Shown here: positions 1 to 64,000 of the stretch, one piece after another
Numbering within the stretch: the stretch's first letter is position 1
Layout: each line of letters begins with the position of its first letter
NCBI GenBank assembly: GCA_963664405.1
Contig: OY761158.1
Location: forward strand, 512,001-576,000
Origin: Thermoanaerobaculia bacterium
GTDB lineage: Bacteria > Acidobacteriota > Thermoanaerobaculia > Multivoradales > Multivoraceae
Direction of reading: 5' to 3'
DNA length: 64,000 nt
Translations under genes and position numbers: made by a program
The notes under the pieces: generated by a model
Database searches by the model: none
Told to the model about the DNA's origin: nothing
Seen by the model: only the letters and a program-made list of their open reading frames with translations

Positions 1-789
1 ATCATCGTAATCGGCGCGATTGTGCTCGCGGCGGTCTTTGCTCCCTGGATCGTGCCGACGGACCCAGAGGAGATGGACTTCGACAACCTTCTCAGCGGGT
101 TTAGTAGCCAGCACCTGCTCGGCTCGGATCAGATGGGGCGAGACACACTCGCGCGGCTCATTGTCGGCGCTCGAATCGCGTTGATGGTGAGCCTCGGCGC
201 GGTCGGTCTCGGGGCCCTCATTGGCGTACCTCTCGGCCTGATTGCAGTGTATTTCCGGGGCTTCGTCGACGACCTGATCATGCGCGTGATGGATGCAGTA
301 GTGGTGTTCCCGAGTCTCTTGATCGCGGTCGGTCTGGCCGCGGCCCTGGGGGGATCTCTGAAGACCGTCATCATCGCCATCGGTATTGCCAACGTCCCTT
401 GGATGGCCCGCATTGTCCGCAGCCAAGGGCTTTCCATCCGCGAGCTCGACTACGTGGCGGCCGCGGAAGCGGGCGGTTTGAGTAGCCAACGAATCATCTT
501 CAGGCACATCCTGCCAAACACGCTTGCCCCGGTCATCGTTCAAGCTACGCTGAGCATGGGCTATGCCGTTCTCACCGAGGCCGCTCTCAGCTTCATCGGT
601 GTGGGCATCCAACCACCGACTCCGACCTGGGGCAATATGCTCCAGCAGGCCTTCCCCATGCTCGACCAACAGCCTTTGCTGTCGATCGTGCCCGGGTTTG
701 CCATCTTTCTGTTGGTCCTGGCTTTCAACTTCATCGGCGACGCTTTGCGCGACGTTCTCGATCCGCGCCTCCGAGGCGTGATTCATTGA
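1..789 (+). CDS. Peptide/nickel ABC transporter permease (DppC/OppC family), probably 5'-partial
   Basis: HLLGSDQMGRD motif, EAA loop (YVAAAEAGG...IIFRHILPN), C-terminal GDALRDVLDP; the frame is open to the window start. Confidence 0.9.
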   Translation: MIVIGAIVLAAVFAPWIVPTDPEEMDFDNLLSGFSSQHLLGSDQMGRDTLARLIVGARIALMVSLGAVGLGALIGVPLGLIAVYFRGFVDDLIMRVMDAVVVFPSLLIAVGLAAALGGSLKTVIIAIGIANVPWMARIVRSQGLSIRELDYVAAAEAGGLSSQRIIFRHILPNTLAPVIVQATLSMGYAVLTEAALSFIGVGIQPPTPTWGNMLQQAFPMLDQQPLLSIVPGFAIFLLVLAFNFIGDALRDVLDPRLRGVIH

Positions 790-831
790 TATAGCCTGCC
801 GCCAAATACACCAACTGGAGACGAGGAATAG

Positions 832-2394
832 ATGTCACAAGATCCACCAGACCGCAGCGGCGCGGAGAGCCTGGTTCAGACCTTCGTCGATAGTGGCGTC
901 GACGTCTGCTTCGCCAATCCAGGCACTTCGGAGATGCATTTCGTCGCCGCTCTCGACACCAACCCTGGGATGCGCTGTGTCTTGGGCCTATTCGAGGGCG
1001 TCGTTACCGGAGCCGCCGATGGTTACGGTCGGATGAAAGGCTCCCCCGCCGCGACACTCCTCCACCTGGGGCCCGGGCTCGGCAACGGCCTCGCCAACCT
1101 CCATAACGCCAAGAAGGCCCACACACCCGTCGTCAACGTAGTCGGCGACCATGCAACCTACCATCGCAAATACGACGCGCCCCTGAGCTCCGACGTCGAA
1201 GCGATCGCTCGACCGGTATCGGGCTGGGTAAAGGTTTCCGAATCTGCGGACGATGTCGCCTCCGACGGTGCCGAGGCGGTGCAAGCCGCGATGGCCCCTC
1301 CTGGGCAGGTGGCCACCCTGATCTTGCCCGCGGACACGGCATGGAACCGCACCCGAGCGACCGCCGTGCCACTCAAACCGGTGGCGCCAGATCCTGTCGA
1401 CAGCGACCAGGTAGAGGACGTGGCGAAGGCGCTGAGCAGTGGCGAGCCTGCCGTTCTGTTGATCAACGGGACCCTCACCGCCGAGCGAACAGCGCTCGCG
1501 GATCGCATCGCCCGAGCCACCGGTGCGCGCCTGATCATGGACACTTTTGTCTCTCGCCTGCAGCGCGGCGCGGGCCGAGTGCAGGTCGCGCGACTCCCCT
1601 ACTTTGGCGAGCAAGCAGCCGAAGTGCTCGCCGGCACCAAGCACCTGATCCTGATCAGTACTCAGCCACCGGTCACCTTCTTCGCCTACCCGGAAAAGCC
1701 GAACTGGCTGACGCCGGAAGGTTGCACAATCCACACCTTGGTGGAGCGCGACGGCGATGTCGATGGAGCCCTGGACGCGCTGGCACAGGCCGTCGGGGTG
1801 GGATCTCAGCAAGCCGAGCTGGTGGCGCCGGAGCGCCCACCTCTCCCGACCGGCGAGCTCACCACCCGTTCGGCCGGGCAGGTAGTGGGGCACCTCTTAC
1901 CGGAGAATGCGATCGTGGTCGACGAGGGCGGAACGTCGGGAGCCGGCGCGACCTACGCGACCCGCGGAGCTCCGCCCCATGACTGGTTGATCCTGACCGG
2001 CGGCTCCATCGGCTACGGGCTACCGACAGCCACCGGGGCTGCAATCGCCTGCCCCGACCGCCCAGTTCTCTGCCTCCAGGCGGACGGCGGCGGGATGTAC
2101 ACCCTGCAGGCGCTGTGGACCCAGGTTCGCGAGCAGCTCAACGTCACCAACCTCATCTTCGCCAACAGAAAGTACGCGATCCTGCAGATCGAGTTCGGCC
2201 GCGTCGGAGCTCATGCGCCGGGGCCGAAGGCGATGAGCATGCTCGACCTGACCAACCCCGAGCTGAACTGGGTGTCGCTGGCCCGGGGCATGGGTATGCC
2301 GGCCTCGCGAGTCACTACCGCGGAAGAGCTCAACAAGGCCCTCGCCGCTTCGCTCAGCGAATCTGGACCCTCCTTGATCGAGGCCGTTCTCTAG
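832..2394 (+). CDS. TPP-dependent acetolactate synthase large subunit-like enzyme
   Basis: CFANPGTSE, LHLGPG and TPP-binding ADGGGMY...N motifs; RBS GAGGA upstream. Confidence 0.85.
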   Translation: MSQDPPDRSGAESLVQTFVDSGVDVCFANPGTSEMHFVAALDTNPGMRCVLGLFEGVVTGAADGYGRMKGSPAATLLHLGPGLGNGLANLHNAKKAHTPVVNVVGDHATYHRKYDAPLSSDVEAIARPVSGWVKVSESADDVASDGAEAVQAAMAPPGQVATLILPADTAWNRTRATAVPLKPVAPDPVDSDQVEDVAKALSSGEPAVLLINGTLTAERTALADRIARATGARLIMDTFVSRLQRGAGRVQVARLPYFGEQAAEVLAGTKHLILISTQPPVTFFAYPEKPNWLTPEGCTIHTLVERDGDVDGALDALAQAVGVGSQQAELVAPERPPLPTGELTTRSAGQVVGHLLPENAIVVDEGGTSGAGATYATRGAPPHDWLILTGGSIGYGLPTATGAAIACPDRPVLCLQADGGGMYTLQALWTQVREQLNVTNLIFANRKYAILQIEFGRVGAHAPGPKAMSMLDLTNPELNWVSLARGMGMPASRVTTAEELNKALAASLSESGPSLIEAVL

Positions 2395-2490
2395 CCAAAG
2401 TCGAGTCCAGCCCCACACGGAGCTCCGGATGCGCCGTCCGCGGCACCATGTTATTTAGCCGAAGGAAATGATAGGGATCATTTCCGTAAG

Positions 2491-3288
2491 CTAAGACGAC
2501 GCCACCGCCCCTCCATCGCAGGTAATGGTCTCACCGACGGTGTAGGCGCCGACGCGTGAGCACAGAAAGATCGCCAGGCCGGCAATATCCTCCTTCGTCC
2601 CCACGCGGCCGCGGGGATTGCGGCGGCCGATGCTGTCCCAGTCTTGTCCCTCCACCTTGCCGCCGAAGCCCACGCCTGCCGACAACATCCAGCTCGGGAA
2701 CGGACCGGGGGCGATCGCGTTGACGATGATGTTCTCCTTGACCAGGTGGGCCGCCAAGACCCGCGTCAGGTGGTGGACCGCAGCCTTCGACGGGCCGTAG
2801 GAGAAGTTGTCGAAGATCGGGGTCTTGATGCCATCGACCGAGCCTACGTTGACCACTCGCGCCGGATCCTCATCAGTTGCCGAGGCCCGCAACAGCGGCA
2901 GCAGCTTCTGAGTGAGGAAGAAGATCCCCTTGACGTTGACGTCCATGACCTTGTCCCAGCCAACTTCGGGGAAGTCGTCGATGGGAGCTCCCCAGGTCGC
3001 ACCCGCATTGTTAACGAGAATGTCGAGCTTGCTCTCTCGCTCGCCGAGCGCCGCAGCGAGGGCCTCGATGCCCTCGAGCTTCGAGAGGTCTGCGGGCAGG
3101 GGTACGCACTCGCCCCCATACTCCCCCATGAGTCGCTCGGACGTCGCGGCGCATGCGTCCGCTTTTCGCGAGCTGATGTAGACCTTGGCGCCGTTGGCGA
3201 GGAACCCGGCAGTGATCATCTCGCCGATCCCTCGCGAGCCGCCCGTGACGACGGCGGTCTTTCCCTCGATTGAAAACAGATTCTTCAC
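2491..3288 (-). CDS. Short-chain dehydrogenase/reductase
   Basis: TGGSRGIG, NNAG and YGPSK (YxxxK) motifs. Confidence 0.9.
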   Translation of the reverse strand: MKNLFSIEGKTAVVTGGSRGIGEMITAGFLANGAKVYISSRKADACAATSERLMGEYGGECVPLPADLSKLEGIEALAAALGERESKLDILVNNAGATWGAPIDDFPEVGWDKVMDVNVKGIFFLTQKLLPLLRASATDEDPARVVNVGSVDGIKTPIFDNFSYGPSKAAVHHLTRVLAAHLVKENIIVNAIAPGPFPSWMLSAGVGFGGKVEGQDWDSIGRRNPRGRVGTKEDIAGLAIFLCSRVGAYTVGETITCDGGAVASS

Positions 3289-3345
3289 AGTAGATCTCCT
3301 TTTGTATTGATGAGAGCGCCTTAGTGTTGTGTCTCCGACATGGCA

Positions 3346-4512
3346 CTAGGTAGGCGGGTATTTGGCGAGTCCAGCCTCGTCGGGCTCCGTGCCCCAGCCG
3401 GGCCGGTCGGGAACGACAATGTGGCTGTTCTCGATCTCGGGCACTTCGGTAAAAAGCTCTTCGTCCCAAGGCAGGCGGTCGATGTCCGTTTCCATGATGC
3501 GCAGGTTTGGCACCGCCGCGCTCAGGTGAACGTTCATCATCGTCGACAGATGGCCGTAGTAGTTGTGGGGCGCCACATTCACCTCATAGGCGTCGGCACA
3601 GGAGGCGATCTTCATCGACTGCCAGACCCCGTTCCACACCGCGTCGATGATCGCGACATCCATCGATTGGGCCGCAAAGAAGGGCAGGAACGCCTGCTGG
3701 GTGATGAGCGTTTCGCACGAGCTGATCGGGTGCGGACTGGCGTTGCGAATCGTCGCCAGATTGGCCGGCGAGAGCGTATCGATCTCGATCCAGAAGATGT
3801 CGAGATCGGCAAGAGCCCGAACGATCTTCAGATAGCCCTCGGTCCTGGCGTTGAAGTTGAGGTCGAGGAGGATGTCTACGTCAGGACCGGCGCCCTCTCG
3901 GAACGCCTGCAAATGGCGACGGATGTCGTTGATCGTCTTCCTCTCGATGTTCCGCGCCGGCTCGAACGGCCGACCGAAGCCTGGCGCCCAGCCTCGGGGC
4001 GTGCCACTGCTGTAGTCGAAGATATTCGTCTTGAGCCCGGTGAATCCTTTCTCGCGAACCTCCGCACCCATAGCTTTGACGCCGTCGAGGTCGGTGATCG
4101 CCTTGCCATAGACATCCGACCGGCCGATGCGCCAGGTTCCACAGTGAGACCAGTAGACCCGGACCCTGTCGCGCACCTTGCCACCCAGGAGCTCGTAACA
4201 AGGCACGCCCAGCCGCTTTGCGTTGGCATCGAGAACCGCGTTCTCGATCGCCCCGATCGCCATCGCCATCACCCCTGACATCGACTGGCGGGCTCGCGAC
4301 TGCAGGCGCTGATAGATGAGCTCGATGTCGTTCACCCGCAGCCCGACAACCAGCTTGCCGAGTCTCTCGACGACGGCGGTGACGCCGAAGGCCCCCTGGT
4401 GCTCGTCGTACTCGCTCCACCCGACGATGCCCTCCTCGGTCGTGAGCCGTACAAAGTGGTAGTTGCGCCAACCGGCGTCGCAGTGACGAGTCTCGATCCC
4501 GGTGATTTTCAT
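3346..4512 (-). CDS. Mandelate racemase/muconate lactonizing enzyme family (galactonate dehydratase-like)
   Basis: Enolase-superfamily features: GVPCYELLGG, acidic metal ligands, APHN, PDRPGWG. Confidence 0.85.
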   Translation of the reverse strand: MKITGIETRHCDAGWRNYHFVRLTTEEGIVGWSEYDEHQGAFGVTAVVERLGKLVVGLRVNDIELIYQRLQSRARQSMSGVMAMAIGAIENAVLDANAKRLGVPCYELLGGKVRDRVRVYWSHCGTWRIGRSDVYGKAITDLDGVKAMGAEVREKGFTGLKTNIFDYSSGTPRGWAPGFGRPFEPARNIERKTINDIRRHLQAFREGAGPDVDILLDLNFNARTEGYLKIVRALADLDIFWIEIDTLSPANLATIRNASPHPISSCETLITQQAFLPFFAAQSMDVAIIDAVWNGVWQSMKIASCADAYEVNVAPHNYYGHLSTMMNVHLSAAVPNLRIMETDIDRLPWDEELFTEVPEIENSHIVVPDRPGWGTEPDEAGLAKYPPT

Positions 4513-4641
4513 GCGCGCGACATTACATGAAACGAGCCCTTTCTGGGCATGTCGTGGAGGTTTCTCGCTCCGCTCGATCTAGTTTAGGCGCTCGAAGCCG
4601 CACTTGGAAGATGACTACTTAATCGTTAAAGTAGTCACATC

Positions 4642-4920
4642 ATGACCGATCGGAAACGGCGACAAAGCGGCATCCGGACGCTTAAGAACGAGGCACCGCG
4701 TATCCTCAGTGAGGTTCGTGAAGAAGAGGCTGAGTACGTCATCACCCATCGAGGGAAGCCAGTTGCCGTCATTCGTCCCTGGTCGGCGGAGGACGAGCGC
4801 GACGAGCGCGCATCCCGAGCTCGGGACTACATCGCCTCAGTCGACGACTTCGCCAAGCGGGTGGCGGAGCGCGCAGGCAAAAAGACAGCGGCGGCAGCGG
4901 TCTCGGGTCAGAGGCACTAG
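4642..4920 (+). CDS. Phd/YefM family antitoxin
   Basis: GIRTLKNEAPRIL...YVITHRGKPVAVI pattern; lies upstream of a PIN toxin. Confidence 0.85.
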   Translation: MTDRKRRQSGIRTLKNEAPRILSEVREEEAEYVITHRGKPVAVIRPWSAEDERDERASRARDYIASVDDFAKRVAERAGKKTAAAAVSGQRH

Positions 4921-5091
4921 ACCAGCGTTTCCAAAGTTCGGGCTGCATAGCTCGAGCTCATTCTGTTCGCTGGCCAGGCGCGCCGACGCAGGCATATTGG
5001 GCAATATGTCGAGGAGCGCGGGGGCGCCTAGCCAACGCCGGCAGCGGGCAGAAGGGGCCGAGATATGTGCGCGAACTTTGGAAACGCTGGT
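4921..5091. mobile_element. MITE-like element, copy 1 (171 bp)
   Basis: Perfect 20-bp terminal inverted repeat ACCAGCGTTTCCAAAGTTCG...CGAACTTTGGAAACGCTGGT; flanks CTAG/ATAG; near-identical copy at 24159-24316. Confidence 0.85.
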
Positions 5092-5110
5092 ATAGAGAGG
5101 AGAGGGCTCA

Positions 5111-5515
5111 GTGGCCGTGGTTGATGCCAGCGTGTGGGTCTCGATCTGCCACGCGGGCGATCGCTTTCACGGGCGATGCCGTGATTTGCTCTCGAGCCGT
5201 CTGGCGAACGGTGAAGTGCTGATCGCCCCCAGCCTTCTCGCGGTCGAAGTCGCGGCAGCGATCCGGCGCCTAACCGGCGACGCTTCGCTCGCCGCCGAGG
5301 CAAGCAAGGGGTTGTTGGAGGCAGGCCCGGTTCGTCTGTTTCCGCTGACGCACTCACGCAGTCGAGCTTCGGCCGAGCTTGCGGCGCGGCTGGGGCTTCG
5401 CGGCGCCGACGCCGTGTACCTGGCACTGGCGGTGGAAAAGGAGAAGGGTCTGGTGACGTTGGATCGTCAGCAGCTGGAGCGCGGTCGAGGCGTCGTCAAA
5501 GTATCGCGTCCCTGA
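5111..5515 (+). CDS. vapC: PIN-domain (VapC family) toxin
   Basis: N-terminal VVDASV, LRGADAVYLALA and LVTLD motifs. Confidence 0.85.
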   Translation: MAVVDASVWVSICHAGDRFHGRCRDLLSSRLANGEVLIAPSLLAVEVAAAIRRLTGDASLAAEASKGLLEAGPVRLFPLTHSRSRASAELAARLGLRGADAVYLALAVEKEKGLVTLDRQQLERGRGVVKVSRP

Positions 5516-5545
5516 GCCCTCAGTTTCCCCTGCTAGACTGACGGC

Positions 5546-5776
5546 GTGACGGACGTGGTGCCCAAAGAGTCGCCTTTCGAGCCCGACCCCGTCATCGAGG
5601 CGTACAAAGCGGGCATCGATCGGACGCTGCTCTGCGAGAACCTGAAGCTCTCGACCGAAGAGCGAATTCGCAACCTAGCCCAGTTGCAAAGGTTCGCTGA
5701 GGAGGTGCGACGCGCCGGTGCGCGCCATCGCGATGACCGACTCCGAAGGTCTGCTACGTCGCCTGCAAGAGACTGA
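5546..5776 (+). CDS. Small hypothetical protein coupled to a nucleotidyltransferase (possible TA partner)
   Basis: 76 aa (GIDRTLLCENLKLSTEERI); overlaps the next gene. Confidence 0.55.
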   Translation: MTDVVPKESPFEPDPVIEAYKAGIDRTLLCENLKLSTEERIRNLAQLQRFAEEVRRAGARHRDDRLRRSATSPARD

Positions 5777-6218
5777 AGTCGATTTCGTCGTGGTCGGAGG
5801 TGTCGCCGCGATCGCGCACGGATCTGCGCGCCTCACGCAGGACCTCGACATTGTCTACGAGAGATCGGCCGAAAACCTCGCGCGTCTGGCTTCCGCCCTC
5901 AGAGAAACCAGGCCTTACCTGCGAGGAGCCCCACCGGGCCTTCCCTTCGTTCTCGACGAAGCAACCCTTCGCCGTGGTCTCAACTTTACTTTGAGCACAG
6001 AGTTGGGCGACCTCGACCTTCTCGGTGAAGTCGCCGGCGGCGGCAACTACGAGAATTTGCTCTCAGGGAGTGTGGACCTCCAGATTTTCGGCCGGAGCTG
6101 CAAGTTCGTCGATCTCGCAACACTCATCCGACTCAAGAGGGCTGCGGGGAGGCCGAAGGATCTCGAGACCATCGCCGAGCTGGAGGTTCTCCTCGAGGAT
6201 CCGACCGCGGAGTCTTAG
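5733..6218 (+). CDS. Nucleotidyltransferase-fold protein
   Basis: VVGGVA...HGSARLTQDLD (GG..DxD) and LKRAAGRPKD motifs. Confidence 0.75.
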   Translation: MTDSEGLLRRLQETEVDFVVVGGVAAIAHGSARLTQDLDIVYERSAENLARLASALRETRPYLRGAPPGLPFVLDEATLRRGLNFTLSTELGDLDLLGEVAGGGNYENLLSGSVDLQIFGRSCKFVDLATLIRLKRAAGRPKDLETIAELEVLLEDPTAES

Positions 6219-6264
6219 TCGATCGTCCGCCAGCCGTCGGCCGTCCAGATACCCTGCCCTCCTG

Positions 6265-7851
6265 TCACCGTCTGTCTGACTCCGAACACATCTCTAATTT
6301 CGATTGTATGGGTGTCGCCTTACGCGGGTCGCATGCATAGATTTCGCGAACAAGGCCCCCCGGCTTTAACAGCACCCATCTGCCCGCGGTGCCGAAGTAG
6401 CGGATCGCCGGCGTTTCATGGGGCCCGCGCCCTCCACTCGGAAGTGTGCAGGCCCGACGAGGCTGGGCCCCAAGCGCCGACAGCTGCCAGACGCTCTCAC
6501 CCACCTCGTCGGCTGATTGAGGCGAGATACCCAGCCACACCACTCCTCCGACGCCGTCCTCACCGAAAGACCCTATCTGCAATTCGGCCTCCGGACCCTC
6601 GCGAACAACGCCCGTATCGTGATCGAGGGCGACGACTCGCGACGGGACGCCCGGATCTGTCGATTCGAGCACCACCGCCGGAAGACCCTCGAGGAGTGGC
6701 AACGCTGTATTTCCGAACCAGCGAATCTCTCCGAGAGCGGGCGCAGCCAAGCTCGCTCCGGCCTCGAGCGGCCATGGTCCCGACACCTCGCCATGGACAC
6801 TCACAGTCAACCACCAGCTGTCCCTAGCCACGAAGCGCGAAGACCGAAGCGTGATCAGAAGGGTCTCGTCGTCGATCCACGAAGCGACCCATGGGCCGAG
6901 TGGCTCCGTCGCCGGCAGCTCGAGAGAGCGAAGGGACAGATCCTCCTCGAGCACGATCACGTTGCGGTTGCGCTGCCAGCGCTGTCGAGCCTTTGGCGTC
7001 TCTGAATCGGGATAGCTGTCACCCCAGAAGGTCCAGGCGAAGCGCCGTCCCTGAGGCGACCAGCCAAGGGGAGCGCGATGGTAAGTGTCCTCGACATCGA
7101 GGTAAGTGATCGCGCCCTGCCGATCAAGAGCAAGCCACCGTCGATCGTTCTGACTCGTGTATTGGTCCATCACCGCCACTCCGAGCTGGCGCGAGGCAAA
7201 GAGGTGTTGCCCTCCCCACAGCTGCGAGGTCACTCTTCTGGTGTCGCCGGTGACGATCACTGGGTGGGCAAGAAAGTCGCCGCCAGCGGCGGGTTCCAGC
7301 CCGATGGCCGAATCATCTCCAAACGGCAGCTTGAAGCGCGCGGGTCCCGATACGCCGAGGGGCGCGTAGAGAATTGACAGCGCGTAGGCGACTGTCACCA
7401 GCGAGAAGGGGACGAGGACGGCAAGGCCCCGCCGCACGCGACGGCGATCGTCCGGTGCCCTGATGCTCGCGGCCCATGCAGCGATCAAGAGCGACAGGGC
7501 GGCGCCGCTGAGAACAGTCGTAGTGAAGCCGATGGACGCGGGCAAGGTGAGCCCGTAGGCCCTATGAAGTCTTTCAGCATGGGGCACGAGTCTGGGCGTG
7601 GCGCCGGCGCCGGTCCCGACGACCAGCAACAGCAACAATGCAAGGCGGCCTGCCGCCGCAGAAGACTCACTGACCGCCGAGGCAAAGAGTCCAGCTCCAA
7701 GAGCGAGGGCTAGTACGAGCCCGGCGAACACGATGGGGCTCCCGACTGAAGGAGCTAACTCCTGGAGATTCGAGAGTGCTTCGTAGCCGAGATCGTTGAG
7801 CGAAGGGCCGCGGCGAAGCTCGAATGCGAAAAGGGCGCGGATCGCGGTCAC
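6265..7851 (-). CDS. Membrane protein, probable ABC permease partner
   Basis: Several hydrophobic N-terminal helices; overlaps the stop of the upstream ABC ATPase. Confidence 0.6.
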   Translation of the reverse strand: MTAIRALFAFELRRGPSLNDLGYEALSNLQELAPSVGSPIVFAGLVLALALGAGLFASAVSESSAAAGRLALLLLLVVGTGAGATPRLVPHAERLHRAYGLTLPASIGFTTTVLSGAALSLLIAAWAASIRAPDDRRRVRRGLAVLVPFSLVTVAYALSILYAPLGVSGPARFKLPFGDDSAIGLEPAAGGDFLAHPVIVTGDTRRVTSQLWGGQHLFASRQLGVAVMDQYTSQNDRRWLALDRQGAITYLDVEDTYHRAPLGWSPQGRRFAWTFWGDSYPDSETPKARQRWQRNRNVIVLEEDLSLRSLELPATEPLGPWVASWIDDETLLITLRSSRFVARDSWWLTVSVHGEVSGPWPLEAGASLAAPALGEIRWFGNTALPLLEGLPAVVLESTDPGVPSRVVALDHDTGVVREGPEAELQIGSFGEDGVGGVVWLGISPQSADEVGESVWQLSALGAQPRRACTLPSGGRGPHETPAIRYFGTAGRWVLLKPGGLVREIYACDPRKATPIQSKLEMCSESDRR

Positions 7852-8696
7852 GACTTAGTTCCAGTGATCGCGATGAAGATGTCTTCCAAATCCACGGGTT
7901 CCGCAAGCGCGCCGGGAAGCTCGGCGGAGAAGGCACGCCACGCCTCTTCGTCCCACTGGGTCGCCAGGGCTCCTCCCTCCGCCGCTAAAGCAGCCAGCTC
8001 GTGAGGCAGATCGTCGGCGAAAGCAGGAAGACTGAGGCGCCTGCAGCGCTGTCGCAGCTCCGTGACACCTTCGTCGAGGATCACTTTCCCCGATTGCAGC
8101 ACAACGATCCGATCCAAGGCTCGATCGACCTCGGCCAACAGATGAGTGCTGAGAAGAACACCCGAGCCGGCCTCGGTGGCTGAAGCAAGCAGCTCGCCTA
8201 GAAGCAAGCGACGCGCCTGTGGATCGAGTCCGAGACATGGATCGTCGAGAAGTAGGAGGCGCGGGCGATGAGCTAGAGCGAGAAGCAGCGCAAGGCGCGC
8301 CACCTGCCCTCGGGACAAGCGGTCGCCACGCGCGGCCGGGTCGATCTCGAATCGCTGTGACAGCTGCTCCGCAAGGGCCGGATCCCATCCAGGCATGGTT
8401 GCGGCCTGAAAAGCGAGGATCTGGCGGATCCGCATCCGCGGAGGGAAGGCAGGGCGCTCAGACATCCACCCCACCTGACCCAGGTGCTTTCGCGTGATCG
8501 GATCGACTCCGAGGATCTCGATTCGCCCTCGGTCAGCCTCGAGGAGACCCATCAAAATACGTAGAGTCGTGCTCTTACCGGAACCGTTGTGACCCGCGAG
8601 ACCTACCACCTCCCCTGTGTCGAGCGAGAAACTCACCCCGTCGAGAGCAGTCTTGCGACCGTACTTCTTGGCAACACCCTGCACTTCAAGCAGCAT
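7848..8696 (-). CDS. ABC transporter ATP-binding protein (YtrB-like)
   Basis: Walker A GHNGSGKST, LSRGQ signature, LLLDDP; start MLLEV overlaps the GntR stop. Confidence 0.88.
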   Translation of the reverse strand: MLLEVQGVAKKYGRKTALDGVSFSLDTGEVVGLAGHNGSGKSTTLRILMGLLEADRGRIEILGVDPITRKHLGQVGWMSERPAFPPRMRIRQILAFQAATMPGWDPALAEQLSQRFEIDPAARGDRLSRGQVARLALLLALAHRPRLLLLDDPCLGLDPQARRLLLGELLASATEAGSGVLLSTHLLAEVDRALDRIVVLQSGKVILDEGVTELRQRCRRLSLPAFADDLPHELAALAAEGGALATQWDEEAWRAFSAELPGALAEPVDLEDIFIAITGTKS

Positions 8697-9090
8697 GACT
8701 GGTCTCCTTCCATCTCTCGACAAGTGATTCGAGGGTCTCATCGAGGTCGAGGCCGAGACTGCGAGCCACTTCGATCGTGGCATCGAGCTCACGCAGCACG
8801 GCGCGGCGGGCCAGGGGCGCAGCTGCACCCCGAGCTTCGTCTGCAACCACACTGCCAACCCCGCGCACCGGCCGGGAGAGTCCTTTCGCTTCCATCTCAC
8901 GGATGGCCCGCGCAGCCGTGTTCGGGTTGATCCGCAGGTCGGCAGCGAGTGAACGTACAGACGGTAGAGGGTCGCTAGGAGCGAGCTCACGACTCGCAAT
9001 CGCGAATGCGACAGATTCTACGAGCTGCTCGTAAAGCGGAACCGCACTCGAGTCGTTGATGCGAGGTCGCCATCCGTATCTGTGTACCAT
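8686..9090 (-). CDS. GntR family regulator, YtrA subfamily
   Basis: PLYEQL...LPSVRSLAADLRINPNTAARA winged helix; short C-terminus; precedes ABC genes. Confidence 0.9.
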   Translation of the reverse strand: MVHRYGWRPRINDSSAVPLYEQLVESVAFAIASRELAPSDPLPSVRSLAADLRINPNTAARAIREMEAKGLSRPVRGVGSVVADEARGAAAPLARRAVLRELDATIEVARSLGLDLDETLESLVERWKETSHAA

Positions 9091-9103
9091 TACACTAATA
9101 CAC
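9082..9103. promoter_or_regulatory. Candidate YtrA-type operator (GTGTA-N12-TACAC)
   Basis: Inverted repeat GTGTACCATTACACTAATACAC overlapping the GntR start; resembles YtrA-family autoregulatory sites. Confidence 0.5.
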
Positions 9104-9213
9104 TAAGTCTCGATCACGAGTTTGTCAAGCGAGCAAACTCGACGGACCGAGCTCGGCCGCTAAGATGTACCGCACTTCAGTTGCGCATACACTCTCTAAC
9201 GAGGAGATTGACG

Positions 9214-10122
9214 ATGTTCGGATCGCAGTTGCACAACAGTCGCACCACTTGGGAGGCGATCGAGGCCAGCCTGAAAAGGATGGAGTCCGGACGCTGGACC
9301 AGCGCATGGTTCTGGGATCACTTTCTACCCCCTCTGAGCAGAACCGACGAGATCATGGAGCACGACACTCTGGACAACTTCGAGGGTTGGTCGCTTCTCT
9401 GTGGCGCCGCGGCGATAACCAAGCGCCTGAAGCTCGGCGTCTTGGTAACCGGGAACACCTATCGCAACCCCGCCCTACTGGCAAAGATGGCAGCGACCGC
9501 CGATCACATGTCGGGCGGCCGTGCGATCCTGGGAATCGGGGCCGGCTGGAACGTCCGCGAGCACGAGGCCTACGGATGGGACTTCCCCACCATGGGCGAG
9601 CGCTCCGATCGTCTCGAGGAAGCCTGCGCGCTGATCAAGGCTCTCTTCACTGCCGAAGGCCTGGTCGACTACAAAGGCAAGTACTACAGCCTCCATCAAG
9701 CGCCGTTCGCCCCCAAATGCGTGCAGACACCTCACCTACCGATCATGATCGGCGGCATGGGAGAGAAGCGAACCCTTCGTACCCTCGCCATGTACGGCGA
9801 CATCATGAATGTGATCGCCGGCCCTGAGGAGGTAAAGAGACTCGGTGGAGTCTTGGAACGCCATTGCGAGTCCGTGGGGCGTGACCCGGCGGAGATCCAG
9901 CGTACCGCTCATGTTCCGATTCGAATTGAGAAGGACGAAGCCAGAGCCCGTGAGCTACGCGGCGAGCGCGACTGGGCGATGATCGGACCCGTCGACTTCG
10001 TCATCGACCGAACCCAGGACTTCATCGACGCCGGCATCACCGAGTTCACCTTCCAGTTGGTTCCCAACAAGCCCGAGGTTTACGACGAGATCGATCGCGA
10101 AGTGCTCAGCGCGTTCGACTGA
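9214..10122 (+). CDS. LLM-class flavin/F420-dependent oxidoreductase
   Basis: WFWDHF, YRNPALLAKMAATADHMSGGR and GAGW motifs; RBS GAGGAG before ATG 9214. Confidence 0.88.
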   Translation: MFGSQLHNSRTTWEAIEASLKRMESGRWTSAWFWDHFLPPLSRTDEIMEHDTLDNFEGWSLLCGAAAITKRLKLGVLVTGNTYRNPALLAKMAATADHMSGGRAILGIGAGWNVREHEAYGWDFPTMGERSDRLEEACALIKALFTAEGLVDYKGKYYSLHQAPFAPKCVQTPHLPIMIGGMGEKRTLRTLAMYGDIMNVIAGPEEVKRLGGVLERHCESVGRDPAEIQRTAHVPIRIEKDEARARELRGERDWAMIGPVDFVIDRTQDFIDAGITEFTFQLVPNKPEVYDEIDREVLSAFD

Positions 10123-10153
10123 AAGAGCCGCCGCTGGATTTGGAGAAGCTGCT

Positions 10154-11392
10154 ATGGGTCAAGAACAGCAACGAAAGCCCGTCACCGACTGGGCCACCGA
10201 CTACGATGTCTTCGACCCAGCCTTCGTCGAAGACCCCTATCCCGCTTGGCAGGAGCTCCGCGGGCGCTGCCCGGTCGCCCACACCGAGCGCATCGGTGGC
10301 TCGTGGATGCCGACCACGATGGAGGACATCCGCGCGGTGGCCAAGGACGTCGTGCACTTCTCCTCACGTGAAGTGGGCGTCGTCCCTCCGCAGATCGAAG
10401 GCGAGCCAGAGGACTATGACCGGATCCCGGCACCGCCCATCCAAGTCGATCCCCCGGTGCACACCTGGAGTCGGCGGCTCATTCTCCCCGCCTTCTCGCC
10501 GCAGGCGGTCGCGGAATACGAGCCCTACACCCGCGATCTCTGCCGCTCCCTCATCGCCAACTTCGAGCACCAGAGCCACGCCGATGCCGCGCAAGACTAC
10601 GCACAGCAGATTCCGGTGAACATCATCGCCCGCCTACTCGGCATTCCCGCCGACATGAAAGACACCTTCACCGGGTGGGTACGCGACCTACTCGAGTTTG
10701 CCGGGGAAGACCCTGCCCGTGCTCAACAGGCCCGCAGAGAGATCTTCTCCTTCCTCGACACCCAGATCGAAGATCGGCTGCGGAATCCCGGAGACGACAT
10801 GATCTCTCAGCTGACGGCTGCAGAGGTGGAGGGTGAGCCTGTTGCGCGGAAAGTCGTTCTCGGCATCTGCGGCCTGCTGCTCATTGCCGGCATCGACACC
10901 ACCTGGAGCGGCATCGGTTCCTCACTCTGGCATCTGGCAACGCACCCTGAAGATCGCCGCCGCCTCGCCGCCGAGCCGGACCTGATCCCGACCGCGATCG
11001 AGGAGCTCCTTCGCGCCTACAGCCCTGTGACGATGGCGCGCGTGGTTACCAAAGACGTCGAATTCAAGGGTTGCCCGATGAAAGAGGGGGACAAGGTGCT
11101 ACTTCCCTTCCCCGCCGCAAACCGTGACCCCGAAGCCTTTGAGAACGCCGACCGGGTGATCATCGACCGCCAGCGCAACCGCCACGTTGCTTTCGGCGTC
11201 GGCCTGCATCGCTGCGCCGGTTCCAACCTCGCACGCATGGAGCTGCGAGTCGCAGTGGAAGAGTGGATGAAGGCGATTCCCGAGTTCGAGCTCGACACCA
11301 CAAAGAAGACCACCTGGGCGGGCGGCCAGGTCCGCGGCCCTCGCCGGATTCCTATCCTGTTCGCCGGCGTTGACCAAGGAGCTGAGGCATGA
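10154..11392 (+). CDS. Cytochrome P450
   Basis: AGIDTT I-helix, EELLR, heme motif FGVGLHRCAG. Confidence 0.95.
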   Translation: MGQEQQRKPVTDWATDYDVFDPAFVEDPYPAWQELRGRCPVAHTERIGGSWMPTTMEDIRAVAKDVVHFSSREVGVVPPQIEGEPEDYDRIPAPPIQVDPPVHTWSRRLILPAFSPQAVAEYEPYTRDLCRSLIANFEHQSHADAAQDYAQQIPVNIIARLLGIPADMKDTFTGWVRDLLEFAGEDPARAQQARREIFSFLDTQIEDRLRNPGDDMISQLTAAEVEGEPVARKVVLGICGLLLIAGIDTTWSGIGSSLWHLATHPEDRRRLAAEPDLIPTAIEELLRAYSPVTMARVVTKDVEFKGCPMKEGDKVLLPFPAANRDPEAFENADRVIIDRQRNRHVAFGVGLHRCAGSNLARMELRVAVEEWMKAIPEFELDTTKKTTWAGGQVRGPRRIPILFAGVDQGAEA

Positions 11393-11586
11393 AGATCTGC
11401 GTCGACCCCGAAAAGTGCGAAGGTCATAGCCGCTGCTATGCCCTAGCTCCAGAGCTCTTCCAAGTCGACGAGCTCGGCTACGCCACCGCGGCCAACAGCG
11501 GAGAAGTCCCCCAGCCACTGGAGGACAAAGCGCGCCTAGCGATCGACAACTGTCCCGAGTTCGCGATCGACATCGTCGAGGACTAG
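11389..11586 (+). CDS. Ferredoxin (P450-associated)
   Basis: CEGHSRC...NCPE; ATGA overlap with the P450. Confidence 0.9.
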   Translation: MKICVDPEKCEGHSRCYALAPELFQVDELGYATAANSGEVPQPLEDKARLAIDNCPEFAIDIVED

Positions 11587-11611
11587 ACCCCAGGCGCCCT
11601 TCGGCGCAGGA

Positions 11612-12580
11612 TCATGGAGCCGGGTTCCAGTCGTTGAGATGACCGACCATGGCTCCAAGGTTCGACTCGACCCGCACCGAAGCACCAGGGCGGCGCTGAC
11701 CTTCGATCGGCACCGAGGCCTGTCGCAAAACAAAGGCAGTACCTTCGAGTGTTCGACCGTCAGCAAGCGAGACCTGAAACGAGCGCTCACTAGGGCCGTA
11801 GGCATCGATGCTGAAGCCGTCGACCAAGGTGATTGCGTCAGCCTCCAGGAAGTAGCCCCATGGATCTGACGTGGGGCCCCGACGGGCGAGGAGCGCTATC
11901 TGCTCGGTAGCGCTCGAGCCCTGTACCGTGAAGTAGGTGAATGCCGGCGCGAAGCGAGGCCGAGTGCCGACCTGCTCGTGCCACTTTCCAGGCGCTCTCA
12001 GCTCGACCTCGCCACCAGGGAAGCTCACCTTCGCCGTCACTTCGCCAAACACCTCCCAGCGCCCGGCGCGTACGCGCACCCCTTCATGGCGGGCTCGAAA
12101 CTCCGCCTCGATGCGCAGCGGTTCGCCGCCACGACCGAGCGGCGGGTGGAGAGACTCGTGAGCCGGGGCCTCAGCGCTGATCGTGGCGACCATGGCGCTC
12201 CCTAGCCGGTCGCGACTCTCGACTACGGCACCCTCCCCGCCCTCGCCCACTGTAAAAGTGACTCGGTCCTCCTCGACCGGGGTCACACCGAAGAAGGGCG
12301 CGAGATCGAGGCCTTCGAAGGCGGCCGCATAGTGGCTCCCGCCGACAAAGGCCGACATCCACAGCGTCCCCTCACGCCTCCCGGGAAAGCGCGCGAGACG
12401 GAGGCTCATCTTCTCGCTGCCGTCGAGTGCCATCGCCATGAGGGCGACCGACTCGGCCCAGTCACCCGGGGGAGGCTCAGCAGGGGCAGGCGTAGCTGGG
12501 ACTGACGTAGGCGGTGACGGGCAGCCAAGCACGACAAAGATCGCGAGAAGGCTCGAAACCCGTCTGAGAGTGTGTCCCAC
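11612..12580 (-). CDS. Hypothetical lipoprotein
   Basis: Hydrophobic signal ending VLGC, followed by a Pro-rich linker. Confidence 0.55.
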   Translation of the reverse strand: MGHTLRRVSSLLAIFVVLGCPSPPTSVPATPAPAEPPPGDWAESVALMAMALDGSEKMSLRLARFPGRREGTLWMSAFVGGSHYAAAFEGLDLAPFFGVTPVEEDRVTFTVGEGGEGAVVESRDRLGSAMVATISAEAPAHESLHPPLGRGGEPLRIEAEFRARHEGVRVRAGRWEVFGEVTAKVSFPGGEVELRAPGKWHEQVGTRPRFAPAFTYFTVQGSSATEQIALLARRGPTSDPWGYFLEADAITLVDGFSIDAYGPSERSFQVSLADGRTLEGTAFVLRQASVPIEGQRRPGASVRVESNLGAMVGHLNDWNPAP

Positions 12581-12595
12581 CGGAATTAGAGAGCT

Positions 12596-13822
12596 CTAGC
12601 CCGCTCTTCCACCGGGTACATCGCTGAACGGCACGTCACGGTCGACGCGAATGTCGCCAGGAAGCTGTAGAACTCGTTCGGCGATGATGTTGCGCAGAAT
12701 CTCGTCGCTGCCACCTGCGATCCGACTGCCTGGAGCGTGAAGGAAAGCGTCCTGGTAGAGCCCGTCATCGGCTCCCTCCTCGACCAGAATACCGGCCATC
12801 TCCTGGAGGTCGATGCCGAAGCTGGCCAACGACTGAGTTTTCGAGGCCGCGACCACCTTCCGGATCGAGGCTTCGGGGCCGGGCGTGCCGCCTCGAGCTA
12901 GCGCAGTGACCATTCTGGCGCCGACCAACTCGAGCCCCTTCGATTCCACATACCAATCGGCGAGGCGTTGGCGAACTGCGCCGTTCTCCAGAGCCGAGCT
13001 GCCATCGATCTCGGTGCCGCGCGCGAGCTCGAGCGCGTGCGAGTAGTCCGGCGGCAGAGAAAGGGAAGATGCGCCCAGTCTCTCGTTCATGAGAGTGGTG
13101 AGGGCCACCGACCAGCCTTCGCCGACTTCTCCAAGCCGCTGTGAGTCCGGAATCCGGACGTTGGTAAAGAAGACTTCGTTGAAGTTCGAGGTGCCCGCGA
13201 TCTGTTTGATCGGGCGAGCCTCGACTCCCTCGGAGTGCATATCGAGAAAGAAATAAGTGAGCCCTTTGTGCTTGGGAAGGCTCGTATCGTGTCGCGTCAC
13301 CAGGATGCCGTAGTCGGCCAGATGCGCGTAGGTGTTCCAAATCTTCTGGCCGTTGACCACCCACTCGTCCCCGTCGCGCTCGGAGCGAGTACGCAGTCCG
13401 GCGAGATCCGACCCGGCAGACGGCTCGGAGAAGAGCTGACACCAGATCTCTTCGCCGCTCAGCAGCTTCGGCAAATAGCGGCGCTTCTGCTCTTCGGTGG
13501 CGTACTCCATCATCGTCGGAGCACAGAAGCCGAGGCCGATGCCGAAAAAAGCCGACGGCAGGCTGTATTTCGCTTCCTCCTGGGAGTAGATGATCACGTG
13601 AAGCCGGGAGAGGCCACGCCCGCCGTACTCCACCGGCCAATGAAGACCGGCCCAACCCGCTTCGGCCTTGCACTTCTGCCAGGCCTTCGCGCGAGCCAGA
13701 TCTTCCGCCGTTGCGGCGCCACTGCGACCACGCCGTGCAGTGTAGTTGGGTGCATTGGCCGCCAACCAAGCTCTCGCCTCGGCCCGAAACTCGGCCTGCT
13801 CAGCCGTATCGTTGAAGTCCAT
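12596..13822 (-). CDS. Acyl-CoA dehydrogenase family protein
   Basis: WCQLFSEPSAGSDLA, NGQKIW and IAGGSDEILRN motifs; start MDFND. Confidence 0.92.
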   Translation of the reverse strand: MDFNDTAEQAEFRAEARAWLAANAPNYTARRGRSGAATAEDLARAKAWQKCKAEAGWAGLHWPVEYGGRGLSRLHVIIYSQEEAKYSLPSAFFGIGLGFCAPTMMEYATEEQKRRYLPKLLSGEEIWCQLFSEPSAGSDLAGLRTRSERDGDEWVVNGQKIWNTYAHLADYGILVTRHDTSLPKHKGLTYFFLDMHSEGVEARPIKQIAGTSNFNEVFFTNVRIPDSQRLGEVGEGWSVALTTLMNERLGASSLSLPPDYSHALELARGTEIDGSSALENGAVRQRLADWYVESKGLELVGARMVTALARGGTPGPEASIRKVVAASKTQSLASFGIDLQEMAGILVEEGADDGLYQDAFLHAPGSRIAGGSDEILRNIIAERVLQLPGDIRVDRDVPFSDVPGGRAG

Positions 13823-13826
13823 CGCC

Positions 13827-14336
13827 CTATTCGAGGACGGACAACTGGAGCACGTTGGCCTGGGTCGCACCCACCATTGTCACGTGGATCTCGAACTGAT
13901 CGTGAGCAGGGCGCGCGTAGCCCAGAGTAGCCATGCCCTCGGTGGCCCCCTCGTTGACGAAGAGGACTCTCCCCTCTTCGACTTCTTTGAGCTTCATTAC
14001 CATAGGTTCGGGGCTACGAGGCTTGAAGCCCGCGTTCCACTGCTGGAGCCGAAGCACGATGCCGTCAGCCTCTTCTTCGATCGCGATGAACTCGAGCATG
14101 TTGGTCCTGCCGCCGCCAACCATGCGAACCGCGCTCACCAGAGACTTACCGGCCACCTGCGACCAACGCTCTTCGATCCAAGCTCCGTTACCGAGCTCAC
14201 CCCGCCAATCGCCGGTCATCCACGACAGCTGATCCAGAGTGGCGCCGGCACCGTCCTCAGCAACCGCCGGCGTGAGCATGCCTGTCAGCGCTAAGCCCAA
14301 GGCGAGACAGAGTAGGTTTCTTCTAGAAGTGAGCAT
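13827..14336 (-). CDS. Secreted hypothetical protein (DUF6265-like)
   Basis: Signal peptide, then LDQLSWMTGDWRG...IEERW; family assignment from memory. Confidence 0.55.
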   Translation of the reverse strand: MLTSRRNLLCLALGLALTGMLTPAVAEDGAGATLDQLSWMTGDWRGELGNGAWIEERWSQVAGKSLVSAVRMVGGGRTNMLEFIAIEEEADGIVLRLQQWNAGFKPRSPEPMVMKLKEVEEGRVLFVNEGATEGMATLGYARPAHDQFEIHVTMVGATQANVLQLSVLE

Positions 14337-14513
14337 AGCGGCTCCTTTCATTGATAAGCAGGCTAGGGAACGAGTTGACGCAAGGACGTTATCAGGAGAC
14401 GACCGCGGTGTTTCGACGCGCCCCGAAGCGTATAGGAAGCAAAGCCCAAGTGCGCCGTCCTCGGCGCCAAAAGACAACTAGGCGGAGGAAATGATAGCCA
14501 TCATTTCTGGAGC

Positions 14514-16424
14514 CTAGCTCGGCTTTTCGAGACTGATGCGCTGTACCGGCTTAGAGCCCATCCGCTTGCCGCGTGCATTCAAGCCGCTGCTCTCGAGCTC
14601 ACTCAGATCGAACCAGTCTTCTTTGCGGCGCTGGCGCTTGTGCGGAGCGTAGGTGAGGTGCACCACGCGGTCGGATTCACCCAGGAGAACCCGGTCCACT
14701 CGACTTCCTTCGCGCGCCAAGCGGTACTCCTTGTCGCGTATGAAACCCTTGATGTGCACTTTCTTCGCCCACGCCATCCTCTTCTCGTCACGATAAAGCA
14801 CGATAAGAACGGCGCCCTGGTCTTCGTCGAAAACCTCCAGCGCCTGGGCTCGTTTACCAACGAAGAGCTTTTCGGGCGAGCTCACGATCCGATACACGCC
14901 ATCGGCCGCCACCACCAGAATCTTGTCGAACTCGCTGGCGGTGATCGGGTACTTCGAACCGCGCACCGAGGAACCGAAGAAACCCGTGTCGGGGTCATAG
15001 CTCAGCTTCAGATCCTGGCGGGCGACTTCCTTCTTCGAGACCGTGTCGAAGCTGGTGATCTCGGTACGCCGAGGGTAGCGGGAACCGTACTTATCGAGCA
15101 GAGATTCCAGATACGCAACCGTAGTCGCGGTCAAATTCCGTAACTTGCGCTTGCAGAGCTTGATCGCGGCGACGACGTCTGTGATTTGCGTTCGGTTGCG
15201 CTCGATGTCGTAGGCCGAAATGCGGCGAATGCGGATCTCCAAGAGACGCTCGATGTCCTCCTCCACCATCTCCCTCACAAAGAGGGCGGAGTGCTCGTGC
15301 ATGCCGGCCCATACCTCGGCGCGCACCGCTTCGGCCGTCGAGGCTTCTTCGATCCCCTTGTACACCCGCTTCTCGATGAAGATCTGCTCGAGGGTCAGCG
15401 CATGCTGCCTGTCGTCGAGCTCACCGAGCTCGAGCTCGAGCTCGGCGCAAATCTGCTGGCGCAGCCGCTTGGTCAGCTTGTCGAGGATCTCACTGACCGA
15501 AAGATCGACGGGCCGGCCACTCTCGATCAGAATCGGGTTCGGAGTGATCGCGACTTCGCACTGGGTGTAGGCCCAAAGTTGCGGTACGACCTCATCGGCG
15601 TAGATCCCGCGAGTGAGATGAAGCACGATCTCTACCTTCTCGCCGGTGCGGTCTTCGATCGATGCCAGCTTCAGCTTTCCCTTCTGTGCCGCGGTCTCGA
15701 TCGATTGGATCAGGGACTCGGTAGTGGTCGAGAAAGGGATCTCGCGCACCGTGATCGTCTTGCGATCGCGAGCAACCTCGACGCGTGCCCGCACCCGGAC
15801 GCGACCACGGCCGTCAACGTACTCCGATGCATCGAGAAGTCCACCCTGCAGAAAGTCAGGCAAGGGCTCGGCCTGCTTGCCCTCCAAGAGTGCGATCTGG
15901 GCTCGCAGCAGCTCGCCGAAGTTGTGCGGCAGAATCCTGGTTGCCATACCTACCGCGATACCTTCGGCGCCGACCAGCAGCACCACCGGGAGCTTTACCG
16001 GCAGGAAGACAGGTTCATCCTTGCGGCCGTCGTAGCTCGGTTGAGTCTCGGTCAGCTTCTTGTTGAACAGAGTCTCGAGAGCCAGATCGGAGAGACGGCA
16101 TTCGATATAGCGAGCCGCCGCCGCGGGGTGGCCGGTCAATATATTGCCGAAGTTCCCCTGCTTCTCGATGAAGTACTCCTTGTTGGCCAGCACCACGAGC
16201 GCGTCGGAGATCGACGCATCGCCGTGGGGATGAAGCTTCATCGTTTCGCCGATGATGTTCGCCACCTTGTGGAAGCGACCGTCATCGAGCTCGGAGAGTG
16301 TCACCAATAGACGCCGCTGTACCGGCTTACAGCCGTCGCGGAGATCGGGGATTGCGCGGTCGACGATGACGTAGCTGGCGTACTCGAGGAAATTCTGCCG
16401 CATCAGCGGCTCGATCGACGGCAT
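14514..16424 (-). CDS. parC: DNA topoisomerase IV subunit A-like (short type)
   Basis: RAIPDLRDGCKPVQRR, HPHGD and catalytic AAARY motifs. Confidence 0.85.
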   Translation of the reverse strand: MPSIEPLMRQNFLEYASYVIVDRAIPDLRDGCKPVQRRLLVTLSELDDGRFHKVANIIGETMKLHPHGDASISDALVVLANKEYFIEKQGNFGNILTGHPAAAARYIECRLSDLALETLFNKKLTETQPSYDGRKDEPVFLPVKLPVVLLVGAEGIAVGMATRILPHNFGELLRAQIALLEGKQAEPLPDFLQGGLLDASEYVDGRGRVRVRARVEVARDRKTITVREIPFSTTTESLIQSIETAAQKGKLKLASIEDRTGEKVEIVLHLTRGIYADEVVPQLWAYTQCEVAITPNPILIESGRPVDLSVSEILDKLTKRLRQQICAELELELGELDDRQHALTLEQIFIEKRVYKGIEEASTAEAVRAEVWAGMHEHSALFVREMVEEDIERLLEIRIRRISAYDIERNRTQITDVVAAIKLCKRKLRNLTATTVAYLESLLDKYGSRYPRRTEITSFDTVSKKEVARQDLKLSYDPDTGFFGSSVRGSKYPITASEFDKILVVAADGVYRIVSSPEKLFVGKRAQALEVFDEDQGAVLIVLYRDEKRMAWAKKVHIKGFIRDKEYRLAREGSRVDRVLLGESDRVVHLTYAPHKRQRRKEDWFDLSELESSGLNARGKRMGSKPVQRISLEKPS

Positions 16425-16441
16425 CGCCTTCTAGCCCCTCT

Positions 16442-18289
16442 TCAAACAGTATCGGTGATCAGATGATCAACAATAAAGTCCCTGCGCTCCGGAGTGTTCT
16501 TACCCATATAGAAGTCCATCGCATGGGAAACTTCCGACATGGCCCGTATAAGCACAGGCTCGAGCCGGATATCGGCGCCGATGAATTGCTTGAGCTCTCC
16601 CGGTGAGATCTCTCCTAGGCCCTTGAAACGGGTGATCTCCGGCCCCTTGATGTGGGCCAACGCCCGATCGCGCTCTTCTTCGCTGTAGCAATAGCGCGTC
16701 TCCCGTTTATTGCGCACCCTGAACAGCGGGGTCTCGAGGATATAGACGTGACCTCGCACGACCAGCTCCTCGAAATAGCGCAGAAAGTAGGTCAGCAACA
16801 GGTTTCGGATGTGCATGCCGTCTACATCCGCGTCGGTCGCGATCACTACTCGGTTGTAGCGAAGATCGTCGACCGATTCCTCGATGCCGAGAGCGCGCAT
16901 GATGTTGTAGAGCTGCTCGTTGGTGTAGATGGCGTCACGCTTCTGGCTGTGGCAATTGAGAGGCTTGCCCTTGAGCGTGAAGATCGCCTGGGTGTCTACG
17001 TCGCGACTCTGCACCATGGAGCCACCGGCCGAATCGCCTTCGGCCAGAAAGATGGACGACTCTTCGGACTTGGCGTTCTTGTCACCGCGGTGGTACTTGC
17101 AGTCGGTCAATTTGGGGATGCGGATCGCCGTCTTTTTGGCCCGCTCGCGAGCCTGTTTCTTGACCGCGTTCAGCTCTTTTCGCAGGCGCTCATTGGCGGC
17201 GATCTTCTCCACCAGAGAGTCGGCTACCTTCTGGTTCTTGTGCAGCCACACCATCACCGCTTCCTTGACCGCCGGAACGATCCAGGAGCGAACGTCGGTC
17301 GATCCGAGCTTGTTCTTGGTCTGGCTCTCGAAGACCGGGTCCTGCAATTTCACCGCGACCGCGCCTACCAATCCATCGCGCACATCCGGGCCCGCAAAGT
17401 TTTTCTTGGCGTACTCGTTGATCCCCTTGAGTATGCCCTCGCGAAACGCACTCTGGTGGGTGCCACCGTCGTTGGTGTGCTGTCCGTTGACGAAGCTGTA
17501 GTAGCTCTCGCCATAGGTATTGGTGTGGGTGAACGCAAACTCGAATTGCTTTTCTTTGATGTGTACGATCGGGTAGAGCGAGGGCTCTTCGCCAAGCTCC
17601 TCTACCAGAAGGTCCGAAAGCCCCCCCGTGCTGCGAAAGCTGGTGCCGTTGTAGTTGAGGGTCAGGCCGCTGTTGAGGAAGCTGTAATAGCGCAGCCGGT
17701 GCTCGATGAACTCTTCGTTCCAGGAAAACTCGCCGAAAATCTCCGGATCGGGCGAGAACTCCACAAAAGTACCGTTCTTCGCCTTGGCGTCCTTACCGCC
17801 CTTTTCATGTAGCTTCTCGCCACGACTGAAGAGCGCCCGCTTGAACTTCCCTTCGCGGAAGCTGGAGACAGTGAAGTGCACCGAGAGCGCATTGACCGCC
17901 TTGGTGCCAACGCCATTGAGACCGACCGAGAACTGGAATACGTCGTCGTTGTACTTACCGCCGGTGTGCATCTCCGAGACACAGTCCACGACCTTGCCGA
18001 GCGGGATACCACGGCCGAAGTCGCGCACCGACAGAGTATTACCGTCAAGACGAATCTCAATCCGTCTCCCCGCTCCCATGATGAACTCGTCGATGGCGTT
18101 GTCTACGACCTCCTTGAGAAGGATGTAGATGCCGTCATCAGGGTGGGTGCCATCACCGATGCGGCCAATGTACATACCCGTTCGCAGCCGGATGTGCGAC
18201 AGAGGATCCAGGGTCTGAATCGCGTTTTCGTCGTATGTAATCGAGGTCTGCAGGGCCGGCTCCACAGTCTTCCTCCCGCCCGGACGCAT
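16442..18289 (-). CDS. parE: DNA topoisomerase IV subunit B-like
   Basis: EVVDNAIDE, DFGRGIP, EGDSAG, DADVDG and RFKGLGE motifs. Confidence 0.88.
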   Translation of the reverse strand: MRPGGRKTVEPALQTSITYDENAIQTLDPLSHIRLRTGMYIGRIGDGTHPDDGIYILLKEVVDNAIDEFIMGAGRRIEIRLDGNTLSVRDFGRGIPLGKVVDCVSEMHTGGKYNDDVFQFSVGLNGVGTKAVNALSVHFTVSSFREGKFKRALFSRGEKLHEKGGKDAKAKNGTFVEFSPDPEIFGEFSWNEEFIEHRLRYYSFLNSGLTLNYNGTSFRSTGGLSDLLVEELGEEPSLYPIVHIKEKQFEFAFTHTNTYGESYYSFVNGQHTNDGGTHQSAFREGILKGINEYAKKNFAGPDVRDGLVGAVAVKLQDPVFESQTKNKLGSTDVRSWIVPAVKEAVMVWLHKNQKVADSLVEKIAANERLRKELNAVKKQARERAKKTAIRIPKLTDCKYHRGDKNAKSEESSIFLAEGDSAGGSMVQSRDVDTQAIFTLKGKPLNCHSQKRDAIYTNEQLYNIMRALGIEESVDDLRYNRVVIATDADVDGMHIRNLLLTYFLRYFEELVVRGHVYILETPLFRVRNKRETRYCYSEEERDRALAHIKGPEITRFKGLGEISPGELKQFIGADIRLEPVLIRAMSEVSHAMDFYMGKNTPERRDFIVDHLITDTV

Positions 18290-18418
18290 CGCGGCTAAAT
18301 ATGGACCCTTAAAGGCTTTTCGTCGAAGGTCAAGACGCCTTCCATGTTATCAGCCTCAGACCGCGAGCGGGTGCCCATTTTCCTGCAAAAACGGCTGTTC
18401 TGAGCCGTCAGCGGTGCT

Positions 18419-19444
18419 TCAGGAGCCGCCTTCGGCGACCATCTGACGCGCCTCCGCAACGGTGCCGTCAGTGATCTTGACCCCGAGCTGGGTGATGGTG
18501 TCGGCGGCAAGCAGGGTGGCAAGCTCTCCGCACTCACGCAGAGACAGCCCGGTGGCCAGCCCGTGCAGAAAACCGGCGGCGAAGCAGTCGCCTGCGCCGG
18601 TAGTGTCGAGTACCTCGACCCGGCGAGCCGGCACGTGGATGAGCTCATCGCCGCTACCGATGTAGGCACCCTCCGCACCAGCGGTAACGACCGCGATCGC
18701 GCTGCGACGCGAGAGCTCGCGGGTCGCCGCGACTGGATCGGTCCCAGTCAGAATCCTGGCCTCCTCCGCGTTGGCAAAAACAACGTCGAGGCCCCGATCG
18801 AGCTGCTCCTCTATTACCTCTCGCGACCGCTCCACAACAAAGGGGTCGGCAAGATCCAGGGCCAGCTTGACCCCGGCTCCGCGGGCTACCTCGAGCGCCG
18901 ACTCGATGGCCTCGATCTGATTCGGCGAGTCCCACACATAGCCGGTGGTAAAGAAAAGTTTGCTCTGCTCGATGTCGTCTGTCGAAACGTGCGCGGGGCA
19001 ATAGTCCCGGCAGACTCCGAGGTGTGTGTTCATGGTGCGCTCGCCGTCCGGAGTGACCAGAATGACTGAGGTGGCCGTCAACCCGTCGACGCGCGCCAGC
19101 CGATTCCGTACACCGTGACGCCCGAGCTCGTCGGAGAACGTGTTTCCGTTCTCGTCGAACCCAACCGCGGAGCTGTAACTGGTTGCCGATCCTAGCCGCG
19201 AGGCCACGCGCAAAGCGTTCGCTCCGGAACCGCCGGCGGCGACCTCGGGGTCGAGGTTGCCGATGGCCTCGAGAATGCGACCTTGCTCCTCGGGCTCGAC
19301 CAGCTTCATGGTCCCCTTGGTGAGCCCGAGGGCTTCGACGTCAGAGTCCGCAGCCATCACCAGAAGGTCGAGAATCGCATTCTCGATACCCGATATGTCG
19401 AGCGGACGAGAGTGTAACGAGTCGGGAAGAAATCCTTGGCTCAA
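18419..19444 (-). CDS. PfkB-family carbohydrate/adenosine kinase
   Basis: GGSGAN, DGERTM and DTTGAGDCF motifs. Confidence 0.9.
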   Translation of the reverse strand: MSQGFLPDSLHSRPLDISGIENAILDLLVMAADSDVEALGLTKGTMKLVEPEEQGRILEAIGNLDPEVAAGGSGANALRVASRLGSATSYSSAVGFDENGNTFSDELGRHGVRNRLARVDGLTATSVILVTPDGERTMNTHLGVCRDYCPAHVSTDDIEQSKLFFTTGYVWDSPNQIEAIESALEVARGAGVKLALDLADPFVVERSREVIEEQLDRGLDVVFANAEEARILTGTDPVAATRELSRRSAIAVVTAGAEGAYIGSGDELIHVPARRVEVLDTTGAGDCFAAGFLHGLATGLSLRECGELATLLAADTITQLGVKITDGTVAEARQMVAEGGS

Positions 19445-19456
19445 GTCGTAATCTCC

Positions 19457-20047
19457 TTATTGCGGGCGAGCGCTCAGAATGCGCTCAAGCAAATCAGCAT
19501 CGTCCGGAAGCAAGCCTGAAGCCGGGAGGCGGCGAGTCAGCTCACGCCAGCGTTCTTCCTCGGCAAAGACTTCTGCAAAGATCGGCAGGGCCTCGTCGAC
19601 ACGGCCGGCGGTCGCCAATGTCAGCGCTTGCCAGTACCGCACTTCGACCTGCTCCGGGTAGAGCGCTGCCGCCGCAGCGTACTCTTCCAGGGCGCCGGGG
19701 ACATCCTCTTGCGCCAAGCGCTCGTCTCCGCGATTCATGTGCTCGTAGGCCCGGTGCACCTTTACCAGTCGCCGCAGCTCTTCCACCGGCCGAGGGTGAT
19801 CCTCGACCCGGAGATCCACGAGGCGCTCGCGCCAGGGAGCCCCCTCACTGACTCCAGGCACCACCAGGATCGCGGCTGATTGCATGCCACGGATATCGCC
19901 GCCCTCCTCCTGTGCCGCCTCCAGAGCCACGAGCAATCGTTCGACGATGTCGCCGGAGGAGGCTTCATACGCCTCGGCCATCGCCGGCCACACCGTCGCC
20001 TTCTCCATCATGTTCGCCTGCACAGAAAACTGGGGTCCGATCATCAC
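19457..20047 (-). CDS. DUF1028 (Ntn-hydrolase-like) protein with TPR tail, apparently N-terminally truncated
   Basis: FSVQANMM, GGDIRGMQSAA and DLRVEDH motifs present; the usual N-terminal segment is absent. Confidence 0.6.
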   Translation of the reverse strand: MMIGPQFSVQANMMEKATVWPAMAEAYEASSGDIVERLLVALEAAQEEGGDIRGMQSAAILVVPGVSEGAPWRERLVDLRVEDHPRPVEELRRLVKVHRAYEHMNRGDERLAQEDVPGALEEYAAAAALYPEQVEVRYWQALTLATAGRVDEALPIFAEVFAEEERWRELTRRLPASGLLPDDADLLERILSARPQ

Positions 20048-20982
20048 TCAGCCCCTCCACTCATCGCGTCGCGCAAGACTTCGATCAGCTCCCGAGAGGC
20101 CGCCTGACCACGTTCGATGAGGTGCCCCATGGAGAAGAAATTGTGGATCTGGCCTTCATAGCGATGATGGGACACCGAGACTCCAGCATCAGCGAGGCGG
20201 GCGGCGTAGAGCTCGCCCTCATCGCGAAGGGGATCGTACTCGGCGGTCGCCACATGGGCCGCCGGCAACCCCTCCAAGGTCTCAGCCAAAAGAGGTGAGG
20301 CCAGGGAGCTCTCCCCTTGAAGAGGGTCGTCCAGGTACTGCTCCCAGAACCACTTCATTCCCGCTCGGGTGAGCAGATAGCCCTCGGCATTCTCGATATA
20401 GGAGGGTCGATCGAACGCATGCTCGGCCACCGGACACAAAAGAAGCTGGAAGCACAGCGGCGGGCCATTGCGATCCCTGGCCATTTGCGCCACCACCGCA
20501 GCCAGGTTACCGCCGGCACTATCGCCGGCCACAGCCAGGCGGGCCGCGTCGATGCCGAGATCTTCCGCGTAGGCAGCTGTCCAGCAAGTTGCCGCGTAGC
20601 AGTCTTCGGGCGCAGCAGGGAACTTCCACTCCGGCGCCAGACGGTAGTCGACCGAGACGATGACGACACCCGCTCCTCGGCACAGGGAACGACAGAAGTG
20701 ATCGTGAGTCTCTACGTCTCCGATCACCCAACCGCCGCCGTGAAAGTAGACCAGTCCGCCGTGCGGGCCCTCGCCCGGCGGAGTGTAGGTCCGAGCCCTG
20801 ACCTCGCCTGCCGCTCCAGGCACACGACGATCTTCCACCCGCGCCACCGCCTCCCCCTCCCCAGTAGGACTCATATCGCGGTACATCTGGCGAGCGGCCG
20901 ACACCCCCATCTCTTCGAGAGCCGGGCCGCCGGCCGCACCGATGGCATCGAGCAGAGCCTTGGTTTGAGGGTCGAGGGGCAT
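20044..20982 (-). CDS. Alpha/beta hydrolase (HSL/Aes esterase family)
   Basis: HGGGW, GDSAG, DPLRDEG and catalytic His motifs; start MPLDPQ. Confidence 0.92.
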   Translation of the reverse strand: MPLDPQTKALLDAIGAAGGPALEEMGVSAARQMYRDMSPTGEGEAVARVEDRRVPGAAGEVRARTYTPPGEGPHGGLVYFHGGGWVIGDVETHDHFCRSLCRGAGVVIVSVDYRLAPEWKFPAAPEDCYAATCWTAAYAEDLGIDAARLAVAGDSAGGNLAAVVAQMARDRNGPPLCFQLLLCPVAEHAFDRPSYIENAEGYLLTRAGMKWFWEQYLDDPLQGESSLASPLLAETLEGLPAAHVATAEYDPLRDEGELYAARLADAGVSVSHHRYEGQIHNFFSMGHLIERGQAASRELIEVLRDAMSGGAE

Positions 20983-21118
20983 CAGCAATGGCGGTGCCGT
21001 CCTCGGCGCCTGGCATCTGAGCGGAGGAAAGCAGCGATCACCTCCTCCAGGCAAGTGTACTGCGAGGTCACAGTTTTCGGTCGGATAGGATTGGCTTTTA
21101 GCTGGGAGGGAGAGAGAC

Positions 21119-21877
21119 ATGCCGCTAGAAGGAAGAGTCGCACTGGTGACTGGAGGCGGTCGGGGAATCGGCCGGGCAATCTCGCTGGCCTTGGCGGAGG
21201 ACGGGGCTGACGTCGCGGTCAACTACCGAAGAGACCTCGAAGCCGCCGAAGAGACAGTCGCTGCGATCGAGTCCATGGGCCGTCGCGCCAGAGCTTTCTG
21301 TGCCTCGATTGACGATTTCGAAGCCGACGCCACCATGGTCTCCGCGATTTCCGCAGAGCTCGGCGATGTCGATCTGCTGGTCAACAACGCCGGAATAGCC
21401 AGCCGCGGCAACACGGTCGAGGATACCGATCCCGCGGAGTTGGAGCGGGTGATGCGGGTCCATGCCCTCGCCCCACACTTTCTGGCAAAACTGACCATTC
21501 CGGCCATGAAGCAAAAGAAGCGTGGCGACATCATCATGATCTCGAGCGCCGCCACGATCGGATTCGGAGCTAAAGGAGGCCCTTACAACATGGGGAAAGC
21601 CGCCATGGAGGCCCTCGCCTGGACTCTGGCCAAAGAGCTGAGGGACAACGATGTACGAGTGAATGTCGTCGCCCCGGGACTGGTCGAGACCGAGATGGGA
21701 CGCCGCCTCATGCGAGCGCGGAGCGGAGTAGAGGATCTGCGCGAGCTCGACGCGAGCATGCCCTTCGGCAGGGTCTGCCAGCCGGAAGACGTTGCGAACG
21801 TCGTTCGATTCCTGGTATCGGACGGCGGGTCCTACGTCTCAGGGCAGAGGGTCTACGTACACGGCGGCGGACACTAG
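21119..21877 (+). CDS. Short-chain dehydrogenase/reductase
   Basis: TGGGRGIG, NNAG and YNMGK motifs. Confidence 0.9.
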   Translation: MPLEGRVALVTGGGRGIGRAISLALAEDGADVAVNYRRDLEAAEETVAAIESMGRRARAFCASIDDFEADATMVSAISAELGDVDLLVNNAGIASRGNTVEDTDPAELERVMRVHALAPHFLAKLTIPAMKQKKRGDIIMISSAATIGFGAKGGPYNMGKAAMEALAWTLAKELRDNDVRVNVVAPGLVETEMGRRLMRARSGVEDLRELDASMPFGRVCQPEDVANVVRFLVSDGGSYVSGQRVYVHGGGH

Positions 21878-22923
21878 CGCGGACGCTCGCTGTCGGGCTC
21901 TCGGCTTACCTTCTTCCACTGCCGGCTCTCTTCTTGCTGAGCCTTTTCTACTCGTCGCGCACCGAGCGCCGCCAACTCCTTTTTGAGCCCTCGGAAGTTC
22001 GTCAGTCTCTCGCTGCCCAAACGCCCTTCCTCGACCGCCAGCAACACTGCGCAGCCGGGCTCACGCTCATGACTGCAGTCTCGAAAGCGACAGTCACGGG
22101 CCAACGCCTCGAGCTCTGCGAAGGTATCGTCATCTCCGCTTTCGACAGTCCAAAGTTGCACCTCTCGAATCCCGGGGTTGTCGACCAACAGAGCGCCGCC
22201 AGGCAGCAAGAGGAGTCGGCGGTGGCTGGTGGTGTGCTGGCCTCGATCATCGCGCGCCCGCACAGATCCGGTCTCCATCACCTCAGCACCGCTCAACGCG
22301 TTTACCAAGGTCGACTTCCCGACTCCGGACGATCCGAGCAGCGCGACGGTACGACCCGGTTGCAGCCATGTCGACAGCGCCTCGATCCCGGTTCCCCGCT
22401 CCAGACTGGTCACCACTATCGCAACTCCAGGGGCGATTTTCTCAGTTTCCTTCACCCTCTCGGCGACGTTTTCGCACATATCGGCCTTATTGAGCACGAC
22501 GACCGGCTCGGCTCCGCTCTCCCACACCACAACCAGGAACCGCTCGAGGCGACGCAAGTTGAAGTCGCTATCCAACCCCATCATCACGAACACCGAGTCG
22601 ACGTTCGCCGTGACCACCTGCTCCTCGGATCGGGCACCGGCGACCTTTCGAGAGATCTTTGTGCGCCTGGGTAGCACGGCCTCGATGTGGCCGCGGTCAC
22701 GGCTCCCCTCGGGAGCGACAACCGCGACCCAATCGCCGATCGCCGGTGGCCCCGTTGGAGATCGGTGGAGTTTGCGCTTTGCGACCGCGCTGACCTCGCC
22801 GTCACGACACCACAGGACGAAGGCACCGCGCTGTTGCAGACAGACCCGCCCCGGAACCCAACCGCGATCCGCGTAGGGAGCAAACTCCTCCGCCCAGCCC
22901 TCGTCCCAACCGTAGCGTTTCAT
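21874..22923 (-). CDS. rsgA: Ribosome small subunit-dependent GTPase A
   Basis: Circularly permuted GTPase (NKAD, GSSGVGKST, DNPG); C-terminal CRFRDCSHEREPGC zinc site. Confidence 0.93.
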   Translation of the reverse strand: MKRYGWDEGWAEEFAPYADRGWVPGRVCLQQRGAFVLWCRDGEVSAVAKRKLHRSPTGPPAIGDWVAVVAPEGSRDRGHIEAVLPRRTKISRKVAGARSEEQVVTANVDSVFVMMGLDSDFNLRRLERFLVVVWESGAEPVVVLNKADMCENVAERVKETEKIAPGVAIVVTSLERGTGIEALSTWLQPGRTVALLGSSGVGKSTLVNALSGAEVMETGSVRARDDRGQHTTSHRRLLLLPGGALLVDNPGIREVQLWTVESGDDDTFAELEALARDCRFRDCSHEREPGCAVLLAVEEGRLGSERLTNFRGLKKELAALGARRVEKAQQEESRQWKKVSREPDSERPR

Positions 22924-22928
22924 CTAGG

Positions 22929-24365
22929 TTAGCGGCATAGAGTCGCCCACTCGCGAAAGCGAGCCTCCGCACCGTTGGTGAACTCGGGCGTGAGCAAGGC
23001 TCGTCCAGAGACTTCGAGGGGTGGCGTGAACCGCAGCTCTCGTTCCTCTTCCGGGTGGAAGCTCGAGATCACTCGCCGATGGCAGCGAACGCAGGCGCCG
23101 CGCAAAGTCGTCACCGGAGCCACCATCTGCGACGGCATTCCGTCGACAAAGCCGGTTCGCGACATCGCCGCCTCGTCGAGGTCGGTATAGACGAGCTCAT
23201 CCGAGTCGAAGTTCCGCTGGTAGCGAACCGACCTGAAGCGCACTCGGTCCTCTGCCTGCTCATGCTCATCAACGTCGAGACTGAGCTGCCCCTGAAACGA
23301 GACCTGCTGCCAGAACGCCACCTGATCGGTGGGCTGGACCTCGAAATCACGGCCGAGAACGTTGAAGTAAAGGATCAGCACAGATTCCACATCCGGCACC
23401 TCCAGCGCCAGCCTGCCCATGCGATCGTAGGAAGTGCCACCGGTGAGGTACTCCTTGACAGCCGCGCGTCCGTCGGGAGTCGAAGCTGAGAAGAACACCC
23501 TCACCGTAAAACGACCCAGGAGGAGTCGCGCGTGGGCCTCCGGCGGAGGCAGCATTTCGACAATCGAGCTGTCCTGCGCGGCGATGTCGCCGGCCAGCGT
23601 CGCGATCTCCTGAACGCCGGCCAGTTCAGGCAACTCGACGAGCGTGTCGGGAAGGGAGCCAATCTCGTCCGGTGAGTAGGCGGTATCTCGAAGTAGCGAC
23701 AGGGTCTCGCAGCGGAGACGCTCCAGAGCGCCCCCCGGCGTGCTCCCGGACGCATCTGCGACCGCATAAGCGAGCTCCCAGGCGGTGCTGTGGAACATGA
23801 GCCGCTCCTGCGCGGAAGCCTCTTCGAGGCGCCCTCGGATCTCCGTCAGCACCGTAACGAGAGCTTCCACCTTGGCCGGGGATCTGAGATCACCGGCCAA
23901 ACCCTGCGTAGCGCGAGTGACGACCCCATGAAGATCGGTTGGGAATGGAAGCATACAGGCACCGGTCCGGCCGTACCAGACGCGCACATCGCCTGAATCC
24001 CATGCGGTTTTTACCCCGCGCGCGCTGCACAGTGCCGGGCTCGCTGCGACAATGACCTCGCCACCCTGGATCAGCTCCATCAGACGGCGATGCAACGGAC
24101 TCAAAGGCGACGCCGGCACAGCTGTCGGCGCAAGCGCCAACAGCAATAGACCCACTAGACCAGCGTTTCCAAAGTTCGGGCTGCATAGCTCGAGCTCATT
24201 CTGTTCGCTGGCCAGGCGCGCCGACGCAGGCATATTGGGCAATATGTCGAGGAGGCGCAACGCCGCCAGCGGGCAGAAGGGGCCGAGATATGTGCGCGAA
24301 CTTTGGAAACGCTGGTCTAGGCTCTTAGAAGAGAGCAGTAGACGATGTTTTGGTGCCACCATCAC
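22929..24365 (-). CDS. Secreted hypothetical protein (C-terminal CxxCH) with an in-frame MITE in its signal peptide
   Basis: 478-aa ORF; CVRCH near the C-terminus; removing the MITE restores the signal [31 protein letters not shown]. Confidence 0.55.
24159..24316. mobile_element. MITE-like element, copy 2 (158 bp)
   Basis: Same 20-bp TIR as copy 1; CTAG on both sides; 13 bp shorter internally. Confidence 0.85.
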
Positions 24366-24441
24366 GCCCGGCCTAAGATATCATCTGCCGCCTCAGGCAC
24401 TGGCCTCGGTAACGCCTCTGTCGACCCTTAGGAGACACCTC

Positions 24442-25569
24442 ATGGGACCCCTCGAAGGAATCAAAGTCATCGAGATCGCCGGTATCGGCCCAGGCCCCTT
24501 CTGCGCCATGATGCTTTCCGACATGGGCGCCGAAGTCGTGCGCATCGACCGCCGCAGCTCGCTAGGTCAGGGCACCAAATTCGACGTGCTCAACCGCGGC
24601 CGTCAGTCGCTCGCCCTAGACCTCAAGAAGCCCGAAGCTATAGAGGTGGTGCTTCGCATGGTCGAGAGCGCCGACGCCTTGACCGAGGGCTTTCGGCCAG
24701 GCGTCACCGAGCGTCTCGGCATCGGTCCGGAAGCCTGCCACGCCCGCAACCCGCGACTAGTGTACGGAAGGATGACCGGCTGGGGACAGGAAGGACCGCT
24801 CTCCCAGGCGGCCGGCCACGACATCAATTACATAGCTCTGAGTGGCGTACTCCACTCGATCGGCCGCAAAGGTGAGAATCCGGTGCCCCCCTTAAACTTG
24901 GTGGGCGACTTCGGTGGCGGCGGCATGTATCTGGCGTTCGGCATCGTCAGCGCACTCCTGGTGGCTCAGCGCACAGGCAAGGGTCAGGTCGTCGACGCAG
25001 CGATGACCGACGGCTCCGCTTCACTGATGGCTTCCGTTTACGGAATGGCGTCTCGAGGCTTCTGGCTCAACCAGCGCGCCAGCAACATGTTGGATAGCGG
25101 CGCTCACCACTACGACACATACGAGTGCTCCGATGGCAAATGGATTTCGTTGGGCTCGCTGGAGCCGCAGTTCTATGCCTTACTCCGAGAGAAGGCCGGA
25201 CTGGACGACAGCGCCTTCGACGCGCAAATGGATCGCGACGCCTGGCCTCACCTCAAGGAAAAGCTCGCCAAGGTGATCAGGGCCAAGACTCGAGACGAAT
25301 GGTGCGAGATCATGGAGGGGAGTGATGTGTGCTTCGCCCCTGTTCTCGATCTAGAGGAAGCTCCGGCCCACCCTCATAATAGCGGCCGAGAAACCTTCGT
25401 CGAGCTCGACGGAGTCACTCAGCCCAACGCGGCGCCTCGCTTCAGCGAAACACCAGGCGCAATCCAGGGCCCCCCGCCCAAGGCCGGGGAGCACAGCAGC
25501 GAGGTGCTCGACCGCTGGGGCTTCTCGACCGACGAGATCGCGGCACTCGAGAAGTGCGAAGCGGTGTAG
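24442..25569 (+). CDS. CaiB/BaiF CoA-transferase (alpha-methylacyl-CoA racemase-like)
   Basis: GIGPGPF, EGFRPGV, GHDINY and GDFGGG motifs; RBS AGGAG before ATG 24442. Confidence 0.92.
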
Positions 25570-25834
25570 GCGCGTGAGCGCGAGCCCGGCTGCCGGTCTC
25601 ACAGGCCCGCGCCATCTACAAGCTGGGTTAACGCCTGCTATTTGAGATCGTAAGGCTCCTTGAGAGTGATCAGGGTAGTTGATGGGATTCGCCTCTGTTC
25701 TAGTCACGGTAGTCGAGGGAAGAGCGTACTGGTCCCTCGGATAGCGTGATCAAAGCGGGCAAAAGAGCCGGCATCATCCGCGGCCACCGGGCGCGCCGTT
25801 GTTGTGGGGGGGGGAGTGAGGTGCCCTCCGGGGG

Positions 25835-26473
25835 TTGACGTCCCCTCGGAGGGCGTGTCTTCTTTCGTTGAATTTAAAAACGAAAGGACGAAAGGAGACA
25901 GCCCTCTTGTACCAGACCCTGCTTCAGGATGCCAGTTTCTACGATCTACTGCTGCGACTCGACGAGGATCTAGCGGAGAAGACTCGCGCCCTAGGCTGCG
26001 AATGCGGTGGGCGTTTGCACCAGGCTCACTATCCACGTAAGCCTCGCGGAGGGCCCGAGGAGCTGCGCAGAAGGACCTCGTTGCGGCTGAGCTATTGCTG
26101 CTCGGTGGAGGGGTGCCGTCGTCGTCAGACGCCTGCGTCCTTTCGTTTTCTGGGCCGGAAGGTGTACTTCAGCGTGTTGGTACTTCTGGTCCCAGTGCTG
26201 CGGGAAGGGGCCAAGGGAGAGCGGCTGCATCGTCTACAGGAATTGTTTCAGGTGAGCGCACGTACGGTGCGCCGATGGCAGAGATGGTGGCGAGAGGACT
26301 TCGGTCTCAGCCCGGTCATGACTCGCTTTCAAGGCTTTCATGCCGAGCCGATCCAGCGGCAAGACTTGCCGGGCTCTCTGCTCCTAGTCTTTCGTCAATT
26401 GTCGCCGGCAGGCGAGAGGGTGCTGGCGGTGATTCGCGCCCTATTGGTCGGGCCCTCTGTGCTCGCTGTGTGA
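25835..26473 (+). CDS. Transposon accessory protein, Cys-rich with HTH-like C-terminal part (start uncertain)
   Basis: CECGGRLH...SYCCSVEGCRRR; VSARTVRRWQRWW. Confidence 0.65.
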   Translation: MTSPRRACLLSLNLKTKGRKETALLYQTLLQDASFYDLLLRLDEDLAEKTRALGCECGGRLHQAHYPRKPRGGPEELRRRTSLRLSYCCSVEGCRRRQTPASFRFLGRKVYFSVLVLLVPVLREGAKGERLHRLQELFQVSARTVRRWQRWWREDFGLSPVMTRFQGFHAEPIQRQDLPGSLLLVFRQLSPAGERVLAVIRALLVGPSVLAV

Positions 26474-26549
26474 GGGTCGCCGGAAACCCGCAGAAGATGC
26501 GTCTCGACTCGCCGAGAAGCGGGCCTTAAGGTCTCTGTTCTCGCCGCCG

Positions 26550-28004
26550 ATGGAAGGAATCGGCGCCCAGGAGAGGGAGATGAGCCATCGAGCCTCGACG
26601 CAACAACGCTGGGCGCAGTTTCGCTTCAGTGTGGTGGGTGAGCTGTTGGCTGCGCCTCCCGCACCGGGACATCTGCAGGTGGAATTGTCTCGACTCTCCC
26701 AGAAGGCCTGGCGCCATCCGATCACGGAGAAGGCGGTGTACTTTGCCCGCTCGACGATTGAGCGTTGGTACTACACGGCCCTGGCCGGTCGCGATCCGAT
26801 CGGGGCGCTACAACGCCGATCGAGAAGCGACAGCGGCCAAGCGCGCGCCATCCCAACCCGGATCGCCGAGCTGATCCACACGCAATACAAGGCCCACCCG
26901 ACGTGGAGCTACCAGCTCCATTGGGACAATCTGGACGTGGTGCTAAAAGAGCGACCGGAGCCAGGGAAGGTGCCTTCCTACTCCACCCTGCGCCGCTTCA
27001 TGATCGCGCACGGTTGGCCCAAACAACGACGCACGAAGGGAAAGGATCGCAGCACTGCCTCCGGTGCCCCTGCGCGCGAGAAGCGCAGCTACGAAGCCGA
27101 GTACGTCAACGGGCTCTGGCACCTCGACTTCCACCACGGCTCGCGCAAGATCCCGAGCTCCGCAGGGACCTGGGAAGTACCGATGCTGCTGGCGATTCTC
27201 GACGATCACTCCCGGCTCACCTGCCATCTGCAGTGGTATCTGCACGAGACCGCCGAGTGTCTGATCCACGCTCTGATCCAAGCCTTCATCAAACGCGGAC
27301 TGTGCCGCTCACTGCTCACCGATAACGGCAGCGCCATGATCGCCGACGAGACCACCGAGGGGCTCCTACGCCTCTCCGTCGTCCATCGCACCACATTGCC
27401 CCGGAGCCCCTATCAAAACGGGAAACAAGAAAACTTCTTCTCTCGAGTCGAATCCCGCCTCCTCGCCATGCTCGAAGGACACGCGGATCTCAATCTGGCA
27501 TTGCTCAATGAGGCGACGCTGGCTTGGGTGGAGATGGAGTATCACCGCAGCGTCCATTCCGAGACCGGCCAGACGCCGCTCGACCGCTTTCTCGAGGGTC
27601 CCTCCGTCTCTCGGATCTGCCCCAGCCTGGACGAGCTGCGCTTCGCCTTCACCGCCGCTCGAAAGCGCACCCAGCGCCAAAGCGACGGCACCATCAGTCT
27701 TGACGGCACCCGTTTCGAGATCCCCTCTCGTTTCCATCATCTCAACCGGATCTCGGTGCGATACCAGAGCTGGGAGAAAAGCTCCGTCTTCATGGTCGAC
27801 GAAAGCTCCGACGTCCCACTCGAGCGCCTCTACCCCATCGACAAGGCAAGAAACGCTTCCGGCATCCGCCGCCCGATCCAACCCCAGAGCACCGACGAGC
27901 CGACAGGCCCGGAGCCTGGCATCGCACCCCTACTCCGCAAACACATGGCGGAGTACGCCGCCACCGGGCTCCCGCCCGCCTACCTCAAAAAGGAGACACC
28001 GTGA
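26550..28004 (+). CDS. DDE (rve/Mu-like) transposase
   Basis: WHLDF...DDHSR...TDNGS...NGKQE catalytic pattern; Mu-like C-terminal DGTISLDG. Confidence 0.88.
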   Translation: MEGIGAQEREMSHRASTQQRWAQFRFSVVGELLAAPPAPGHLQVELSRLSQKAWRHPITEKAVYFARSTIERWYYTALAGRDPIGALQRRSRSDSGQARAIPTRIAELIHTQYKAHPTWSYQLHWDNLDVVLKERPEPGKVPSYSTLRRFMIAHGWPKQRRTKGKDRSTASGAPAREKRSYEAEYVNGLWHLDFHHGSRKIPSSAGTWEVPMLLAILDDHSRLTCHLQWYLHETAECLIHALIQAFIKRGLCRSLLTDNGSAMIADETTEGLLRLSVVHRTTLPRSPYQNGKQENFFSRVESRLLAMLEGHADLNLALLNEATLAWVEMEYHRSVHSETGQTPLDRFLEGPSVSRICPSLDELRFAFTAARKRTQRQSDGTISLDGTRFEIPSRFHHLNRISVRYQSWEKSSVFMVDESSDVPLERLYPIDKARNASGIRRPIQPQSTDEPTGPEPGIAPLLRKHMAEYAATGLPPAYLKKETP

Positions 28005-28846
28005 ACAACCAGAAACTACTGGCACTCTTCGGACTCAAATGGAACCCCTTTACCCCCAACATCCCCGTCGAAGCGCTGTGGCGACACCCGCATCTCGACC
28101 ACTTCTGCTGGCGCCTGGAGACCCTCGTCCACGACGGTGGCTTCGCATTGATCTCCGGTGATCCCGGCACCGGCAAGTCGGTCGCTCTACGCACCCTCGC
28201 TCACCACCTTCAACACCTGCCCGACCTGCGCACCGGAGTCCTCACGCGGCCACAGAGCAGTCTCGCCGACTTTTACCGTGAGCTCGGACAGCTCTTCGGG
28301 GTCCCGCTCAATCCACACAACCGATGGGCCGGATTCAAAGCCCTCCGACAGACCTGGCTCTCCCATGTCGATGCCACCCATCAAAGACCCGTACTCTTGA
28401 TCGACGAAGCACAGGAGCTCGCCGCCAACGTGCTGGCCGAACTGCGCATCCTCGCCTCTGCGGACTTCGACTCACGCTCCATCCTCACCGTCGTCCTGTG
28501 CGGCGACTCCCGACTCACACAGCTCTTCCGACGAGACGATTTCCTACCCGTCGCCAGCCGCATCCGCGTACGCCTCCTCCTCCTCGACTACCTGCCCCCA
28601 GAGACGTTGGCCGAATGGCTCCAGCACTCCCTGACACAAGCCGGAAACCCCAGTCTCCTCGACCACGAGGTCATCACCACTCTCGCCGAGCACGCCGCCA
28701 GAAACCTCAGAGTACTCGCACACATGGCCAACGAGCTCCTCGCCATGGCCGCCAAAGAAGAGCTACCCAACATCGATCAGAAGCTCTACCTCGAGGTCTT
28801 CTCGCCACCTACCTCCCAGCGCTCTCCCAGGAAAGCCCGTGCCTGA
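28001..28846 (+). CDS. ExeA-like AAA ATPase (transposition helper)
   Basis: FGLKWNPF, Walker A GDPGTGKS, Walker B LIDEAQ; GTGA overlap with the transposase. Confidence 0.88.
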   Translation: MNNQKLLALFGLKWNPFTPNIPVEALWRHPHLDHFCWRLETLVHDGGFALISGDPGTGKSVALRTLAHHLQHLPDLRTGVLTRPQSSLADFYRELGQLFGVPLNPHNRWAGFKALRQTWLSHVDATHQRPVLLIDEAQELAANVLAELRILASADFDSRSILTVVLCGDSRLTQLFRRDDFLPVASRIRVRLLLLDYLPPETLAEWLQHSLTQAGNPSLLDHEVITTLAEHAARNLRVLAHMANELLAMAAKEELPNIDQKLYLEVFSPPTSQRSPRKARA

Positions 28847-29186
28847 CTCCCCATCCGCCCAGCAACAACGACGGCACCTCCAGAGCGTCCTCGAGCTCTA
28901 TCGACGACATCCCCAAACCACCGGACGAGTCAGAAACGCCGATCGCCGCCTCGCCGTACATCTCTATCGAAACGGCGTTACCCTCGACACCATCAACGCT
29001 GCCTTACTACTCGTCGCCGCCAGGAGATGCAACGAGGCACACACCACAACCCCCATCCAGAGTCTCCACTACTTCCTCCCCGTCATCCGAGAGATTCGCG
29101 ATAGACCCCTCGATAACGGCTACCTCCGGTACCTTGAAACTCTCATCCGCGACAGCAGCCAAGACCCAGACCATCATTTACTGTGA
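28839..29186 (+). CDS. Transposon terminal accessory protein (homologous to 44470-44807)
   Basis: Shared motifs LYR..P.T, AALLL..ARR, PI.SL.YFLP..RE and GYL.YL. Confidence 0.7.
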   Translation: MPDSPSAQQQRRHLQSVLELYRRHPQTTGRVRNADRRLAVHLYRNGVTLDTINAALLLVAARRCNEAHTTTPIQSLHYFLPVIREIRDRPLDNGYLRYLETLIRDSSQDPDHHLL

Positions 29187-29216
29187 TCAGCCCGCCATCG
29201 ATTACCGTGATCACTC

Positions 29217-29801
29217 TCACTCCTCGGCGGCGAGGAGCTCCGTGACCCGAATCACCCACTTCTTCTGTGGGCGACTCTTGGTTCCGTGGACGGTCTCTCC
29301 GTCGTAACGAGCTTGCATCGTGAAGAGATCTCGCATCGTCCGCTCATAGATCTTCGCGACCTTCGTATGCAGCTGATTTGCAAGCGCTGGTCCCCCTTCG
29401 CTCCCGCTGACCTCCGTGGCGTCGAGCTCTTTGATCAGAAGGCGAGCGTGGTACTCGCTAATGTCGAAGTGCAACTGTTCATGGGCGAGTGTCCGATCGT
29501 TTCGTCCGCCAGGCTGCGCCCCCGATTCGAGCTTGTTCATCAGGGCATAGACAACCGCGTTCCGGGGCCGAGCAACAAAGCCATCGCCCACCTGCTCAGT
29601 CTGGATCTTCAGCGGATCGAGCACCACTATCGAAGCGATCCACGCCACCCCCTGACCTCGGACTACGGGCCCCCTGAAATCGCTCCAACTCAGGGTCTTA
29701 TAGGTGCACTCGGCCTCATGGTCGATGCGCGTGGCCGCACCGCTCGACGCACTCACCCCAAGGGCGAGAGCAAGAGCGAGCAAAGTCGAGCACAGTCGCA
29801 T
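29217..29801 (-). CDS. Secreted DUF922-like predicted Zn-metalloprotease; last 5 codons displaced by the transposon
   Basis: Signal peptide, LSWSDFRG, HEQLHFDI (HExxH), YDGETVHG; the stop is supplied by the transposon end. Confidence 0.7.
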   Translation of the reverse strand: MRLCSTLLALALALGVSASSGAATRIDHEAECTYKTLSWSDFRGPVVRGQGVAWIASIVVLDPLKIQTEQVGDGFVARPRNAVVYALMNKLESGAQPGGRNDRTLAHEQLHFDISEYHARLLIKELDATEVSGSEGGPALANQLHTKVAKIYERTMRDLFTMQARYDGETVHGTKSRPQKKWVIRVTELLAAEE

Positions 29802-29865
29802 AACTACATACCTCTACGAAGATTGTAGACTTCTGGCCTTGCCTGCGAAATCTCTCGAAGCACCC

Positions 29866-30663
29866 GTGTCGCGTCGACTTCGAGTCATCTCCTGGAACGT
29901 CAACGGCCTCAGGGCCTGTGGTCGCAAGGGCTTCCTGCCCTGGCTCGCCAGCAGCCACGCACAGATCGTCGGTCTCCAGGAAGTGCGGGCTCTGCCCGAG
30001 CAGCTCACCCCTGAGATTCGCCGTCCGCGACGCTGGAAGACCAGCTTCAGCCCGGCGGAGAGACGCGGCTACAGTGGCGTAGGTCTCTTCAGCCGGACAG
30101 TGCCGGACGGCGTGCGCACAACTCTGGGCGAAGACCGTTTCGATCGCGAGGGCCGACTCCAGATCGCCCGTTTCGGACGTTTGGTTGTCGCCAACATCTA
30201 CTTTCCAAAGGGCAGCGGCACCCTGCGCGACAACAGCAGAGTGCCTTTCAAGCTTGACTTCTACCGCGCCCTCTTCGACCTTCTGGAGCGTTACAGGACC
30301 TCGGGCTACCGTGTTCTCGCAATGGGCGACTTCAACACCGCCCACAACGAGATCGATCTACGAAACCCCGGCCCCAACAAGAAGAACAGTGGCTTCCTGC
30401 CGGAAGAGCGGGCAGAGCTCGATCGCTGGGTGAAGGCCGGCTGGGTCGACACCTTCCGCACTTTCGAGGCCGGCCCGGGGCACTACAGTTGGTGGAGCCA
30501 GCGAATTGGCGCTCGCGACCGCAACGTCGGCTGGCGCATCGATTTCGTGCTGGCGTCGCCGGCCGCTGCGCGCCACCTTCGAGCAGCTTTTATCTGGCCT
30601 CACGTCACCGGGTCGGATCACTGCCCGGTGGGAGTAGACCTCGACCCTCAGATCGTCGAATGA
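29866..30663 (+). CDS. xth: Exodeoxyribonuclease III / AP endonuclease
   Basis: SWNVNGLRA, LQE, GDFN, GWRID and SDHCP motifs. Confidence 0.92.
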   Translation: MSRRLRVISWNVNGLRACGRKGFLPWLASSHAQIVGLQEVRALPEQLTPEIRRPRRWKTSFSPAERRGYSGVGLFSRTVPDGVRTTLGEDRFDREGRLQIARFGRLVVANIYFPKGSGTLRDNSRVPFKLDFYRALFDLLERYRTSGYRVLAMGDFNTAHNEIDLRNPGPNKKNSGFLPEERAELDRWVKAGWVDTFRTFEAGPGHYSWWSQRIGARDRNVGWRIDFVLASPAAARHLRAAFIWPHVTGSDHCPVGVDLDPQIVE

Positions 30664-30712
30664 TCCTTCCCCGCAAGCGGTCTCCATTCTTCGCCTCCAC
30701 TAGAATAGGACC

Positions 30713-31195
30713 GTGAGCCTGCCGCGGGCCAAGCAACCGCCGGAAGTGCAATCGAGCGCTCCGGCCCGAGATTTGCCGATCGGATGCGATCTCGTGCTTT
30801 ACGACGGGGTGTGCGCACTGTGCAATGGCACCGTGCGCTTTCTTCTAGCTAGAGATCAGGCGCGTCGTTTCCGCTACGCTCCGCTCCAGAGCGACTTTGC
30901 GCGTGAAGTGCTGGCTCGCCACCACCGGGACTCAACCGCCCTCGACACGATGTTTCTGGTCCAAAGCTACGGCGGCCCGGACGAGAGAGTGCTCCAAAAG
31001 TCGCAGGCCGTACTCGCGCTTGGCCGTCTACTGGGGCCACCCTGGAGCGCGGCGCGCGTCTTCGGCATCCTCCCCAGAGCCCTGCTCGACTTCAACTACG
31101 ACCTTGTCGCACGGCTCCGTTATCGACTGTTCGGGCGCTACGAGACCTGCCCACTGCCCAAACCAGAGCACCGTGCTCTCTTCATCGACAGCTGA
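30713..31195 (+). CDS. DCC1-like thiol-disulfide oxidoreductase (DUF393)
   Basis: YDGVCALC and RYRLFG motifs. Confidence 0.85.
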   Translation: MSLPRAKQPPEVQSSAPARDLPIGCDLVLYDGVCALCNGTVRFLLARDQARRFRYAPLQSDFAREVLARHHRDSTALDTMFLVQSYGGPDERVLQKSQAVLALGRLLGPPWSAARVFGILPRALLDFNYDLVARLRYRLFGRYETCPLPKPEHRALFIDS

Positions 31196-31351
31196 GCGAC
31201 CAACATGAGAAAGACCTACCCATCTTCGCCACGGAGCTCCTGCTGCGGGCCTAGGCGAGAAAATATCGGGCCGTCGAGAACGCCAGCGCCATCGACCGTA
31301 TCCTCGAAGCAACGGACGGTCTGACAGAGACCGCCACCCGATGGCGGCGCT

Positions 31352-32254
31352 TCAGTGCGTTGACCCGGGCACGACCTCACTGAAATTCGGCGCAGCGGCG
31401 AGAGGCGTCTTGCCCAGAGCCCAGTCGAGGGCATCCACAAAGGCGTGTTGAAAATCCTGGCGGTCCCAGACGTCCGCACGATGACCCATGCCGTTGTAGA
31501 AGACCCTGCCCTCGCCGACCTGAGCGCACCAGATGATCGGGTAGTCAGGCAGGTCGTACTTCTCGTCGACGAGGCGCTGCTTTGCGGTCTCGAGAAGAGC
31601 GAGAACGTGCATCCGGTCCTTCGCGAGGTTCTTGAAGACATACCACTCATCGAGCACCGTCCAGCCCTGCGGAACATGCCTCATCGTCGGATGGGCCTTG
31701 TCCACGACTCGCAACGCTCCTTTGAATTGTGCGCCATGAGTCGCGAACTCGCCGCCGATCAGCCGAACGTAGGGTGAGGCCTCGCCGGAAGGATCCGCGA
31801 GAGTATCGGTGGCCGAATGGAAGCCGAGAAAGGCCCCTCCGGCTTCGACCCAGGCGGTGAGCTCAGCAACGCCATTCGCTCCCATCGGGGGTTGAGAGTC
31901 GCCGCCGAAGATCCCCTCGCCATCGCCCGATTCGGTGAGATCGCCGGTGGTATAGAACACAAGCGCATCCAGCCCGGCGAGGACCTCGGTGCGAATGCGG
32001 CCTGCGTCCTTGGTGCTCACCAGGTCGATGCCGTGCCGATCGGCAATACCTTGCAGCACCCGCTCTACATGAGAAGGGCTTTCACCATCACTTTTGATAG
32101 CCGAATGCACGTAGCCGGAGGACTTACTGAGAAAGAGCACCCGCGGCGCTTCCGCAAAGGAGGCCGCGCAGGTCAGGGAGACCAGGAGGTTGGCGAGGAA
32201 AAGGGGCTTGAGGCGATCGAGCAAGAGGCGATCGAGCATAAGGCGATCGAGCAT
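31352..32254 (-). CDS. ThuA-domain (trehalose utilization-like) secreted protein
   Basis: Signal peptide; GFHSATD, DEWY and GRVFYNGMGH motifs. Confidence 0.8.
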   Translation of the reverse strand: MLDRLMLDRLLLDRLKPLFLANLLVSLTCAASFAEAPRVLFLSKSSGYVHSAIKSDGESPSHVERVLQGIADRHGIDLVSTKDAGRIRTEVLAGLDALVFYTTGDLTESGDGEGIFGGDSQPPMGANGVAELTAWVEAGGAFLGFHSATDTLADPSGEASPYVRLIGGEFATHGAQFKGALRVVDKAHPTMRHVPQGWTVLDEWYVFKNLAKDRMHVLALLETAKQRLVDEKYDLPDYPIIWCAQVGEGRVFYNGMGHRADVWDRQDFQHAFVDALDWALGKTPLAAAPNFSEVVPGSTH

Positions 32255-32401
32255 GAGGCGATTCTGTCATGGCGAAGCGCAACCCAGTTATGGGATTCGG
32301 AGAGCCTTGATCAGACGCTCTAGGGTCCGCCTAAGCAGAGACAGGGATGGGTCACCACGCTCGCCGGCCACGGCAAGCACCGCAGCAGGTACACTGGAGC
32401 C

Positions 32402-35217
32402 TTGAGCTCCACAGAACAGGTCCGCTGGGCTGACAAGATCGACCAGCTCATTGCACTCTCGGACGATGAGGAGCGCGAAGCGTTCTTTGCGAAGCATCCT
32501 GAAGTCTGTTGTTCGGAAGTGGCGCGACAGCTGGGTCGCAGAACCACGAAACTGGCACACATGGACATCCCCGCGGCAAGCCGTGCGGGTGAGACGCTTA
32601 GACAGCTTGGAGGTCTTTCTCAGGAGGAGCTCTATCTGAGGGCTACAGCCAGCGCACGCTGGCGGCTATCAGTCAGCTCCAGGGCGTCGACTATAACGTC
32701 CAGCTCAAACACCTAAGAGCGGCGATCAAGCACTTCGAGTCGGCCTCGAGAGAGGATGAGGTCGCGATCACTTGCTCCAACGGACTCATGGCGCTTGCGA
32801 TCCTAGGGGAGCACGATCTCCTGAAGGCTTGGGAGCAGCGAGCCAGACGCTATTTTGAATCGCACTCAGATCGGCTCCGCCTAGGCCGACTCGAGCTAAA
32901 TGTTGGCAACCTGGCAGGCTGGCAATGTAAATGGCAGAAGGCAGTAGACGCCTACCGCAAGGCGCACCGTCTAATGCTTCTCGCGGGCGCAGAGCAAAGT
33001 GACGAACTAGCCGCACTCGCCAACCTCTCTTTCTGCCTCCTGAAGCTTGGCGATCTGTCCGCGGCGACGTCACTGATCGAGAAGACTCTTACTATCGGCC
33101 AGGAAAATGGCTGGGACCTTGATGTCGCTACGGCAGAAGCACAGCTAGCGCGACTCAGGTACCTTCAGGGCGACTTCAGATCAGCCCTCGACCTCGCAAG
33201 AACGGCAAGAACACGCTATCGGCGACACGGTTCACTCCACAGCGAAGCCCAAGTATCCGTAGCGGAAGCGGACATTCTCCTCGCGATCTGCGCACCTGAA
33301 CAGAGCGAAGCGCTGGCGCATCGGGCTCTAAGGGATTTTGAGCAGATCGGCGTTCCACTTGAGATAGGTAACGCCCTTTTGAGACTCGGGCATTGTGCGA
33401 ATTGTAAGATGAGACACCGCCTCGCACTCCGCCTCTTTCGACGCGCGAAGAAGCTCTTCAAAGAATCTCACAGCACAGCGAAGTCACTGCTGGCTAGCTA
33501 CTACATCGCTGCAACACTTAACGATCTCGGTCGCTACTCGCATAGCCGGCGGGAGGCAGAACGGGTCCTCAGGACGCCCGATTCGCGTTCGGGAACCTTT
33601 CTTCCCGTTCAGTGCCGCCTTCTACTTGGAAAACTGGCGCTAGAGCGGGGAGACGTCGAGGATTGCATCGACAACGTCGACTTGGCGCTGCGTAACATTA
33701 ACTATCTCGACTCGGCGATGATGGAAGCCGAAGCCTTCCTCGTGCTAGGTGCGGCGAGAGAGCAAGCAGGCCTGCCCGAACAGGCATATCACTCATATCA
33801 GCGATCGGAACGCAGCCTCGAGGGCGCCCGAAGGTTTCTCTCGACCGGTGAACTAGCGATCTCCTTCCTAGGCGACAAGTTGGAGGTATACGAAGCTCTT
33901 TTTGACCTCGCCCGCAAGCAAGGCAACCTCAAGGAGGCGATCTATTTCGCAGAGAAAGCTAAATCGCGAACTTTGTCGGACCTGATGCGAGAAGAGGTCC
34001 AGGATGGGAGCGGCGGTAACCGGAACCGGGATCTGAGCCCTTCGCCACTGAACAGTAGGCTGAGAGGCTACGAGAAGAGGATTCGGGAGCTCGAGTTCTC
34101 GGACGAACGCGACGTACTCGGGCAAATTGCGAGGCTGCGGGAACTCGCGAGTGACCTAACCGGGACTGCAAGCGGAGACGTGCCGAGGAAAGCAGAGAGA
34201 TTATTTGGTAGGTCGTCGCCAACTGACCAGAAACGGCCGGAGAACGTCCGAGAGTGCCTGGGGAGCGGAGAAACCCTCCTCGAATATTTCTTCTCACGAG
34301 GAACCGTATTCGCAATCGTTGTCAGTCGAGAGAACCTACAAATCGTACCCGTATCGTCAGTCTCCCGCGCTGAGAAGGTCCACCGCCTCCTCATGGCGAC
34401 TCTCTCCAGGCGTGAGGCGGAGTCGCATCTCGACAGCAGCACGCACTACCTCCAGCAACTCTACGAGCTACTCTTGGCCCCAGTCCGGCCTCTCCTCGAG
34501 GGTCCGAATGTTGTCGTCGTTCCCCATGACTTTCTCCACCAGTTACCCTTCCACTCCCTGTTAGACGGCAGTTCGTACCTCGTCGACCAATTCAGCTTTA
34601 GCTACGCGCCAAGTGCAGAAAGCCTTCGATTAGCGCGCCTGAGACCTCCCAGTAAGAACGAGGGGATTGCGGTTTTCGGACGTTCAGATGCCACCGCTCC
34701 CAATATCGCTGACGAAGTCCGTTCCCTAAACGAGCTTCTTCCCAACTGTCGCGTCTTCCTCGATGGGGATGCGACACTAGAGCGACTGCAAGAGTCGTGT
34801 CGCGAGGCCCGGTGGATTCACGTCGCAGCGCATGGACTCTTTCGAGAGGCGGATCCGGCGGCCTCTTCGATGAAATTGGACGGTTTTCTACTTTCGCCCA
34901 ACAGACTGCGCAACCTCGAACTGCAAGCCGACCTAGTTGTCCTGAGCGGCTGCAGCACAGGCCGGGGAGTGATTCGAGGCGCGGATGAGATACTCGGCCT
35001 CTCGAGGAGCCTCCTCGAAGCGGGAGTTAGATCCACAGTTGTCAGCCTGTGGGACGTTGACGACGCGGTCACAGCGGCGCTGATGCCCTCGTTCTATCGA
35101 GCTCTCCAACAAGGAGAGTCCTACAGCGATGCGCTTCGAAAGGCAATGCTAGATATTAGGCAGGTCGCACCTCATGTGTCCTTGTGGGCACCGTTCGCTC
35201 TCATGGGAGCCGGCTGA
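32402..35217 (+). pseudogene. TPR-CHAT (caspase-like) protein 1, split by a one-base frameshift near 32640
   Basis: ORF 32402-32716 plus the frame open from 32602 to 35217 align end to end with the neighbouring paralog; CHAT motifs PHDFLHQLPFH, IHVAAHG, LSGCSTG, SLWDVDD and WAPF. Confidence 0.75.
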
Positions 35218-38176
35218 GCTGCTAGCGAGCTCTCCAAGTGTTAGACTCGCCCAAGACGGTTCCACACCCCCGCCGAACCGCCGCTGTGGCAAGTGCCGTC
35301 TACGTCATCCGCACGGACTTGCAGTGTCTTCAACGTCCAGCGCACCGGAGCTTGTCGCTCCTCTTGTCGAGAGCCTCCAGCGTCTTCCAGAAGGCCAAGT
35401 CGGAGAGTTTTTCCACAACAGAAAAGAGCTCGTCACCCGTTCGACTGTCGAGGATTTGACAAGAGAAGCGACGAGGCTGCTAAGAATTGACCTGGAACTC
35501 TCTCGGCGCCTCTCCGAAGCGTCACTCTGGCTCTCGGAACAACTCGACGACGACTACTCTCGCGCCAAAGCCCATCGAGCAGCCGCCAACCTAGCTCACG
35601 CTCAGGGTCGACACACGGAAGCCCTTGAGCGCTATCGCAGAGCCCGATCCCTCTTTGAACTAATCGGAAACCAAGAAGAGGCCGCGATCACCGCGAGTTC
35701 CTCGCTGCAGGCTCTCACTTACGTCGGCGATCACGAGGCTGCCTTCGCCGAAGCCAAATTCGCGCGAACAACGTTCGAGCGCGTTGGCGATCGCTTGCGG
35801 CTGGCCCGCCTGAACTTCAACTACGCGAACATTCTTCACCACAGAGACCGATGGGCCGAGGCGGCGGGCCATTACGAGGACGCCTATCGCGACTTTCTGG
35901 AAATTGGGGAGAAGGAGGACGTTGCGGTTTGTCTCGGCAACATGGCTGTTTGCCACCAAAAACAGCAGGACTTCGTACAGGCACTCGCCTTCTATGAACG
36001 AACCCGGGAGTTCTGCGAAGAGAACGGGCTGACTGTCCTAGTGGCCGACATCGACTACAACATCGCTTACCTCTACTACCTGCGTGGCGAATACACTAGG
36101 GCACTCGAGCTCTATAGGGAGGCGAGGGTCAAGCACCGAGAGCTAGGTGACCGACACCATGAGGATCTGTGTGCTCTCGACGAAGCAGAGATCTACCTTG
36201 AGCTGAACCTGACAGTCGAGAGCGCGGATCTCGCGGGCTCAGCGTTCGATGGTTTTCAGCAAAGGGGCCTTGTTCATGAAAGCGCGAGAGCACTGACGAA
36301 TCTTGCCTTGGCGGAAGGTCGCCAAGGTAAGTCTTTTCTCGCCCTAGAATTGCTGGGCCAGGCAAGAGATCTCTATTCACAAAACGAGAACCATGTTTCG
36401 GCGGCGCTTGTTGACCTGTACAAGGCCGGTGTGCTCTATCGAGCGGGACGTCCTTTCGAAGCGAGAAGCTTCGCGAGTCAAGCAGGATGCGGTTTCGGAG
36501 AAGCCGGCCTCGCCACCAAGCAAGCCGCGTGTGAGCTTCTGTTGACACGGATCTCTCTCGATGACGGCGACCTAACTGCCGCCGCAAAACACAGCCAGTC
36601 GGTACTAGAGAAACTCTCGCTGGTCGATGCACCCAGCCTCTCTCATCTTGCGTATCTGCTGCTGGGAGAGATCGAGGAGCGCCTTGGCAATGCCGTCGGC
36701 GCCAAGGAAGCTCTGACTCAGTCACACGAACAGCTCGAGAGAATCAGAGGTCCGATGCAGACCGAGGAACAGAAGGTCGGATTCCTCGACGACCAGCTCG
36801 TCGTCTACGAGAGTCTGGTCAGCGTGATCCTCCAAGGGGACGACTCTTCAGAAGAAAAGGAAGAGGCCTTTGCCTGGGCAGAGAAGGCAAAGTCCAGAAG
36901 CCTTGCAAATCTCCTCGCGTTTCGAGCTCATCTCCTGCCCGCTACCTCGCCCGGGCGCAGCAAGCTGGCAGACCAGGTCAGACAGCTCCGCGAAGAGCTC
37001 AACTGGTACTACCGGCAGATCAATCTCCAAGAAATGCGGAGCGACGCTCCCTCAACCGAAGGCGTCGAAGCTCTGCGTGCCTACAGCAGGCAGCAGGAAG
37101 GTCGCCTCATCCGCACCCTTTCGCAGTTCCAACAGGACGATCAGGAGTTTCGTTCGCTGCAGGAGGGTCTCACCACCGACCTCGAAACGATCAGGCGCGA
37201 CCTGTCATGGGGTACAACGCTGCTCGAGTACTACGTCGCTCGAGGAACGGTATACGCACTGATCGTCGATCACCGCACGATCGAGATCGTCCCGCTCACA
37301 CTCGAGAAGACGGTACGTGGGCTCAGCGGGCTACTGCGCTCCGCGCTCTCGCGGCGCCGCGATACGAGCGACCTGCGACATCGTAAGGAGTCCGCCGCAT
37401 TCGAGTATCTTGCGGCCCTGTACGAAGAGCTCGTGGCGCCAGTGCACGACCTCCTGCGGGGTCCATCTCTAGTGGTGATTCCACACAGTCTACTCTTCTA
37501 TCTTCCCTTCCACGCATTCCCCACCGGCTCCGGCTACCTCGCCGACGAATTCACGGTGTCGTACGCGCCAAGCGCAACAGTTTTTCATCTATCCAAGATC
37601 AAAGACCCGAGCGACGACGCTACTGGTACCGTGTTTTTCTGCCCCGATGACACGCGAACCGACCTTCTCGAGCTGGCGGCAGCTATCAAGAGACTCGAGC
37701 CCGATACTGAGCTGATACCTGGGCAGCAAGCGACCGGAGAGGCACTCCAAGCCAGGGCGAGCAAAGCTCGCTTCATCTATCTGTCGGCGCAGGGCCATTA
37801 TCGAGAAGACAATCCAATGTTCTCGTCTCTCGAAATGGGAGGCGGATCGATCCACCTTTTCGATCTCTTTCAGCTTCATCTGCGAGCCGACGTAGTGTCA
37901 CTGCTTGGCTGCGGACCAGGGCTGAACACACAAGGCAAGGGTGACGAAGTGGTGGGCCTGGTCCGCGGCCTCCTGTACGCGGGAGCTCGCTCCGTAGTGA
38001 CGACCGTTTGGGACGTCGAGGATTCCACCGCCGCCGAGTTCTCTTCCGCCTTCCACCGACACCTCCAGAACGGAGAGAGCAAGGCACTCGCGACCAGTCT
38101 CGCCATCACCGAGCTCAGGAGCAGGCACCCCGACCCCTACCACTGGGCTGGATTCGCGCTCTACGGTGAGGCCTAG
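35174..38176 (+). CDS. TPR-CHAT protein 2; catalytic His replaced by Gln (true start probably downstream, ~35320)
   Basis: Multiple TPRs, AEKAKSRSL, IYLSAQG, LLGCGPG, TVWDVED and HWAGF motifs. Confidence 0.85.
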   Translation: MCPCGHRSLSWEPAELLASSPSVRLAQDGSTPPPNRRCGKCRLRHPHGLAVSSTSSAPELVAPLVESLQRLPEGQVGEFFHNRKELVTRSTVEDLTREATRLLRIDLELSRRLSEASLWLSEQLDDDYSRAKAHRAAANLAHAQGRHTEALERYRRARSLFELIGNQEEAAITASSSLQALTYVGDHEAAFAEAKFARTTFERVGDRLRLARLNFNYANILHHRDRWAEAAGHYEDAYRDFLEIGEKEDVAVCLGNMAVCHQKQQDFVQALAFYERTREFCEENGLTVLVADIDYNIAYLYYLRGEYTRALELYREARVKHRELGDRHHEDLCALDEAEIYLELNLTVESADLAGSAFDGFQQRGLVHESARALTNLALAEGRQGKSFLALELLGQARDLYSQNENHVSAALVDLYKAGVLYRAGRPFEARSFASQAGCGFGEAGLATKQAACELLLTRISLDDGDLTAAAKHSQSVLEKLSLVDAPSLSHLAYLLLGEIEERLGNAVGAKEALTQSHEQLERIRGPMQTEEQKVGFLDDQLVVYESLVSVILQGDDSSEEKEEAFAWAEKAKSRSLANLLAFRAHLLPATSPGRSKLADQVRQLREELNWYYRQINLQEMRSDAPSTEGVEALRAYSRQQEGRLIRTLSQFQQDDQEFRSLQEGLTTDLETIRRDLSWGTTLLEYYVARGTVYALIVDHRTIEIVPLTLEKTVRGLSGLLRSALSRRRDTSDLRHRKESAAFEYLAALYEELVAPVHDLLRGPSLVVIPHSLLFYLPFHAFPTGSGYLADEFTVSYAPSATVFHLSKIKDPSDDATGTVFFCPDDTRTDLLELAAAIKRLEPDTELIPGQQATGEALQARASKARFIYLSAQGHYREDNPMFSSLEMGGGSIHLFDLFQLHLRADVVSLLGCGPGLNTQGKGDEVVGLVRGLLYAGARSVVTTVWDVEDSTAAEFSSAFHRHLQNGESKALATSLAITELRSRHPDPYHWAGFALYGEA

Positions 38177-38264
38177 GTGTACTTCATTGCCGCTGCATCC
38201 GGCTATGCCACACGCATGGCCGGGTTAGCGGAGATGAAGAGATTTGCATATACTGTGAAGTTCT

Positions 38265-38987
38265 ATGACTCTAGAGCTCTCGGCACCCGGCTCCTTAGTT
38301 ACCCGAGCGAGGGAGAAGAACCCTCGTCTCGCTCACCTCCAGCGAAGAAGGCTGGAGGAGGAGCTGAAGTCGGTAAAGACGGGGATCATGTGCGCGCTCA
38401 ATATGCTGCTGGATCTCAAAAATCTGCGCACTGGATTGCACGCGACACGCCTCGCCGAATGGGCGGTCCTCGCAGCCGAGAACCTAGGAGTGGATGAGAG
38501 TGAGCTCCGAGATATCGAGGCCGCATCTCTTTTACACGACATCGGCAAGATCGGTCTCCCGGATTCCATTCTGCTGAAGCCGGGAAAGCTCTCCGATGAA
38601 GAGTTCGCGATCACCAAGAAGCATCCCGAGTACGGCTGGGCAATCCTGAGATCGATTCCCGGACTCGAGAAAGCCAGCCTCTTGGTGCTGCATCATCACG
38701 AACGTTTCGACGGTAGGGGCTACCCCTCGGGCCTAGCGGGAGAGAACATCCCTCTCGGGTCTCGCATCGTGGCCGTCGTCGATGCCTTCGACGCCATGAT
38801 CTCGAGCCGCGCCTACCGAGACGCCCTGCCCCTCGAAGAGGTGCTTCGCCGCCTCGACGCCGACACCGGCAGTCAGTTCGACCCCAAGATCACGCCCTTC
38901 TTCATCGAGCTGTCGAAGGAGCATCTGCCCGAGCTGATGAAGCGCGACGAAGACGTCCCCGCCGGCCTGGCCCGGGTTCTGCCTTAG
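38265..38987 (+). CDS. Stand-alone HD-GYP domain protein (cyclic dinucleotide phosphodiesterase family)
   Basis: LLHDIGK, HHERFDGRGYP, VVDAFDAM and QFDP motifs. Confidence 0.9.
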   Translation: MTLELSAPGSLVTRAREKNPRLAHLQRRRLEEELKSVKTGIMCALNMLLDLKNLRTGLHATRLAEWAVLAAENLGVDESELRDIEAASLLHDIGKIGLPDSILLKPGKLSDEEFAITKKHPEYGWAILRSIPGLEKASLLVLHHHERFDGRGYPSGLAGENIPLGSRIVAVVDAFDAMISSRAYRDALPLEEVLRRLDADTGSQFDPKITPFFIELSKEHLPELMKRDEDVPAGLARVLP

Positions 38988-39192
38988 TCTCGGCTCTCCA
39001 CTGGCCCATACACATCTTTGCATTGGCTCAAGCGACTGGGCTACAATTACTGGTTAGCCTTTAGGGGTCAAGCGGATTTTCCGCACAAAGACCCTTTGAA
39101 ACACCTTCTCCCGCGTTACGGCGGGGGTAGGAAATCAGTACTGCGCTTTGGCGCAGTAGCTGCGCATTGTATTAATAACAAAGGAGTTATGC

Positions 39193-39246
39193 ATGTATCA
39201 GCCACACACGAAGACCGGTCATTCCGTCAGTCCAATCCTGGAGTAA
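39193..39246 (+). CDS. Peptide precursor P1: MYQPHTKTG-HSVSPILE (17 aa)
   Basis: Hand-translated; RBS AAGGAG at 39181; same KTG + 8-mer ILE end as neighbours. Confidence 0.75.
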   Translation: MYQPHTKTGHSVSPILE

Positions 39247-39280
39247 GTGCTCCGATAGCGATTCTTATAGGAGACACGAC

Positions 39281-39448
39281 ATGAAGATCAAAACGGACCT
39301 CCGAGGCGGCTATTCGTCGCCCAAAGCCGATTCAGAACGGCCAAGCAACAACCCGCAGGAATACTGCATTCAACGCCCATCGTCGCTTCTTTGGCCCCCC
39401 TCCGCTATCACGCAGACGGGTAACTGCGTCGCGGCGATTCTCGAATAG
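39281..39448 (+). CDS. Peptide precursor P2 (55 aa): MKIKTDLRGG-YSSPKADSERPSNNPQEYCIQRPSSLLWPPSAITQTG-NCVAAILE
   Basis: Hand-translated; RBS AGGAG; double-Gly leader. Confidence 0.8.
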   Translation: MKIKTDLRGGYSSPKADSERPSNNPQEYCIQRPSSLLWPPSAITQTGNCVAAILE

Positions 39449-39479
39449 AAACCCAACCTAAACCTAGATCGGAGAAGAG

Positions 39480-39533
39480 ATGAAAAACCTAGTCCTAAAG
39501 ACAGGCAACACCGTAGCAGCCATCTTGGAATAG
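39480..39533 (+). CDS. Peptide precursor P3: MKNLVLKTG-NTVAAILE (17 aa)
   Basis: Hand-translated; RBS GGAG at 39471. Confidence 0.78.
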   Translation: MKNLVLKTGNTVAAILE

Positions 39534-39574
39534 TGGCTCCACAATACCGAACGCGAATTTTTCGAGGAGATCCG

Positions 39575-39631
39575 ATGAACGTCAAGACCAACGTCAAAGC
39601 TGGTTCCCATCTCAACCACATCATGGAATAG
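39575..39631 (+). CDS. Peptide precursor P4: MNVKTNVKAG-SHLNHIME (18 aa)
   Basis: RBS GAGGAG; differs from the later copies at synonymous sites. Confidence 0.85.
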   Translation: MNVKTNVKAGSHLNHIME

Positions 39632-39666
39632 CCCTAGCTAACTCAACAGATATTTGGAGAAATCAA

Positions 39667-39723
39667 ATGAACATCAAAACCAACGTCAAGGCCGGTTCCC
39701 ATCTCAACCACATCATGGAATAG
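39667..39723 (+). CDS. Peptide precursor P5: MNIKTNVKAG-SHLNHIME
   Basis: RBS GGAG; tandem copy with one V>I change in the leader. Confidence 0.85.
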   Translation: MNIKTNVKAGSHLNHIME

Positions 39724-39759
39724 CCCTTAGCTAACTCAACAGATATTTGGAGAAATCAA

Positions 39760-39816
39760 ATGAACGTCAAAACCAACGTCAAGGCCGGTTCCCATCTCAA
39801 CCACATCATGGAATAG
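39760..39816 (+). CDS. Peptide precursor P6: MNVKTNVKAG-SHLNHIME
   Basis: RBS GGAG; tandem copy. Confidence 0.85.
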   Translation: MNVKTNVKAGSHLNHIME

Positions 39817-39852
39817 CCCTTAGCTAACTCAACAGATATTTGGAGAAATCAA

Positions 39853-39909
39853 ATGAACGTCAAAACCAACGTCAAGGCCGGTTCCCATCTCAACCACATC
39901 ATGGAATAG
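39853..39909 (+). CDS. Peptide precursor P7: MNVKTNVKAG-SHLNHIME
   Basis: RBS GGAG; tandem copy. Confidence 0.85.
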   Translation: MNVKTNVKAGSHLNHIME

Positions 39910-39944
39910 CCCTAGCTAACTCAACAGATATTTGGAGAAATCAA

Positions 39945-40001
39945 ATGAACGTCAAAACCAACGTCAAGGCCGGTTCCCATCTCAACCACATCATGGAGTA
40001 G
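39945..40001 (+). CDS. Peptide precursor P8: MNVKTNVKAG-SHLNHIME
   Basis: RBS GGAG; tandem copy ending GAG TAG. Confidence 0.85.
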   Translation: MNVKTNVKAGSHLNHIME

Positions 40002-40008
40002 CGCAGTC

Positions 40009-40179
40009 ATGAAAATCAGAACAGACATCAAAGCAGGCTATTCAGCAACCAAGATGGAATCCCTCCCCAACCTGGAGCTGCCGCGACTCACACTCGACGA
40101 CTTCCCCAGCGTGAAGGAAGAGACTCTCAGCAGGCCCTTCTTCAAGACCGGCCAAGCAGTCGCTGCGATCCTCGAGTAG
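40009..40179 (+). CDS. Peptide precursor P9 (56 aa): MKIRTDIKAG-YSATKMESLPNLELPRLTLDDFPSVKEETLSRPFFKTG-QAVAAILE
   Basis: Hand-translated; paralog of P2 in leader, length and C-terminus. Confidence 0.8.
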   Translation: MKIRTDIKAGYSATKMESLPNLELPRLTLDDFPSVKEETLSRPFFKTGQAVAAILE

Positions 40180-40255
40180 GTTTCTTTGAAGGGGGAGCCG
40201 CAGTGCTCCAACCCGACAAGGAAGGGACTCGAACTTCTTCTTGAAGAGAGTGTCC

Positions 40256-42373
40256 CTACGAGTGCGCGATCGCGACGACGCTGGGAACCCGCTCTAACAC
40301 GAGCTTCGAAGCTCTCAGAGCGTTACCACTATCCAGCGGCTCGAAACTCTCATCGAGAATCGTAAGACCTTCGTTCTGAAGAAGCGTTCGCGCCAGAAAG
40401 ACCCGGTTTCGCTCACCATGAGAGAGCTGCCAACCGGTGTCACCCACCATCTGAAAAATCCCTGCAGGCATTCGCTCGATTAGCTCGCCAAGACCGAGCT
40501 CGCGACACACCTGTTCCGCCTCAGCAATGTCTGAAGGCAACGCCGGCCATCGGCGGCCCATCAAGAGATTGAAGGCGAGGCTCTCGCTGAGGATGTGGTT
40601 CTCGTGGAATTGAGGAGCCAAGACGACCTGGCGGCGCCAACGCTTCACGCCGGTACTGTGCTGATCGAGCCCCCCAAGCAATAGAAGGCCCGAGTCCGGG
40701 CGACGCAAGCCTGCCAGGAGCGCAGCCAGGGTGGACTTGCCTCCGCCCGAAGGCCCCTGCAACAAAATACGGTCTCCCTCTCTGACTTCCACGTCACAAG
40801 AGTGGAGTACCGCCTCTGGCCGACCCGGGTAGGAGAAGCTCAGATCTCGGGCCTCCAAGAGCTTCCCATCCGCCGGTCTGTCACCCACCACGACACCTGG
40901 CGCACTCGGTAGCTGGGGTCGCGCGGCGGCGGCGAAGATCTCTCGAACGCTCCGCCACGCCACGACGGCGCCGAAGAGCTGCGCCATGCCCGCTGCGATC
41001 GACAGCAAGGCCCTGTAGGTGAGCAACACTCCACCAAGACCTATGGCAACCCGTACTAGAGTGACCTCGCCCGCCACCATGCTGGGGGCGAGCCCAAGAA
41101 CGCCTATCACCAGCCAACCGCGAGGTACGAGCGCGCCGAGCGCGGCGGTAACCCGATCGAGACCCACCGAGTGGCGAAGGTAGGCCTCGAGCTCCTGATC
41201 CTCCTGATCATGCCAGTGCGCCCTTCCCTCCTGGGCGAGGCGAGTCCGATACCCAAGCATGTTCTCGACCAATTGATGAGTAAGCTCGAGACGCGCCGAA
41301 GTCCACTGCTCTCGACAGCGAAAGTAAAACCAGCCGAGGCCGGCGGTCACTCCCAGCCACAACAGGAGCAACAGAACATGGAGAGCGCCGCCCGCGCCCT
41401 CGGCCAAAACGAAGGACGCCATCAGCACTTCGATGCTGCCAAAGAACAGCAGGAATCCCCCGCCGAGCGCAAGCGACTCCAGCGCCTCCGACTCCAAGAC
41501 CTTGCCGAGCAGCTCACCAGCTCCCTGATGGCGAATCTCCTCGGGCTCGAGCCGCATCGCGCCAGCAAGCAGTCTCTGCTTGAGGGCTCCCCCCGCTCGA
41601 ACGGAGATCTCGCCCTGCAGCCAGGTACTCCACATCCGCAGCGGCACCAGACTAAAGAGAATGAGCACCCAAGCGGTCAGCCAGCCACGGTCGATATGCC
41701 CCTGTAAGGCAGCACGTCCCACGATCCACCAAGACAGCATGTACATGGCGTATTGGGCAGCATGGGCAACGCCAAGGGCCACAGAGCGCCCGACAACACC
41801 CATACGCGAGAGTCGGCGGCGAAACGAAGAGCCAGCTGGGGCGCGCAGCATCCATATACTGCCTAAACGCTGCGAGGCCAGACGCTGCCGCAAGATCTCT
41901 TTCCTTGCCCGCTCCTCGTCTTTCGCCGCCACCCCCGCACTGCGAAGGAACGCCCTGACTTCACCGTCGAGAGGATCCTCGAGGCGCGCGCAGATCCAGC
42001 CCGCCACAGTTTCCGCCGGCACTCGCTCGATCGCGAGGTCGGGGCTCAGCAACAAGGCTCTGCCACGGCGTGAGCCAAGCAGGGCCAGGAAGCGAAACTC
42101 CTGATCGACTCGCAGCCGCAGAACAGCCGGACCGCCTCGCCGAAGGAAGAGCTCGACCTCGGGGTAAGTTACTTGTGTAGCCTCGGCGTCGACACCGAGC
42201 CACTCACAAGCGGTCTCGGTCCACAACGCTACTTCCGCCGCGTCGTCAGGGTTGAAAGAAGCGGGAGGGTCCTCGACCTTCTGGCGCGAGAGCCCAGATC
42301 GAAAGGTCATCTCGCGAAGAAGCTCTCCGAGCCTTGCCGCCGGCCACGTCGCCTCCCAGGGGCCGACGATCAC
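40256..42373 (-). CDS. ABC exporter subunit (N-terminal domain without a recognisable C39 Cys motif + TMD + NBD); partner of the PCAT
   Basis: Walker A GPSGGGKST, LSHGE, ILDES; GTG start at 42373 overlaps the reconstructed PCAT stop (GTGA). Confidence 0.85.
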   Translation of the reverse strand: MIVGPWEATWPAARLGELLREMTFRSGLSRQKVEDPPASFNPDDAAEVALWTETACEWLGVDAEATQVTYPEVELFLRRGGPAVLRLRVDQEFRFLALLGSRRGRALLLSPDLAIERVPAETVAGWICARLEDPLDGEVRAFLRSAGVAAKDEERARKEILRQRLASQRLGSIWMLRAPAGSSFRRRLSRMGVVGRSVALGVAHAAQYAMYMLSWWIVGRAALQGHIDRGWLTAWVLILFSLVPLRMWSTWLQGEISVRAGGALKQRLLAGAMRLEPEEIRHQGAGELLGKVLESEALESLALGGGFLLFFGSIEVLMASFVLAEGAGGALHVLLLLLWLGVTAGLGWFYFRCREQWTSARLELTHQLVENMLGYRTRLAQEGRAHWHDQEDQELEAYLRHSVGLDRVTAALGALVPRGWLVIGVLGLAPSMVAGEVTLVRVAIGLGGVLLTYRALLSIAAGMAQLFGAVVAWRSVREIFAAAARPQLPSAPGVVVGDRPADGKLLEARDLSFSYPGRPEAVLHSCDVEVREGDRILLQGPSGGGKSTLAALLAGLRRPDSGLLLLGGLDQHSTGVKRWRRQVVLAPQFHENHILSESLAFNLLMGRRWPALPSDIAEAEQVCRELGLGELIERMPAGIFQMVGDTGWQLSHGERNRVFLARTLLQNEGLTILDESFEPLDSGNALRASKLVLERVPSVVAIAHS

Positions 42374-42461
42374 CCCCGGCCCTCCTCCCCCGCGATCTCG
42401 CGCAACCCACCTCGCTCCAACCAAAGCCGGCGCTGTTACCGGCTACGAGAAAGCGCACTTA

Positions 42462-44466
42462 GGGTCGGCGCGGAAATAACTTCACATTATCGCCGGAGCG
42501 TGTGAGGCCGAGGCGCCACAGGGCGGTCGCTGCATTGGAGGTGGTGGTGAGCTGAGCCCAGGCTGTGGGGCAAGCTCTTCCTGCTCGGTTCGCGGTCTCG
42601 GCGAGAGGGTGTAGTTCCACTTTCCTAGGAAGTCGCTCCTGGCCACCGCGAGCTGCAGCATTTCCTTGTCCGATACCCTGACTCCTTTCTGGTATTGGCG
42701 TTGATCACGGCACGGCTCGACGCGCAGTCCGGTGGATGTCGTCGTGTTGCGGACGAGGTTGACGAGGATCTCGAAACTCTCGAGAGGAACTCCGGCCCAG
42801 TTCTTGCTGATCTCGCTGAACATCCTGTGCTCGATGGGATTCCATTTACTGGTGCCAGTTGGATAGTGGGCGACGGTGATGATGAGGCCGCACTTGTCTA
42901 CGAGCTTCTCCTGGAGGTACTTCTTCCAGGCTCGAAGCCGTGCGCCGTTGCTTGCGCCGCTGTCGGCAAGAATGAGGAGACGCTGAGACGCCGGATAGTG
43001 AGATCGACCGTATTTGAGCCACCAGGTCGCGATGCTGTTGACAGCGAACTCCGGCGTGTCCGACGACTGTCCGAGGACGAGAACGCCGAAGTTCCTCTGA
43101 AGATCGTAGATCCCATAGGGGGAGGCGATGGCGAGAGCTTCGGACCGGAAGTCGTGATCCTTGACCCGCTTGGCCTCGCGGCACCATGTCTGTCCCTGGT
43201 TCTTGAACCGACCGATCAGCTCCTTCTTCTTCGTATCGACGCTGATGATCGGGTCGCCAGCGCTTGTGAAATCCTCGCGCAGTCGCTTGATGGCCTTGAA
43301 CTGTGCATCACGATCTGGGGAGTTCCCCGAAGACAGACATTTCCTATTGCTCTTGAGGGAATAGTTCAGGTCTGCGAGCAATCGACGCACCACCGTAGCC
43401 GATACGATGATGTCAAGGCGTTCGGCAAGGCATTGGGCCACCTTTGCAGCGGTCTCGTGCGTCCATCTTTTTGATGACATGGGATCACCAGCTATATCGG
43501 CCTCGAGTATGGAATGGATTCCATCGACTATCTCGGGCGTTTTTTTTCCACTCGTTGGTTGCCACCGCCTGCTCTTCGAACTCTTCCGCGCTCCACGGAG
43601 CCGCCGAAGAGCTCGCGACGTCCTTTTGCGACTGTATGAGGGTCCAGGTCCAGAAGATCGGCGATCTTCCGGTCGCCGCCATGCCCGAGCTTGGTCGCTT
43701 CCAGGCCAGCGAAGAGCCGCCGCTGGCGTTCGTCTAGCAGGCTGAAGAATAAAACGATGGCAGCCCTGAGCTCCTCGGGGAGCACTTCTGGAACGAGGCT
43801 GGCAGCTACATCCTGGAGAGCCTGCCGTTCGTTGCGCATCAGCTTCTGCTGACGACGGCGCCCTGTTTCCGAGCACAAGTATACGAACCTCTTCCCAACT
43901 CTGGATCGTACGATTCTCTTGCGACGAACGAGGTGCAACATCGCGTGCTTGACCTCGACCTGCAGCAGGAGCTCGAGTTCAGAAGCCGTATAGCCGGCAG
44001 CGGACCGGTCCACGGCAGCCACCGCAGTTTCGAGGAGGCTGCCATGCCGACTGAACCTCGCCGAACCGCACGACCACAAACCCAGATCGTCGAAATCGGG
44101 AATCTCGTTCAAGGTATAGAACCGCCCTCGATCCGAGTAGCTGGCCAAATAGCCCAATCGAGACAGCGAACGGTAGACCGTCATGGTGGCTCGGGTTCCC
44201 ATGGCGTCCTTGAGCTCATCCATGGTGGCCATCTGTTCGCTCATCAAGAGCTCGCGCACTGTTGCATCACGATCTTCGGCTCGTACCATTTGGTATAGTT
44301 CCCCTTCCAAAAGAGGTGACAGGGAAAACTATACCAAATGCGGGCAGGGCTATGCTAGCTCTAAACCTTGCAAACAAGGCGCGTACCGGAGGATTATGCG
44401 GTGGCTGAAGAAGGGGGCAGTGGTATGGTCACCCCAGATACTGGAAACTTATTTCCGCGCCGACCC
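42462..44466 (-). mobile_element. ISAzo13-family IS (2005 bp)
   Basis: 18-bp perfect IR GGGTCGGCGCGGAAATAA; 3-bp TSD TTA at 42459-42461 and 44467-44469. Confidence 0.88.
42482..44310 (-). CDS. ISAzo13 transposase in two frames (43528-44310 and 42482-~43545) joined at an A8 tract
   Basis: LDERQRRLFAG in frame A; ISVDTKKKELIG, ADSGASN and SKWNPIEHRMFS in frame B; GGAAAAAAAAC at 43540-43547 (minus strand). Confidence 0.82.
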
Positions 44467-44469
44467 TTA

Positions 44470-44807
44470 GTTGGCTGCGAGTCGGTTTTTTGTCCCCGCG
44501 AGGCGTGACTCAGGGTGTGGCGCAGATAGTCGAGGTACCCCTCGGGGGGTGGCGTCGTGGGGAGTTCTCGGAGGATGGGGAGAAAGTAGGCGAGGGATCG
44601 GATGGGCTGGAGCTTTGGTAGGCGCGGATCTCGGCATGCGCGTCGGGCGGAGCCGAGGAGGAGGGCGGCCTGGAGGACGGTGAGAGGCAGGTCTTGGTCG
44701 AAGAGCTGGTCGACGATGACGCGGTCGCCGTGGTGGAAGCGGTGCGGGGTGTCGGGAAGGAGTCGATAGAGGCGGAGGAGCTGGCGCCGATAGTGGCTTC
44801 GGGTCAT
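44470..44807 (-). CDS. IS accessory protein (homolog of 28839-29186); the ORF now reads through into ISAzo13
   Basis: LRLYRLLPDT...AALLLGSARR...PIRSLAYFLPILRE...GYLDYL; ATGA overlap with istB. Confidence 0.7.
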
Positions 44808-45598
44808 GAGCGTCGTCGTGCTGCGCTCCGCCTTTTGGCGCGGTCCTTGGCCTTTTTTTCAGCAGCCTCCTTGGCCTCCTTGCGGCGATAGGAGTTAGCC
44901 TCGATCTTGACGATCTCGGCGTGGTGGGTGAGTCGATCGACGAGAGTGACGACGCAGGAGGCGTTGGGAAAGACCTCGGCCCATTCGGCGAAGGGCTTGT
45001 TGGTGGTGAGAAGAATGGGCTTGTTGCCGTATCTCCTGGAGACGACCTCGAAGAGGAGATCCGCGTGGCGGTGGTCGTAGGAGAGATAGCCGAGCTCATC
45101 GATTGCCAAAAGCGAGGGTCGGGTGTATTTGGAGAGCCTTCTCTGGAGCGCCGAGGGGGTTTCCTGGACGGCGAGATCGTTGAGCATGTCGGAGGCGGTG
45201 ACGAAGCTGGCGGTGGCCCCTCGTTGCAGCGCCTGGTAGAGGAGGTTCTTGGCAATCATGGTCTTGCCGACACCGTTGGGTCCGAGGAGGATGACGTTGG
45301 TGATGTCGTCGAGGAATTGGAGGGTGAGCAGATCCTGGATCTGCTCGCGGTCGATGCGCTGGGGCCAGGAGAAGTCGAAGTCGGCGATGCTCTTGAAGAG
45401 CCCGACGCGGCTGGTGCGGATGCGCCGTTCGAGGCTGCGCCGTTTGCGCTCGGCCTCTTCTTTGCGCAGCAGCTGTTCGAGCCAGGGCTGTTCTCGGTAG
45501 GTGCCCCAGTCGTCGACGAGGGCGTAGAAGCCGAGGGATCGGGCGAGCTCTCGTAGTGGTTCGTCAGGGATCGTTGGACTCTTCCTGGGTCGGGCCAT
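44804..45598 (-). CDS. istB: IS21-family helper ATPase IstB
   Basis: FDFSW, GPNGVGKT, LAIDELGY and DRLTHH motifs. Confidence 0.92.
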   Translation of the reverse strand: MARPRKSPTIPDEPLRELARSLGFYALVDDWGTYREQPWLEQLLRKEEAERKRRSLERRIRTSRVGLFKSIADFDFSWPQRIDREQIQDLLTLQFLDDITNVILLGPNGVGKTMIAKNLLYQALQRGATASFVTASDMLNDLAVQETPSALQRRLSKYTRPSLLAIDELGYLSYDHRHADLLFEVVSRRYGNKPILLTTNKPFAEWAEVFPNASCVVTLVDRLTHHAEIVKIEANSYRRKEAKEAAEKKAKDRAKRRSAARRRS

Positions 45599-47072
45599 CG
45601 TCGTTGCCTCCAAGTTGGTCGTAGTCCTCGAGGTTGTGCGGTCTCACGGAGAGATCTCGCTGTTGGAGCTCCTGGCTGAGCGGCACCGGTAAAGCCGGGG
45701 GCTGACCGAGGCCGCGCTGGTGCCGTTCGAGTAGGAGCCGGACGGACTGGAATCGCGGTGCGTGGTTCAGGAGCGCTTCGCGCACGGCTTTGTCGAGTCG
45801 CTGGGGGCCGTACTGGCGCAGGAGTCGGAGCAGGCCGGCGGTCTGCGTTCCGAGGTTCTCGCCTCGCTCGGCGAGCTGCTGCATCAGCTCTTCGCATCGA
45901 GGCACAGCGGAAAACAGCCGATGGAAGCCCCGGTGTCGTCGGGCCCTGCGTTTGTGAGCGAGGAGCTCCTCGAGGTGTTGAGGATCGAGGATCTGCTCGC
46001 CCCGGGAGTACGAGCGAGGGTGCTCGGCGAGGAGCTCCTGGCCATCGAGGATCCGCACCCGATGCTCGCTGGCGAGGAGCGTGACGGTCCTCTGCACATG
46101 ACTGTGCGGCACCGAGTAGTCGTTGAGGTCGAAGCGCACGATCGGCGTCTTTCTGACCTTGATCTCCAGTCGCAGGTCGGTTTCGAAGTCGTCTCCGGGA
46201 AGCTCAAGCAGTCGAGGTCGTTCCTGGGCCAGGGCGCTTTTCACGGTTCGCTGTCGGTCCTGCGGCCAGGGTCTGCGCTGCGACCTCTGGCACCATTCCA
46301 GGACCTGCCGATTCAGACGATCCAAATCGCTCACCGTTCGGGCGCCGAAGAACGAGCTTCGCAGGAAGCGGATTGCGCGCTCGACGCGGCCTTTCTCATT
46401 TCCCCGAGCCACCGCGGCGACGGTGGGAAGGAAGCCGTAGTGGCTGGCGAAATCGAGCAGCACGGGATGGAAGCGCACCGCGGTTCCCTGCCGCTCGATC
46501 ACCGCGGTTCGCAGGTTGTCGTACAGAACGGTCCTGACGACGCCGTCGACGTAGTGGAAGGCCAGCTGGTGAGCGTGCAAGAAGGTTTCGAGACGAGTGT
46601 CGAGGGTGAAGTGCACGAAGACCGTGCGCGAGAACGACAGCACGAAGACGAAGGCATAGAGCCGACGATGTGCCCGGCCGACGCGGAGCCGACCGAAGTG
46701 GCCCCAGTCGACCTGCGCCTGCTCTCCTGGCAGCATGCGCAGCGAGAGAAACGCCTCGCGCTGGGGCTTCGGTCGCATCGAGGCCACCAGGTGGCGAAAC
46801 TGATCCGGGCCTCCTGGATAGCCGCGCTCCACCACCATGGTGTAGAGACGGCTCGCCGGCAGTCGTGGGTAGGTCCCGAGCACCTGCTCGATGAACGGCA
46901 GGTAAGGATCGATCATCCTCCCTCGTCGCTGCTGGGGTAGCACGCCGGACTTCTCCAGCGCCCGGCGCACGGTTGAGGGGTGCAGCTGTAGCTGTCGAGC
47001 GATCGTGCCGACTTTCCACTTCTCGACCAGGAACAGACGACGGATCTCCCCGCGCAGCTGTGCGTCGATCAC
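45564..47072 (-). CDS. istA: IS21-family transposase IstA
   Basis: PGEQAQVDWG, YDN and NEKGRVER DDE pattern; N-terminal HTH. Confidence 0.92.
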   Translation of the reverse strand: MIDAQLRGEIRRLFLVEKWKVGTIARQLQLHPSTVRRALEKSGVLPQQRRGRMIDPYLPFIEQVLGTYPRLPASRLYTMVVERGYPGGPDQFRHLVASMRPKPQREAFLSLRMLPGEQAQVDWGHFGRLRVGRAHRRLYAFVFVLSFSRTVFVHFTLDTRLETFLHAHQLAFHYVDGVVRTVLYDNLRTAVIERQGTAVRFHPVLLDFASHYGFLPTVAAVARGNEKGRVERAIRFLRSSFFGARTVSDLDRLNRQVLEWCQRSQRRPWPQDRQRTVKSALAQERPRLLELPGDDFETDLRLEIKVRKTPIVRFDLNDYSVPHSHVQRTVTLLASEHRVRILDGQELLAEHPRSYSRGEQILDPQHLEELLAHKRRARRHRGFHRLFSAVPRCEELMQQLAERGENLGTQTAGLLRLLRQYGPQRLDKAVREALLNHAPRFQSVRLLLERHQRGLGQPPALPVPLSQELQQRDLSVRPHNLEDYDQLGGNDDGPTQEESNDP

Positions 47073-47076
47073 GCCC

Positions 47077-47472
47077 CTATCTCCGTCGGCAACGACGAAA
47101 GCTCGTTCGCACAAACTCTCGGCAGGCCTCTCCACACTGCATGCATCGCGGATTCCTCGGGTCGTAGCGCACTTCGCGCCTCGGAGTCTCGATCCGACAC
47201 AGTGTCCTCCCCGAAGTACCGCCTGGGGTACCCTGATGCGTCACTTTCTCTGCCCGCTCGCGCTGGCGCCGACGGTAGCGGGCCTGACGGGCGGCATGAC
47301 AATGCCGACCTCGGAGGCTTCGCTGGTACCGATGGCCGGCCGCCCGAGTCGATTCCCGACGAGCCACCAGAGCACAAGCCCGGCAGTAACGCTGGCCACG
47401 GTCACAGTGCGAGCACAGCGAGATACGCCGACGGCATCGAGCACAGTCGAAGAGTCGGTAGTCCGGTCGCAT
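47077..47472 (-). CDS. IS accessory Cys-rich (zinc-ribbon-like) protein
   Basis: CARC...CSHCDRGQRYCRAC...CMQC; lies directly upstream of istA. Confidence 0.65.
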   Translation of the reverse strand: MRPDYRLFDCARCRRRISLCSHCDRGQRYCRACALVARRESTRAAGHRYQRSLRGRHCHAARQARYRRRQRERAEKVTHQGTPGGTSGRTLCRIETPRREVRYDPRNPRCMQCGEACREFVRTSFRRCRRR

Positions 47473-47769
47473 CGTCGCCTCCCATTCGACGACGACCCCG
47501 ACTCTCTGCCATACTGCAAGCGCAGCTAATGCTGCGGTTTGGGGCAGAGCCCGGGGCGTTTTCTACTTCGCTTTCCCGGGCTCTCGCCGTCTCTGGTCGG
47601 CCTGCTCTATCAGAGCAGAGCCCGCACTGCAAAGCCCTACACCGACTCACGCATCTCTTCCGACCGCAAACACGCCGCCGGGACCACGCACCCGGACCGC
47701 CGTTCCGGCGGGATGATGCCGCCCTTCCTGAAGAAGGCCTAGCTTTCCCGCGGTCGCGAAGCCCTCAGC

Positions 47770-50478
47770 TCACTCCATCCCGGAAACTGCGCTCGCAGCC
47801 AACGGGATGCGCTTTCTCGCAGCCATCAACAGGCGCCAACGAGCACCCGACCACATCTCATTCCGTGCCACCTCGTCCGCCGTGAGCAACGCGGCGTAAC
47901 GACTCTCCGGCTGTCGCGCCAACTCCTCCGGCTTCCCCTGCTCAACAACTCGGCCACTTTCCATCACCAGCACTTTGTCGAACGCCAGAGTCTGCCGCAT
48001 GTCATGGGTGACGTAGAGCAGCGTCGCACCACTCCACAGTGCCCTACAACGCTGCAAGAGAAGGTTTCGATCGTGTCGATCAACCCCTCGAAATGGCTCG
48101 TCAAGCACGACGAGGCGCGCCTCGGGCCTCATCATGCCGCGCCCCAGCCGCACCCGCTGGCCCTCTCCTCCCGACACCAACCCTCCGCCTTCGCCGAGGG
48201 TGGTCTGCATGCCGTCGGGCAAGCTCTCGAGGACCTCCTTCAGCAACGCCGCTTCGATGACTCCACCGAACCCCTCCCGACGCGCGCTGTAACGAAGGTT
48301 CTCTACCAAAGAGCGATTCCAGATCCTCACACCCGGATCGACCCACGCGGTATCGGCGCGAAGGCGCTCGAGCCTGGCAGGGCCGAGCGGAGCATCATCG
48401 ACGAGCAGCTCGCCGGTGGCCGGCCGATACCAGCCGAGAAGAAGCCCCACCAGAGTCGATTTCCCAGAGCCCGACGGCCCGACAATCGCCACGTGCTCGC
48501 CCGCTTGCACCTCGGTCTGAACGTCACGCAAGATCGGGTGCCCGCCGACCACGACGCCAAGCTCACGCATCCCGATCGTAATCCCTCCACCGAGGCGGCC
48601 CTCCACAACATCCTCGGCGCCCGCATCCTCCTCAGGAGTCGACGCACCCAAGGGCTCGAGCAACCTCAGAGCGACATTGCGCTGCCACGGGTACCGACTC
48701 CACAAGGCGGCGATCTCCTGAGCCAGGGCCGGCAAGCTCAAGGCCCAATAGACGAGTAAGAGTACGGTGCCTGCCGATGCGGAACGCTGCAAATGGGACA
48801 GAACAAGAACGACCACCAGTCCAAAACCGACAAACTGCTGAAGTCCCTGGAGTGAGGCGATCAGGCGCTGCAGCCGAAAACCGGCTCGAGACCACTCACT
48901 GACCAGGATCTCGTGCTCTCTTTGCACCACACTCTCCGCCGAGTGAGCGCGGACCGCGACAAGGCCAAGCAGGCCGTCCAGGTAGAAGCGCGTCAGCGCG
49001 CCGGCGTGACTGCGCAAACGAAGATCGCGCTCAACCAGAGAGCGGTGCGCTAGGAGTGGAATTGCCAACGCTGCTACCGCGGCTCCGATCGCCCATGGCG
49101 CGCTGCGTGGGTCGAGCCAGATGATCCCGGCGGTCACCAGCACCAGCTCGAAGCTGGCCCTCAGGAGCTGGCCGACCAGAGGCGTCACATTACGCAGCTG
49201 ATGAATGGCGTGGCTGCGCTCAGCCATGTCCGAGCTCAAGCGGCTCGAAAAGTAACGCTCGCCCAAGGCGGGCAACTTGCGTAAGAAAGCGATCCGCAGG
49301 CGCAGCTCGAGGCGACGACCCAGACGCAATAGACCCTGCGCAACCGGAAAATCCAGTAGCAGCAGAAGGAAGGCCAGAGAGCCGACCGCCAACACAGCGC
49401 CAAGGCGCTGCACCGAAAGTTCCAGCTGAAGCCCGAGATCAAGTACCGACCGCAGTAGCAAAGCTTCGAGCAATACCCCGCCCGCCGCCACCGCGGTCGC
49501 GCCGATCAGCACCGAAGGCGCCAGCAAACCGTCCTCGCGTAGAAGCTCCAAGAGCTTCCGTCCCGGACTCGCTCCGGTCTCACGGAGGGTGGCTAAGACA
49601 CTCTCTGGGGCGACACCCGCGGCCTCGCCCCGCGACTCTCCCGCATTTGCGCCCGCCCCCTTCTCGCCGTCTCGACGTCCTTTGATCCTGACCAGTAGCG
49701 ATCCGACAAGAGCAAGATCGCCGCTCTGACCGTCAGCCCCAGCCTTCGCGGTCGCGGGCCTCACCGACCAATAGGTTTCCGGAACCTCCTCGGCACGCGC
49801 GCCTTCGAGAGCCGCCAGAGCCTGGCTACCTGCGTCGAGTCCCCCGGCCCTCACCAGTGCATCAACCATACGAGTGGACGCATCAAGCAGTGCGATCGAC
49901 TTCCAGCTCTCATCTTCGAAAGCATGATCCACGATCTGCGCCCCGCCGCCCTTGGCCACCCCGACCCGATCCAGACGCCGCGTAAGCGCCCCTACGAACT
50001 CATCCGACTCGGTCCACTGTCGCCAACCCTCGCTCGGAACCACGAACTCATGGGCGTAGACCTCTTCGAGAAAGTCTCTCGCATGCACCCAGCGGCGGCC
50101 GATGGACGGGTCCATGACCTGAAGGTACGAGCCATGGCGCCGCCATGCCACAACGAAGTGAGTAGACCCGTTGGGTAGGCTGGTCACAACGATGGCAGGC
50201 AGCGCGCGGGCCTCGGGAATCAACAGGTGATCGCGGGGCACCATCACCTGCTCGGCATCGAGCCCGAGACTGCAGGCCAATTCTTCGAGAGTGTCGATCG
50301 AAGTGCCGTCGACATCGGTCTGGCAGGCCTCGCGGAGGCGGCCATAGCTAGCGTCAATGCCGTAGCCCCCCAGAATTGCCTTGAGCACCGCAGGACCGCA
50401 GTCCATGGCGGAGCTCTGGATTACTTCGGGGACAACAAGCTTCCGGCTTTGAGACTTTGGCAGTCGGGCTACCATCAA
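47770..50478 (-). CDS. Peptidase-containing ABC transporter (PCAT; C39 peptidase + TMD + NBD); last 20 aa come from the IS end
   Basis: QSSAMDCG (catalytic Cys), THFVV (His), VMDP (Asp); GPSGSGKST, VSGGE, VLDEP and VTHD. Confidence 0.92.
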   Translation of the reverse strand: MMVARLPKSQSRKLVVPEVIQSSAMDCGPAVLKAILGGYGIDASYGRLREACQTDVDGTSIDTLEELACSLGLDAEQVMVPRDHLLIPEARALPAIVVTSLPNGSTHFVVAWRRHGSYLQVMDPSIGRRWVHARDFLEEVYAHEFVVPSEGWRQWTESDEFVGALTRRLDRVGVAKGGGAQIVDHAFEDESWKSIALLDASTRMVDALVRAGGLDAGSQALAALEGARAEEVPETYWSVRPATAKAGADGQSGDLALVGSLLVRIKGRRDGEKGAGANAGESRGEAAGVAPESVLATLRETGASPGRKLLELLREDGLLAPSVLIGATAVAAGGVLLEALLLRSVLDLGLQLELSVQRLGAVLAVGSLAFLLLLLDFPVAQGLLRLGRRLELRLRIAFLRKLPALGERYFSSRLSSDMAERSHAIHQLRNVTPLVGQLLRASFELVLVTAGIIWLDPRSAPWAIGAAVAALAIPLLAHRSLVERDLRLRSHAGALTRFYLDGLLGLVAVRAHSAESVVQREHEILVSEWSRAGFRLQRLIASLQGLQQFVGFGLVVVLVLSHLQRSASAGTVLLLVYWALSLPALAQEIAALWSRYPWQRNVALRLLEPLGASTPEEDAGAEDVVEGRLGGGITIGMRELGVVVGGHPILRDVQTEVQAGEHVAIVGPSGSGKSTLVGLLLGWYRPATGELLVDDAPLGPARLERLRADTAWVDPGVRIWNRSLVENLRYSARREGFGGVIEAALLKEVLESLPDGMQTTLGEGGGLVSGGEGQRVRLGRGMMRPEARLVVLDEPFRGVDRHDRNLLLQRCRALWSGATLLYVTHDMRQTLAFDKVLVMESGRVVEQGKPEELARQPESRYAALLTADEVARNEMWSGARWRLLMAARKRIPLAASAVSGME

Positions 50479-50683
50479 AAACCTCCCCTGAGCGGGAGAC
50501 CCGCTTCCTCGGTCGCTTCCCAGGCACTCTAGAGGGGACTGCGGTGACTGTCAAACCCCGATGAAGAAAGAGATTTTCTGACTTCGAGCCAGGTGGAATC
50601 TTGGACAGCTCCGACGGCGCTGGGCTAAGATCGCCTCCGAGCTTCTTGACTACCCTTATACTGGCGTCAAGATCTAGTTAGCT

Positions 50684-51316
50684 ATGACCGACTGGCAACT
50701 CACAGATCTCGTCGACTACCTCCGCGGCGCCAGCCATGCCGAGACCACGGAGGCAATCAAACAGGATCTCGCGGCCGGGAATCGAGAAGCCCGCGCCGAC
50801 CTCGACCTCTTCGGCGAAGTCGCAGCGGTGGTAAGCACCGACTTCTCCGACACCCCCCCCGAATCGGCCCTTCGAGCGGCAAGAGCCGCCTTCACCCTGA
50901 CCTCGCCCTTCAGCACCTCGGCACCTCCATTTCTAGAAACGCAAAAAATAGGGAACTCCGACGCGGCCTCGCAGACCGTCGGTTTGCGCGGACCGGCGAG
51001 AGATCACCAAGACCTGCACTTTCGCGGCGCAGGCTTCGATCTCGAGCTCAGCGTGGACATGCCGACCGAGAGCAGCGACGTCGTGATCGTCGGCCGCCTG
51101 TCGAAAGCGGCCTCGCAGCCGTGGAGCATCGATGAGGTGCCGGCTCTCCTCATCAGCCGCGACGAGCCCCTCGCCTCGACGGTGACCAACCGCTTCGGTG
51201 AGTTCCATGTGCAATGTCACAGCGAAGACAGCGTCGAGCTCCGCATTCTTGTCCCAGATCTTGGCCAGATTCGTATTCCCCTCGAGCTCCCCGAGTCGGG
51301 CGACGCCCCGTCCTGA
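50684..51316 (+). CDS. Putative soluble anti-sigma-like protein
   Basis: N-terminal LVDYLRG helix reminiscent of anti-sigma domains but with no HxxxCxxC; beta-rich C-terminus (TNRFGEF); precedes an ECF sigma. Confidence 0.5.
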   Translation: MTDWQLTDLVDYLRGASHAETTEAIKQDLAAGNREARADLDLFGEVAAVVSTDFSDTPPESALRAARAAFTLTSPFSTSAPPFLETQKIGNSDAASQTVGLRGPARDHQDLHFRGAGFDLELSVDMPTESSDVVIVGRLSKAASQPWSIDEVPALLISRDEPLASTVTNRFGEFHVQCHSEDSVELRILVPDLGQIRIPLELPESGDAPS

Positions 51317-51323
51317 AACACCA

Positions 51324-51899
51324 GTGACGGATCCGCCCTCCTCCAGCTGGGATGACGCAGCCCTAGTTGACGCCTGCATCAGCGGCAGTCAGGAGGGCTG
51401 GGACGCACTAATTCTCAAGTATCAGAACCTGGTGTGGGCGATCATCCGGCGCAGCGGGGCAGCCAGCGGTGAGGAGGAGGACGCTTTTCAGGCGGTATGG
51501 CTCGACGTCTACAACGAGCTCGAGAACCTTCGCAGTCGAGAGTCTCTGCAAGCCTGGATCGCCACCGTCACCCGCCACAAGTGCTACCACTGGCGCGCCA
51601 AGCGTCGAAGACTACCGCAGGGCCTAGACGAGACCTGGGCCAACGCGATCCCCGACCAAAACGCACTTCCAGAGGAGGCTCTCGAGCGACTCGACCGAGA
51701 TCAAAAGATTCGGCTGGCCATTCATAGCCTGCAGCCGGAGTGCCGGGAGCTCCTGGCCCGGCTCTTCCTCAGTGATCCTCCACGGCTCTACCGCGAGATT
51801 GCCGAAGAGCTTGGAATGGCGATCGGGTCGATCGGCTCGCTGCGGTCCCGATGTCTCGAGAGGCTCAAGGAGGAGCTGGTTCGCCAGGGGCTGCCGTAG
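51324..51899 (+). CDS. ECF-family RNA polymerase sigma-70 factor
   Basis: DAALVDAC...EDAFQAVW...AWIATV (region 2); YREIAEELGMAIGSIGSLRSRCLERL (region 4). Confidence 0.9.
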   Translation: MTDPPSSSWDDAALVDACISGSQEGWDALILKYQNLVWAIIRRSGAASGEEEDAFQAVWLDVYNELENLRSRESLQAWIATVTRHKCYHWRAKRRRLPQGLDETWANAIPDQNALPEEALERLDRDQKIRLAIHSLQPECRELLARLFLSDPPRLYREIAEELGMAIGSIGSLRSRCLERLKEELVRQGLP

Positions 51900-52218
51900 G
51901 CTCGCCCAAGAAGTCCTCCGCCAGGATCGCCGTCGCCGCTTCGAGCTCGGACGCCGGCACCACCACGTGAACGGACCCCAGAGCGCCAAAGGTCACCGGC
52001 TCCTGATGATAGAGCAGAGAGTAGACCTTGGAGCGAACACCGCGACTCCGCAGAAGACCCGCCACCAGCGCAGCATCGTGCTCCGTGCCCTCGGTTCTCA
52101 CCACCTCCCACGCTTCGTCCGCGGGCCGCTCCGGCAGAGTCTCGACCAAATCGACGAGGCAGTCTGGGCAACGATCGATGCCGGATCGGAACTCGCCATC
52201 ACAGACCGGACAGAACAA
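51865..52218 (-). CDS. Zinc-ribbon + DUF2007-like small protein
   Basis: FCPVCDGEF...CPDC; AALVAGLLRSRGV. Confidence 0.7.
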   Translation of the reverse strand: MFCPVCDGEFRSGIDRCPDCLVDLVETLPERPADEAWEVVRTEGTEHDAALVAGLLRSRGVRSKVYSLLYHQEPVTFGALGSVHVVVPASELEAATAILAEDFLGEPTAAPGEPAPP

Positions 52219-52383
52219 GAGTTAGTGTCCTGTATCAGTGGTTCGTTGCATAAATCGCGCAGTCATTTTGTGGGCTGCCAAGGCGCGCCGACGAAGTCAT
52301 ATTGGGTATATTTCGAGGAGGTGCAACGACGGCAGGACGCAAAAGGGCCAGCGAGTTATGTGACGAACTACTGGTACAGGACA

Positions 52384-53547
52384 CTAGGCTCCCTCTACCA
52401 GTCTCCCGACCGACCTCAATACCAGTCCCAACGGTGACGAGCTCTCGACCTCGACCTCGAGCTCACCCGGCAATCCATGCTCGAGCACGATCCCGGCAGG
52501 CACGCCCGGTTCGATACTGAACTCCACTCGGACCCTGCCATCGCGGGCCTCTGAGTCTACGTTCGATACTCGAGCCTCGACGCTCCCGTAATGGGTCCAT
52601 GGGTACCCATCGAGCCGTAGGCGCGCACGTTGCCCCGGTCGGATGCGACCGACGGCCTTGCCGGGCTCGAACTCGGCCACCACGACATGCCCCCTGTCAC
52701 TCTCAGGCACGATCGCACAAAGCTGATCGCCCGCCGCAACGTAGGCGCCCTGGAGAAGAGACTCCGCGATCTTAGCGACCGTACCGCTGACGGGCGCTCT
52801 GATCGAGCGTTGCCCGAGCTCTACCTCTAGCCGCTCCTCGGTTCTTTCAGAAGTGTCGATCGAGCCGCGCAACTGACTTGCCTGCCGGTGCAGACCCTCG
52901 ATGTCACTCCGGCGATCCCTCTCCTCGATTCGCAGTTGCTCCTGACGCCGCGCCACCGCCGTACGACGCTGCGACTCGATCGCCTGAGCCATCGCCATCT
53001 CCGACTTCGCCTTCTCGAGATCTCGAACCGATTGCACCCCCTGCTCTTTCAGTTCCAGGACCTTGGCGTGATTGGAGACCGCGAACTCTCTCGCCGCCTC
53101 GGCTTCGTTCAAAGAGGCCTCCAGCTCCTCTACCTCCAGGCGGGCCGCGTTCTTCAACTGCGCCAGCGCCTTCTCCTCGGAAGCGATCTCGCCGCTGAGG
53201 TCGGTCAACTCCGATTCGCTCCCTCTACGCGCGGACTGCCTCTCGGCCAATTGCAGCTCCTCGGTGCGGGGGTCCAACTCGAGCAGAAGGTCACCGGCTT
53301 CGACTCGTCTCCCCAGCGAGATGTGAGTCGCGACAACTCTTCCAGATACGGGCGCGGCAACCGCATGGCTCGCGCCACGAACCTCCACCCGAGCCGTCTC
53401 ACTCACTTCGTAGAGAGAGATGCTGGCGAAGAAGAACCACAAGCCCCAGGCGGTCAGGAGCAACAGCGAAGCCACCAGCATGACTGCTGAGAACCGGAAC
53501 GAATCCGCCTCTAAGGAGCGCGCAGAGCGTGAGAATGGGATCGCCAT
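52384..53547 (-). CDS. HlyD-family membrane fusion/secretion adaptor
   Basis: N-terminal TM helix, lipoyl halves VAAPVSG / IRAPVSG, coiled coil, IRPGQRARLRLDGYPWTHYG. Confidence 0.9.
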   Translation of the reverse strand: MAIPFSRSARSLEADSFRFSAVMLVASLLLLTAWGLWFFFASISLYEVSETARVEVRGASHAVAAPVSGRVVATHISLGRRVEAGDLLLELDPRTEELQLAERQSARRGSESELTDLSGEIASEEKALAQLKNAARLEVEELEASLNEAEAAREFAVSNHAKVLELKEQGVQSVRDLEKAKSEMAMAQAIESQRRTAVARRQEQLRIEERDRRSDIEGLHRQASQLRGSIDTSERTEERLEVELGQRSIRAPVSGTVAKIAESLLQGAYVAAGDQLCAIVPESDRGHVVVAEFEPGKAVGRIRPGQRARLRLDGYPWTHYGSVEARVSNVDSEARDGRVRVEFSIEPGVPAGIVLEHGLPGELEVEVESSSPLGLVLRSVGRLVEGA

Positions 53548-53618
53548 CGCCGGGTCTCGGGGCTAAAGAGTCGAGGGGCTAGTTAGAGAAGTATACAGAG
53601 GAGCAAATAATGGGCCTA

Positions 53619-55853
53619 TCAGACCACCTCGAGCAGCGCCCCGTCGTCTCGCCTCGCGACCACTCTCCCGATCCTCGCGACAGGTGTCGCCGCAGCAAGA
53701 GACCTCGACAGATCGGGCACCAGCCCGGGATCGACCCCAAACAGGAGCCCACCCGAAGTCTGCGGATCGAAGAGGAGCTCCAGGCGTGGATCCCCAGTGA
53801 GCCTCGGCTCCACCACGATGCCCCTACGAGCGCGCTCGTTCTCGGCATGAAAGGTACTGCGCAGACCTCGGGCGAGAAGCGCCTCCGCACCCTCGAGAGC
53901 AGGAAGGCTGTCGAGCTCCACCGAGCTGCTGGCACCGCTGGCACGAAGCATCTCGCCCAAGTGACCGGCGAGCCCGAAACCGGTCACATCAGTTGCCGCC
54001 TCGACTCCGTAAGATCGCAGCACCTCGAAAGCCGCTGCGTTGCTTTCGAGCACCGAGAGCAGAGCACCCTCCAGCCAGCGGCCCCGGGCCAGACCTTGCA
54101 TGTCACTATGGAAGATCACACCAGTGCCCAAACGCTTGGTCAGGAGCAACTCCTGTCCCTCCCGCAGTGCGTCGAGCCGAAAGAGCGCAGCCTCCGATTC
54201 CGCAAAGCCATCGACCGAGAAGCCCACCATCAATCGAGCTGCCGTCGTGGTGTGGCCGCCGAGAAGCCGAACCCCGAGTGCCCCGAATGCGGCCCTGGCT
54301 CCCGACAACGCCTGGAACAGGATCTCTTCCGCCTCCACGCTGTCGCTGCTCTCAGGCACCGCAACCAACGCCATGGCGTAGCGCGGTCGCACACCCGTCG
54401 CCAGTAGATCGGAGGCAGCGTTTACCGCCGCCGCTCCGCCAACAGACCAGGCGTCATCCGTAAAGGCGCTGAACATGTCGACACTGGTGGCAAGCAGTTG
54501 GCCCCCGGGCATGCGCACCGCCGCTGCATCGTCGGCGCTATCGAGGCCGAGGACGACATCGCCATCGCCATCGCCATGGTCAGGCCCCACTCGCTCCAAT
54601 GCGCGCTGAAGCACGGTCTGCCCCACTTTTGCAGCGCAACCGCCACATAGCATCGACATCTCGCGGTTCATTGCCGGGAACTCCTCCGAGAGCTCTCCCT
54701 CCCTGCTCAAAACCTGAAAACGACGCATGAAGCGGCGATCAATCCAGTCCTTCAACCGCATCACCCAGCGCCCCTCGAAAGAGAGCCTCCACTTACTACC
54801 AATGGCAGTCCCGTCGCCGAGATTGAGCAAGGCAAGGAAGTCGGACTGCGGCCGATACCGGCGCAGCTCACCCTCGTCGAGGGCGGCGCGAAGGTTGTCG
54901 ATCAGATAGGGCCCCTGCCGAACCGCATAGACCCCGGCCTTCGCCGTGCCGGGGTGGTCTCGCAGCGTCGCGCAGTCGCCCACGGCGAAAATATCGTCGT
55001 GGCCATCTACCTGTAGGGTTGGCCGCGCGCACACAAAGCCCTGGGCGTCCACCGTCAGCCCCGAGCCGGCAAACAGGCCATGACCTGCGGCACCCGTGAC
55101 CCAAAGCAGAAGGTCGAAGTCGACCTCGCCTCCCCCCTCGAGCAAGACCCGACCCTCCTCCGCGGAGGCGACCTTGGCGCCGCAGCGAACTTCGATACCG
55201 CGAGCCTCAGCCCGCTCCATCACCCGCTTCACCAGACTTGGTGGCGAGCCCAGCAGGATCCGATCTTCTGCGTGCAGCAGAACGATCTCCACACCTTCAA
55301 GCCCCTCCCTTTGCAGCCGGACCTGAAGGGTGAAGGCCAGCTCGACACCGGCGACGCCGCCCCCCACCAGTACGGCCCTGAATCGGCCGGACTCTGCGTC
55401 CGCGCTTGCGCGCTTCACCGCCGCGTCGACAGAGTGAACAAAGCGGCCGATGGGACGCGTCGGCCGGGCGTATTCCCGCACTCCGGGCAGGTCGAGTCCG
55501 CGCACTGTAGAGCCGACATCGAAAGACACCACATCGTATGGAACCGGCGGACGACCGACGAGGAGCACCTTCTTCTCCTCAGGGTCCACGCCTTCCGCGG
55601 GCGCGAGAATCACTCGAGCACCGGCACGCCGCGCCAGAGGCACTACGTCGATCTCGAGCTCGTGCTCGTCGTACTGACCCGCGACGAAGCCCGGGACCAT
55701 ACCGGAGTACACCGCGATCGGCGTGTCGAGGACCACCGTGATGCGCGTCGCCGCCGGCGGCGCCATCGCGAACCGCCGTAGCACCTGAACGTGGGTGTGC
55801 CCGCCGCCGACGAGAACCAGCTCTCGCATATGAGTCGGAGTGACCAAATCCAC
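53619..55853 (-). CDS. selD: Selenide,water dikinase fused to an N-terminal FAD/NAD oxidoreductase
   Basis: LVGGGHTH; CGGCAAKV, DDAA, GGHT, TDVTGFGLAGH and DPQTSGGLL motifs. Confidence 0.9.
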   Translation of the reverse strand: MDLVTPTHMRELVLVGGGHTHVQVLRRFAMAPPAATRITVVLDTPIAVYSGMVPGFVAGQYDEHELEIDVVPLARRAGARVILAPAEGVDPEEKKVLLVGRPPVPYDVVSFDVGSTVRGLDLPGVREYARPTRPIGRFVHSVDAAVKRASADAESGRFRAVLVGGGVAGVELAFTLQVRLQREGLEGVEIVLLHAEDRILLGSPPSLVKRVMERAEARGIEVRCGAKVASAEEGRVLLEGGGEVDFDLLLWVTGAAGHGLFAGSGLTVDAQGFVCARPTLQVDGHDDIFAVGDCATLRDHPGTAKAGVYAVRQGPYLIDNLRAALDEGELRRYRPQSDFLALLNLGDGTAIGSKWRLSFEGRWVMRLKDWIDRRFMRRFQVLSREGELSEEFPAMNREMSMLCGGCAAKVGQTVLQRALERVGPDHGDGDGDVVLGLDSADDAAAVRMPGGQLLATSVDMFSAFTDDAWSVGGAAAVNAASDLLATGVRPRYAMALVAVPESSDSVEAEEILFQALSGARAAFGALGVRLLGGHTTTAARLMVGFSVDGFAESEAALFRLDALREGQELLLTKRLGTGVIFHSDMQGLARGRWLEGALLSVLESNAAAFEVLRSYGVEAATDVTGFGLAGHLGEMLRASGASSSVELDSLPALEGAEALLARGLRSTFHAENERARRGIVVEPRLTGDPRLELLFDPQTSGGLLFGVDPGLVPDLSRSLAAATPVARIGRVVARRDDGALLEVV

Positions 55854-55868
55854 GTACCGGCCCGATCC

Positions 55869-56051
55869 CTATGCGCGCGCCAACTCGACGACGACTCTCG
55901 ACAAAGCCTGGGTGAAGCCGACCATCTTCGGCAGATCCCCGGCTTCGGACCAACGATCAGCAGTTTCCGGAGCGGCGAGGAGGTCCTTGCGGGTAACAGC
56001 ATCTGACCCTAGAGGCAGACGAGTCCGATCCTGTGTCTGAGGGTTGCTCAT
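55869..56051 (-). CDS. Small hypothetical protein upstream of selD (60 aa)
   Basis: ATG start; co-oriented and 15 bp from the selD ORF. Confidence 0.45.
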   Translation of the reverse strand: MSNPQTQDRTRLPLGSDAVTRKDLLAAPETADRWSEAGDLPKMVGFTQALSRVVVELARA

Positions 56052-56368
56052 CTCGATCTACTTCGACAGGGGCCGCGTCCAGAGCCTACAACAGCCCTGC
56101 CCTCAGCTGCTTCCCCTCGAAACCGGGCCACCGGGCTCGCCTCGCGAGGCTCTCCCAAGCCCAGCCGCTAGCAACGAATATGAGCCACGCCAGCGACGCC
56201 ATGTAGCGATATGCCAACTTAGTGTGCATACCAAGATTGACAAAATAATGTACATGCGACTACCATTTCTTGTTAGTGCCTAGCTCCAAGGCAGGACTTT
56301 GAAGCATTAGGCCACTCGCAGGTCCTCTCCGTCCAGAGAGCCGACCAGGCCACATAGCCGGAACACGC

Positions 56369-56983
56369 ATGACCACCGTACTAAGCCCTCCGACCGCCGA
56401 GACCGTCCCAACGCGACGAAAGCTCTTCCAGCAGCAGTCAGAGATCGGAATCGCCCTGTGCCGGCGCGGAGACTGGGATGGCGGAATCGATCGCCTACTT
56501 CGGCTGAAGGAGACCAGCAGCAACGAAGAATGGACACCGGGCCTCGCCTCCTCGTACCTCGGCTACGGGCTCGCCTCCCGGCAGAAGAAGTACGACGAGG
56601 GCCTCCGCTATTGCGAAGCGGCCGTGCGGAGAGAAGTCTGGGAGCCAGACACCTACCTCAACCTCGCCCGCACCCATGTTCTTCGCAAAGACCCGAAGCG
56701 GGCCGTTTCGGCCCTCGAGCGCGGCCTGCAGATCGACCCGGACCACAAAGAGCTCCTGCTCCTCCAAAACAAGCTCGGGAACCGGCGCAAGCTCACTTTC
56801 CCCCTCCTGGCACGCGGCCACTTCCTCAATCGGATCGCCGGAAAGGTCCGGCATGGCTTAGCAACCAATCGCTCGACCAAGGGCGACGCGAAGACGACAG
56901 AATCGCCTACCTCGCAGGCGACTAGCCCCGGAACACGGCCCCCCCTGGTCCGCCCTCCGGCTCAGACCTCCCATAGTAGCTAG
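56369..56983 (+). CDS. TPR-repeat protein
   Basis: YLNLARTH...ALERGLQIDP TPR pattern. Confidence 0.7.
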   Translation: MTTVLSPPTAETVPTRRKLFQQQSEIGIALCRRGDWDGGIDRLLRLKETSSNEEWTPGLASSYLGYGLASRQKKYDEGLRYCEAAVRREVWEPDTYLNLARTHVLRKDPKRAVSALERGLQIDPDHKELLLLQNKLGNRRKLTFPLLARGHFLNRIAGKVRHGLATNRSTKGDAKTTESPTSQATSPGTRPPLVRPPAQTSHSS

Positions 56984-57055
56984 TGCTAGTCGCCTGCGTC
57001 GTCGTCTTTTCCCCGGAAGACGGGCTTTGCCCTGCTCCGGCCCAGCCTGCTGCGC

Positions 57056-58861
57056 CTAGCTGTCGTCGGAGCGCAGTACCGAGATAAAGGCTTCCTGGGG
57101 AATCTCGACGGCACCCACCATCTTCATCCGCTTCTTGCCTTCTCTCTGTTTCTCGAGCAGCTTTCTCTTCCGGGTGATGTCGCCGCCGTAGCACTTCGCG
57201 GTTACGTCCTTGCGAAAGGCATTGATCGTCGCACGAGCGATAATCTGCCCACCGATCGCTCCCTGAATGGCGATCTTGAACTGCTGGCGCGGGATCGTAC
57301 CCTTGAGACGCTCGCAGTAGCGAAGCGCCCGAGCCCGAGCGTGCTCGCGATGAATCAACTGCGACAATGCGTCGACCGACTCGCCGTTGACCAGGATGTC
57401 GACCTTGACCAGATCGGTAGCCCGGTAATCCAGGAGCTCGTAGTCGAAGGAACCGTAGCCCTGGGTCACCGTCTTCAGGCGATCGTAAAAATCGAACAAG
57501 ACTTCCGCGAGCGGTAACTCGGACGTAAGCTCGACTCGACCGACAGCCAAGTAATTGTACGTGATCTTCTCGCCACGCCGCTCCCGGCAGAGCTCCATCA
57601 CCGGGCCTACGTAGCGCTCGGGCATCATGATCGAGCCCTGGATATAGGGCTCGGTGACGCTCTTGATCTCACTTGGGTCGGGATACAACGAAGGATTGTC
57701 GACCTCGATGACGCGGTCGTCACTCATCGTCACCACGTATCTCACCGAGGGTGCTGAGAGCACCAACGAGAGTCCGTGCTCCCGCTCCAGACGCTCTTGG
57801 ACGATGTCGAGATGCAGCAGCCCGAGAAAACCGCACCGAAAGCCAAAGCCAAGGGCAACCGACGAGTCCTTCTGATAGGTCAGCGACGCATCGTTGAGCT
57901 TCAGCTTTTCGAGAGCCTTACCCAGATCCGGGTAATCCACCGAAGATACCGGGTACATTGAAGAGAACACCACCGACTTGGCCTCTCGATATCCCGGAAT
58001 GGGAGAGCTCGCCGGACTCTCAGCGTCGGTGATCGTGTCGCCGATGGCGATTTCACTGATGTTCTTGACTCCGGCGATGACATACCCGACGTCCCCTGCA
58101 GCGAGCTCGGGCGTAATGTTGCGCTGCAACTGAAGAGCGCCCACTTCCTCGACTGAGTACTCCTTCTCAGAGTGCATGAGTCGAACCCGCTGTCCCTTTC
58201 GCAGGGTACCCTCGGCGATGCGACAGAACAGAATGACGCCTCGATAGGGATCGTATTGGGCATCAAATATGAGTGCCTGCAGCGCACCATCCCTGTCACC
58301 GGTCGGAGCCGGAAGCTTGTGAATGATCGCTTCGAGCAGCTCGTCGATACCCTCCCCCGTTTTCGCCGAACAGTGAGCCGCTTCGAAGGGGTCGAGTCCG
58401 AGGTCGGCATCGATCTCTTCGTTCACACGCTCGATATCGGCCGAGGGTAGGTCGATTTTGTTGATTACAGGCAAGATCTCCAAGTCGTGCTCGAGGGCCA
58501 GATATAGATTCGCGACCGTCTGTGCCTCTACGCCTTGTGCCGCATCGATCAACAGCAGCGCGCCCTCGCACGACATGAGTGAGCGGCGCACCTCGTGCGA
58601 AAAGTCGACGTGTCCGGGGGTGTCGATCAGATTCAACCGGTACCGCCGACCATCGGCGGCGTCATAGAGCAAGGTGATGGTATTGCTCTTGATCGTGATC
58701 CCTCGCTCCCGCTCGATATCCATCGAGTCGAGGATCTGATCGCGAAAGTCCCGATCCGAGACCCCACCGCAGCGCTGAATCAGACGATCCGCAAGCGTCG
58801 ACTTGCCGTGGTCGATATGGGCAATGACGCAGAAGTTGCGAGTGAGCTCGAGATCGTGCAT
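57056..58861 (-). CDS. lepA: Translation elongation factor 4 (LepA)
   Basis: AHIDHGKSTL, RERGITI, DTPGHVDF and KCYGGDITRKRKLLEKQ motifs. Confidence 0.97.
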   Translation of the reverse strand: MHDLELTRNFCVIAHIDHGKSTLADRLIQRCGGVSDRDFRDQILDSMDIERERGITIKSNTITLLYDAADGRRYRLNLIDTPGHVDFSHEVRRSLMSCEGALLLIDAAQGVEAQTVANLYLALEHDLEILPVINKIDLPSADIERVNEEIDADLGLDPFEAAHCSAKTGEGIDELLEAIIHKLPAPTGDRDGALQALIFDAQYDPYRGVILFCRIAEGTLRKGQRVRLMHSEKEYSVEEVGALQLQRNITPELAAGDVGYVIAGVKNISEIAIGDTITDAESPASSPIPGYREAKSVVFSSMYPVSSVDYPDLGKALEKLKLNDASLTYQKDSSVALGFGFRCGFLGLLHLDIVQERLEREHGLSLVLSAPSVRYVVTMSDDRVIEVDNPSLYPDPSEIKSVTEPYIQGSIMMPERYVGPVMELCRERRGEKITYNYLAVGRVELTSELPLAEVLFDFYDRLKTVTQGYGSFDYELLDYRATDLVKVDILVNGESVDALSQLIHREHARARALRYCERLKGTIPRQQFKIAIQGAIGGQIIARATINAFRKDVTAKCYGGDITRKRKLLEKQREGKKRMKMVGAVEIPQEAFISVLRSDDS

Positions 58862-58909
58862 TCGTCGCTCGGAGAATCGAAATTTGTAAGCAAAGGCGAA
58901 GAGCCGTCG

Positions 58910-59386
58910 CTAGACGATTGCAGCCTTGATTCCGAGCTTCTTGCAGATGATCTTCCACTCCGCCGTTGTCACCGGCTGCACCGACAAGCGCTGGCCACGT
59001 CGTAGCAGGGCCATCCCCTCGAGCTCGGCCATCTCACGCAGATCGGGGAGTGAAAGGATCTCTTCGAGAGCAGCCACGAACTCGATATCCACCATCGACC
59101 ACCGCGGGTTGTCGGGATCCGACTTCGGGTCGAAGTGCTTATCTTCCGGGTCGAACTGGGTGTGATCGGTATATGCCTCTTTGCAGACTCTAGCGACCCC
59201 GACGATTCCAGGTGGTTTCGCGACGGAGTGATAAAACAGCACCCCGTCCCCCACTTTCATCGAGCGCATCAAGTTGCGCGCCTGATAATTGCGGACCCCG
59301 TCCCAGTAGATCGACTTGTCTCTCTCGAGATCCGAGATCGAGTAGTCCCCGGGCTCCGTCTTCATCAGCCAGTAGCGTTTCGCCAC
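58910..59386 (-). CDS. EVE domain protein
   Basis: YWLMKTEP, WDGVRNYQARN and RLSVQPV motifs. Confidence 0.92.
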   Translation of the reverse strand: MAKRYWLMKTEPGDYSISDLERDKSIYWDGVRNYQARNLMRSMKVGDGVLFYHSVAKPPGIVGVARVCKEAYTDHTQFDPEDKHFDPKSDPDNPRWSMVDIEFVAALEEILSLPDLREMAELEGMALLRRGQRLSVQPVTTAEWKIICKKLGIKAAIV

Positions 59387-59397
59387 AATCGACTCCC

Positions 59398-60411
59398 TCA
59401 ACGCGCGATCTGCCCCTCGCGCAGCGGTTGCTGCGGAGAGCGCGGCTCGTCCGGATAGAGATCGGCAACGTACTCTTCGTAGCCGTTGAACATCGCAGTG
59501 TCGAAAGCCTGGTTCGTATCCAGCCAATACGACTGAGCCTGACTCCAGCGAGGATGAGGGATGTTGGGATTGACGTTGGAGATGAAGCCGTACTCGTGAG
59601 CTTGCACCTGCCAGAAGGTCCGGGGCTCCTTGGCGACGAGCTTGATTTTGACGATCGACTTCGGGCTCTTGTAACCAAACTTCCAGGGGACGGCAATACG
59701 AATTGGCGCGCCGTGTTGTTTCGGCAACGGCTCACCGTAGACGCCGGTGACCACCATCGCCAAATCGTTCATCGCTTCGTCGAGCCGCAAGGCCTCGTGA
59801 TAGGGCCACGGGTACCAATGCGCCTCGACCATACCCGGCATCTGCGCGGCTCGGCTCACGGTCTCGAAACGTACGAACTTCGCTTTCGCCGTCGGCTCGA
59901 CCTTGTCGAGAAGCAGGCGCAGTGGGAAGCCACTCCACGGAACATTCATCGCCCAGCGCTCGACGCAGCGAAAGTGATACAAGCGCTCTTCGTGGGGGAA
60001 GGAGAAGAGATCATCGAGGTCGAGCGTCATCGGCTTCGCACACAAGCCGCTGATCTCGATCTTCCAAGGCTCGACCACGAAGTCGTCGACATGCCGCCAG
60101 ACCGGCCCCCCACGCCCAGGGAGGAACTCATAGAAGTTGTTGTGACTGCCGGCCGTCAGTCTCGGGGTCAACTCCTGGCGGAGTCCTTCCGGCAACTCGT
60201 ACTCTTCGTTCCGCTTCGCCGGAAAAACCTTCGAACGGGAAAGAGCGGGCCGGACAATGCGCGCCGCCTCATCCTGCGCAAAACCGGCCCCAGGGAGTGC
60301 CGTAGCGGCGATTCCTGCACCGGCGGCAACCAAAAACCTGCGCCGATCGAAGAAAACTTCCGATGACGTTGCTTGACGGTCCAGAATTGTCGGCTCGAAG
60401 CGCTTAGACAT
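59398..60411 (-). CDS. msrP: Protein-methionine-sulfoxide reductase catalytic subunit MsrP
   Basis: Tat signal DRRRFL; NNFYEF, RCVERW and HPRWSQA motifs. Confidence 0.93.
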   Translation of the reverse strand: MSKRFEPTILDRQATSSEVFFDRRRFLVAAGAGIAATALPGAGFAQDEAARIVRPALSRSKVFPAKRNEEYELPEGLRQELTPRLTAGSHNNFYEFLPGRGGPVWRHVDDFVVEPWKIEISGLCAKPMTLDLDDLFSFPHEERLYHFRCVERWAMNVPWSGFPLRLLLDKVEPTAKAKFVRFETVSRAAQMPGMVEAHWYPWPYHEALRLDEAMNDLAMVVTGVYGEPLPKQHGAPIRIAVPWKFGYKSPKSIVKIKLVAKEPRTFWQVQAHEYGFISNVNPNIPHPRWSQAQSYWLDTNQAFDTAMFNGYEEYVADLYPDEPRSPQQPLREGQIAR

Positions 60412-60470
60412 AGCCCCTCCTTGGATGCTCATTGTAGCGCGCGGCCGCCGATGACTGGCAGACGAGTCGC

Positions 60471-61517
60471 TCAGAACGAAGAGGGCGCGATCGTCACCTT
60501 CGCCGGCGCTCCTACTTCTTCTCGCACCAAACGCGGTACTAGGTAACCCGGCAGCCGTCGGGCGAGCTCCCTGTGGAGCGCGACGGCCTCAACCTCGCCA
60601 ACGTGAAAGTGAGCGGCCCCTGCCACTCGATCCAGGAGATGAAGGTAATAAGGCGAAACGCCGGCACCAAACAAGACATCACTCAGCTCACAAAGAGTGT
60701 CGGCAGAGTCGTTGACCCCGCGCAGAAGAACGGATTGATTGAGCACCGGGATCCGGCAGTCCCCGATTGCCCGTAGAGCCCGCGTCACATCTTCGTCGAT
60801 CTCCCGAGGATGATTGCTGTGCACCACGACCACCGACTCCAAACGGGAGTCTTGCAGCAGTCGAAGAAGGCCGACTCCCACTCGTTCGGGAGCAACAACG
60901 GGCCAGCGCGTATGCAGCCGAAGTCGCTCGAGGTGAGGAATCGCAGCCAAGCGCGCCTCGAGCTCCCGCAGCGCCGCATCGGGCAGCGAAAGCGGATCTC
61001 CTCCGCTCAAGATCACTTCTCGAATGCTGCTGTCGCCCTCGATGTAGCTCAGTGCCCGGTCCAGCCGCTGCCCCTGAGCGCGCTGGTCTTCGTAGGGGAA
61101 GTGACGCCGGAAGCAATATCTGCAGTGCACCGGGCACGCTCCGGTAACCACCAGGAGAACGCGGCCGTGGTACTTGTGCAAGAGGCCAGGAACCGGTGAG
61201 CTCGCTTCCTCAGCGAGCGGGTCATCTACGTACCCCTCAATCTCATCGGTCTCCTCTGCAGCCGGGGCAACCTGCCGAAGTAGCGGATCCTCAGGATCCC
61301 CCGCCTTCATTCGCGCCGCGAACGCATGCGGCACTCGTACAGGGAACTGCTTTGCTGCCGCTCTTGCGCCGCCGGCCGTAAAACTCTCAGCCGCTTCCCC
61401 GAGATCGAGCAGCTCGACAAGCTCTTCGGCCGAGCGCACAGAAGCCGCGAAAGCGGTACGCCAATCCTCTTCGCCCCACGAGACCAAAGTCTGGGATGCG
61501 AGCTTCGATTCCACCAT
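60471..61517 (-). CDS. epmB: EF-P beta-lysylation protein EpmB (lysine 2,3-aminomutase)
   Basis: [15 protein letters not shown] radical SAM motif; divergent from efp. Confidence 0.92.
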
Positions 61518-61628
61518 CAGGCTCCGATTCTACGCCTCTGTGCTCGGCCCGCGCTCTGCCTGAAGCCGCGCTGCTATCATGCAACGCCGCCAAAGCTGCA
61601 GTACGCCAGAGCCGATCCTGGAGCCAGC

Positions 61629-62198
61629 ATGCCAACCTACAGCACCAACCAGTTCAAAAACGGTCTCAAGATCCTCATCGGCGGCGACCCTTGCTCGATC
61701 GTCGAAACCGAGTTCGTCAAGCCGGGCAAGGGGCAAGCCTTCACCCGCATCAAGTACAAGAATATGAAGAGTGGCCGGGTGGTCGAGCGCACCTTCAAAT
61801 CGGCGGAGACGATCGAAGGCGCCGACGTTGTCGAGACCGACATGCAGTTCCTCTATCGCGACGGCGAGGGCTGGAACTTCATGGATCCGGAGAGCTACGA
61901 GCAGGTCAGCGCGAGCGAGACCGCGGTCGGTGAGACCGCCAATTGGATCAAGGAGGAAGACGTCTGCACGGTAACCCTCTGGAACGGCGCGCCGATGATA
62001 GTCGCGGCGCCAAACTTCGTTTCCCTCGAGATCACCGAAACCGACCCTGGGCTCAAGGGCGACACCTCGAGCGGCGGCCAGAAGCCGGCTACGATGGAGA
62101 CCGGGGCGGTCGTTCGTGTGCCTCTCTTCCTCCAGATCGGCGACCTCATCAAGATCGATACCCGCACCGGTGACTACGTCTCACGGGCCAAAGAGTGA
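61629..62198 (+). CDS. efp: Elongation factor P
   Basis: VKPGKGQAF loop; PGLKGDT; KIDTRTG. Confidence 0.96.
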
Positions 62199-63153
62199 CT
62201 GGCGTCCGCTTGCGGACACCCAGACTCTGAGGGCGAGAGCGGAGCTCCTCCGCGAGCTGCGAGCCTTTTTTTCCGCACGCGGGGTCCTCGAGGTCGAGAC
62301 CCCCCAGCTGGTGAGTCACGCGACCACCGACACTCATCTCGCCTCCTTCGCCACCCGATTCAGCGGCCCGGGCGCCCACGATGGGCAGGAGCTGTATCTC
62401 AGTACCTCGCCCGAGCTCGCCATGAAGCGGCTTCTGGCGGCAGGAAGCGGTCCCATCTTTCAGATTTGCCGGGCCTTCCGTAACGGCGAGAAAGGCCGCC
62501 GTCACAACCCCGAGTTCACCATTCTCGAGTGGTACCGCCCCGGCCTCGATCACATCGCCCTGATGGCGGAGATAGAAGAGCTACTCGCCGTCGCTCTGGG
62601 CGTCGACCGCTGCGATCGCATCACCTACCAAGCAGTCTTCGAGGAGGAGCTCGGTGTGTCACCACACCAAACCAGCGTGGCATTGCTTGAAGAAGTAGCC
62701 GCCGATCGCGACCTATCGCTCTCATCGTTCGCCGACGTTGACGAAGGCCTCCAGTTCCTCCTCGCGGAGGTGATTGAGCCGAGCCTCGGAATCGATCGGC
62801 CGATCTTTGTGTACGACTATCCGGTGAGCCAGGCGGCGTTGGCCCGCATCCGCTCCGACACGCCTCCGGTGGCCGAGAGGTTCGAGGTCTACTTCAAGGG
62901 TGTCGAGCTAGCCAACGGCTTTCACGAGCTCGCCGACGCCGAAGAGCAGCGCCGGCGATTCGAAGACGACCGGGCGAGCCGAGAGCGCAGGGGGCTTCCG
63001 ATTCCACAGCTCGACGAAGCCTTCCTCGACGCTCTCGACTTCGGGCTGCCGCAGTGCGCCGGCGTAGCGCTCGGCCTCGATCGTCTCCTCATGCTCCAAA
63101 TCGGCGCAGACACTATTGAAGAAGTCCTAGCCTTTCCCCTCTGCAGGGCCTGA
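62170..63153 (+). CDS. epmA: EF-P lysine aminoacylase EpmA (start approximate)
   Basis: [19 protein letters not shown]...HNPEF, ELANGF and GVALGLDRL motifs. Confidence 0.92.
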
Positions 63154-63258
63154 GCCGGGCTTTCCGCTCGGCCGCTTCGGCCCCCTAAACCACTCGCACC
63201 ACGAAGTGATTCCCGAGAACCCCTGGGGCGAACGCGAAGCTCGGCTAAACTCGGCGAC

Positions 63259-64000
63259 GTGACGAAGGCCTCAATCGAGCTCAAGGTCATCAACGAGCTG
63301 TCGGCGATCCCGCAGAAATCATGGGATCGCCTCCGGCCGCCCGATGGCAACCCTTTCCTTTCCTGGAGCTTTCTCGAAGCGCTGGAGCGCTGCGGTTGCG
63401 CCTCCGCGAGCCGGGGCTGGTGGCCTTGCCACCTCACGGCGTGGCAAGAGGGCGAGCTCATCGCCGCCGCTCCCGCTTATGTCAAGGGAGACAGCTCGGG
63501 TGACTTCTCGCGCGATTGGGGGCTGCCCGACTCAGCCGCGAGAGAAGGCGTCTCCTACTATCCGAAACTCGTGATCGGCGTTCCCTTCAGCCCGGTCACC
63601 GGCAGGCGGGTCTTGCTCCGCGAAGGCTACGACCGGCCGGAGGTCACTCGCTGGCTCCTGGCCCTGGCTCGTGAGCTCTGCCAACACTCCAAGCTCTCTA
63701 CGATTCAGGTGCTCTACCATCATCCAGATGAGGTTGACGCCTTTGCCAGCGCCGGCCTCAGTTGTCGTGTCCTGGTGCAGTATCACTGGCGCAACCGTGG
63801 TTACTCGGACTTCGCGGAGTGGCTGACGGCACTACCGGCAAAGAAGCGTACCCAGATACGACGCGAGAGCAAGGAGCCCGGTCGACAGGGAATCTCGATT
63901 CGTACTATCCGCGATGACGAGATGAGCGCCGAATCCGAAAACTGGGCCGACATCGCCTGGAGCCTCTACCAAGCGAACTCCCGCAAGCACTACTGGGGAG
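63259..64000 (+). CDS. GNAT/FemAB-like protein (DUF482 type), 3'-partial
   Basis: Hand-translated: NPFLSWSFLEALE...GWWPCHL...YYPKLVIGVPFSPVTG; open to the window end. Confidence 0.8.
   Translation, partial: MTKASIELKVINELSAIPQKSWDRLRPPDGNPFLSWSFLEALERCGCASASRGWWPCHLTAWQEGELIAAAPAYVKGDSSGDFSRDWGLPDSAAREGVSYYPKLVIGVPFSPVTGRRVLLREGYDRPEVTRWLLALARELCQHSKLSTIQVLYHHPDEVDAFASAGLSCRVLVQYHWRNRGYSDFAEWLTALPAKKRTQIRRESKEPGRQGISIRTIRDDEMSAESENWADIAWSLYQANSRKHYWG

What the first reader, a model, noticed from the sequence alone, without database searches (positions are those of the whole stretch)
32402..53547. Candidate new system: peptide export coupled to TPR-CHAT proteases, HD-GYP and an anti-sigma/ECF sigma switch
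Seen: with the IS removed, the order is TPR-CHAT1, TPR-CHAT2, HD-GYP, nine peptides, then (opposite strand) ABC2 and PCAT, then anti-sigma-like and ECF sigma, then DUF2007-like and HlyD. Known: TPR domains bind short peptides in RRNPP quorum-sensing receptors and C-terminal carboxylate clamps; in type III-E CRISPR the TPR-CHAT Csx29 cleaves Csx30, which binds a sigma factor. Inferred: the octapeptides could be ligands that control the TPR-CHAT pair, which cuts the anti-sigma-like protein to free the ECF sigma. That would be a peptide-gated proteolytic signalling or kin-recognition circuit. The linkage is only positional so far.
Basis: inference. Interest (0 to 1): 0.88.

Follow-up and report, generated by a model that had tools for sequence, protein, structure and literature searches.

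The report
Octapeptide-sensing TPR-CHAT sigma switch
This acidobacterial locus is a rearranged and recently damaged copy of a widespread, undescribed signalling system in which short exported octapeptides appear to be sensed by a cytoplasmic TPR-CHAT protease that controls an anti-sigma/sigma pair.

Summary
The gene order is as described, and all nine small genes are real. Each ends in an octapeptide directly behind a (K/Q)(A/T)G processing site.

Comparative genomics turns the positional link into a functional one.
- ECF sigma, TPR-CHAT and the 210-aa protein ("p210") are neighbours across Acidobacteriota. They often sit with an Opp oligopeptide importer, an HD-GYP enzyme and a secreted S8 subtilase.
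- p210 is predicted to bind the sigma as an anti-sigma factor does (score 0.80, best control 0.00).
- The S8 subtilases carry exact tandem octapeptides (QSxxxI[LV][ED]) of the same format as the window's peptides (QAVAAILE, SHLNHIME).
- In the window lineage the S8 source is replaced by mini-precursors with a 9-10-residue leader. These are exported by a PCAT/ABC2/HlyD cassette that is itself widespread and normally has no CHAT or sigma partner.

Peptide binding to the TPR and cleavage of p210 remain inferred.

This copy is damaged. A nested IS pair cuts the end of the PCAT gene, and CHAT1 is frameshifted; a roughly 98%-identical strain has both intact. CHAT2 lacks the catalytic His.

The sigma/CHAT/subtilase neighbourhood was noted before, for group ECF54. 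The octapeptides, Opp, the anti-sigma role of p210 and the PCAT route turned up in none of my literature searches.

Verdict: new variant of a known kind; high interest.

The parts
32402..35217 (+). TPR-CHAT1, split by a frameshift near 32630. The N-terminal piece is 32402-32716; the main ORF is 32788-35217. Catalytic His682/Cys722 are intact.
   Evidence: Pfam CHAT E 5.3e-62. Frames and N-terminal homology. The dyad aligns to Csx29. A related strain lacks 2 nt at 32630.
35174..38176 (+). TPR-CHAT2, the closer relative of the sigma-linked canonical CHAT. It has Gln873 in place of the catalytic His; Cys913 is kept. The start codon is uncertain.
   Evidence: Pfam CHAT E 7.6e-38. Alignment and dyad. 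44% identity to the L131 CHAT. Groups with other dyad-defective, HD-GYP-linked CHATs with support 90/86.
38265..38987 (+). Stand-alone HD-GYP phosphodiesterase, with no receiver domain and no TM segment.
   Evidence: PF13487 E 2.6e-42. 63% identical to its G006 orthologue. Orthologues sit next to TPR-CHAT. No TM segment.
39193..39246 (+). Peptide 1, 17 aa: MYQPHTKTG|HSVSPILE.
   Evidence: sequence
39281..39448 (+). Peptide 2, 55 aa: leader MKIKTDLRGG at the N-terminus, ending in ...TQTG|NCVAAILE.
39480..39533 (+). Peptide 3, 17 aa: MKNLVLKTG|NTVAAILE.
39575..40001 (+). Peptides 4-8: five tandem 18-aa genes, MN(V/I)KTNVKAG|SHLNHIME, at 39575-39631, 39667-39723, 39760-39816, 39853-39909 and 39945-40001.
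40009..40179 (+). Peptide 9, 56 aa: leader MKIRTDIKAG at the N-terminus, ending in ...FKTG|QAVAAILE.
40256..42424 (-). ABC2: ABC exporter half without an active peptidase domain. It is now cut off from the PCAT gene by the IS pair.
   Evidence: ABC_tran. NHLM_micro_ABC2 94.7 bits, below the cut-off of 709. Weak likeness of its N-terminus to the C39 region, E 0.019. TM segments present.
42434..47831 (-). Nested insertion. An IS21-like element (42434-42462 plus 44466-47831; IstA 45564-47135, IstB 44804-45613; target duplication GGCGC) is interrupted by an ISAzo13-like element (42458-44470; transposase 42482-43876).
   Evidence: Pfam. About 21 and about 20 identical genomic copies. Ends and target duplication. 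A related strain joins 42428 to 47832 without the insertion.
47770..50478 (-). PCAT (C39 peptidase + TMD + NBD). The native sequence is 47837-50478; the last ~20 codons of the present ORF come from the IS.
   Evidence: Peptidase_C39 E 1.6e-20. NHLM_micro_ABC1 192 bits, below the cut-off of 853. The tail matches IS copies. In-silico excision gives 901 aa overlapping the ABC2 start.
50684..51316 (+). p210: soluble anti-sigma-like protein. It has four N-terminal helices (residues 6-73), a disordered linker with invariant Arg102, and a C-terminal beta-sandwich (106-200).
   Evidence: No Pfam or NCBIfam hit. AF2 model, pLDDT 77. HxxxCxxC motif in 5 of 16 homologues. Predicted complex with sigma 0.80 against 0.00. 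Invariant columns.
51324..51899 (+). ECF sigma factor, 191 aa from GTG 51324 (the longest ORF starts at 51198).
   Evidence: TIGR02937 76.4 bits against a cut-off of 42.9. Start chosen by comparison with 12 orthologues. It is the best match in its genome to the canonical sigma, E 8e-53 against 4e-11 for the next.
51865..52218 (-). DUF2007-like small protein downstream of HlyD. Membership of the system is doubtful.
   Evidence: PF09413 E 0.004, below the cut-off. No tblastn match in related loci.
52384..53547 (-). HlyD-type periplasmic adaptor of the exporter, with one N-terminal TM segment.
   Evidence: HlyD_3 E 1.9e-16. TM segment at residues 16-46. A HlyD gene lies next to the PCAT gene in 68 of 73 orthologous loci.

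Best explanation
The region is a rearranged member of a conserved acidobacterial peptide-signalling system.

Core of the system: an ECF sigma factor, a soluble anti-sigma protein (p210) and a cytoplasmic TPR-CHAT protease. Common partners are an Opp-type oligopeptide importer, an HD-GYP phosphodiesterase and a secreted S8 subtilase. That subtilase carries exact tandem octapeptides, QSxxxI[LV][ED].

In the window lineage the subtilase is absent. The octapeptides are instead encoded as the C-termini of nine mini-precursors. The PCAT cuts them behind (K/Q)(A/T)G and exports them together with ABC2 and HlyD.

Proposed circuit, all steps inferred:
1. The free octapeptides accumulate outside the cell.
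2. They are taken up again. Relatives carry a dedicated Opp for this; none was found in this genome.
3. They bind the TPR part of TPR-CHAT.
4. The active CHAT paralogue cuts p210 in its flexible linker; the invariant Arg102 is a candidate site.
5. The sigma is freed.
6. HD-GYP couples the state to c-di-GMP.

In this strain the circuit is probably impaired. A nested IS pair hits the PCAT/ABC2 junction, CHAT1 is frameshifted and CHAT2 lacks the catalytic His.

What is shown by computation: gene content, conservation, the shared octapeptide format, the predicted sigma-p210 complex and the damage. What is inferred: re-import, TPR binding, p210 cleavage and the role of HD-GYP.
For: 1. Conserved module.
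- p210 homologues were found in 11 of 401 class genomes.
- Around 12 of them CHAT is adjacent in 9, sigma in 9, S8 in 10 and OppA in 7. The typical order is OppD-F-B-C-A, sigma, CHAT, p210, S8.
- TPR-CHAT homologues were found in 19 of 401 phylum genomes.
- Of 20 such loci, sigma lies within about 2 kb in 18, p210 in 10, OppA in 4, S8 in 4, HD-GYP in 2 and PCAT in 0. L163 holds the full set: Opp, sigma, CHAT, p210, S8, HD-GYP.
- The CHAT dyad is intact in 10 of 10 canonical operons.

2. p210 looks like an anti-sigma factor.
- Predicted complex score 0.80, best control 0.00. The three runs agree in at least 93% of contacts, and the partner's pLDDT is at least 81. That mark was reached by 58 of 80 solved complexes and 2 of 110 mismatched pairs.
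- p210 residues 5-79 contact sigma regions 18-64 and 125-191.
- An HxxxCxxC motif is present in 5 of 16 homologues.

3. Shared octapeptide.
- S8 genes beside CHAT/p210 carry exact repeats: QSTTTILE x6, QSMAAILE x5, QSTAHILE x3-4, QSITAIVE x3, QSVTAIVE x2, GTVAAIVE x2, QSFASILE x2, QRTRAILG x2-3, QSTAAILD x3 and QSTGAILD x15 or more.
- 119 of the 120 best S8 homologues hold an exactly repeated 8-mer.
- The window peptides end in QAVAAILE, NTVAAILE, NCVAAILE, HSVSPILE and SHLNHIME x5. For comparison, L130 has QSVAAILE and L156 has TRTLNIME.

4. Independent joins of the peptide/PCAT cassette to the CHAT/HD-GYP module.
- G006a: OppB, OppC, SBP_bac_5, CHAT, CHAT, HD-GYP, peptides, ABC2, PCAT.
- L126: OppDFBCA-CHAT, then HD-GYP followed by ATVTIIIS precursors, then HlyD-PCAT.
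- L127: HD-GYP followed by QSTIAIVF and QTVTVIVE precursors.

5. The exporter recognises this leader. MK(V/I)K(S/T)NVKAG mini-genes lie beside HlyD-PCAT-ABC2 in 58 of 73 orthologous loci by pattern; at least one of these (L093) looks like a chance match.

6. No S8 of this subfamily was found in the window's genome at E<=1e-20. This fits replacement of the S8 peptide source.

7. Precedent: the TPR-CHAT protease Csx29 cleaves Csx30, which inhibits an ECF sigma (PMC10028731; passages read).
Against: - No binding or cleavage has been tested.
- The PCAT cassette normally stands alone. Of 73 loci, 0 have the HD-GYP, 1 has sigma/p210 and 3 have CHAT. No recurrent regulator was found in their flanks.
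- Canonical sigma-CHAT-p210 operons have no leader-type mini-genes.
- G030 holds the PCAT cassette and the sigma-CHAT operon on different contigs.
- In G006 the sigma-p210 pair is on another contig from the CHAT/peptide loci.
- The HD-GYP-linked CHATs often lack the dyad: window CHAT2 Q/C, G006 S/F, L126 R/C, L129 G/A, L130 R/A, G240 T/C. In those loci proteolysis cannot be the output.
- No close OppA was found in this genome.
- The promoter-like motif conserved upstream of p210 in canonical operons is not found in the window.
- The sigma-p210 pass may reflect likeness to solved sigma/anti-sigma complexes. Foldseek gave only generic beta-sandwich matches for p210, E >= 6e-3.
- Of 17 metagenome contigs with the HD-GYP, only 7 show a CHAT. 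Most of the rest are 1-2 kb, but L128 and L135 are clear negatives.
- Many of the compared genomes are kin, so the counts overstate independence.
Confidence: 0.55

Rival explanations
1. Nutrient-peptide sensing, not self-signalling. The Opp/sigma/TPR-CHAT/anti-sigma module would sense imported peptides in general and switch on secreted proteases. The QSxxxILE repeats would be the subtilase's own autoprocessing or substrate-mimic sites. The window's exported octapeptides would act on proteases, as decoys or inhibitors, or would be by-products rather than dedicated signals.
For: - A promoter-like motif (TATATTTTT-N14-CCCTA) lies upstream of p210-S8 in most canonical loci. Second copies lie upstream of an M43-like secreted metalloprotease (L160) and a prolyl-oligopeptidase-like gene (L158).
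- Secreted peptidases are the recurrent cargo of the operon.
- One octapeptide copy sits at the end of the S8 pro-region, where subtilases autoprocess (the point about subtilases is from general knowledge).
Against: - The octapeptide is conserved as an exact unit of 8 residues in up to 15 or more head-to-tail copies.
- In the window lineage it is encoded on its own, bounded precisely by a processing site and a stop codon, in a genome where no such S8 was found. That points to the free octapeptide as the functional entity.
- A dedicated Opp sits next to the receptor.
Confidence: 0.2
2. Chance neighbourhood. An independent short-peptide export cassette (bacteriocin-like or other) landed next to remnants of an ECF sigma/CHAT module, and the two have no functional coupling.
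For: - The PCAT cassette stands alone in 72 of 73 orthologous loci with respect to sigma/p210, and in all 73 with respect to the HD-GYP.
- The locus is rich in IS elements and pseudogene-like damage.
- The window, G001 and G006 share flanking genes (ThuA, SelD fusion), so their synteny is inherited rather than independent.
Against: - The window peptides share the format and C-terminal I-(L/M)-E motif with the S8-embedded octapeptides of the canonical sigma/CHAT operons.
- HD-GYP followed by octapeptide mini-genes recurs in different arrangements: L126, L127 and G006.
- All four non-exporter genes here (sigma, p210, CHAT, HD-GYP) are members of the canonical operon, as in L163.
Confidence: 0.12
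3. Conflict or defence system. The CHAT proteases would be abortive-infection effectors, the HD-GYP a cyclic-nucleotide signal degrader, and the peptides bacteriocins or kin-discrimination toxins.
For: - CHAT proteases act in type III CRISPR and CBASS-associated islands. The DdvA/DdvS anti-sigma carries a TPR-CHAT domain and controls a defence island (PMC11506125, abstract).
- Weak PADLOC hit of CHAT1 to BovA, E 1.8e-8.
- Frequent decay and IS load.
Against: - No PADLOC system-level match; the hits are only domain-level and weak.
- No CRISPR, CBASS or nuclease genes in the window flanks, which are metabolic and housekeeping.
- Unmodified 8-mers are short for bacteriocins (general knowledge).
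- The conserved partners are an Opp importer and secreted peptidases.
Confidence: 0.06

Closest known systems
Type III-E CRISPR 'Craspase/CASP' module: Csx29 (TPR-CHAT), Csx30 and an ECF sigma (CASP-sigma/RpoE)
   Same: A TPR-CHAT protease is encoded with an ECF sigma and a sigma-binding inhibitor. The published model is that cleavage of the inhibitor relieves sigma inhibition (PMC10028731, passages). CHAT1 aligns to Csx29 across the His/Cys dyad.
   Different: There are no CRISPR genes here. The NCBIfam Csx29 model scores 40-42 bits against a cut-off of 300. p210 is a 210-aa anti-sigma-domain plus beta-sandwich protein, not Csx30. The proposed trigger is an imported octapeptide, not target RNA.
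DdvA/DdvS of Myxococcus xanthus (transmembrane anti-sigma with a periplasmic TPR-CHAT domain)
   Same: An ECF sigma is controlled by an anti-sigma linked to a TPR-CHAT with an incomplete His-Cys site (PMC11506125, abstract).
   Different: In DdvA the anti-sigma domain, TM helix and TPR-CHAT are one polypeptide, and the CHAT part is periplasmic. Here they are separate proteins without TM segments. No Opp, S8 or octapeptides are reported for DdvA in the parts I read (abstract and searched passages).
ECF54-type genomic context (ECF classification)
   Same: A review states that ECF54 members have conserved neighbours with carboxypeptidase, subtilase and CHAT domains, and that proteolytic control without an anti-sigma was proposed (PMC8999054, passage). 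That matches sigma, CHAT, p210 and S8. Two of 16 p210 homologues give weak CarboxypepD_reg hits.
   Different: ECF54 was defined in Actinobacteria (PMC7826278, passage). I could not test whether this sigma belongs to the group, because no ECF-group models were on hand and Huang et al. 2015 is not held. Here the 'carboxypeptidase-like' neighbour is predicted to be the anti-sigma. Opp, HD-GYP and the octapeptides are not mentioned in the passages I read.
RRNPP quorum sensing of Firmicutes (Rap/Phr, NprR/NprX, PlcR/PapR)
   Same: Recalled from general knowledge: short linear peptides are released outside, matured by secreted proteases including subtilisin-type enzymes, re-imported by Opp and bound by a cytoplasmic TPR receptor. 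Here there is a dedicated Opp next to a cytoplasmic TPR protein, peptide genes and S8 proteases.
   Different: The receptor output is a CHAT protease or pseudoprotease with a sigma/anti-sigma pair and an HD-GYP, not an HTH or phosphatase domain. The host is a diderm phylum. The peptide is embedded in the protease itself or exported by a PCAT. The only RNPP_C hit is faint, E 0.0074, in one G006 CHAT.
NHLP/Nif11-type export triad (NHLM_micro_ABC1, ABC2, HlyD) and ComAB-type PCAT export of double-glycine peptides
   Same: The architecture is the same: a C39-peptidase ABC exporter, a second ABC half without an active peptidase, and a HlyD adaptor. Cargo genes are adjacent and are cut behind a small-residue pair.
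   Different: All three NCBIfam equivalog scores are far below their cut-offs: 192 against 853, 94.7 against 709, and 37.6 against 156. The leader is only 9-10 residues, with (A/T/G)G rather than a 15-25-residue GG leader (the usual length is recalled). The cores are 6-8 residues, with no modification enzyme in the conserved neighbourhood.

Membership tests
CHAT protease (PF12770, caspase-like) | CHAT domain match above the Pfam cut-off | tested here: met
   CHAT1 scores 210.3 bits and CHAT2 131 bits against a cut-off of 24.
CHAT protease (PF12770, caspase-like) | Catalytic His-Cys dyad | tested here: inconclusive
   CHAT1 has His682/Cys722, aligned to the Csx29 dyad, but the gene is frameshifted. 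CHAT2 has Gln873/Cys913, so the feature is not met for CHAT2.
Csx29 (type III-E TPR-CHAT, NF041237) | Score at or above the curated cut-off, and association with Cas7-11 | tested here: not met
   41.7 and 40.2 bits against a cut-off of 300. No cas genes in the window.
HD-GYP c-di-GMP phosphodiesterase | HD_5 domain with HD and GYP motifs | tested here: met
   PF13487 scores 144.9 bits against 27.2. HDIGK and HHERFDGRGYP are visible in the translation. Enzyme activity and substrate were not tested.
ECF (group IV) sigma factor | sigma2 and sigma4 regions; TIGR02937 above its cut-off | tested here: met
   76.4 bits against 42.9. Sigma70_r2 E 3.5e-10 and r4 E 3.1e-4.
ECF54 group | Placement in the ECF54 clade or model | not testable with these tools
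   No ECF-group models were on hand. Only the genomic context (CHAT, subtilase, carboxypeptidase-like neighbour) matches the review's description.
Anti-sigma factor with an anti-sigma domain (ZAS / zf-HC2 type) | N-terminal helical anti-sigma domain that binds sigma2 and sigma4 | tested here: met
   Prediction only. The score is 0.80 against a best control of 0.00, and the interface runs from p210 residues 5-79 to sigma 18-64 and 125-191. There are four N-terminal helices. The pass may reflect likeness to solved complexes.
Anti-sigma factor with an anti-sigma domain (ZAS / zf-HC2 type) | HxxxCxxC zinc motif or a PF13490 match | tested here: not met
   The window's p210 has no Cys motif and no Pfam hit. 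The motif is present in 5 of 16 homologues. PF13490 matches 1 of 16 at E 0.046.
PCAT (peptidase-containing ABC transporter) | N-terminal C39 domain with the catalytic Cys, plus TMD and NBD | tested here: met
   Peptidase_C39 scores 73.7 bits against 22, with ABC_tran also matched. The MDCGPAVL motif is in the translation. TM segments are present. The C-terminal ~20 residues are replaced by IS sequence.
NHLP export system (TIGR03796/03797/03794 equivalogs) | Scores at or above the curated equivalog cut-offs | tested here: not met
   192 against 853.3, 94.7 against 709.4, and 37.6 against 156.2.
Double-glycine leader peptides | Recognised GG-leader family model, with a leader of about 15 or more residues ending in GG/GA/GS | tested here: not met
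   The 55- and 56-aa precursors have no Pfam or NCBIfam hit. The 17-18-aa ones are too short to scan. The leader is 9-10 residues ending in (A/T/G)G.
RRNPP receptors | TPR peptide-binding domain fused to an HTH or phosphatase output | tested here: not met
   The output domain is CHAT. There is only a faint RNPP_C hit in one relative, E 0.0074.

The most novel reading that the evidence does not exclude
Acidobacteria would possess a family of peptide quorum-sensing circuits built on a protease-receptor.
- A secreted subtilase serves as a polyprotein of its own autoinducer, with up to 15 or more head-to-tail QSxxxILE/D octapeptides.
- A dedicated Opp re-imports the octapeptide.
- A cytoplasmic TPR-CHAT binds it and cuts a soluble anti-sigma factor.
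- This frees an ECF sigma that re-induces the anti-sigma/subtilase operon.
- An HD-GYP ties the switch to c-di-GMP.

The window would show an evolutionary swap of the signal source, from protease-embedded repeats to PCAT-exported mini-genes. It would also show two peptide classes matched to two CHAT paralogues, one active and one a pseudoprotease.
Probability: 0.3. Interest if true: 0.9.

Novelty: new variant of a known kind. Interest (0 to 1): 0.8.

Why it matters
If true, this would be a peptide-based cell-cell signalling system in Acidobacteriota, an abundant phylum that is hard to study.

- It would add a new receptor type to peptide sensing: a TPR domain fused to a caspase-like protease instead of a DNA-binding or phosphatase domain.
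- It would give a CRISPR-independent relative of the Csx29-Csx30-sigma switch.
- It would explain ECF sigma groups said to lack an anti-sigma factor.
- It would explain a very common but unremarked feature of a large subtilase subfamily: 119 of the 120 closest homologues carry exact repeated octapeptides.

The hypotheses are directly testable with synthetic 8-mers and three or four purified proteins.

Separately, the 10-residue-leader mini-genes next to HlyD-PCAT-ABC2 are an unannotated peptide family spread over several phyla. They are invisible to ordinary gene callers.

Tried and rejected
- **Foldseek (pdb) on the AF2 model of p210.** It gave only generic Ig-like sandwiches, E >= 6e-3, and said nothing on the N-terminal helices.
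- **ESM Atlas for p210.** The nearest clusters are 'hypothetical protein'. One cluster has zf-HC2 in 27% of its members, which is a lead only.
- **Sigma-dependent promoter in the window.** A PWM built from 11 canonical p210-upstream sites found no window hit of 8 bits or more, while Markov shuffles reach 6.5-14.2. A pattern search found only a partial GGGTATATTTCG at 52306 (+) and a weak look-alike upstream of HlyD at 53595 (-), which I do not count.
- **Alignment of the peptide-upstream regions** of five loci showed no clear shared element.
- **Sigma-70 scan.** It found no + strand site upstream of the peptides. A TTGCAT-N18-TACAAT that I saw by eye at 39018-39047 fails the tool's criteria.
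- **Recurrent neighbours of the 73 PCAT loci.** They are lineage synteny only (SIS, DUF4159, secretin, glycosyltransferase); no receptor or regulator recurs.
- **CHAT hits near the PCAT gene** in L043, L083 and L100. I listed their ORFs but did not resolve them.
- **PADLOC.** Only weak domain-level hits.
- **RNA evidence.** No RNA holder was listed among the 24 runs, so expression could not be assessed.
- **Literature searches that found nothing.** Five leader strings, six octapeptide strings, and CHAT + oligopeptide permease + sigma factor + tetratricopeptide. These cover only the held library of open PMC papers and bioRxiv.
- **Papers and earlier findings not available.** Huang et al. 2015 on ECF54 is not held. 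Supplements, where ECF-group contexts are tabulated, were not seen. Earlier findings of this scan were not open to the session.

Full report
**1. What is in the window**

The window is bases 512001-576000 of a single-contig 6.78-Mb genome. Its relatives in public collections are labelled Thermoanaerobaculia, phylum Acidobacteriota.

- two TPR-CHAT genes and a stand-alone HD-GYP gene;
- nine small + strand ORFs;
- on the other strand, an ABC exporter half (ABC2) and a peptidase-containing ABC transporter (PCAT);
- a 210-aa ORF without any Pfam or NCBIfam hit ("p210"), followed 7 nt later by an ECF sigma gene;
- on the minus strand, a weak DUF2007-like ORF and a HlyD adaptor.

The flanks are metabolic and housekeeping genes. 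A hydropathy scan finds no TM segment in CHAT1, CHAT2, HD-GYP, p210, sigma or the DUF2007-like protein.

**2. The peptides**

All nine ORFs end in (K/Q)(A/T)G followed by exactly eight residues and a stop. The octapeptides are HSVSPILE, NCVAAILE, NTVAAILE, SHLNHIME (five tandem copies) and QAVAAILE.

Seven of the nine start with a 10-residue leader of the type M-(K/N)-(V/I)-(K/R)-T-(N/D)-(V/I/L)-(K/R)-(A/G)-G. In the two long precursors (55 and 56 aa) a second K/Q-T-G site precedes the C-terminal octapeptide.

**3. The exporter cassette is widespread and normally stands alone**

PCAT orthologues were found in 8 of 41 related genomes. A scan of one genome per species kept 80 loci, of which I used 73 (L035-L107, 40-61% identity). 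They come from Acidobacteriota and also from MAGs labelled Planctomycetota, Verrucomicrobiota, Myxococcota and Proteobacteria. The last seven loci (L108-L114) were weak ABC-domain matches and I dropped them.

By tblastn, of the 73 loci:
- 68 have HlyD next to the PCAT gene and 72 have ABC2;
- 3 have any CHAT hit;
- 0 have the HD-GYP;
- 1 has sigma and p210, and that one is the syntenic relative G001.

A pattern for the leader finds mini-genes in 58 of the 73; at least one of these (L093) looks like a chance match. Most are 16-aa ORFs, MK(V/I)K(S/T)NVKAG plus a hexapeptide such as QSVWGA or RTMWGA, often in two or three copies directly upstream of HlyD.

So the leader is real, is tied to this PCAT family, and is much shorter than the double-glycine leaders I recall. 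The NHLP-type equivalog models score far below their cut-offs. No recurrent regulator is found in the flanks.

**4. Sigma, p210 and TPR-CHAT form a conserved module**

*p210 neighbourhoods.* p210 homologues occur in 11 of 401 sampled genomes of the class. Around 12 of them, CHAT is adjacent in 9, sigma in 9, an S8 subtilase in 10 and an OppA-type binding protein in 7. The usual order is OppD-OppF-OppB-OppC-OppA, sigma, TPR-CHAT, p210, S8.

*Phylum sample.* TPR-CHAT homologues occur in 19 of 401 sampled genomes of the phylum. Of 20 loci fetched, sigma lies within about 2 kb in 18, p210 in 10, OppA in 4, S8 in 4, HD-GYP in 2 and PCAT in 0. L163 reads Opp, sigma, CHAT, p210, S8, HD-GYP.

*Orthology and catalytic residues.* The window's sigma is by far the best match in its genome to a canonical sigma, E 8e-53 against 4e-11 for the next. 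The CHAT dyad is intact in 10 of 10 canonical operons.

*HD-GYP neighbourhoods.* HD-GYP orthologues occur in 5 of 401 class genomes and on 17 metagenome contigs. All seven genome loci show a TPR-CHAT within 5 kb (window, G006a, G006b, G240, G348, G375, G406). Seven of the 17 contigs do. Most of the other contigs are 1-2 kb, but L128 and L135 are clear negatives.

Several of these genomes are kin, so the counts are not independent events. The gene orders differ between lineages, however, and that is the usual sign of functional coupling.

**5. p210 looks like an anti-sigma factor**

- The AF2 model (pLDDT 77) has four N-terminal helices, a low-confidence linker and a beta-sandwich.
- Five of 16 homologues carry HxxxCxxC at the expected place. 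Pfam gives only weak hits: CarboxypepD_reg in 2 of 16, zf-HC2 in 1 of 16.
- The co-fold of sigma with p210 scored 0.80 against a best control of 0.00. The runs agree in at least 93% of contacts and the partner's pLDDT is at least 81. That mark was reached by 58 of 80 solved complexes and 2 of 110 mismatched pairs.
- In the model, p210 residues 5-79 lie between sigma regions 18-64 and 125-191.
- Sigma/anti-sigma complexes have been solved, so the pass may partly be from memory. It shows likeness, not binding.
- Arg102, at the end of the disordered linker, is invariant in all 16 sequences. I mark it as a candidate cleavage site by inference only.
- A profile search of 5.8 billion proteins lists 35 relatives. 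None has a Pfam domain on record, and those that carry a source name are called 'hypothetical protein'.

**6. The octapeptide is shared (the key result)**

The secreted S8 subtilases encoded beside CHAT and p210 carry exact, often head-to-tail, octapeptide repeats. These sit between the catalytic Asp and His and in the pro-region:

| Locus | Repeat |
|---|---|
| L131 | QSTTTILE x6 |
| L129 | QSMAAILE x5 |
| L130 | six variants, including QSVAAILE |
| L149/L150 | QSTAHILE x3-4 |
| L157 | QSITAIVE x3 |
| L158 | QSVTAIVE x2 |
| L154 | GTVAAIVE x2 |
| L160 | QSFASILE x2 |
| G348/G375/G406 | QRTRAILG x2-3 |
| L161 | QSTAAILD x3 |
| L162 | QSTGAILD x15 or more |
| L156/L159 | TRTLNIME x1 |
| L163 | two near-copies |

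Of the 120 best homologues of the L131 subtilase (6364 at E<=1e-40), 119 hold an exactly repeated 8-mer. The consensus is Q-S-x-x-x-(I/V)-(L/V)-(E/D).

The window's octapeptides have the same length and the same C-terminal I-(L/M)-E. QAVAAILE differs from L130's QSVAAILE at one position, and SHLNHIME shares LNxIME with TRTLNIME.

In the mini-genes the octapeptide is bounded by a processing site and the stop codon. That argues the free 8-mer is the functional unit.

Mini-genes of this kind follow the HD-GYP gene in three other arrangements:
- G006a: QSIDCIKE x4 plus QAVSAILE, with OppB, OppC and SBP_bac_5 upstream of the two CHATs;
- L126: ATVTIIIS x3, between HD-GYP and an OppDFBCA-CHAT operon, with HlyD-PCAT on the other side;
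- L127: QSTIAIVF x2 plus QTVTVIVE.

No subtilase of this subfamily was found in the window's genome at E<=1e-20. Canonical operons hold no leader-type mini-genes. The simplest reading is a swap of the peptide source.

**7. State of this copy**

- *IS insertion.* An IS21-like element with a 5-bp target duplication sits in the last ~20 codons of the PCAT gene. It is itself interrupted by an ISAzo13-like element. Each has about 20 identical copies in the genome. Removing them in silico gives a 901-aa PCAT whose end overlaps the ABC2 start.
- *CHAT1.* It is split by a frameshift near 32630.
- *Evidence from sequencing runs.* Contigs of three runs from two studies match the window exactly, including the IS ends. 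A contig of a fourth run, from a third study and a related strain (48 differences in 3.1 kb), joins 42428 to 47832 without the IS and lacks 2 nt at 32630, which puts CHAT1 in frame. Its depth is only 2.6-3.4.
- *Catalytic residues.* CHAT2 has Gln for the catalytic His. The HD-GYP-linked CHATs of G006, L126, L129, L130 and G240 also lack one or both dyad residues. They group together in a tree with support 90/86, below the starred level.
- *Opp.* No close OppA was found in this genome.
- *Relatives.* G006a's PCAT has an in-frame TAA. In G006b the CHAT2 and HD-GYP matches are broken across reading frames while the PCAT and ABC2 matches are unbroken.

**8. Mechanism**

I propose an octapeptide-sensing switch:
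1. peptide release, by S8 self-processing in canonical loci and by PCAT/ABC2/HlyD here;
2. uptake by Opp;
3. binding to the TPR of TPR-CHAT;
4. cleavage of the anti-sigma p210;
5. release of the ECF sigma;
6. HD-GYP as a second output.

A conserved promoter-like motif lies upstream of p210-S8 in 11-13 of 15 loci. Second copies lie before an M43-like peptidase gene and a prolyl-oligopeptidase-like gene. This would give autoinduction in canonical loci. The motif is not found in the window.

Where the CHAT is a pseudoprotease, the output must be non-proteolytic, for example control of the HD-GYP. The window and G006a each have two CHAT paralogues and two octapeptide classes, while L126 has one of each. 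The sample is too small to be more than a hint.

**9. Comparison with what is known**

The logic resembles four known cases:
- Csx29-Csx30-sigma of type III-E CRISPR (PMC10028731, passages);
- the fused DdvA/DdvS pair (PMC11506125, abstract);
- RRNPP peptide sensing (recalled from general knowledge);
- the ECF54 neighbourhood. A review records that ECF54 sigmas have carboxypeptidase-, subtilase- and CHAT-domain neighbours, and that proteolytic control without an anti-sigma was proposed (PMC8999054, passage; PMC7826278, passages).

So the sigma/CHAT/subtilase neighbourhood is not new. The following were found in none of my searches: the octapeptide repeats, the Opp link, the anti-sigma reading of p210, the HD-GYP link, and the PCAT-exported mini-precursors with a 10-residue leader. 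Those searches cover only the held open-access library, and supplements could not be seen.

**10. Verdict**

The functional link among all parts is much stronger than positional. The biochemical steps are untested. The general co-occurrence of PCAT with CHAT and sigma fails.
- Novelty: a new variant of known kinds.
- Interest: high.

Noticed in passing
L041-L107 (for example L054:8421-8750, L068:8415-8739): A large, apparently unannotated family of 15-25-aa genes. Each has the leader MK(V/I)K(S/T)NVKAG plus a hexapeptide, mostly xxxWGx, often in 2-3 tandem copies directly upstream of HlyD-PCAT-ABC2. They occur in Acidobacteriaceae, Bryobacteraceae and Pyrinomonadaceae, and in MAGs of other phyla. 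L038 has 14 different copies in a row.
   Followed up: partly
L037:1555-1848 and 4664-4909; L073:8416-8607: Multi-core precursors in which leader-like KxKTxxKAG units alternate with 'xxLNHNxTxxR'-type cores within one ORF, in MAGs labelled Verrucomicrobiota and Myxococcales.
   Followed up: no
L162 around 10450-11946 (G771): An S8 subtilase whose pro-region holds 15 or more head-to-tail copies of QSTGAILD in three arrays. The arrays are separated by a repeated ~16-residue spacer.
   Followed up: partly
L149-L160, upstream of the p210 homologues (for example L156:9773, L159:9777): A conserved AT-rich promoter-like motif in GC-rich genomes: (A/T-rich)-N9-SSTATATTTTTC-N14-(C)ACCCTAnA. It has a fixed spacing and lies 34-130 nt before the start codon. 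Second copies precede an M43-like metalloprotease gene (L160:9510) and a prolyl-oligopeptidase-like gene (L158:12029).
   Followed up: partly
window 42434-47831 and genome-wide: Two IS families have recently expanded to about 21 and about 20 copies, all listed at 100% identity, in this 6.8-Mb genome. One is nested in the other here. A further rve-type transposase gene lies at 26550-28004.
   Followed up: partly
G006:C1:1-10200 (L021): A second copy of the CHAT2/HD-GYP/peptides/ABC2/PCAT block in the same genome. The CHAT2 and HD-GYP matches are broken over several frames, and some peptide genes are degraded. PCAT and ABC2 are unbroken.
   Followed up: partly
window 50684-51316 (p210 residues 94-102): Arg102 (with Gly100 nearly invariant) is conserved in all 16 p210 homologues, at the end of the low-confidence linker between the helical and beta-sandwich domains.
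   Followed up: no
window 48900-50060 (PCAT residues ~140-330): The PCAT and its orthologues are about 900 aa. They carry a stretch of about 190 residues between the C39 domain and the first TM segment that matches no family.
   Followed up: no
L043:16358-19409, L083:20362-22631, L100:21390-22673: CHAT-domain genes with an intact dyad lie 2-9 kb from the PCAT cassette in three unrelated MAGs. L083 and L100 also hold 37-40-aa leader-type peptides ending in ...VYVPPVSRC(A/T)G(I/A).
   Followed up: no

Follow-up and report, generated by a model that had tools for sequence, protein, structure and literature searches.

The window analysed here, a 64,000-nucleotide stretch of contig OY761158.1 from a Thermoanaerobaculia bacterium, carries an array of nine co-oriented micro-genes, with TPR-CHAT and HD-GYP-type genes upstream and genes of a putative peptide exporter downstream. 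The features are listed below; a slash marks the Gly after which a product would be cut.

32788-35217, plus strand: TPR-CHAT protein 1, 809 aa (CHAT, E 5.3e-62), His/Cys dyad present
35174-38176, plus strand: TPR-CHAT protein 2, 1000 aa (CHAT, E 7.6e-38)
38265-38987, plus strand: stand-alone HD-GYP-type HD domain protein, 240 aa (HD_5, E 2.6e-42), directly upstream of the array
39193-39246, plus strand: micro-gene 1, 17 aa, MYQPHTKTG/HSVSPILE, with AAAGGAG 7 nt upstream
39281-39448, plus strand: micro-gene 2, 55 aa, leader MKIKTDLRGG, variable middle, second site QTG/NCVAAILE
39480-39533, plus strand: micro-gene 3, 17 aa, MKNLVLKTG/NTVAAILE
39575-40001, plus strand: micro-genes 4-8, five in tandem, 18 aa each, MN[V/I]KTNVKAG/SHLNHIME (39575-39631, 39667-39723, 39760-39816, 39853-39909 and 39945-40001)
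40009-40179, plus strand: micro-gene 9, 56 aa, leader MKIRTDIKAG, variable middle, FFKTG/QAVAAILE
40256-42424, minus strand: ABC exporter subunit without active peptidase, 722 aa (ABC_tran), orthologues found
42432-47765: IS21-family element (istA 45564-47135, istB 44804-45613) with a nested IS
about 42458-44470: the nested ISAZ013-type IS, about 2.0 kb (transposase 42482-43876)
47770-50478, minus strand: PCAT, 902 aa (Peptidase_C39, E 1.6e-20)
50684-51316, plus strand: 210-aa ORF without a family, between PCAT and HlyD
51198-51899, plus strand: sigma-70/ECF-like factor, between PCAT and HlyD
52384-53547, minus strand: HlyD-type membrane-fusion protein, 387 aa (HlyD_3, E 1.9e-16)

A preliminary description of the window had reported nine co-oriented ORFs of 17-56 aa, all with products ending in Gly plus eight residues with a terminal I-[L/M]-E before the stop; both observations hold for the plus strand between 39193 and 40179, the individual lengths being 17, 55, 17, five times 18, and 56 aa. 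The start given there, 39181, includes the first ribosome-binding site, the first ORF itself beginning at 39193. A ribosome-binding site had been assigned to every ORF. GGAG or GAGG is found 5-10 nt before the ATG in eight of the nine, TTTGGAG or GAGGAG preceding each of micro-genes 4-8, whereas the ninth ORF borrows a GGAG from the last codons of the fifth tandem copy. The array encodes five distinct octapeptides, SHLNHIME five times, and K/Q-T-G precedes four of these five sequences. The leaders of micro-genes 2 and 4-9 have R-G-G or K-A-G as their last residues, those of micro-genes 1 and 3 and the internal sites T-G. The leader of micro-gene 1 is the most divergent of the nine and does not follow the consensus given below.

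Micro-genes 4-8 form a tandem repeat with a period of 93 bp (4.6 copies, 97% matches). Of the five coding positions that vary among them, four are third codon positions with synonymous changes, and one is a V>I exchange. In the 55/56-aa forms, compared across eight homologues, both ends are conserved and the middle is not, the invariant residues being M1, K2, G10, T47, G48, V51, A53, I54, L55 and E56; micro-gene 9 is the form with the widest conservation (homologues P0038, P0045, P0095, P0096, P0100 and L022:8476-8622). The synonymous bias of the tandem copies and the conserved ends of the long forms bear out the earlier suggestion of selection at the peptide level. Six-frame scans of the whole 6.78-Mb genome gave nine matches to [KRQ][TAG]G.{5}I[LM]E-stop, every one in the array, and seven to the N-terminal leader motif, all likewise inside it; the shorter I[LM]E-stop matched 32 times, nine of them in the array.

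No Rfam match was obtained at E<=1 for 38500-40700, no sigma-70 promoter or terminator beyond shuffle expectation on the plus strand of 38800-40400, and no NCBIfam match at E<=0.01 for either of the two long array peptides. A weak hint of transcription comes from a metatranscriptome run with a 123-nt contig identical to 39698-39820, of which contaminating DNA is a possible source, and a 151-nt contig lying on the array comes from a sequencing run guessed to be RNA; only contigs were compared, so that parts of the array without coverage carry no information. The ORFs might be an untranslated repeat or RNA element with accidental frames, given their very short length, the lack of annotation and the tandem DNA repeat underlying five of the nine units. 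This is extremely improbable, as the peptide motif is conserved beyond the DNA, across genera and phyla, and ribosome-binding sites, synonymous bias, reversed-pattern controls with 0 matches and the empty Rfam search all argue against it. From these signatures we infer that the nine ORFs are real, translated micro-genes. Other identities were rejected: attenuation leader peptides, because every gene comes with a ribosome-binding site of its own and the tandem arrays have variable tails; a CRISPR-like or other non-coding repeat, because the conservation is at the peptide level; and a Sec signal, because a hydrophobic core is missing from the 10-residue leader.

The leader consensus M-K-[V/I]-K-T-x-[V/L/I]-K-A-G starts hundreds of Shine-Dalgarno-preceded micro-ORFs in several phyla (Acidobacteriota, Planctomycetota, Myxococcota, Chloroflexota, Verrucomicrobiota and Gammaproteobacteria), followed by hypervariable tails of mostly 6-9 residues. 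The preliminary description had not mentioned such a widespread family. As a DNA pattern the leader matched 41 times in 27 of 300 genomes of the same order, with 0 matches for the reversed-pattern controls, and at least 120 stretches carry it in named records. A protein database search with the family returned 328 proteins at E<=10; the 120 of these that were listed carry no Pfam domain and no name other than 'hypothetical protein'. Micro-genes under about 30 codons are missing from the collection searched, which contains longer relatives. Of ten family members compared with NCBIfam at E<=10, eight had no match and two had chance-level matches (L100 to IF-3 and threonine ammonia-lyase; L040 to epilancin ElxA, E 0.34); in Pfam, at the same threshold, the ten gave nothing below E 0.04. 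No description of the family was found in open-access text, motifs present only in figures or supplements being beyond the reach of this search. We conclude that the nine ORFs are members of a large precursor-peptide family that has no annotation so far, each peptide consisting of a 9-10-residue tag and a very short hypervariable tail.

The collected loci contain 282 distinct leader peptides, 267 of them with a Shine-Dalgarno-like tetramer in front. In this partly pattern-selected set, 256 members have A at position 9, 17 have S, 8 have V and 1 has G; position -7 is K or R and position -12 does not exist. Position -4 is V, I, L or M in 282 of 282, a figure that is no test since the collecting regular expression demanded this class. 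Conservation ends at Gly10 and hypervariability begins directly behind it. Some subfamilies are Cys-rich (PxGCGSGGCM, PTCNSCRG, LAPTCGCGA) and in others the motif NHNQT recurs as a follower. In multi-cassette relatives the KVKTNVKAG unit occurs again within the protein, in the form [KVKTNVKAG]-core-[NHNQT...] two to five times.

The search for similar small ORFs beside homologous transporters that the preliminary description had proposed gave a positive result, as the same leader adjoins orthologous exporter cassettes. Such ORFs were found in same-order genomes G006 (twice), G037, G026 and G121, and in 6 of 23 further flanks; the co-occurring exporter consists of HlyD, a PCAT with intact Q/C/H/D in its C39 domain, and an ABC protein with a degenerate C39-like domain. 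The cassette is present in 22 of 27 genomes with the leader and in 45 of 272 without it (odds ratio 22, Fisher p 8e-12, relatedness ignored). In named records from other phyla, 21 of the 80 8-kb stretches examined contain a C39 or C39-like ABC gene, as do the 6 of 23 same-order flanks. Arrays with I-x-E endings adjoin the same exporter type in two other genera. In one of them (G006, contig 12), the gene order is that of the present genome, namely CHAT, CHAT, HD-GYP, array and convergent ABC, the HD-GYP-type proteins being 66% identical (L022), and the array encodes four copies of MKIKTSVKVG/QSIDCIKE, one variant and a 48-aa form ending in KTG/QAVSAILE. The other (G121) has (M)KVKTKVKAG/QSLMPILE 236 bp downstream of HlyD-PCAT-ABC and, at a distance of about 1 kb from a TPR kinase, MKVKTNVKAG/QSTAHILE. 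For three of eight orthologous cassettes (G036, G033, G030) the neighbouring intergenic DNA showed no leader-like ORF with a Shine-Dalgarno sequence, and about three-quarters of the leader loci have no cassette within the DNA compared. In the closest relative, G001 (ABC 68% identical), the contig breaks off where the ABC gene has its 3' end, the expected site of the array; the C-terminal DNA pattern has no match in the incomplete assemblies of G001 (91% complete) and G013 (79% complete).

The PCAT of the window has an N-terminal C39 peptidase, a membrane domain and a nucleotide-binding domain, and its catalytic residues Q21, C27, H107 and D123 are intact and invariant in all 12 orthologues. 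When the whole protein is compared with the PDB the matches are mostly to the nucleotide-binding domain, and the C39 profile retrieves PCAT1 (4ry2, E 1.6e-13), ComA (3k8u) and LahT150 (6mpz). On these profile matches the C39 domain shares homology with PCAT1, ComA and LahT, double-glycine peptidases of solved structure. A complex prediction for this domain and the 56-aa precursor family scored 0.00 and gave 'no answer'. The 722-aa ABC protein, whose gene converges on the array, has a degenerate C39-like N-terminal domain followed by membrane and nucleotide-binding domains. In HlyB-type transporters the C39-like domain has the C39 fold and binds the substrate but is without catalytic activity; the N-terminal domain here similarly aligns with C39 (hhalign probability 65%, E 6e-5), with Cys and His absent. 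The IS21 element and its nested IS occupy the exact position between the PCAT and partner ABC genes, and their listed matches include 21 and 20 further genomic copies, with identities of 100%. Since these elements split PCAT from its partner, very recent insertions may have cut the exporter operon, and export in this strain may be impaired.

C39 ABC transporters export double-glycine leader peptides such as ComC (by ComAB) and class II bacteriocins, in which the P2 residue is classically G, A or S and not Thr. The array resembles these systems in the small residue-Gly end of the leader, the hydrophobic -4, the end of conservation at Gly, the intact Gln/Cys/His/Asp of the C39 domain and the position of the substrate genes by the transporter. 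It differs in a leader of 9-10 residues from Met1 instead of the usual 15-30 or so with hydrophobic -4, -7 and -12, in the Lys at -7, the missing -12, the Thr at P2 of the internal sites and cores of mostly 6-9 residues; the hosts of the leader family, moreover, are mainly diderm phyla. The shortest substrates reported in the work on the double-glycine peptidase LahT150 carry 13-14 leader residues, read via -4, -7 and -12 (PMC6363468), and leader lengths of about 24 for TIGR01847 peptides and 70-83 for N11P/NHLP are given in PMC2887384. We count the leader, too short for this range, against processing by C39, and likewise, against cleavage at the proposed site, the Thr at P2 and the Pro found immediately after Gly in 49 of the 282 family members, which is awkward for many proteases.

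The same three-gene architecture is known from the NHLP/Nif11 cassette, which comprises a HlyD-like protein (TIGR03794), an ABC protein with peptidase (TIGR03796) and one without (TIGR03797), and which was predicted to serve further, undiscovered peptide families (Haft et al. 2010, PMC2887384). These models are the best or near-best NCBIfam matches for PCAT and its partner. However, all three proteins fall far under the equivalog cut-offs: 192 bits against 853.3 for PCAT with TIGR03796, 94.7 against 709.4 for the partner ABC with TIGR03797 and 37.6 against 156.2 for the HlyD-type protein with TIGR03794. The precursors, too, differ from those of NHLP/Nif11, in that they have no nitrile hydratase or Nif11 similarity and are accompanied by no LanM or cyclodehydratase.

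The earlier claim that no RiPP tailoring enzyme lies nearby is upheld, as none is found in the window from 26.5 to 64 kb, and no radical SAM, YcaO, LanM/LanB, ATP-grasp, P450 or MNIO-type gene recurs near the peptides in 112 loci. One radical SAM gene (60471-61517) lies 20 kb off, beside a gene resembling class II lysyl-tRNA synthetase, and appears to have a housekeeping role. The absence of a recurring tailoring enzyme agrees with the peptides being unmodified, enzymes encoded elsewhere being possible. NHLP and Nif11 precursors are described as often distant from their enzymes (PMC2887384), and the 10-mer could be recognised by a remote modifying enzyme, or by the adjacent caspase-like CHAT protease in a processing or transpeptidating role, to give a modified or cyclised RiPP. 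Hypervariable cores after a conserved leader are typical of such precursors, the Cys-rich subfamilies and the NHNQT follower, which resembles a second recognition site, are in line with it, and a TPR-CHAT protein with intact dyad is encoded just upstream, others adjoining peptides in further loci. Still, we consider a RiPP origin unlikely: not only does no tailoring gene recur, but the octapeptides ending in I-L-E share no common modifiable residue and CHAT proteins occur in only 6 of the 112 loci.

The clusters that do recur in at least four of the 112 loci are ABC/PCAT, HlyD, kinase-TPR, CHAT, ECF sigma, MacB-like permeases and a beta-lactamase-fold protein; two further recurring clusters without a Pfam family are probably antisense-shadow ORFs. 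Arrays of diverse paralogues look like bacteriocin loci, and PCAT/HlyD exporters are described as classically serving bacteriocins and microcins (PMC2887384). That the array encodes a cocktail of small unmodified bacteriocins, class II or microcin-like, for competition is nevertheless very unlikely, since the recurring neighbours in the 112 loci include no small membrane protein of immunity type and the receptor-type kinases and ECF sigma factors point to sensing. The cores measure 4-9 residues, and to our knowledge no pore-forming or receptor-hijacking bacteriocin is nearly so short.

Kinase-TM-TPR genes are found in 16 of the 112 loci, with a peptide gene at most 1.5 kb from the 3' end of the kinase gene in 8 of the 16; at a kinase density of one per 77-160 kb the binomial p for this adjacency is 1e-3 to 7e-6. 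In these Ser/Thr kinases a single hydrophobic segment separates the kinase domain from the TPR domain, which is predicted to be periplasmic. TPR-CHAT genes adjoin peptides in six loci, and the CHAT proteins of loci L063 and L080 have signal-peptide-like N-termini. In the window, the upstream TPR-CHAT and HD-GYP genes, conserved in G006 but not mentioned in the preliminary description, include one CHAT protein (protein 2) in which the catalytic His is replaced by Gln and which is thus probably inactive. No signal peptide was seen in the TPR-CHAT proteins of this genome and of G006, which we count against an exported peptide reaching them.

This last observation would rather suit an intracellular action, in which the peptides are ligands or substrates of cytoplasmic TPR-CHAT and HD-GYP proteins, as a switch of protease activity or c-di-GMP turnover, and the exporter serves for removal or immunity. 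The shared order CHAT, CHAT, HD-GYP, array in this genome and G006 favours it, as does the conserved free C-terminus I-[L/M]-E, the kind of feature bound by TPR domains; these domains bind free C-termini in Hop-EEVD and PEX5-SKL. PatS of Anabaena, which ends in the motif RGSGR, offers a parallel. Its product also has 17 residues, read as a 9-residue N-terminal processing part and a C-terminal 8-residue active peptide, and requires processing for producer immunity, with HetC, a C39-type exporter, named only as candidate processor (PMC4133259). Micro-genes 1 and 3 have the same 9+8 format; there is, however, no sequence similarity, RGSGR is absent from all nine products, and PatS acts on HetR between the cells of a filament. 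With the TPR partner predicted to be extracytoplasmic in most loci (the kinases; the CHAT proteins of L063 and L080) and the exporter as the strongest association of the family, we regard intracellular action as distinctly unlikely.

An analogy for the gene pairing is provided by the RRNPP systems of Firmicutes (Rap/Phr, NprR/NprX, PlcR/PapR), in which a small gene for a pro-peptide comes after that of a TPR sensor. The pro-peptide exits through Sec, is cut outside the cell to a 5-8-residue C-terminal active peptide and is taken up again through Opp to reach a receptor in the cytoplasm. A TPR sensor gene likewise adjoins a peptide gene here, in G006 and in the kinase-TPR loci. Unlike in RRNPP, the tag points to PCAT and has no Sec-type hydrophobic core, the partners are kinases or CHAT proteases, and most of the TPR domains are predicted to be periplasmic.

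An export tag that recurs in many bacterial groups, in genes adjoining an export pump, makes it probable that the products are small secreted peptides, possibly signals. The best reading of the array, which we hold to be somewhat more than an even prospect, is that of exported, leader-cleaved, unmodified octapeptides, probably acting as signals, with translation, cleavage and export as predicted steps. The earlier proposal that the octapeptides are PCAT substrates thus stands as far as leader-exporter adjacency and co-occurrence and the intact C39 residues go, and cleavage after the Gly and export are its predicted part. The tag would be recognised in the cytoplasm by the three-part exporter made up of PCAT, the C39-like ABC protein and HlyD, the N-terminal domain of the partner ABC having lost the catalytic residues. 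The C39 domain (residues 1-160) would cut behind the Gly of K-A/G/T-G, for example in MNVKTNVKAGSHLNHIME or in the 56-aa precursor, with two sites, leader and internal V/F-K-T-G, in the 55/56-aa forms. The octapeptide x-x-[V/L]-x-x-I-[L/M]-E, with its free carboxylate, would then leave the cell through the pump without modification. Five different octapeptides would come from the array, and the fivefold coding of SHLNHIME would raise its dose. They would most likely be signals read by TPR domains, the candidate readers being the products of the three genes just upstream (TPR-CHAT proteins 1 and 2 and the HD-GYP protein) and, elsewhere, the membrane Ser/Thr kinases, whose TPR domains are predicted to be periplasmic and beside which an ECF sigma factor is encoded.

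More tentatively, and with considerable doubt, the array may be seen as the local dialect of a widespread, unannotated peptide-signalling system of diderms. Tagged micro-genes of about 14-21 codons would provide peptides of 4-9 residues, secreted by PCAT/C39-like ABC/HlyD, and periplasmic TPR domains (of kinases with ECF sigma, or of TPR-CHAT) would read their free C-termini. Hypervariable cores would then be strain-specific private signals and multi-cassette precursors the polyprotein versions. If this is true, hidden micro-genes could be found by a single 10-residue motif, and the minimal substrate signal of C39 transporters would drop to about 10 residues from Met1, a shorter rule bearing on transporter mechanism and on the use of these peptidases as leader-removal tools. 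It would also mean a route of peptide-based cell-cell signalling with TPR kinases plus ECF sigma and TPR-CHAT as candidate receptors; we know of no such system in these phyla. The window itself names five candidate secreted octapeptides.

Elsewhere in the family, one leader-core cassette is fused in frame with a 337-aa ORF in which TPR-like repeats are visible by eye. Beside the exporter of the window, the 210-aa ORF and the sigma factor form a pair that is conserved in the closest relative (G001, L021), with 40% and 58% identity, respectively.

The micro-gene array is a real feature of this genome. The nine co-oriented open reading frames (ORFs) claimed in the preliminary description were confirmed on the + strand between 39193 and 40179 (a slash marks the end of the Gly-terminated leader; the residues that follow it are the core, or tail):

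39193-39246, +, micro-gene 1, 17 aa, MYQPHTKTG/HSVSPILE, ORF reading; poor leader
39281-39448, +, micro-gene 2, 55 aa, MKIKTDLRGG...QTG/NCVAAILE, ORF reading
39480-39533, +, micro-gene 3, 17 aa, MKNLVLKTG/NTVAAILE, ORF reading
39575-39631, 39667-39723, 39760-39816, 39853-39909 and 39945-40001, all +, micro-genes 4-8, 18 aa each, MN[V/I]KTNVKAG/SHLNHIME
40009-40179, +, micro-gene 9, 56 aa, MKIRTDIKAG...KTG/QAVAAILE, ORF reading

The proposed GGAG-type ribosome-binding sites were also recovered: GGAG or GAGG precedes eight of the nine genes at a distance of 5-10 nt, and the ninth uses a GGAG within the last codons of gene 8. Six-frame scanning of the whole 6.78-Mb genome returned nine matches to [KRQ][TAG]G.{5}I[LM]E-stop and seven to the leader motif, every one of them inside the array, which also accounts for nine of the 32 occurrences of I[LM]E-stop. 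Genes 4-8 form a 93-bp tandem repeat; between its five copies there are five coding differences, four of them synonymous and the other V>I. A single 123-nt contig from an RNA library, possibly DNA in origin, is a weak hint of transcription. A GC-rich hairpin (AGTACTGCGC...GCGCAGTAGCT; 39127-39165), about 30 nt upstream of the first micro-gene, may either terminate transcription of the HD-GYP gene or have a regulatory role. A related strain, 90-99% identical over 39250-40007, is present in the seawater metagenome run X8; on its contig 39250 abuts 39575 and 39600 abuts 40007, leaving fewer array genes, and the contig carries a variant C-terminus, ...A-I-F-E-stop.

The array is surrounded by genes of three kinds, namely TPR-CHAT and HD-GYP genes, an exporter cassette and insertion sequences (IS):

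32788-35217, +, TPR-CHAT protein 1, upstream and co-oriented with the array; catalytic dyad kept
35174-38176, +, TPR-CHAT protein 2, upstream and co-oriented; catalytic His replaced by Gln
38265-38987, +, stand-alone HD-GYP-type protein, upstream and co-oriented
40256-42424, -, partner ABC protein, 722 aa, convergent on the array
42432-47765, IS21-family element (istA/istB) in which an ISAZ013-type IS (about 2.0 kb) is nested; together they occupy the 5.3 kb that separate the ABC gene from the PCAT
47770-50478, -, PCAT with C39 domain, 902 aa
50684-51899, +, 210-aa ORF and sigma factor, between PCAT and HlyD
52384-53547, -, HlyD adaptor

Whether small leader ORFs recur beside homologues of the exporter had been set in advance as a test of the view that the array encodes substrates of the neighbouring PCAT. 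They do recur there, in other genera, and this interpretation is supported; a wider and more novel reading remains beside it. On contig 12 of G006, where the ABC protein is 52% identical, the same order of CHAT, CHAT, HD-GYP, array and convergent ABC is found, and the array consists of four copies of MKIKTSVKVG/QSIDCIKE, one variant and a 48-aa MKTKTNLKAG...KTG/QAVSAILE. Contig 1 of the same genome (L023, 1275-5254) holds a second, decayed CHAT/HD-GYP/array/ABC/PCAT locus with fragmented CHAT and HD-GYP genes and altered micro-genes (MKIRTNVKVGQSIDCINE, MKIKTSVKVGQSSCAITE). In G121, which belongs to a different family, (M)KVKTKVKAG/QSLMPILE lies 236 bp 3' of HlyD-PCAT-ABC, and a TPR kinase gene has MKVKTNVKAG/QSTAHILE about 1 kb from its 3' end. 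Gene 9 has five full-length metagenomic protein relatives, and an alignment of eight long forms shows both ends conserved and the middle not.

A very large family shares this leader. Searching with a DNA pattern for M-K-x-K-T-x-x-K-x-G returned 41 matches, spread over 27 of 300 same-order genomes, and reversed-pattern controls gave none. All 41 open ORFs preceded by a Shine-Dalgarno (SD) sequence; 40 are micro-ORFs, whose tails range from 4 to about 45 residues, and the remaining one runs into a 337-aa ORF. A slightly narrower pattern matched at least 120 stretches in named genome records, and the 80 listed ones that we examined, several of them duplicates of same-order loci, bear titles from Acidobacteriota classes, Pirellulaceae, Myxococcota, Chloroflexota, Verrucomicrobiota and several Gammaproteobacteria. 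The largest array comprises 13 genes (L158). Searching 5.8 billion proteins with a profile yielded 328 matches at E<=10; among the 120 listed, none had a Pfam domain and the only name was 'hypothetical protein'. Multi-cassette precursors are frequent among these matches, with two to five repeats of KVKTNVKAG, a short core and NHNQT..RGL; P0003-P0015, L100:5731-6093 and L132:2569-2901 have the form [L-K-V-K-T-N-V-K-A-G][3-12-residue core][N-H-N-Q-T-x-x-R-G]. The follower motif NHNQT belongs to no known family. In the main text of the open-access literature searched, no description of the peptide family was found.

The collected loci contain 282 distinct peptides, a set whose leader statistics are partly circular because it was gathered by pattern. 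An SD-like tetramer accompanies 267 of them, tails are mostly of 6-9 residues, and Pro directly follows the leader Gly in 49. Within each core subfamily (loci L059-L161) the C-terminus is conserved, as x-G-x-x-[I/M]-D-[P/D]-N-G, x-x-L-W-x-x, G-V-L-I-S-D, G-[V/I]-x-x-T-G-A-D or G-G-x-x-W-G-G.

The family is statistically linked to the exporter. The partner-ABC domain occurs in 68 of 300 same-order genomes and, leaving out the genome studied here, in 22 of 27 leader-positive versus 45 of 272 leader-negative genomes (odds ratio 22; Fisher p 8e-12, overstated since the genomes are related). At the level of loci, HMMs for the C39 domain (A3) and for the N-terminal domain of the partner (A4) detected exporter genes at 27 and 29 of the 112 peptide loci, among them 21 of the 80 named stretches of 8 kb and six of the 23 same-order flanks; the cassette is absent from most peptide loci within the DNA fetched. 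Leader genes adjoin four of eight orthologous cassettes checked and are absent at three; at one the contig ends.

The C39 domain retains Gln21, Cys27, His107 and Asp123 in each of 12 orthologues; among peptidases of known structure it matches PCAT1, ComA and LahT150. The N-terminal domain of the partner ABC can be aligned with C39 but lacks its Cys and His (hhalign probability 65%, E 6e-5), as does the C39-like domain of HlyB. Among NCBIfam models, the NHLP/Nif11 export cassette provides the best matches to the exporter proteins, with every score far below cut-off. The exporter is a distant sister of that cassette, and the system is not a member of NHLP/N11P.

The analysis shows the gene structure, the conservation, the exporter association and the catalytic residues. 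In the mechanism proposed beyond these, the micro-genes would be translated, the 9-10-residue tag would bind to both the C39 and the C39-like domain, and the peptidase would cut after K-A/G/T-G. The 56-aa precursor, MNVKTNVKAGSHLNHIME and MKNLVLKTGNTVAAILE are candidate substrates. The octapeptide x-x-[V/L]-x-x-I-[L/M]-E would leave unmodified via the ABC/HlyD machine, and TPR domains would read it by way of the conserved free C-terminus. Clamping of C-terminal carboxylates is common among TPR domains, Hop-EEVD and PEX5-SKL being examples. As claimed earlier, no tailoring enzyme lies nearby, and none recurs among the neighbours of the 112 loci.

The double-glycine leader/PCAT system works alike, but the leaders here depart from its usual length and -7/-12 features. 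According to PMC6363468, the leaders tested with LahT150 have 13-14 residues, more than in this family, and its substrates make hydrophobic contacts at -7 and -12, both missing here. Further points against the proposed mechanism are Thr as P2 at the K-T-G sites, Pro directly after the Gly in 49 of 282 family members, the poor leader of gene 1, and the lack of a cassette at most peptide loci noted above. In format, PatS comes closest, its 17 residues being interpreted as 9 + 8 (PMC4133259).

The interrupted exporter operon may likewise argue against functional export. The PCAT and ABC genes abut or overlap in relatives, and the IS21-family and ISAZ013-type elements have 21 and 20 further genomic copies with printed identities of 100%; the operon was therefore split recently in this genome. 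These identities point to a very recent transposition burst. The insertion point is the PCAT/ABC gene junction, and both ORFs remain intact.

Proteins with TPR domains recur near the peptides. Ser/Thr kinases with one hydrophobic segment between kinase and TPR domains, the latter therefore predicted to be periplasmic, occur in 16 of 112 loci, and in eight of these at most 1.5 kb separate the kinase 3' end from a peptide gene; at one kinase per 77-160 kb, the binomial p for chance proximity is 1e-3 to 7e-6. The gene layout resembles that of RRNPP receptor/pro-peptide pairs. ECF sigma genes (PF07638) are found at six loci, as are TPR-CHAT proteins, which have signal-peptide-like N-termini in L063 and L080 and lack them in the present genome and G006. 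The window's CHAT proteins are predicted to be cytoplasmic, another point against the proposed mechanism. The first TPR-CHAT paralogue retains its His/Cys dyad and the second has lost both residues in G006 (L022:4097-6946), so that the two may form an active protease and pseudo-protease pair. At L080:9014-10027 (-), a leader-core-NHNQT cassette (MKIKTQVKAGGISINHNQT...) continues in frame into an ORF of 337 aa whose repeats look TPR-like by eye, a possible natural fusion of the peptide family with TPR domains.

Adjoining the HlyD gene, a 744-aa fusion (53619-55853, -) combines a pyridine-nucleotide-disulfide oxidoreductase with a SelD-like domain and scores above cut-off for TIGR03169 and below it for TIGR04369. 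A further transposition module, rve integrase plus AAA_22 ATPase, occupies 26550-28846. At 60471-63153 a radical SAM gene adjoins a class II lysyl-tRNA-synthetase-like gene, a pair probably concerned with EF-P modification and not with peptide tailoring.
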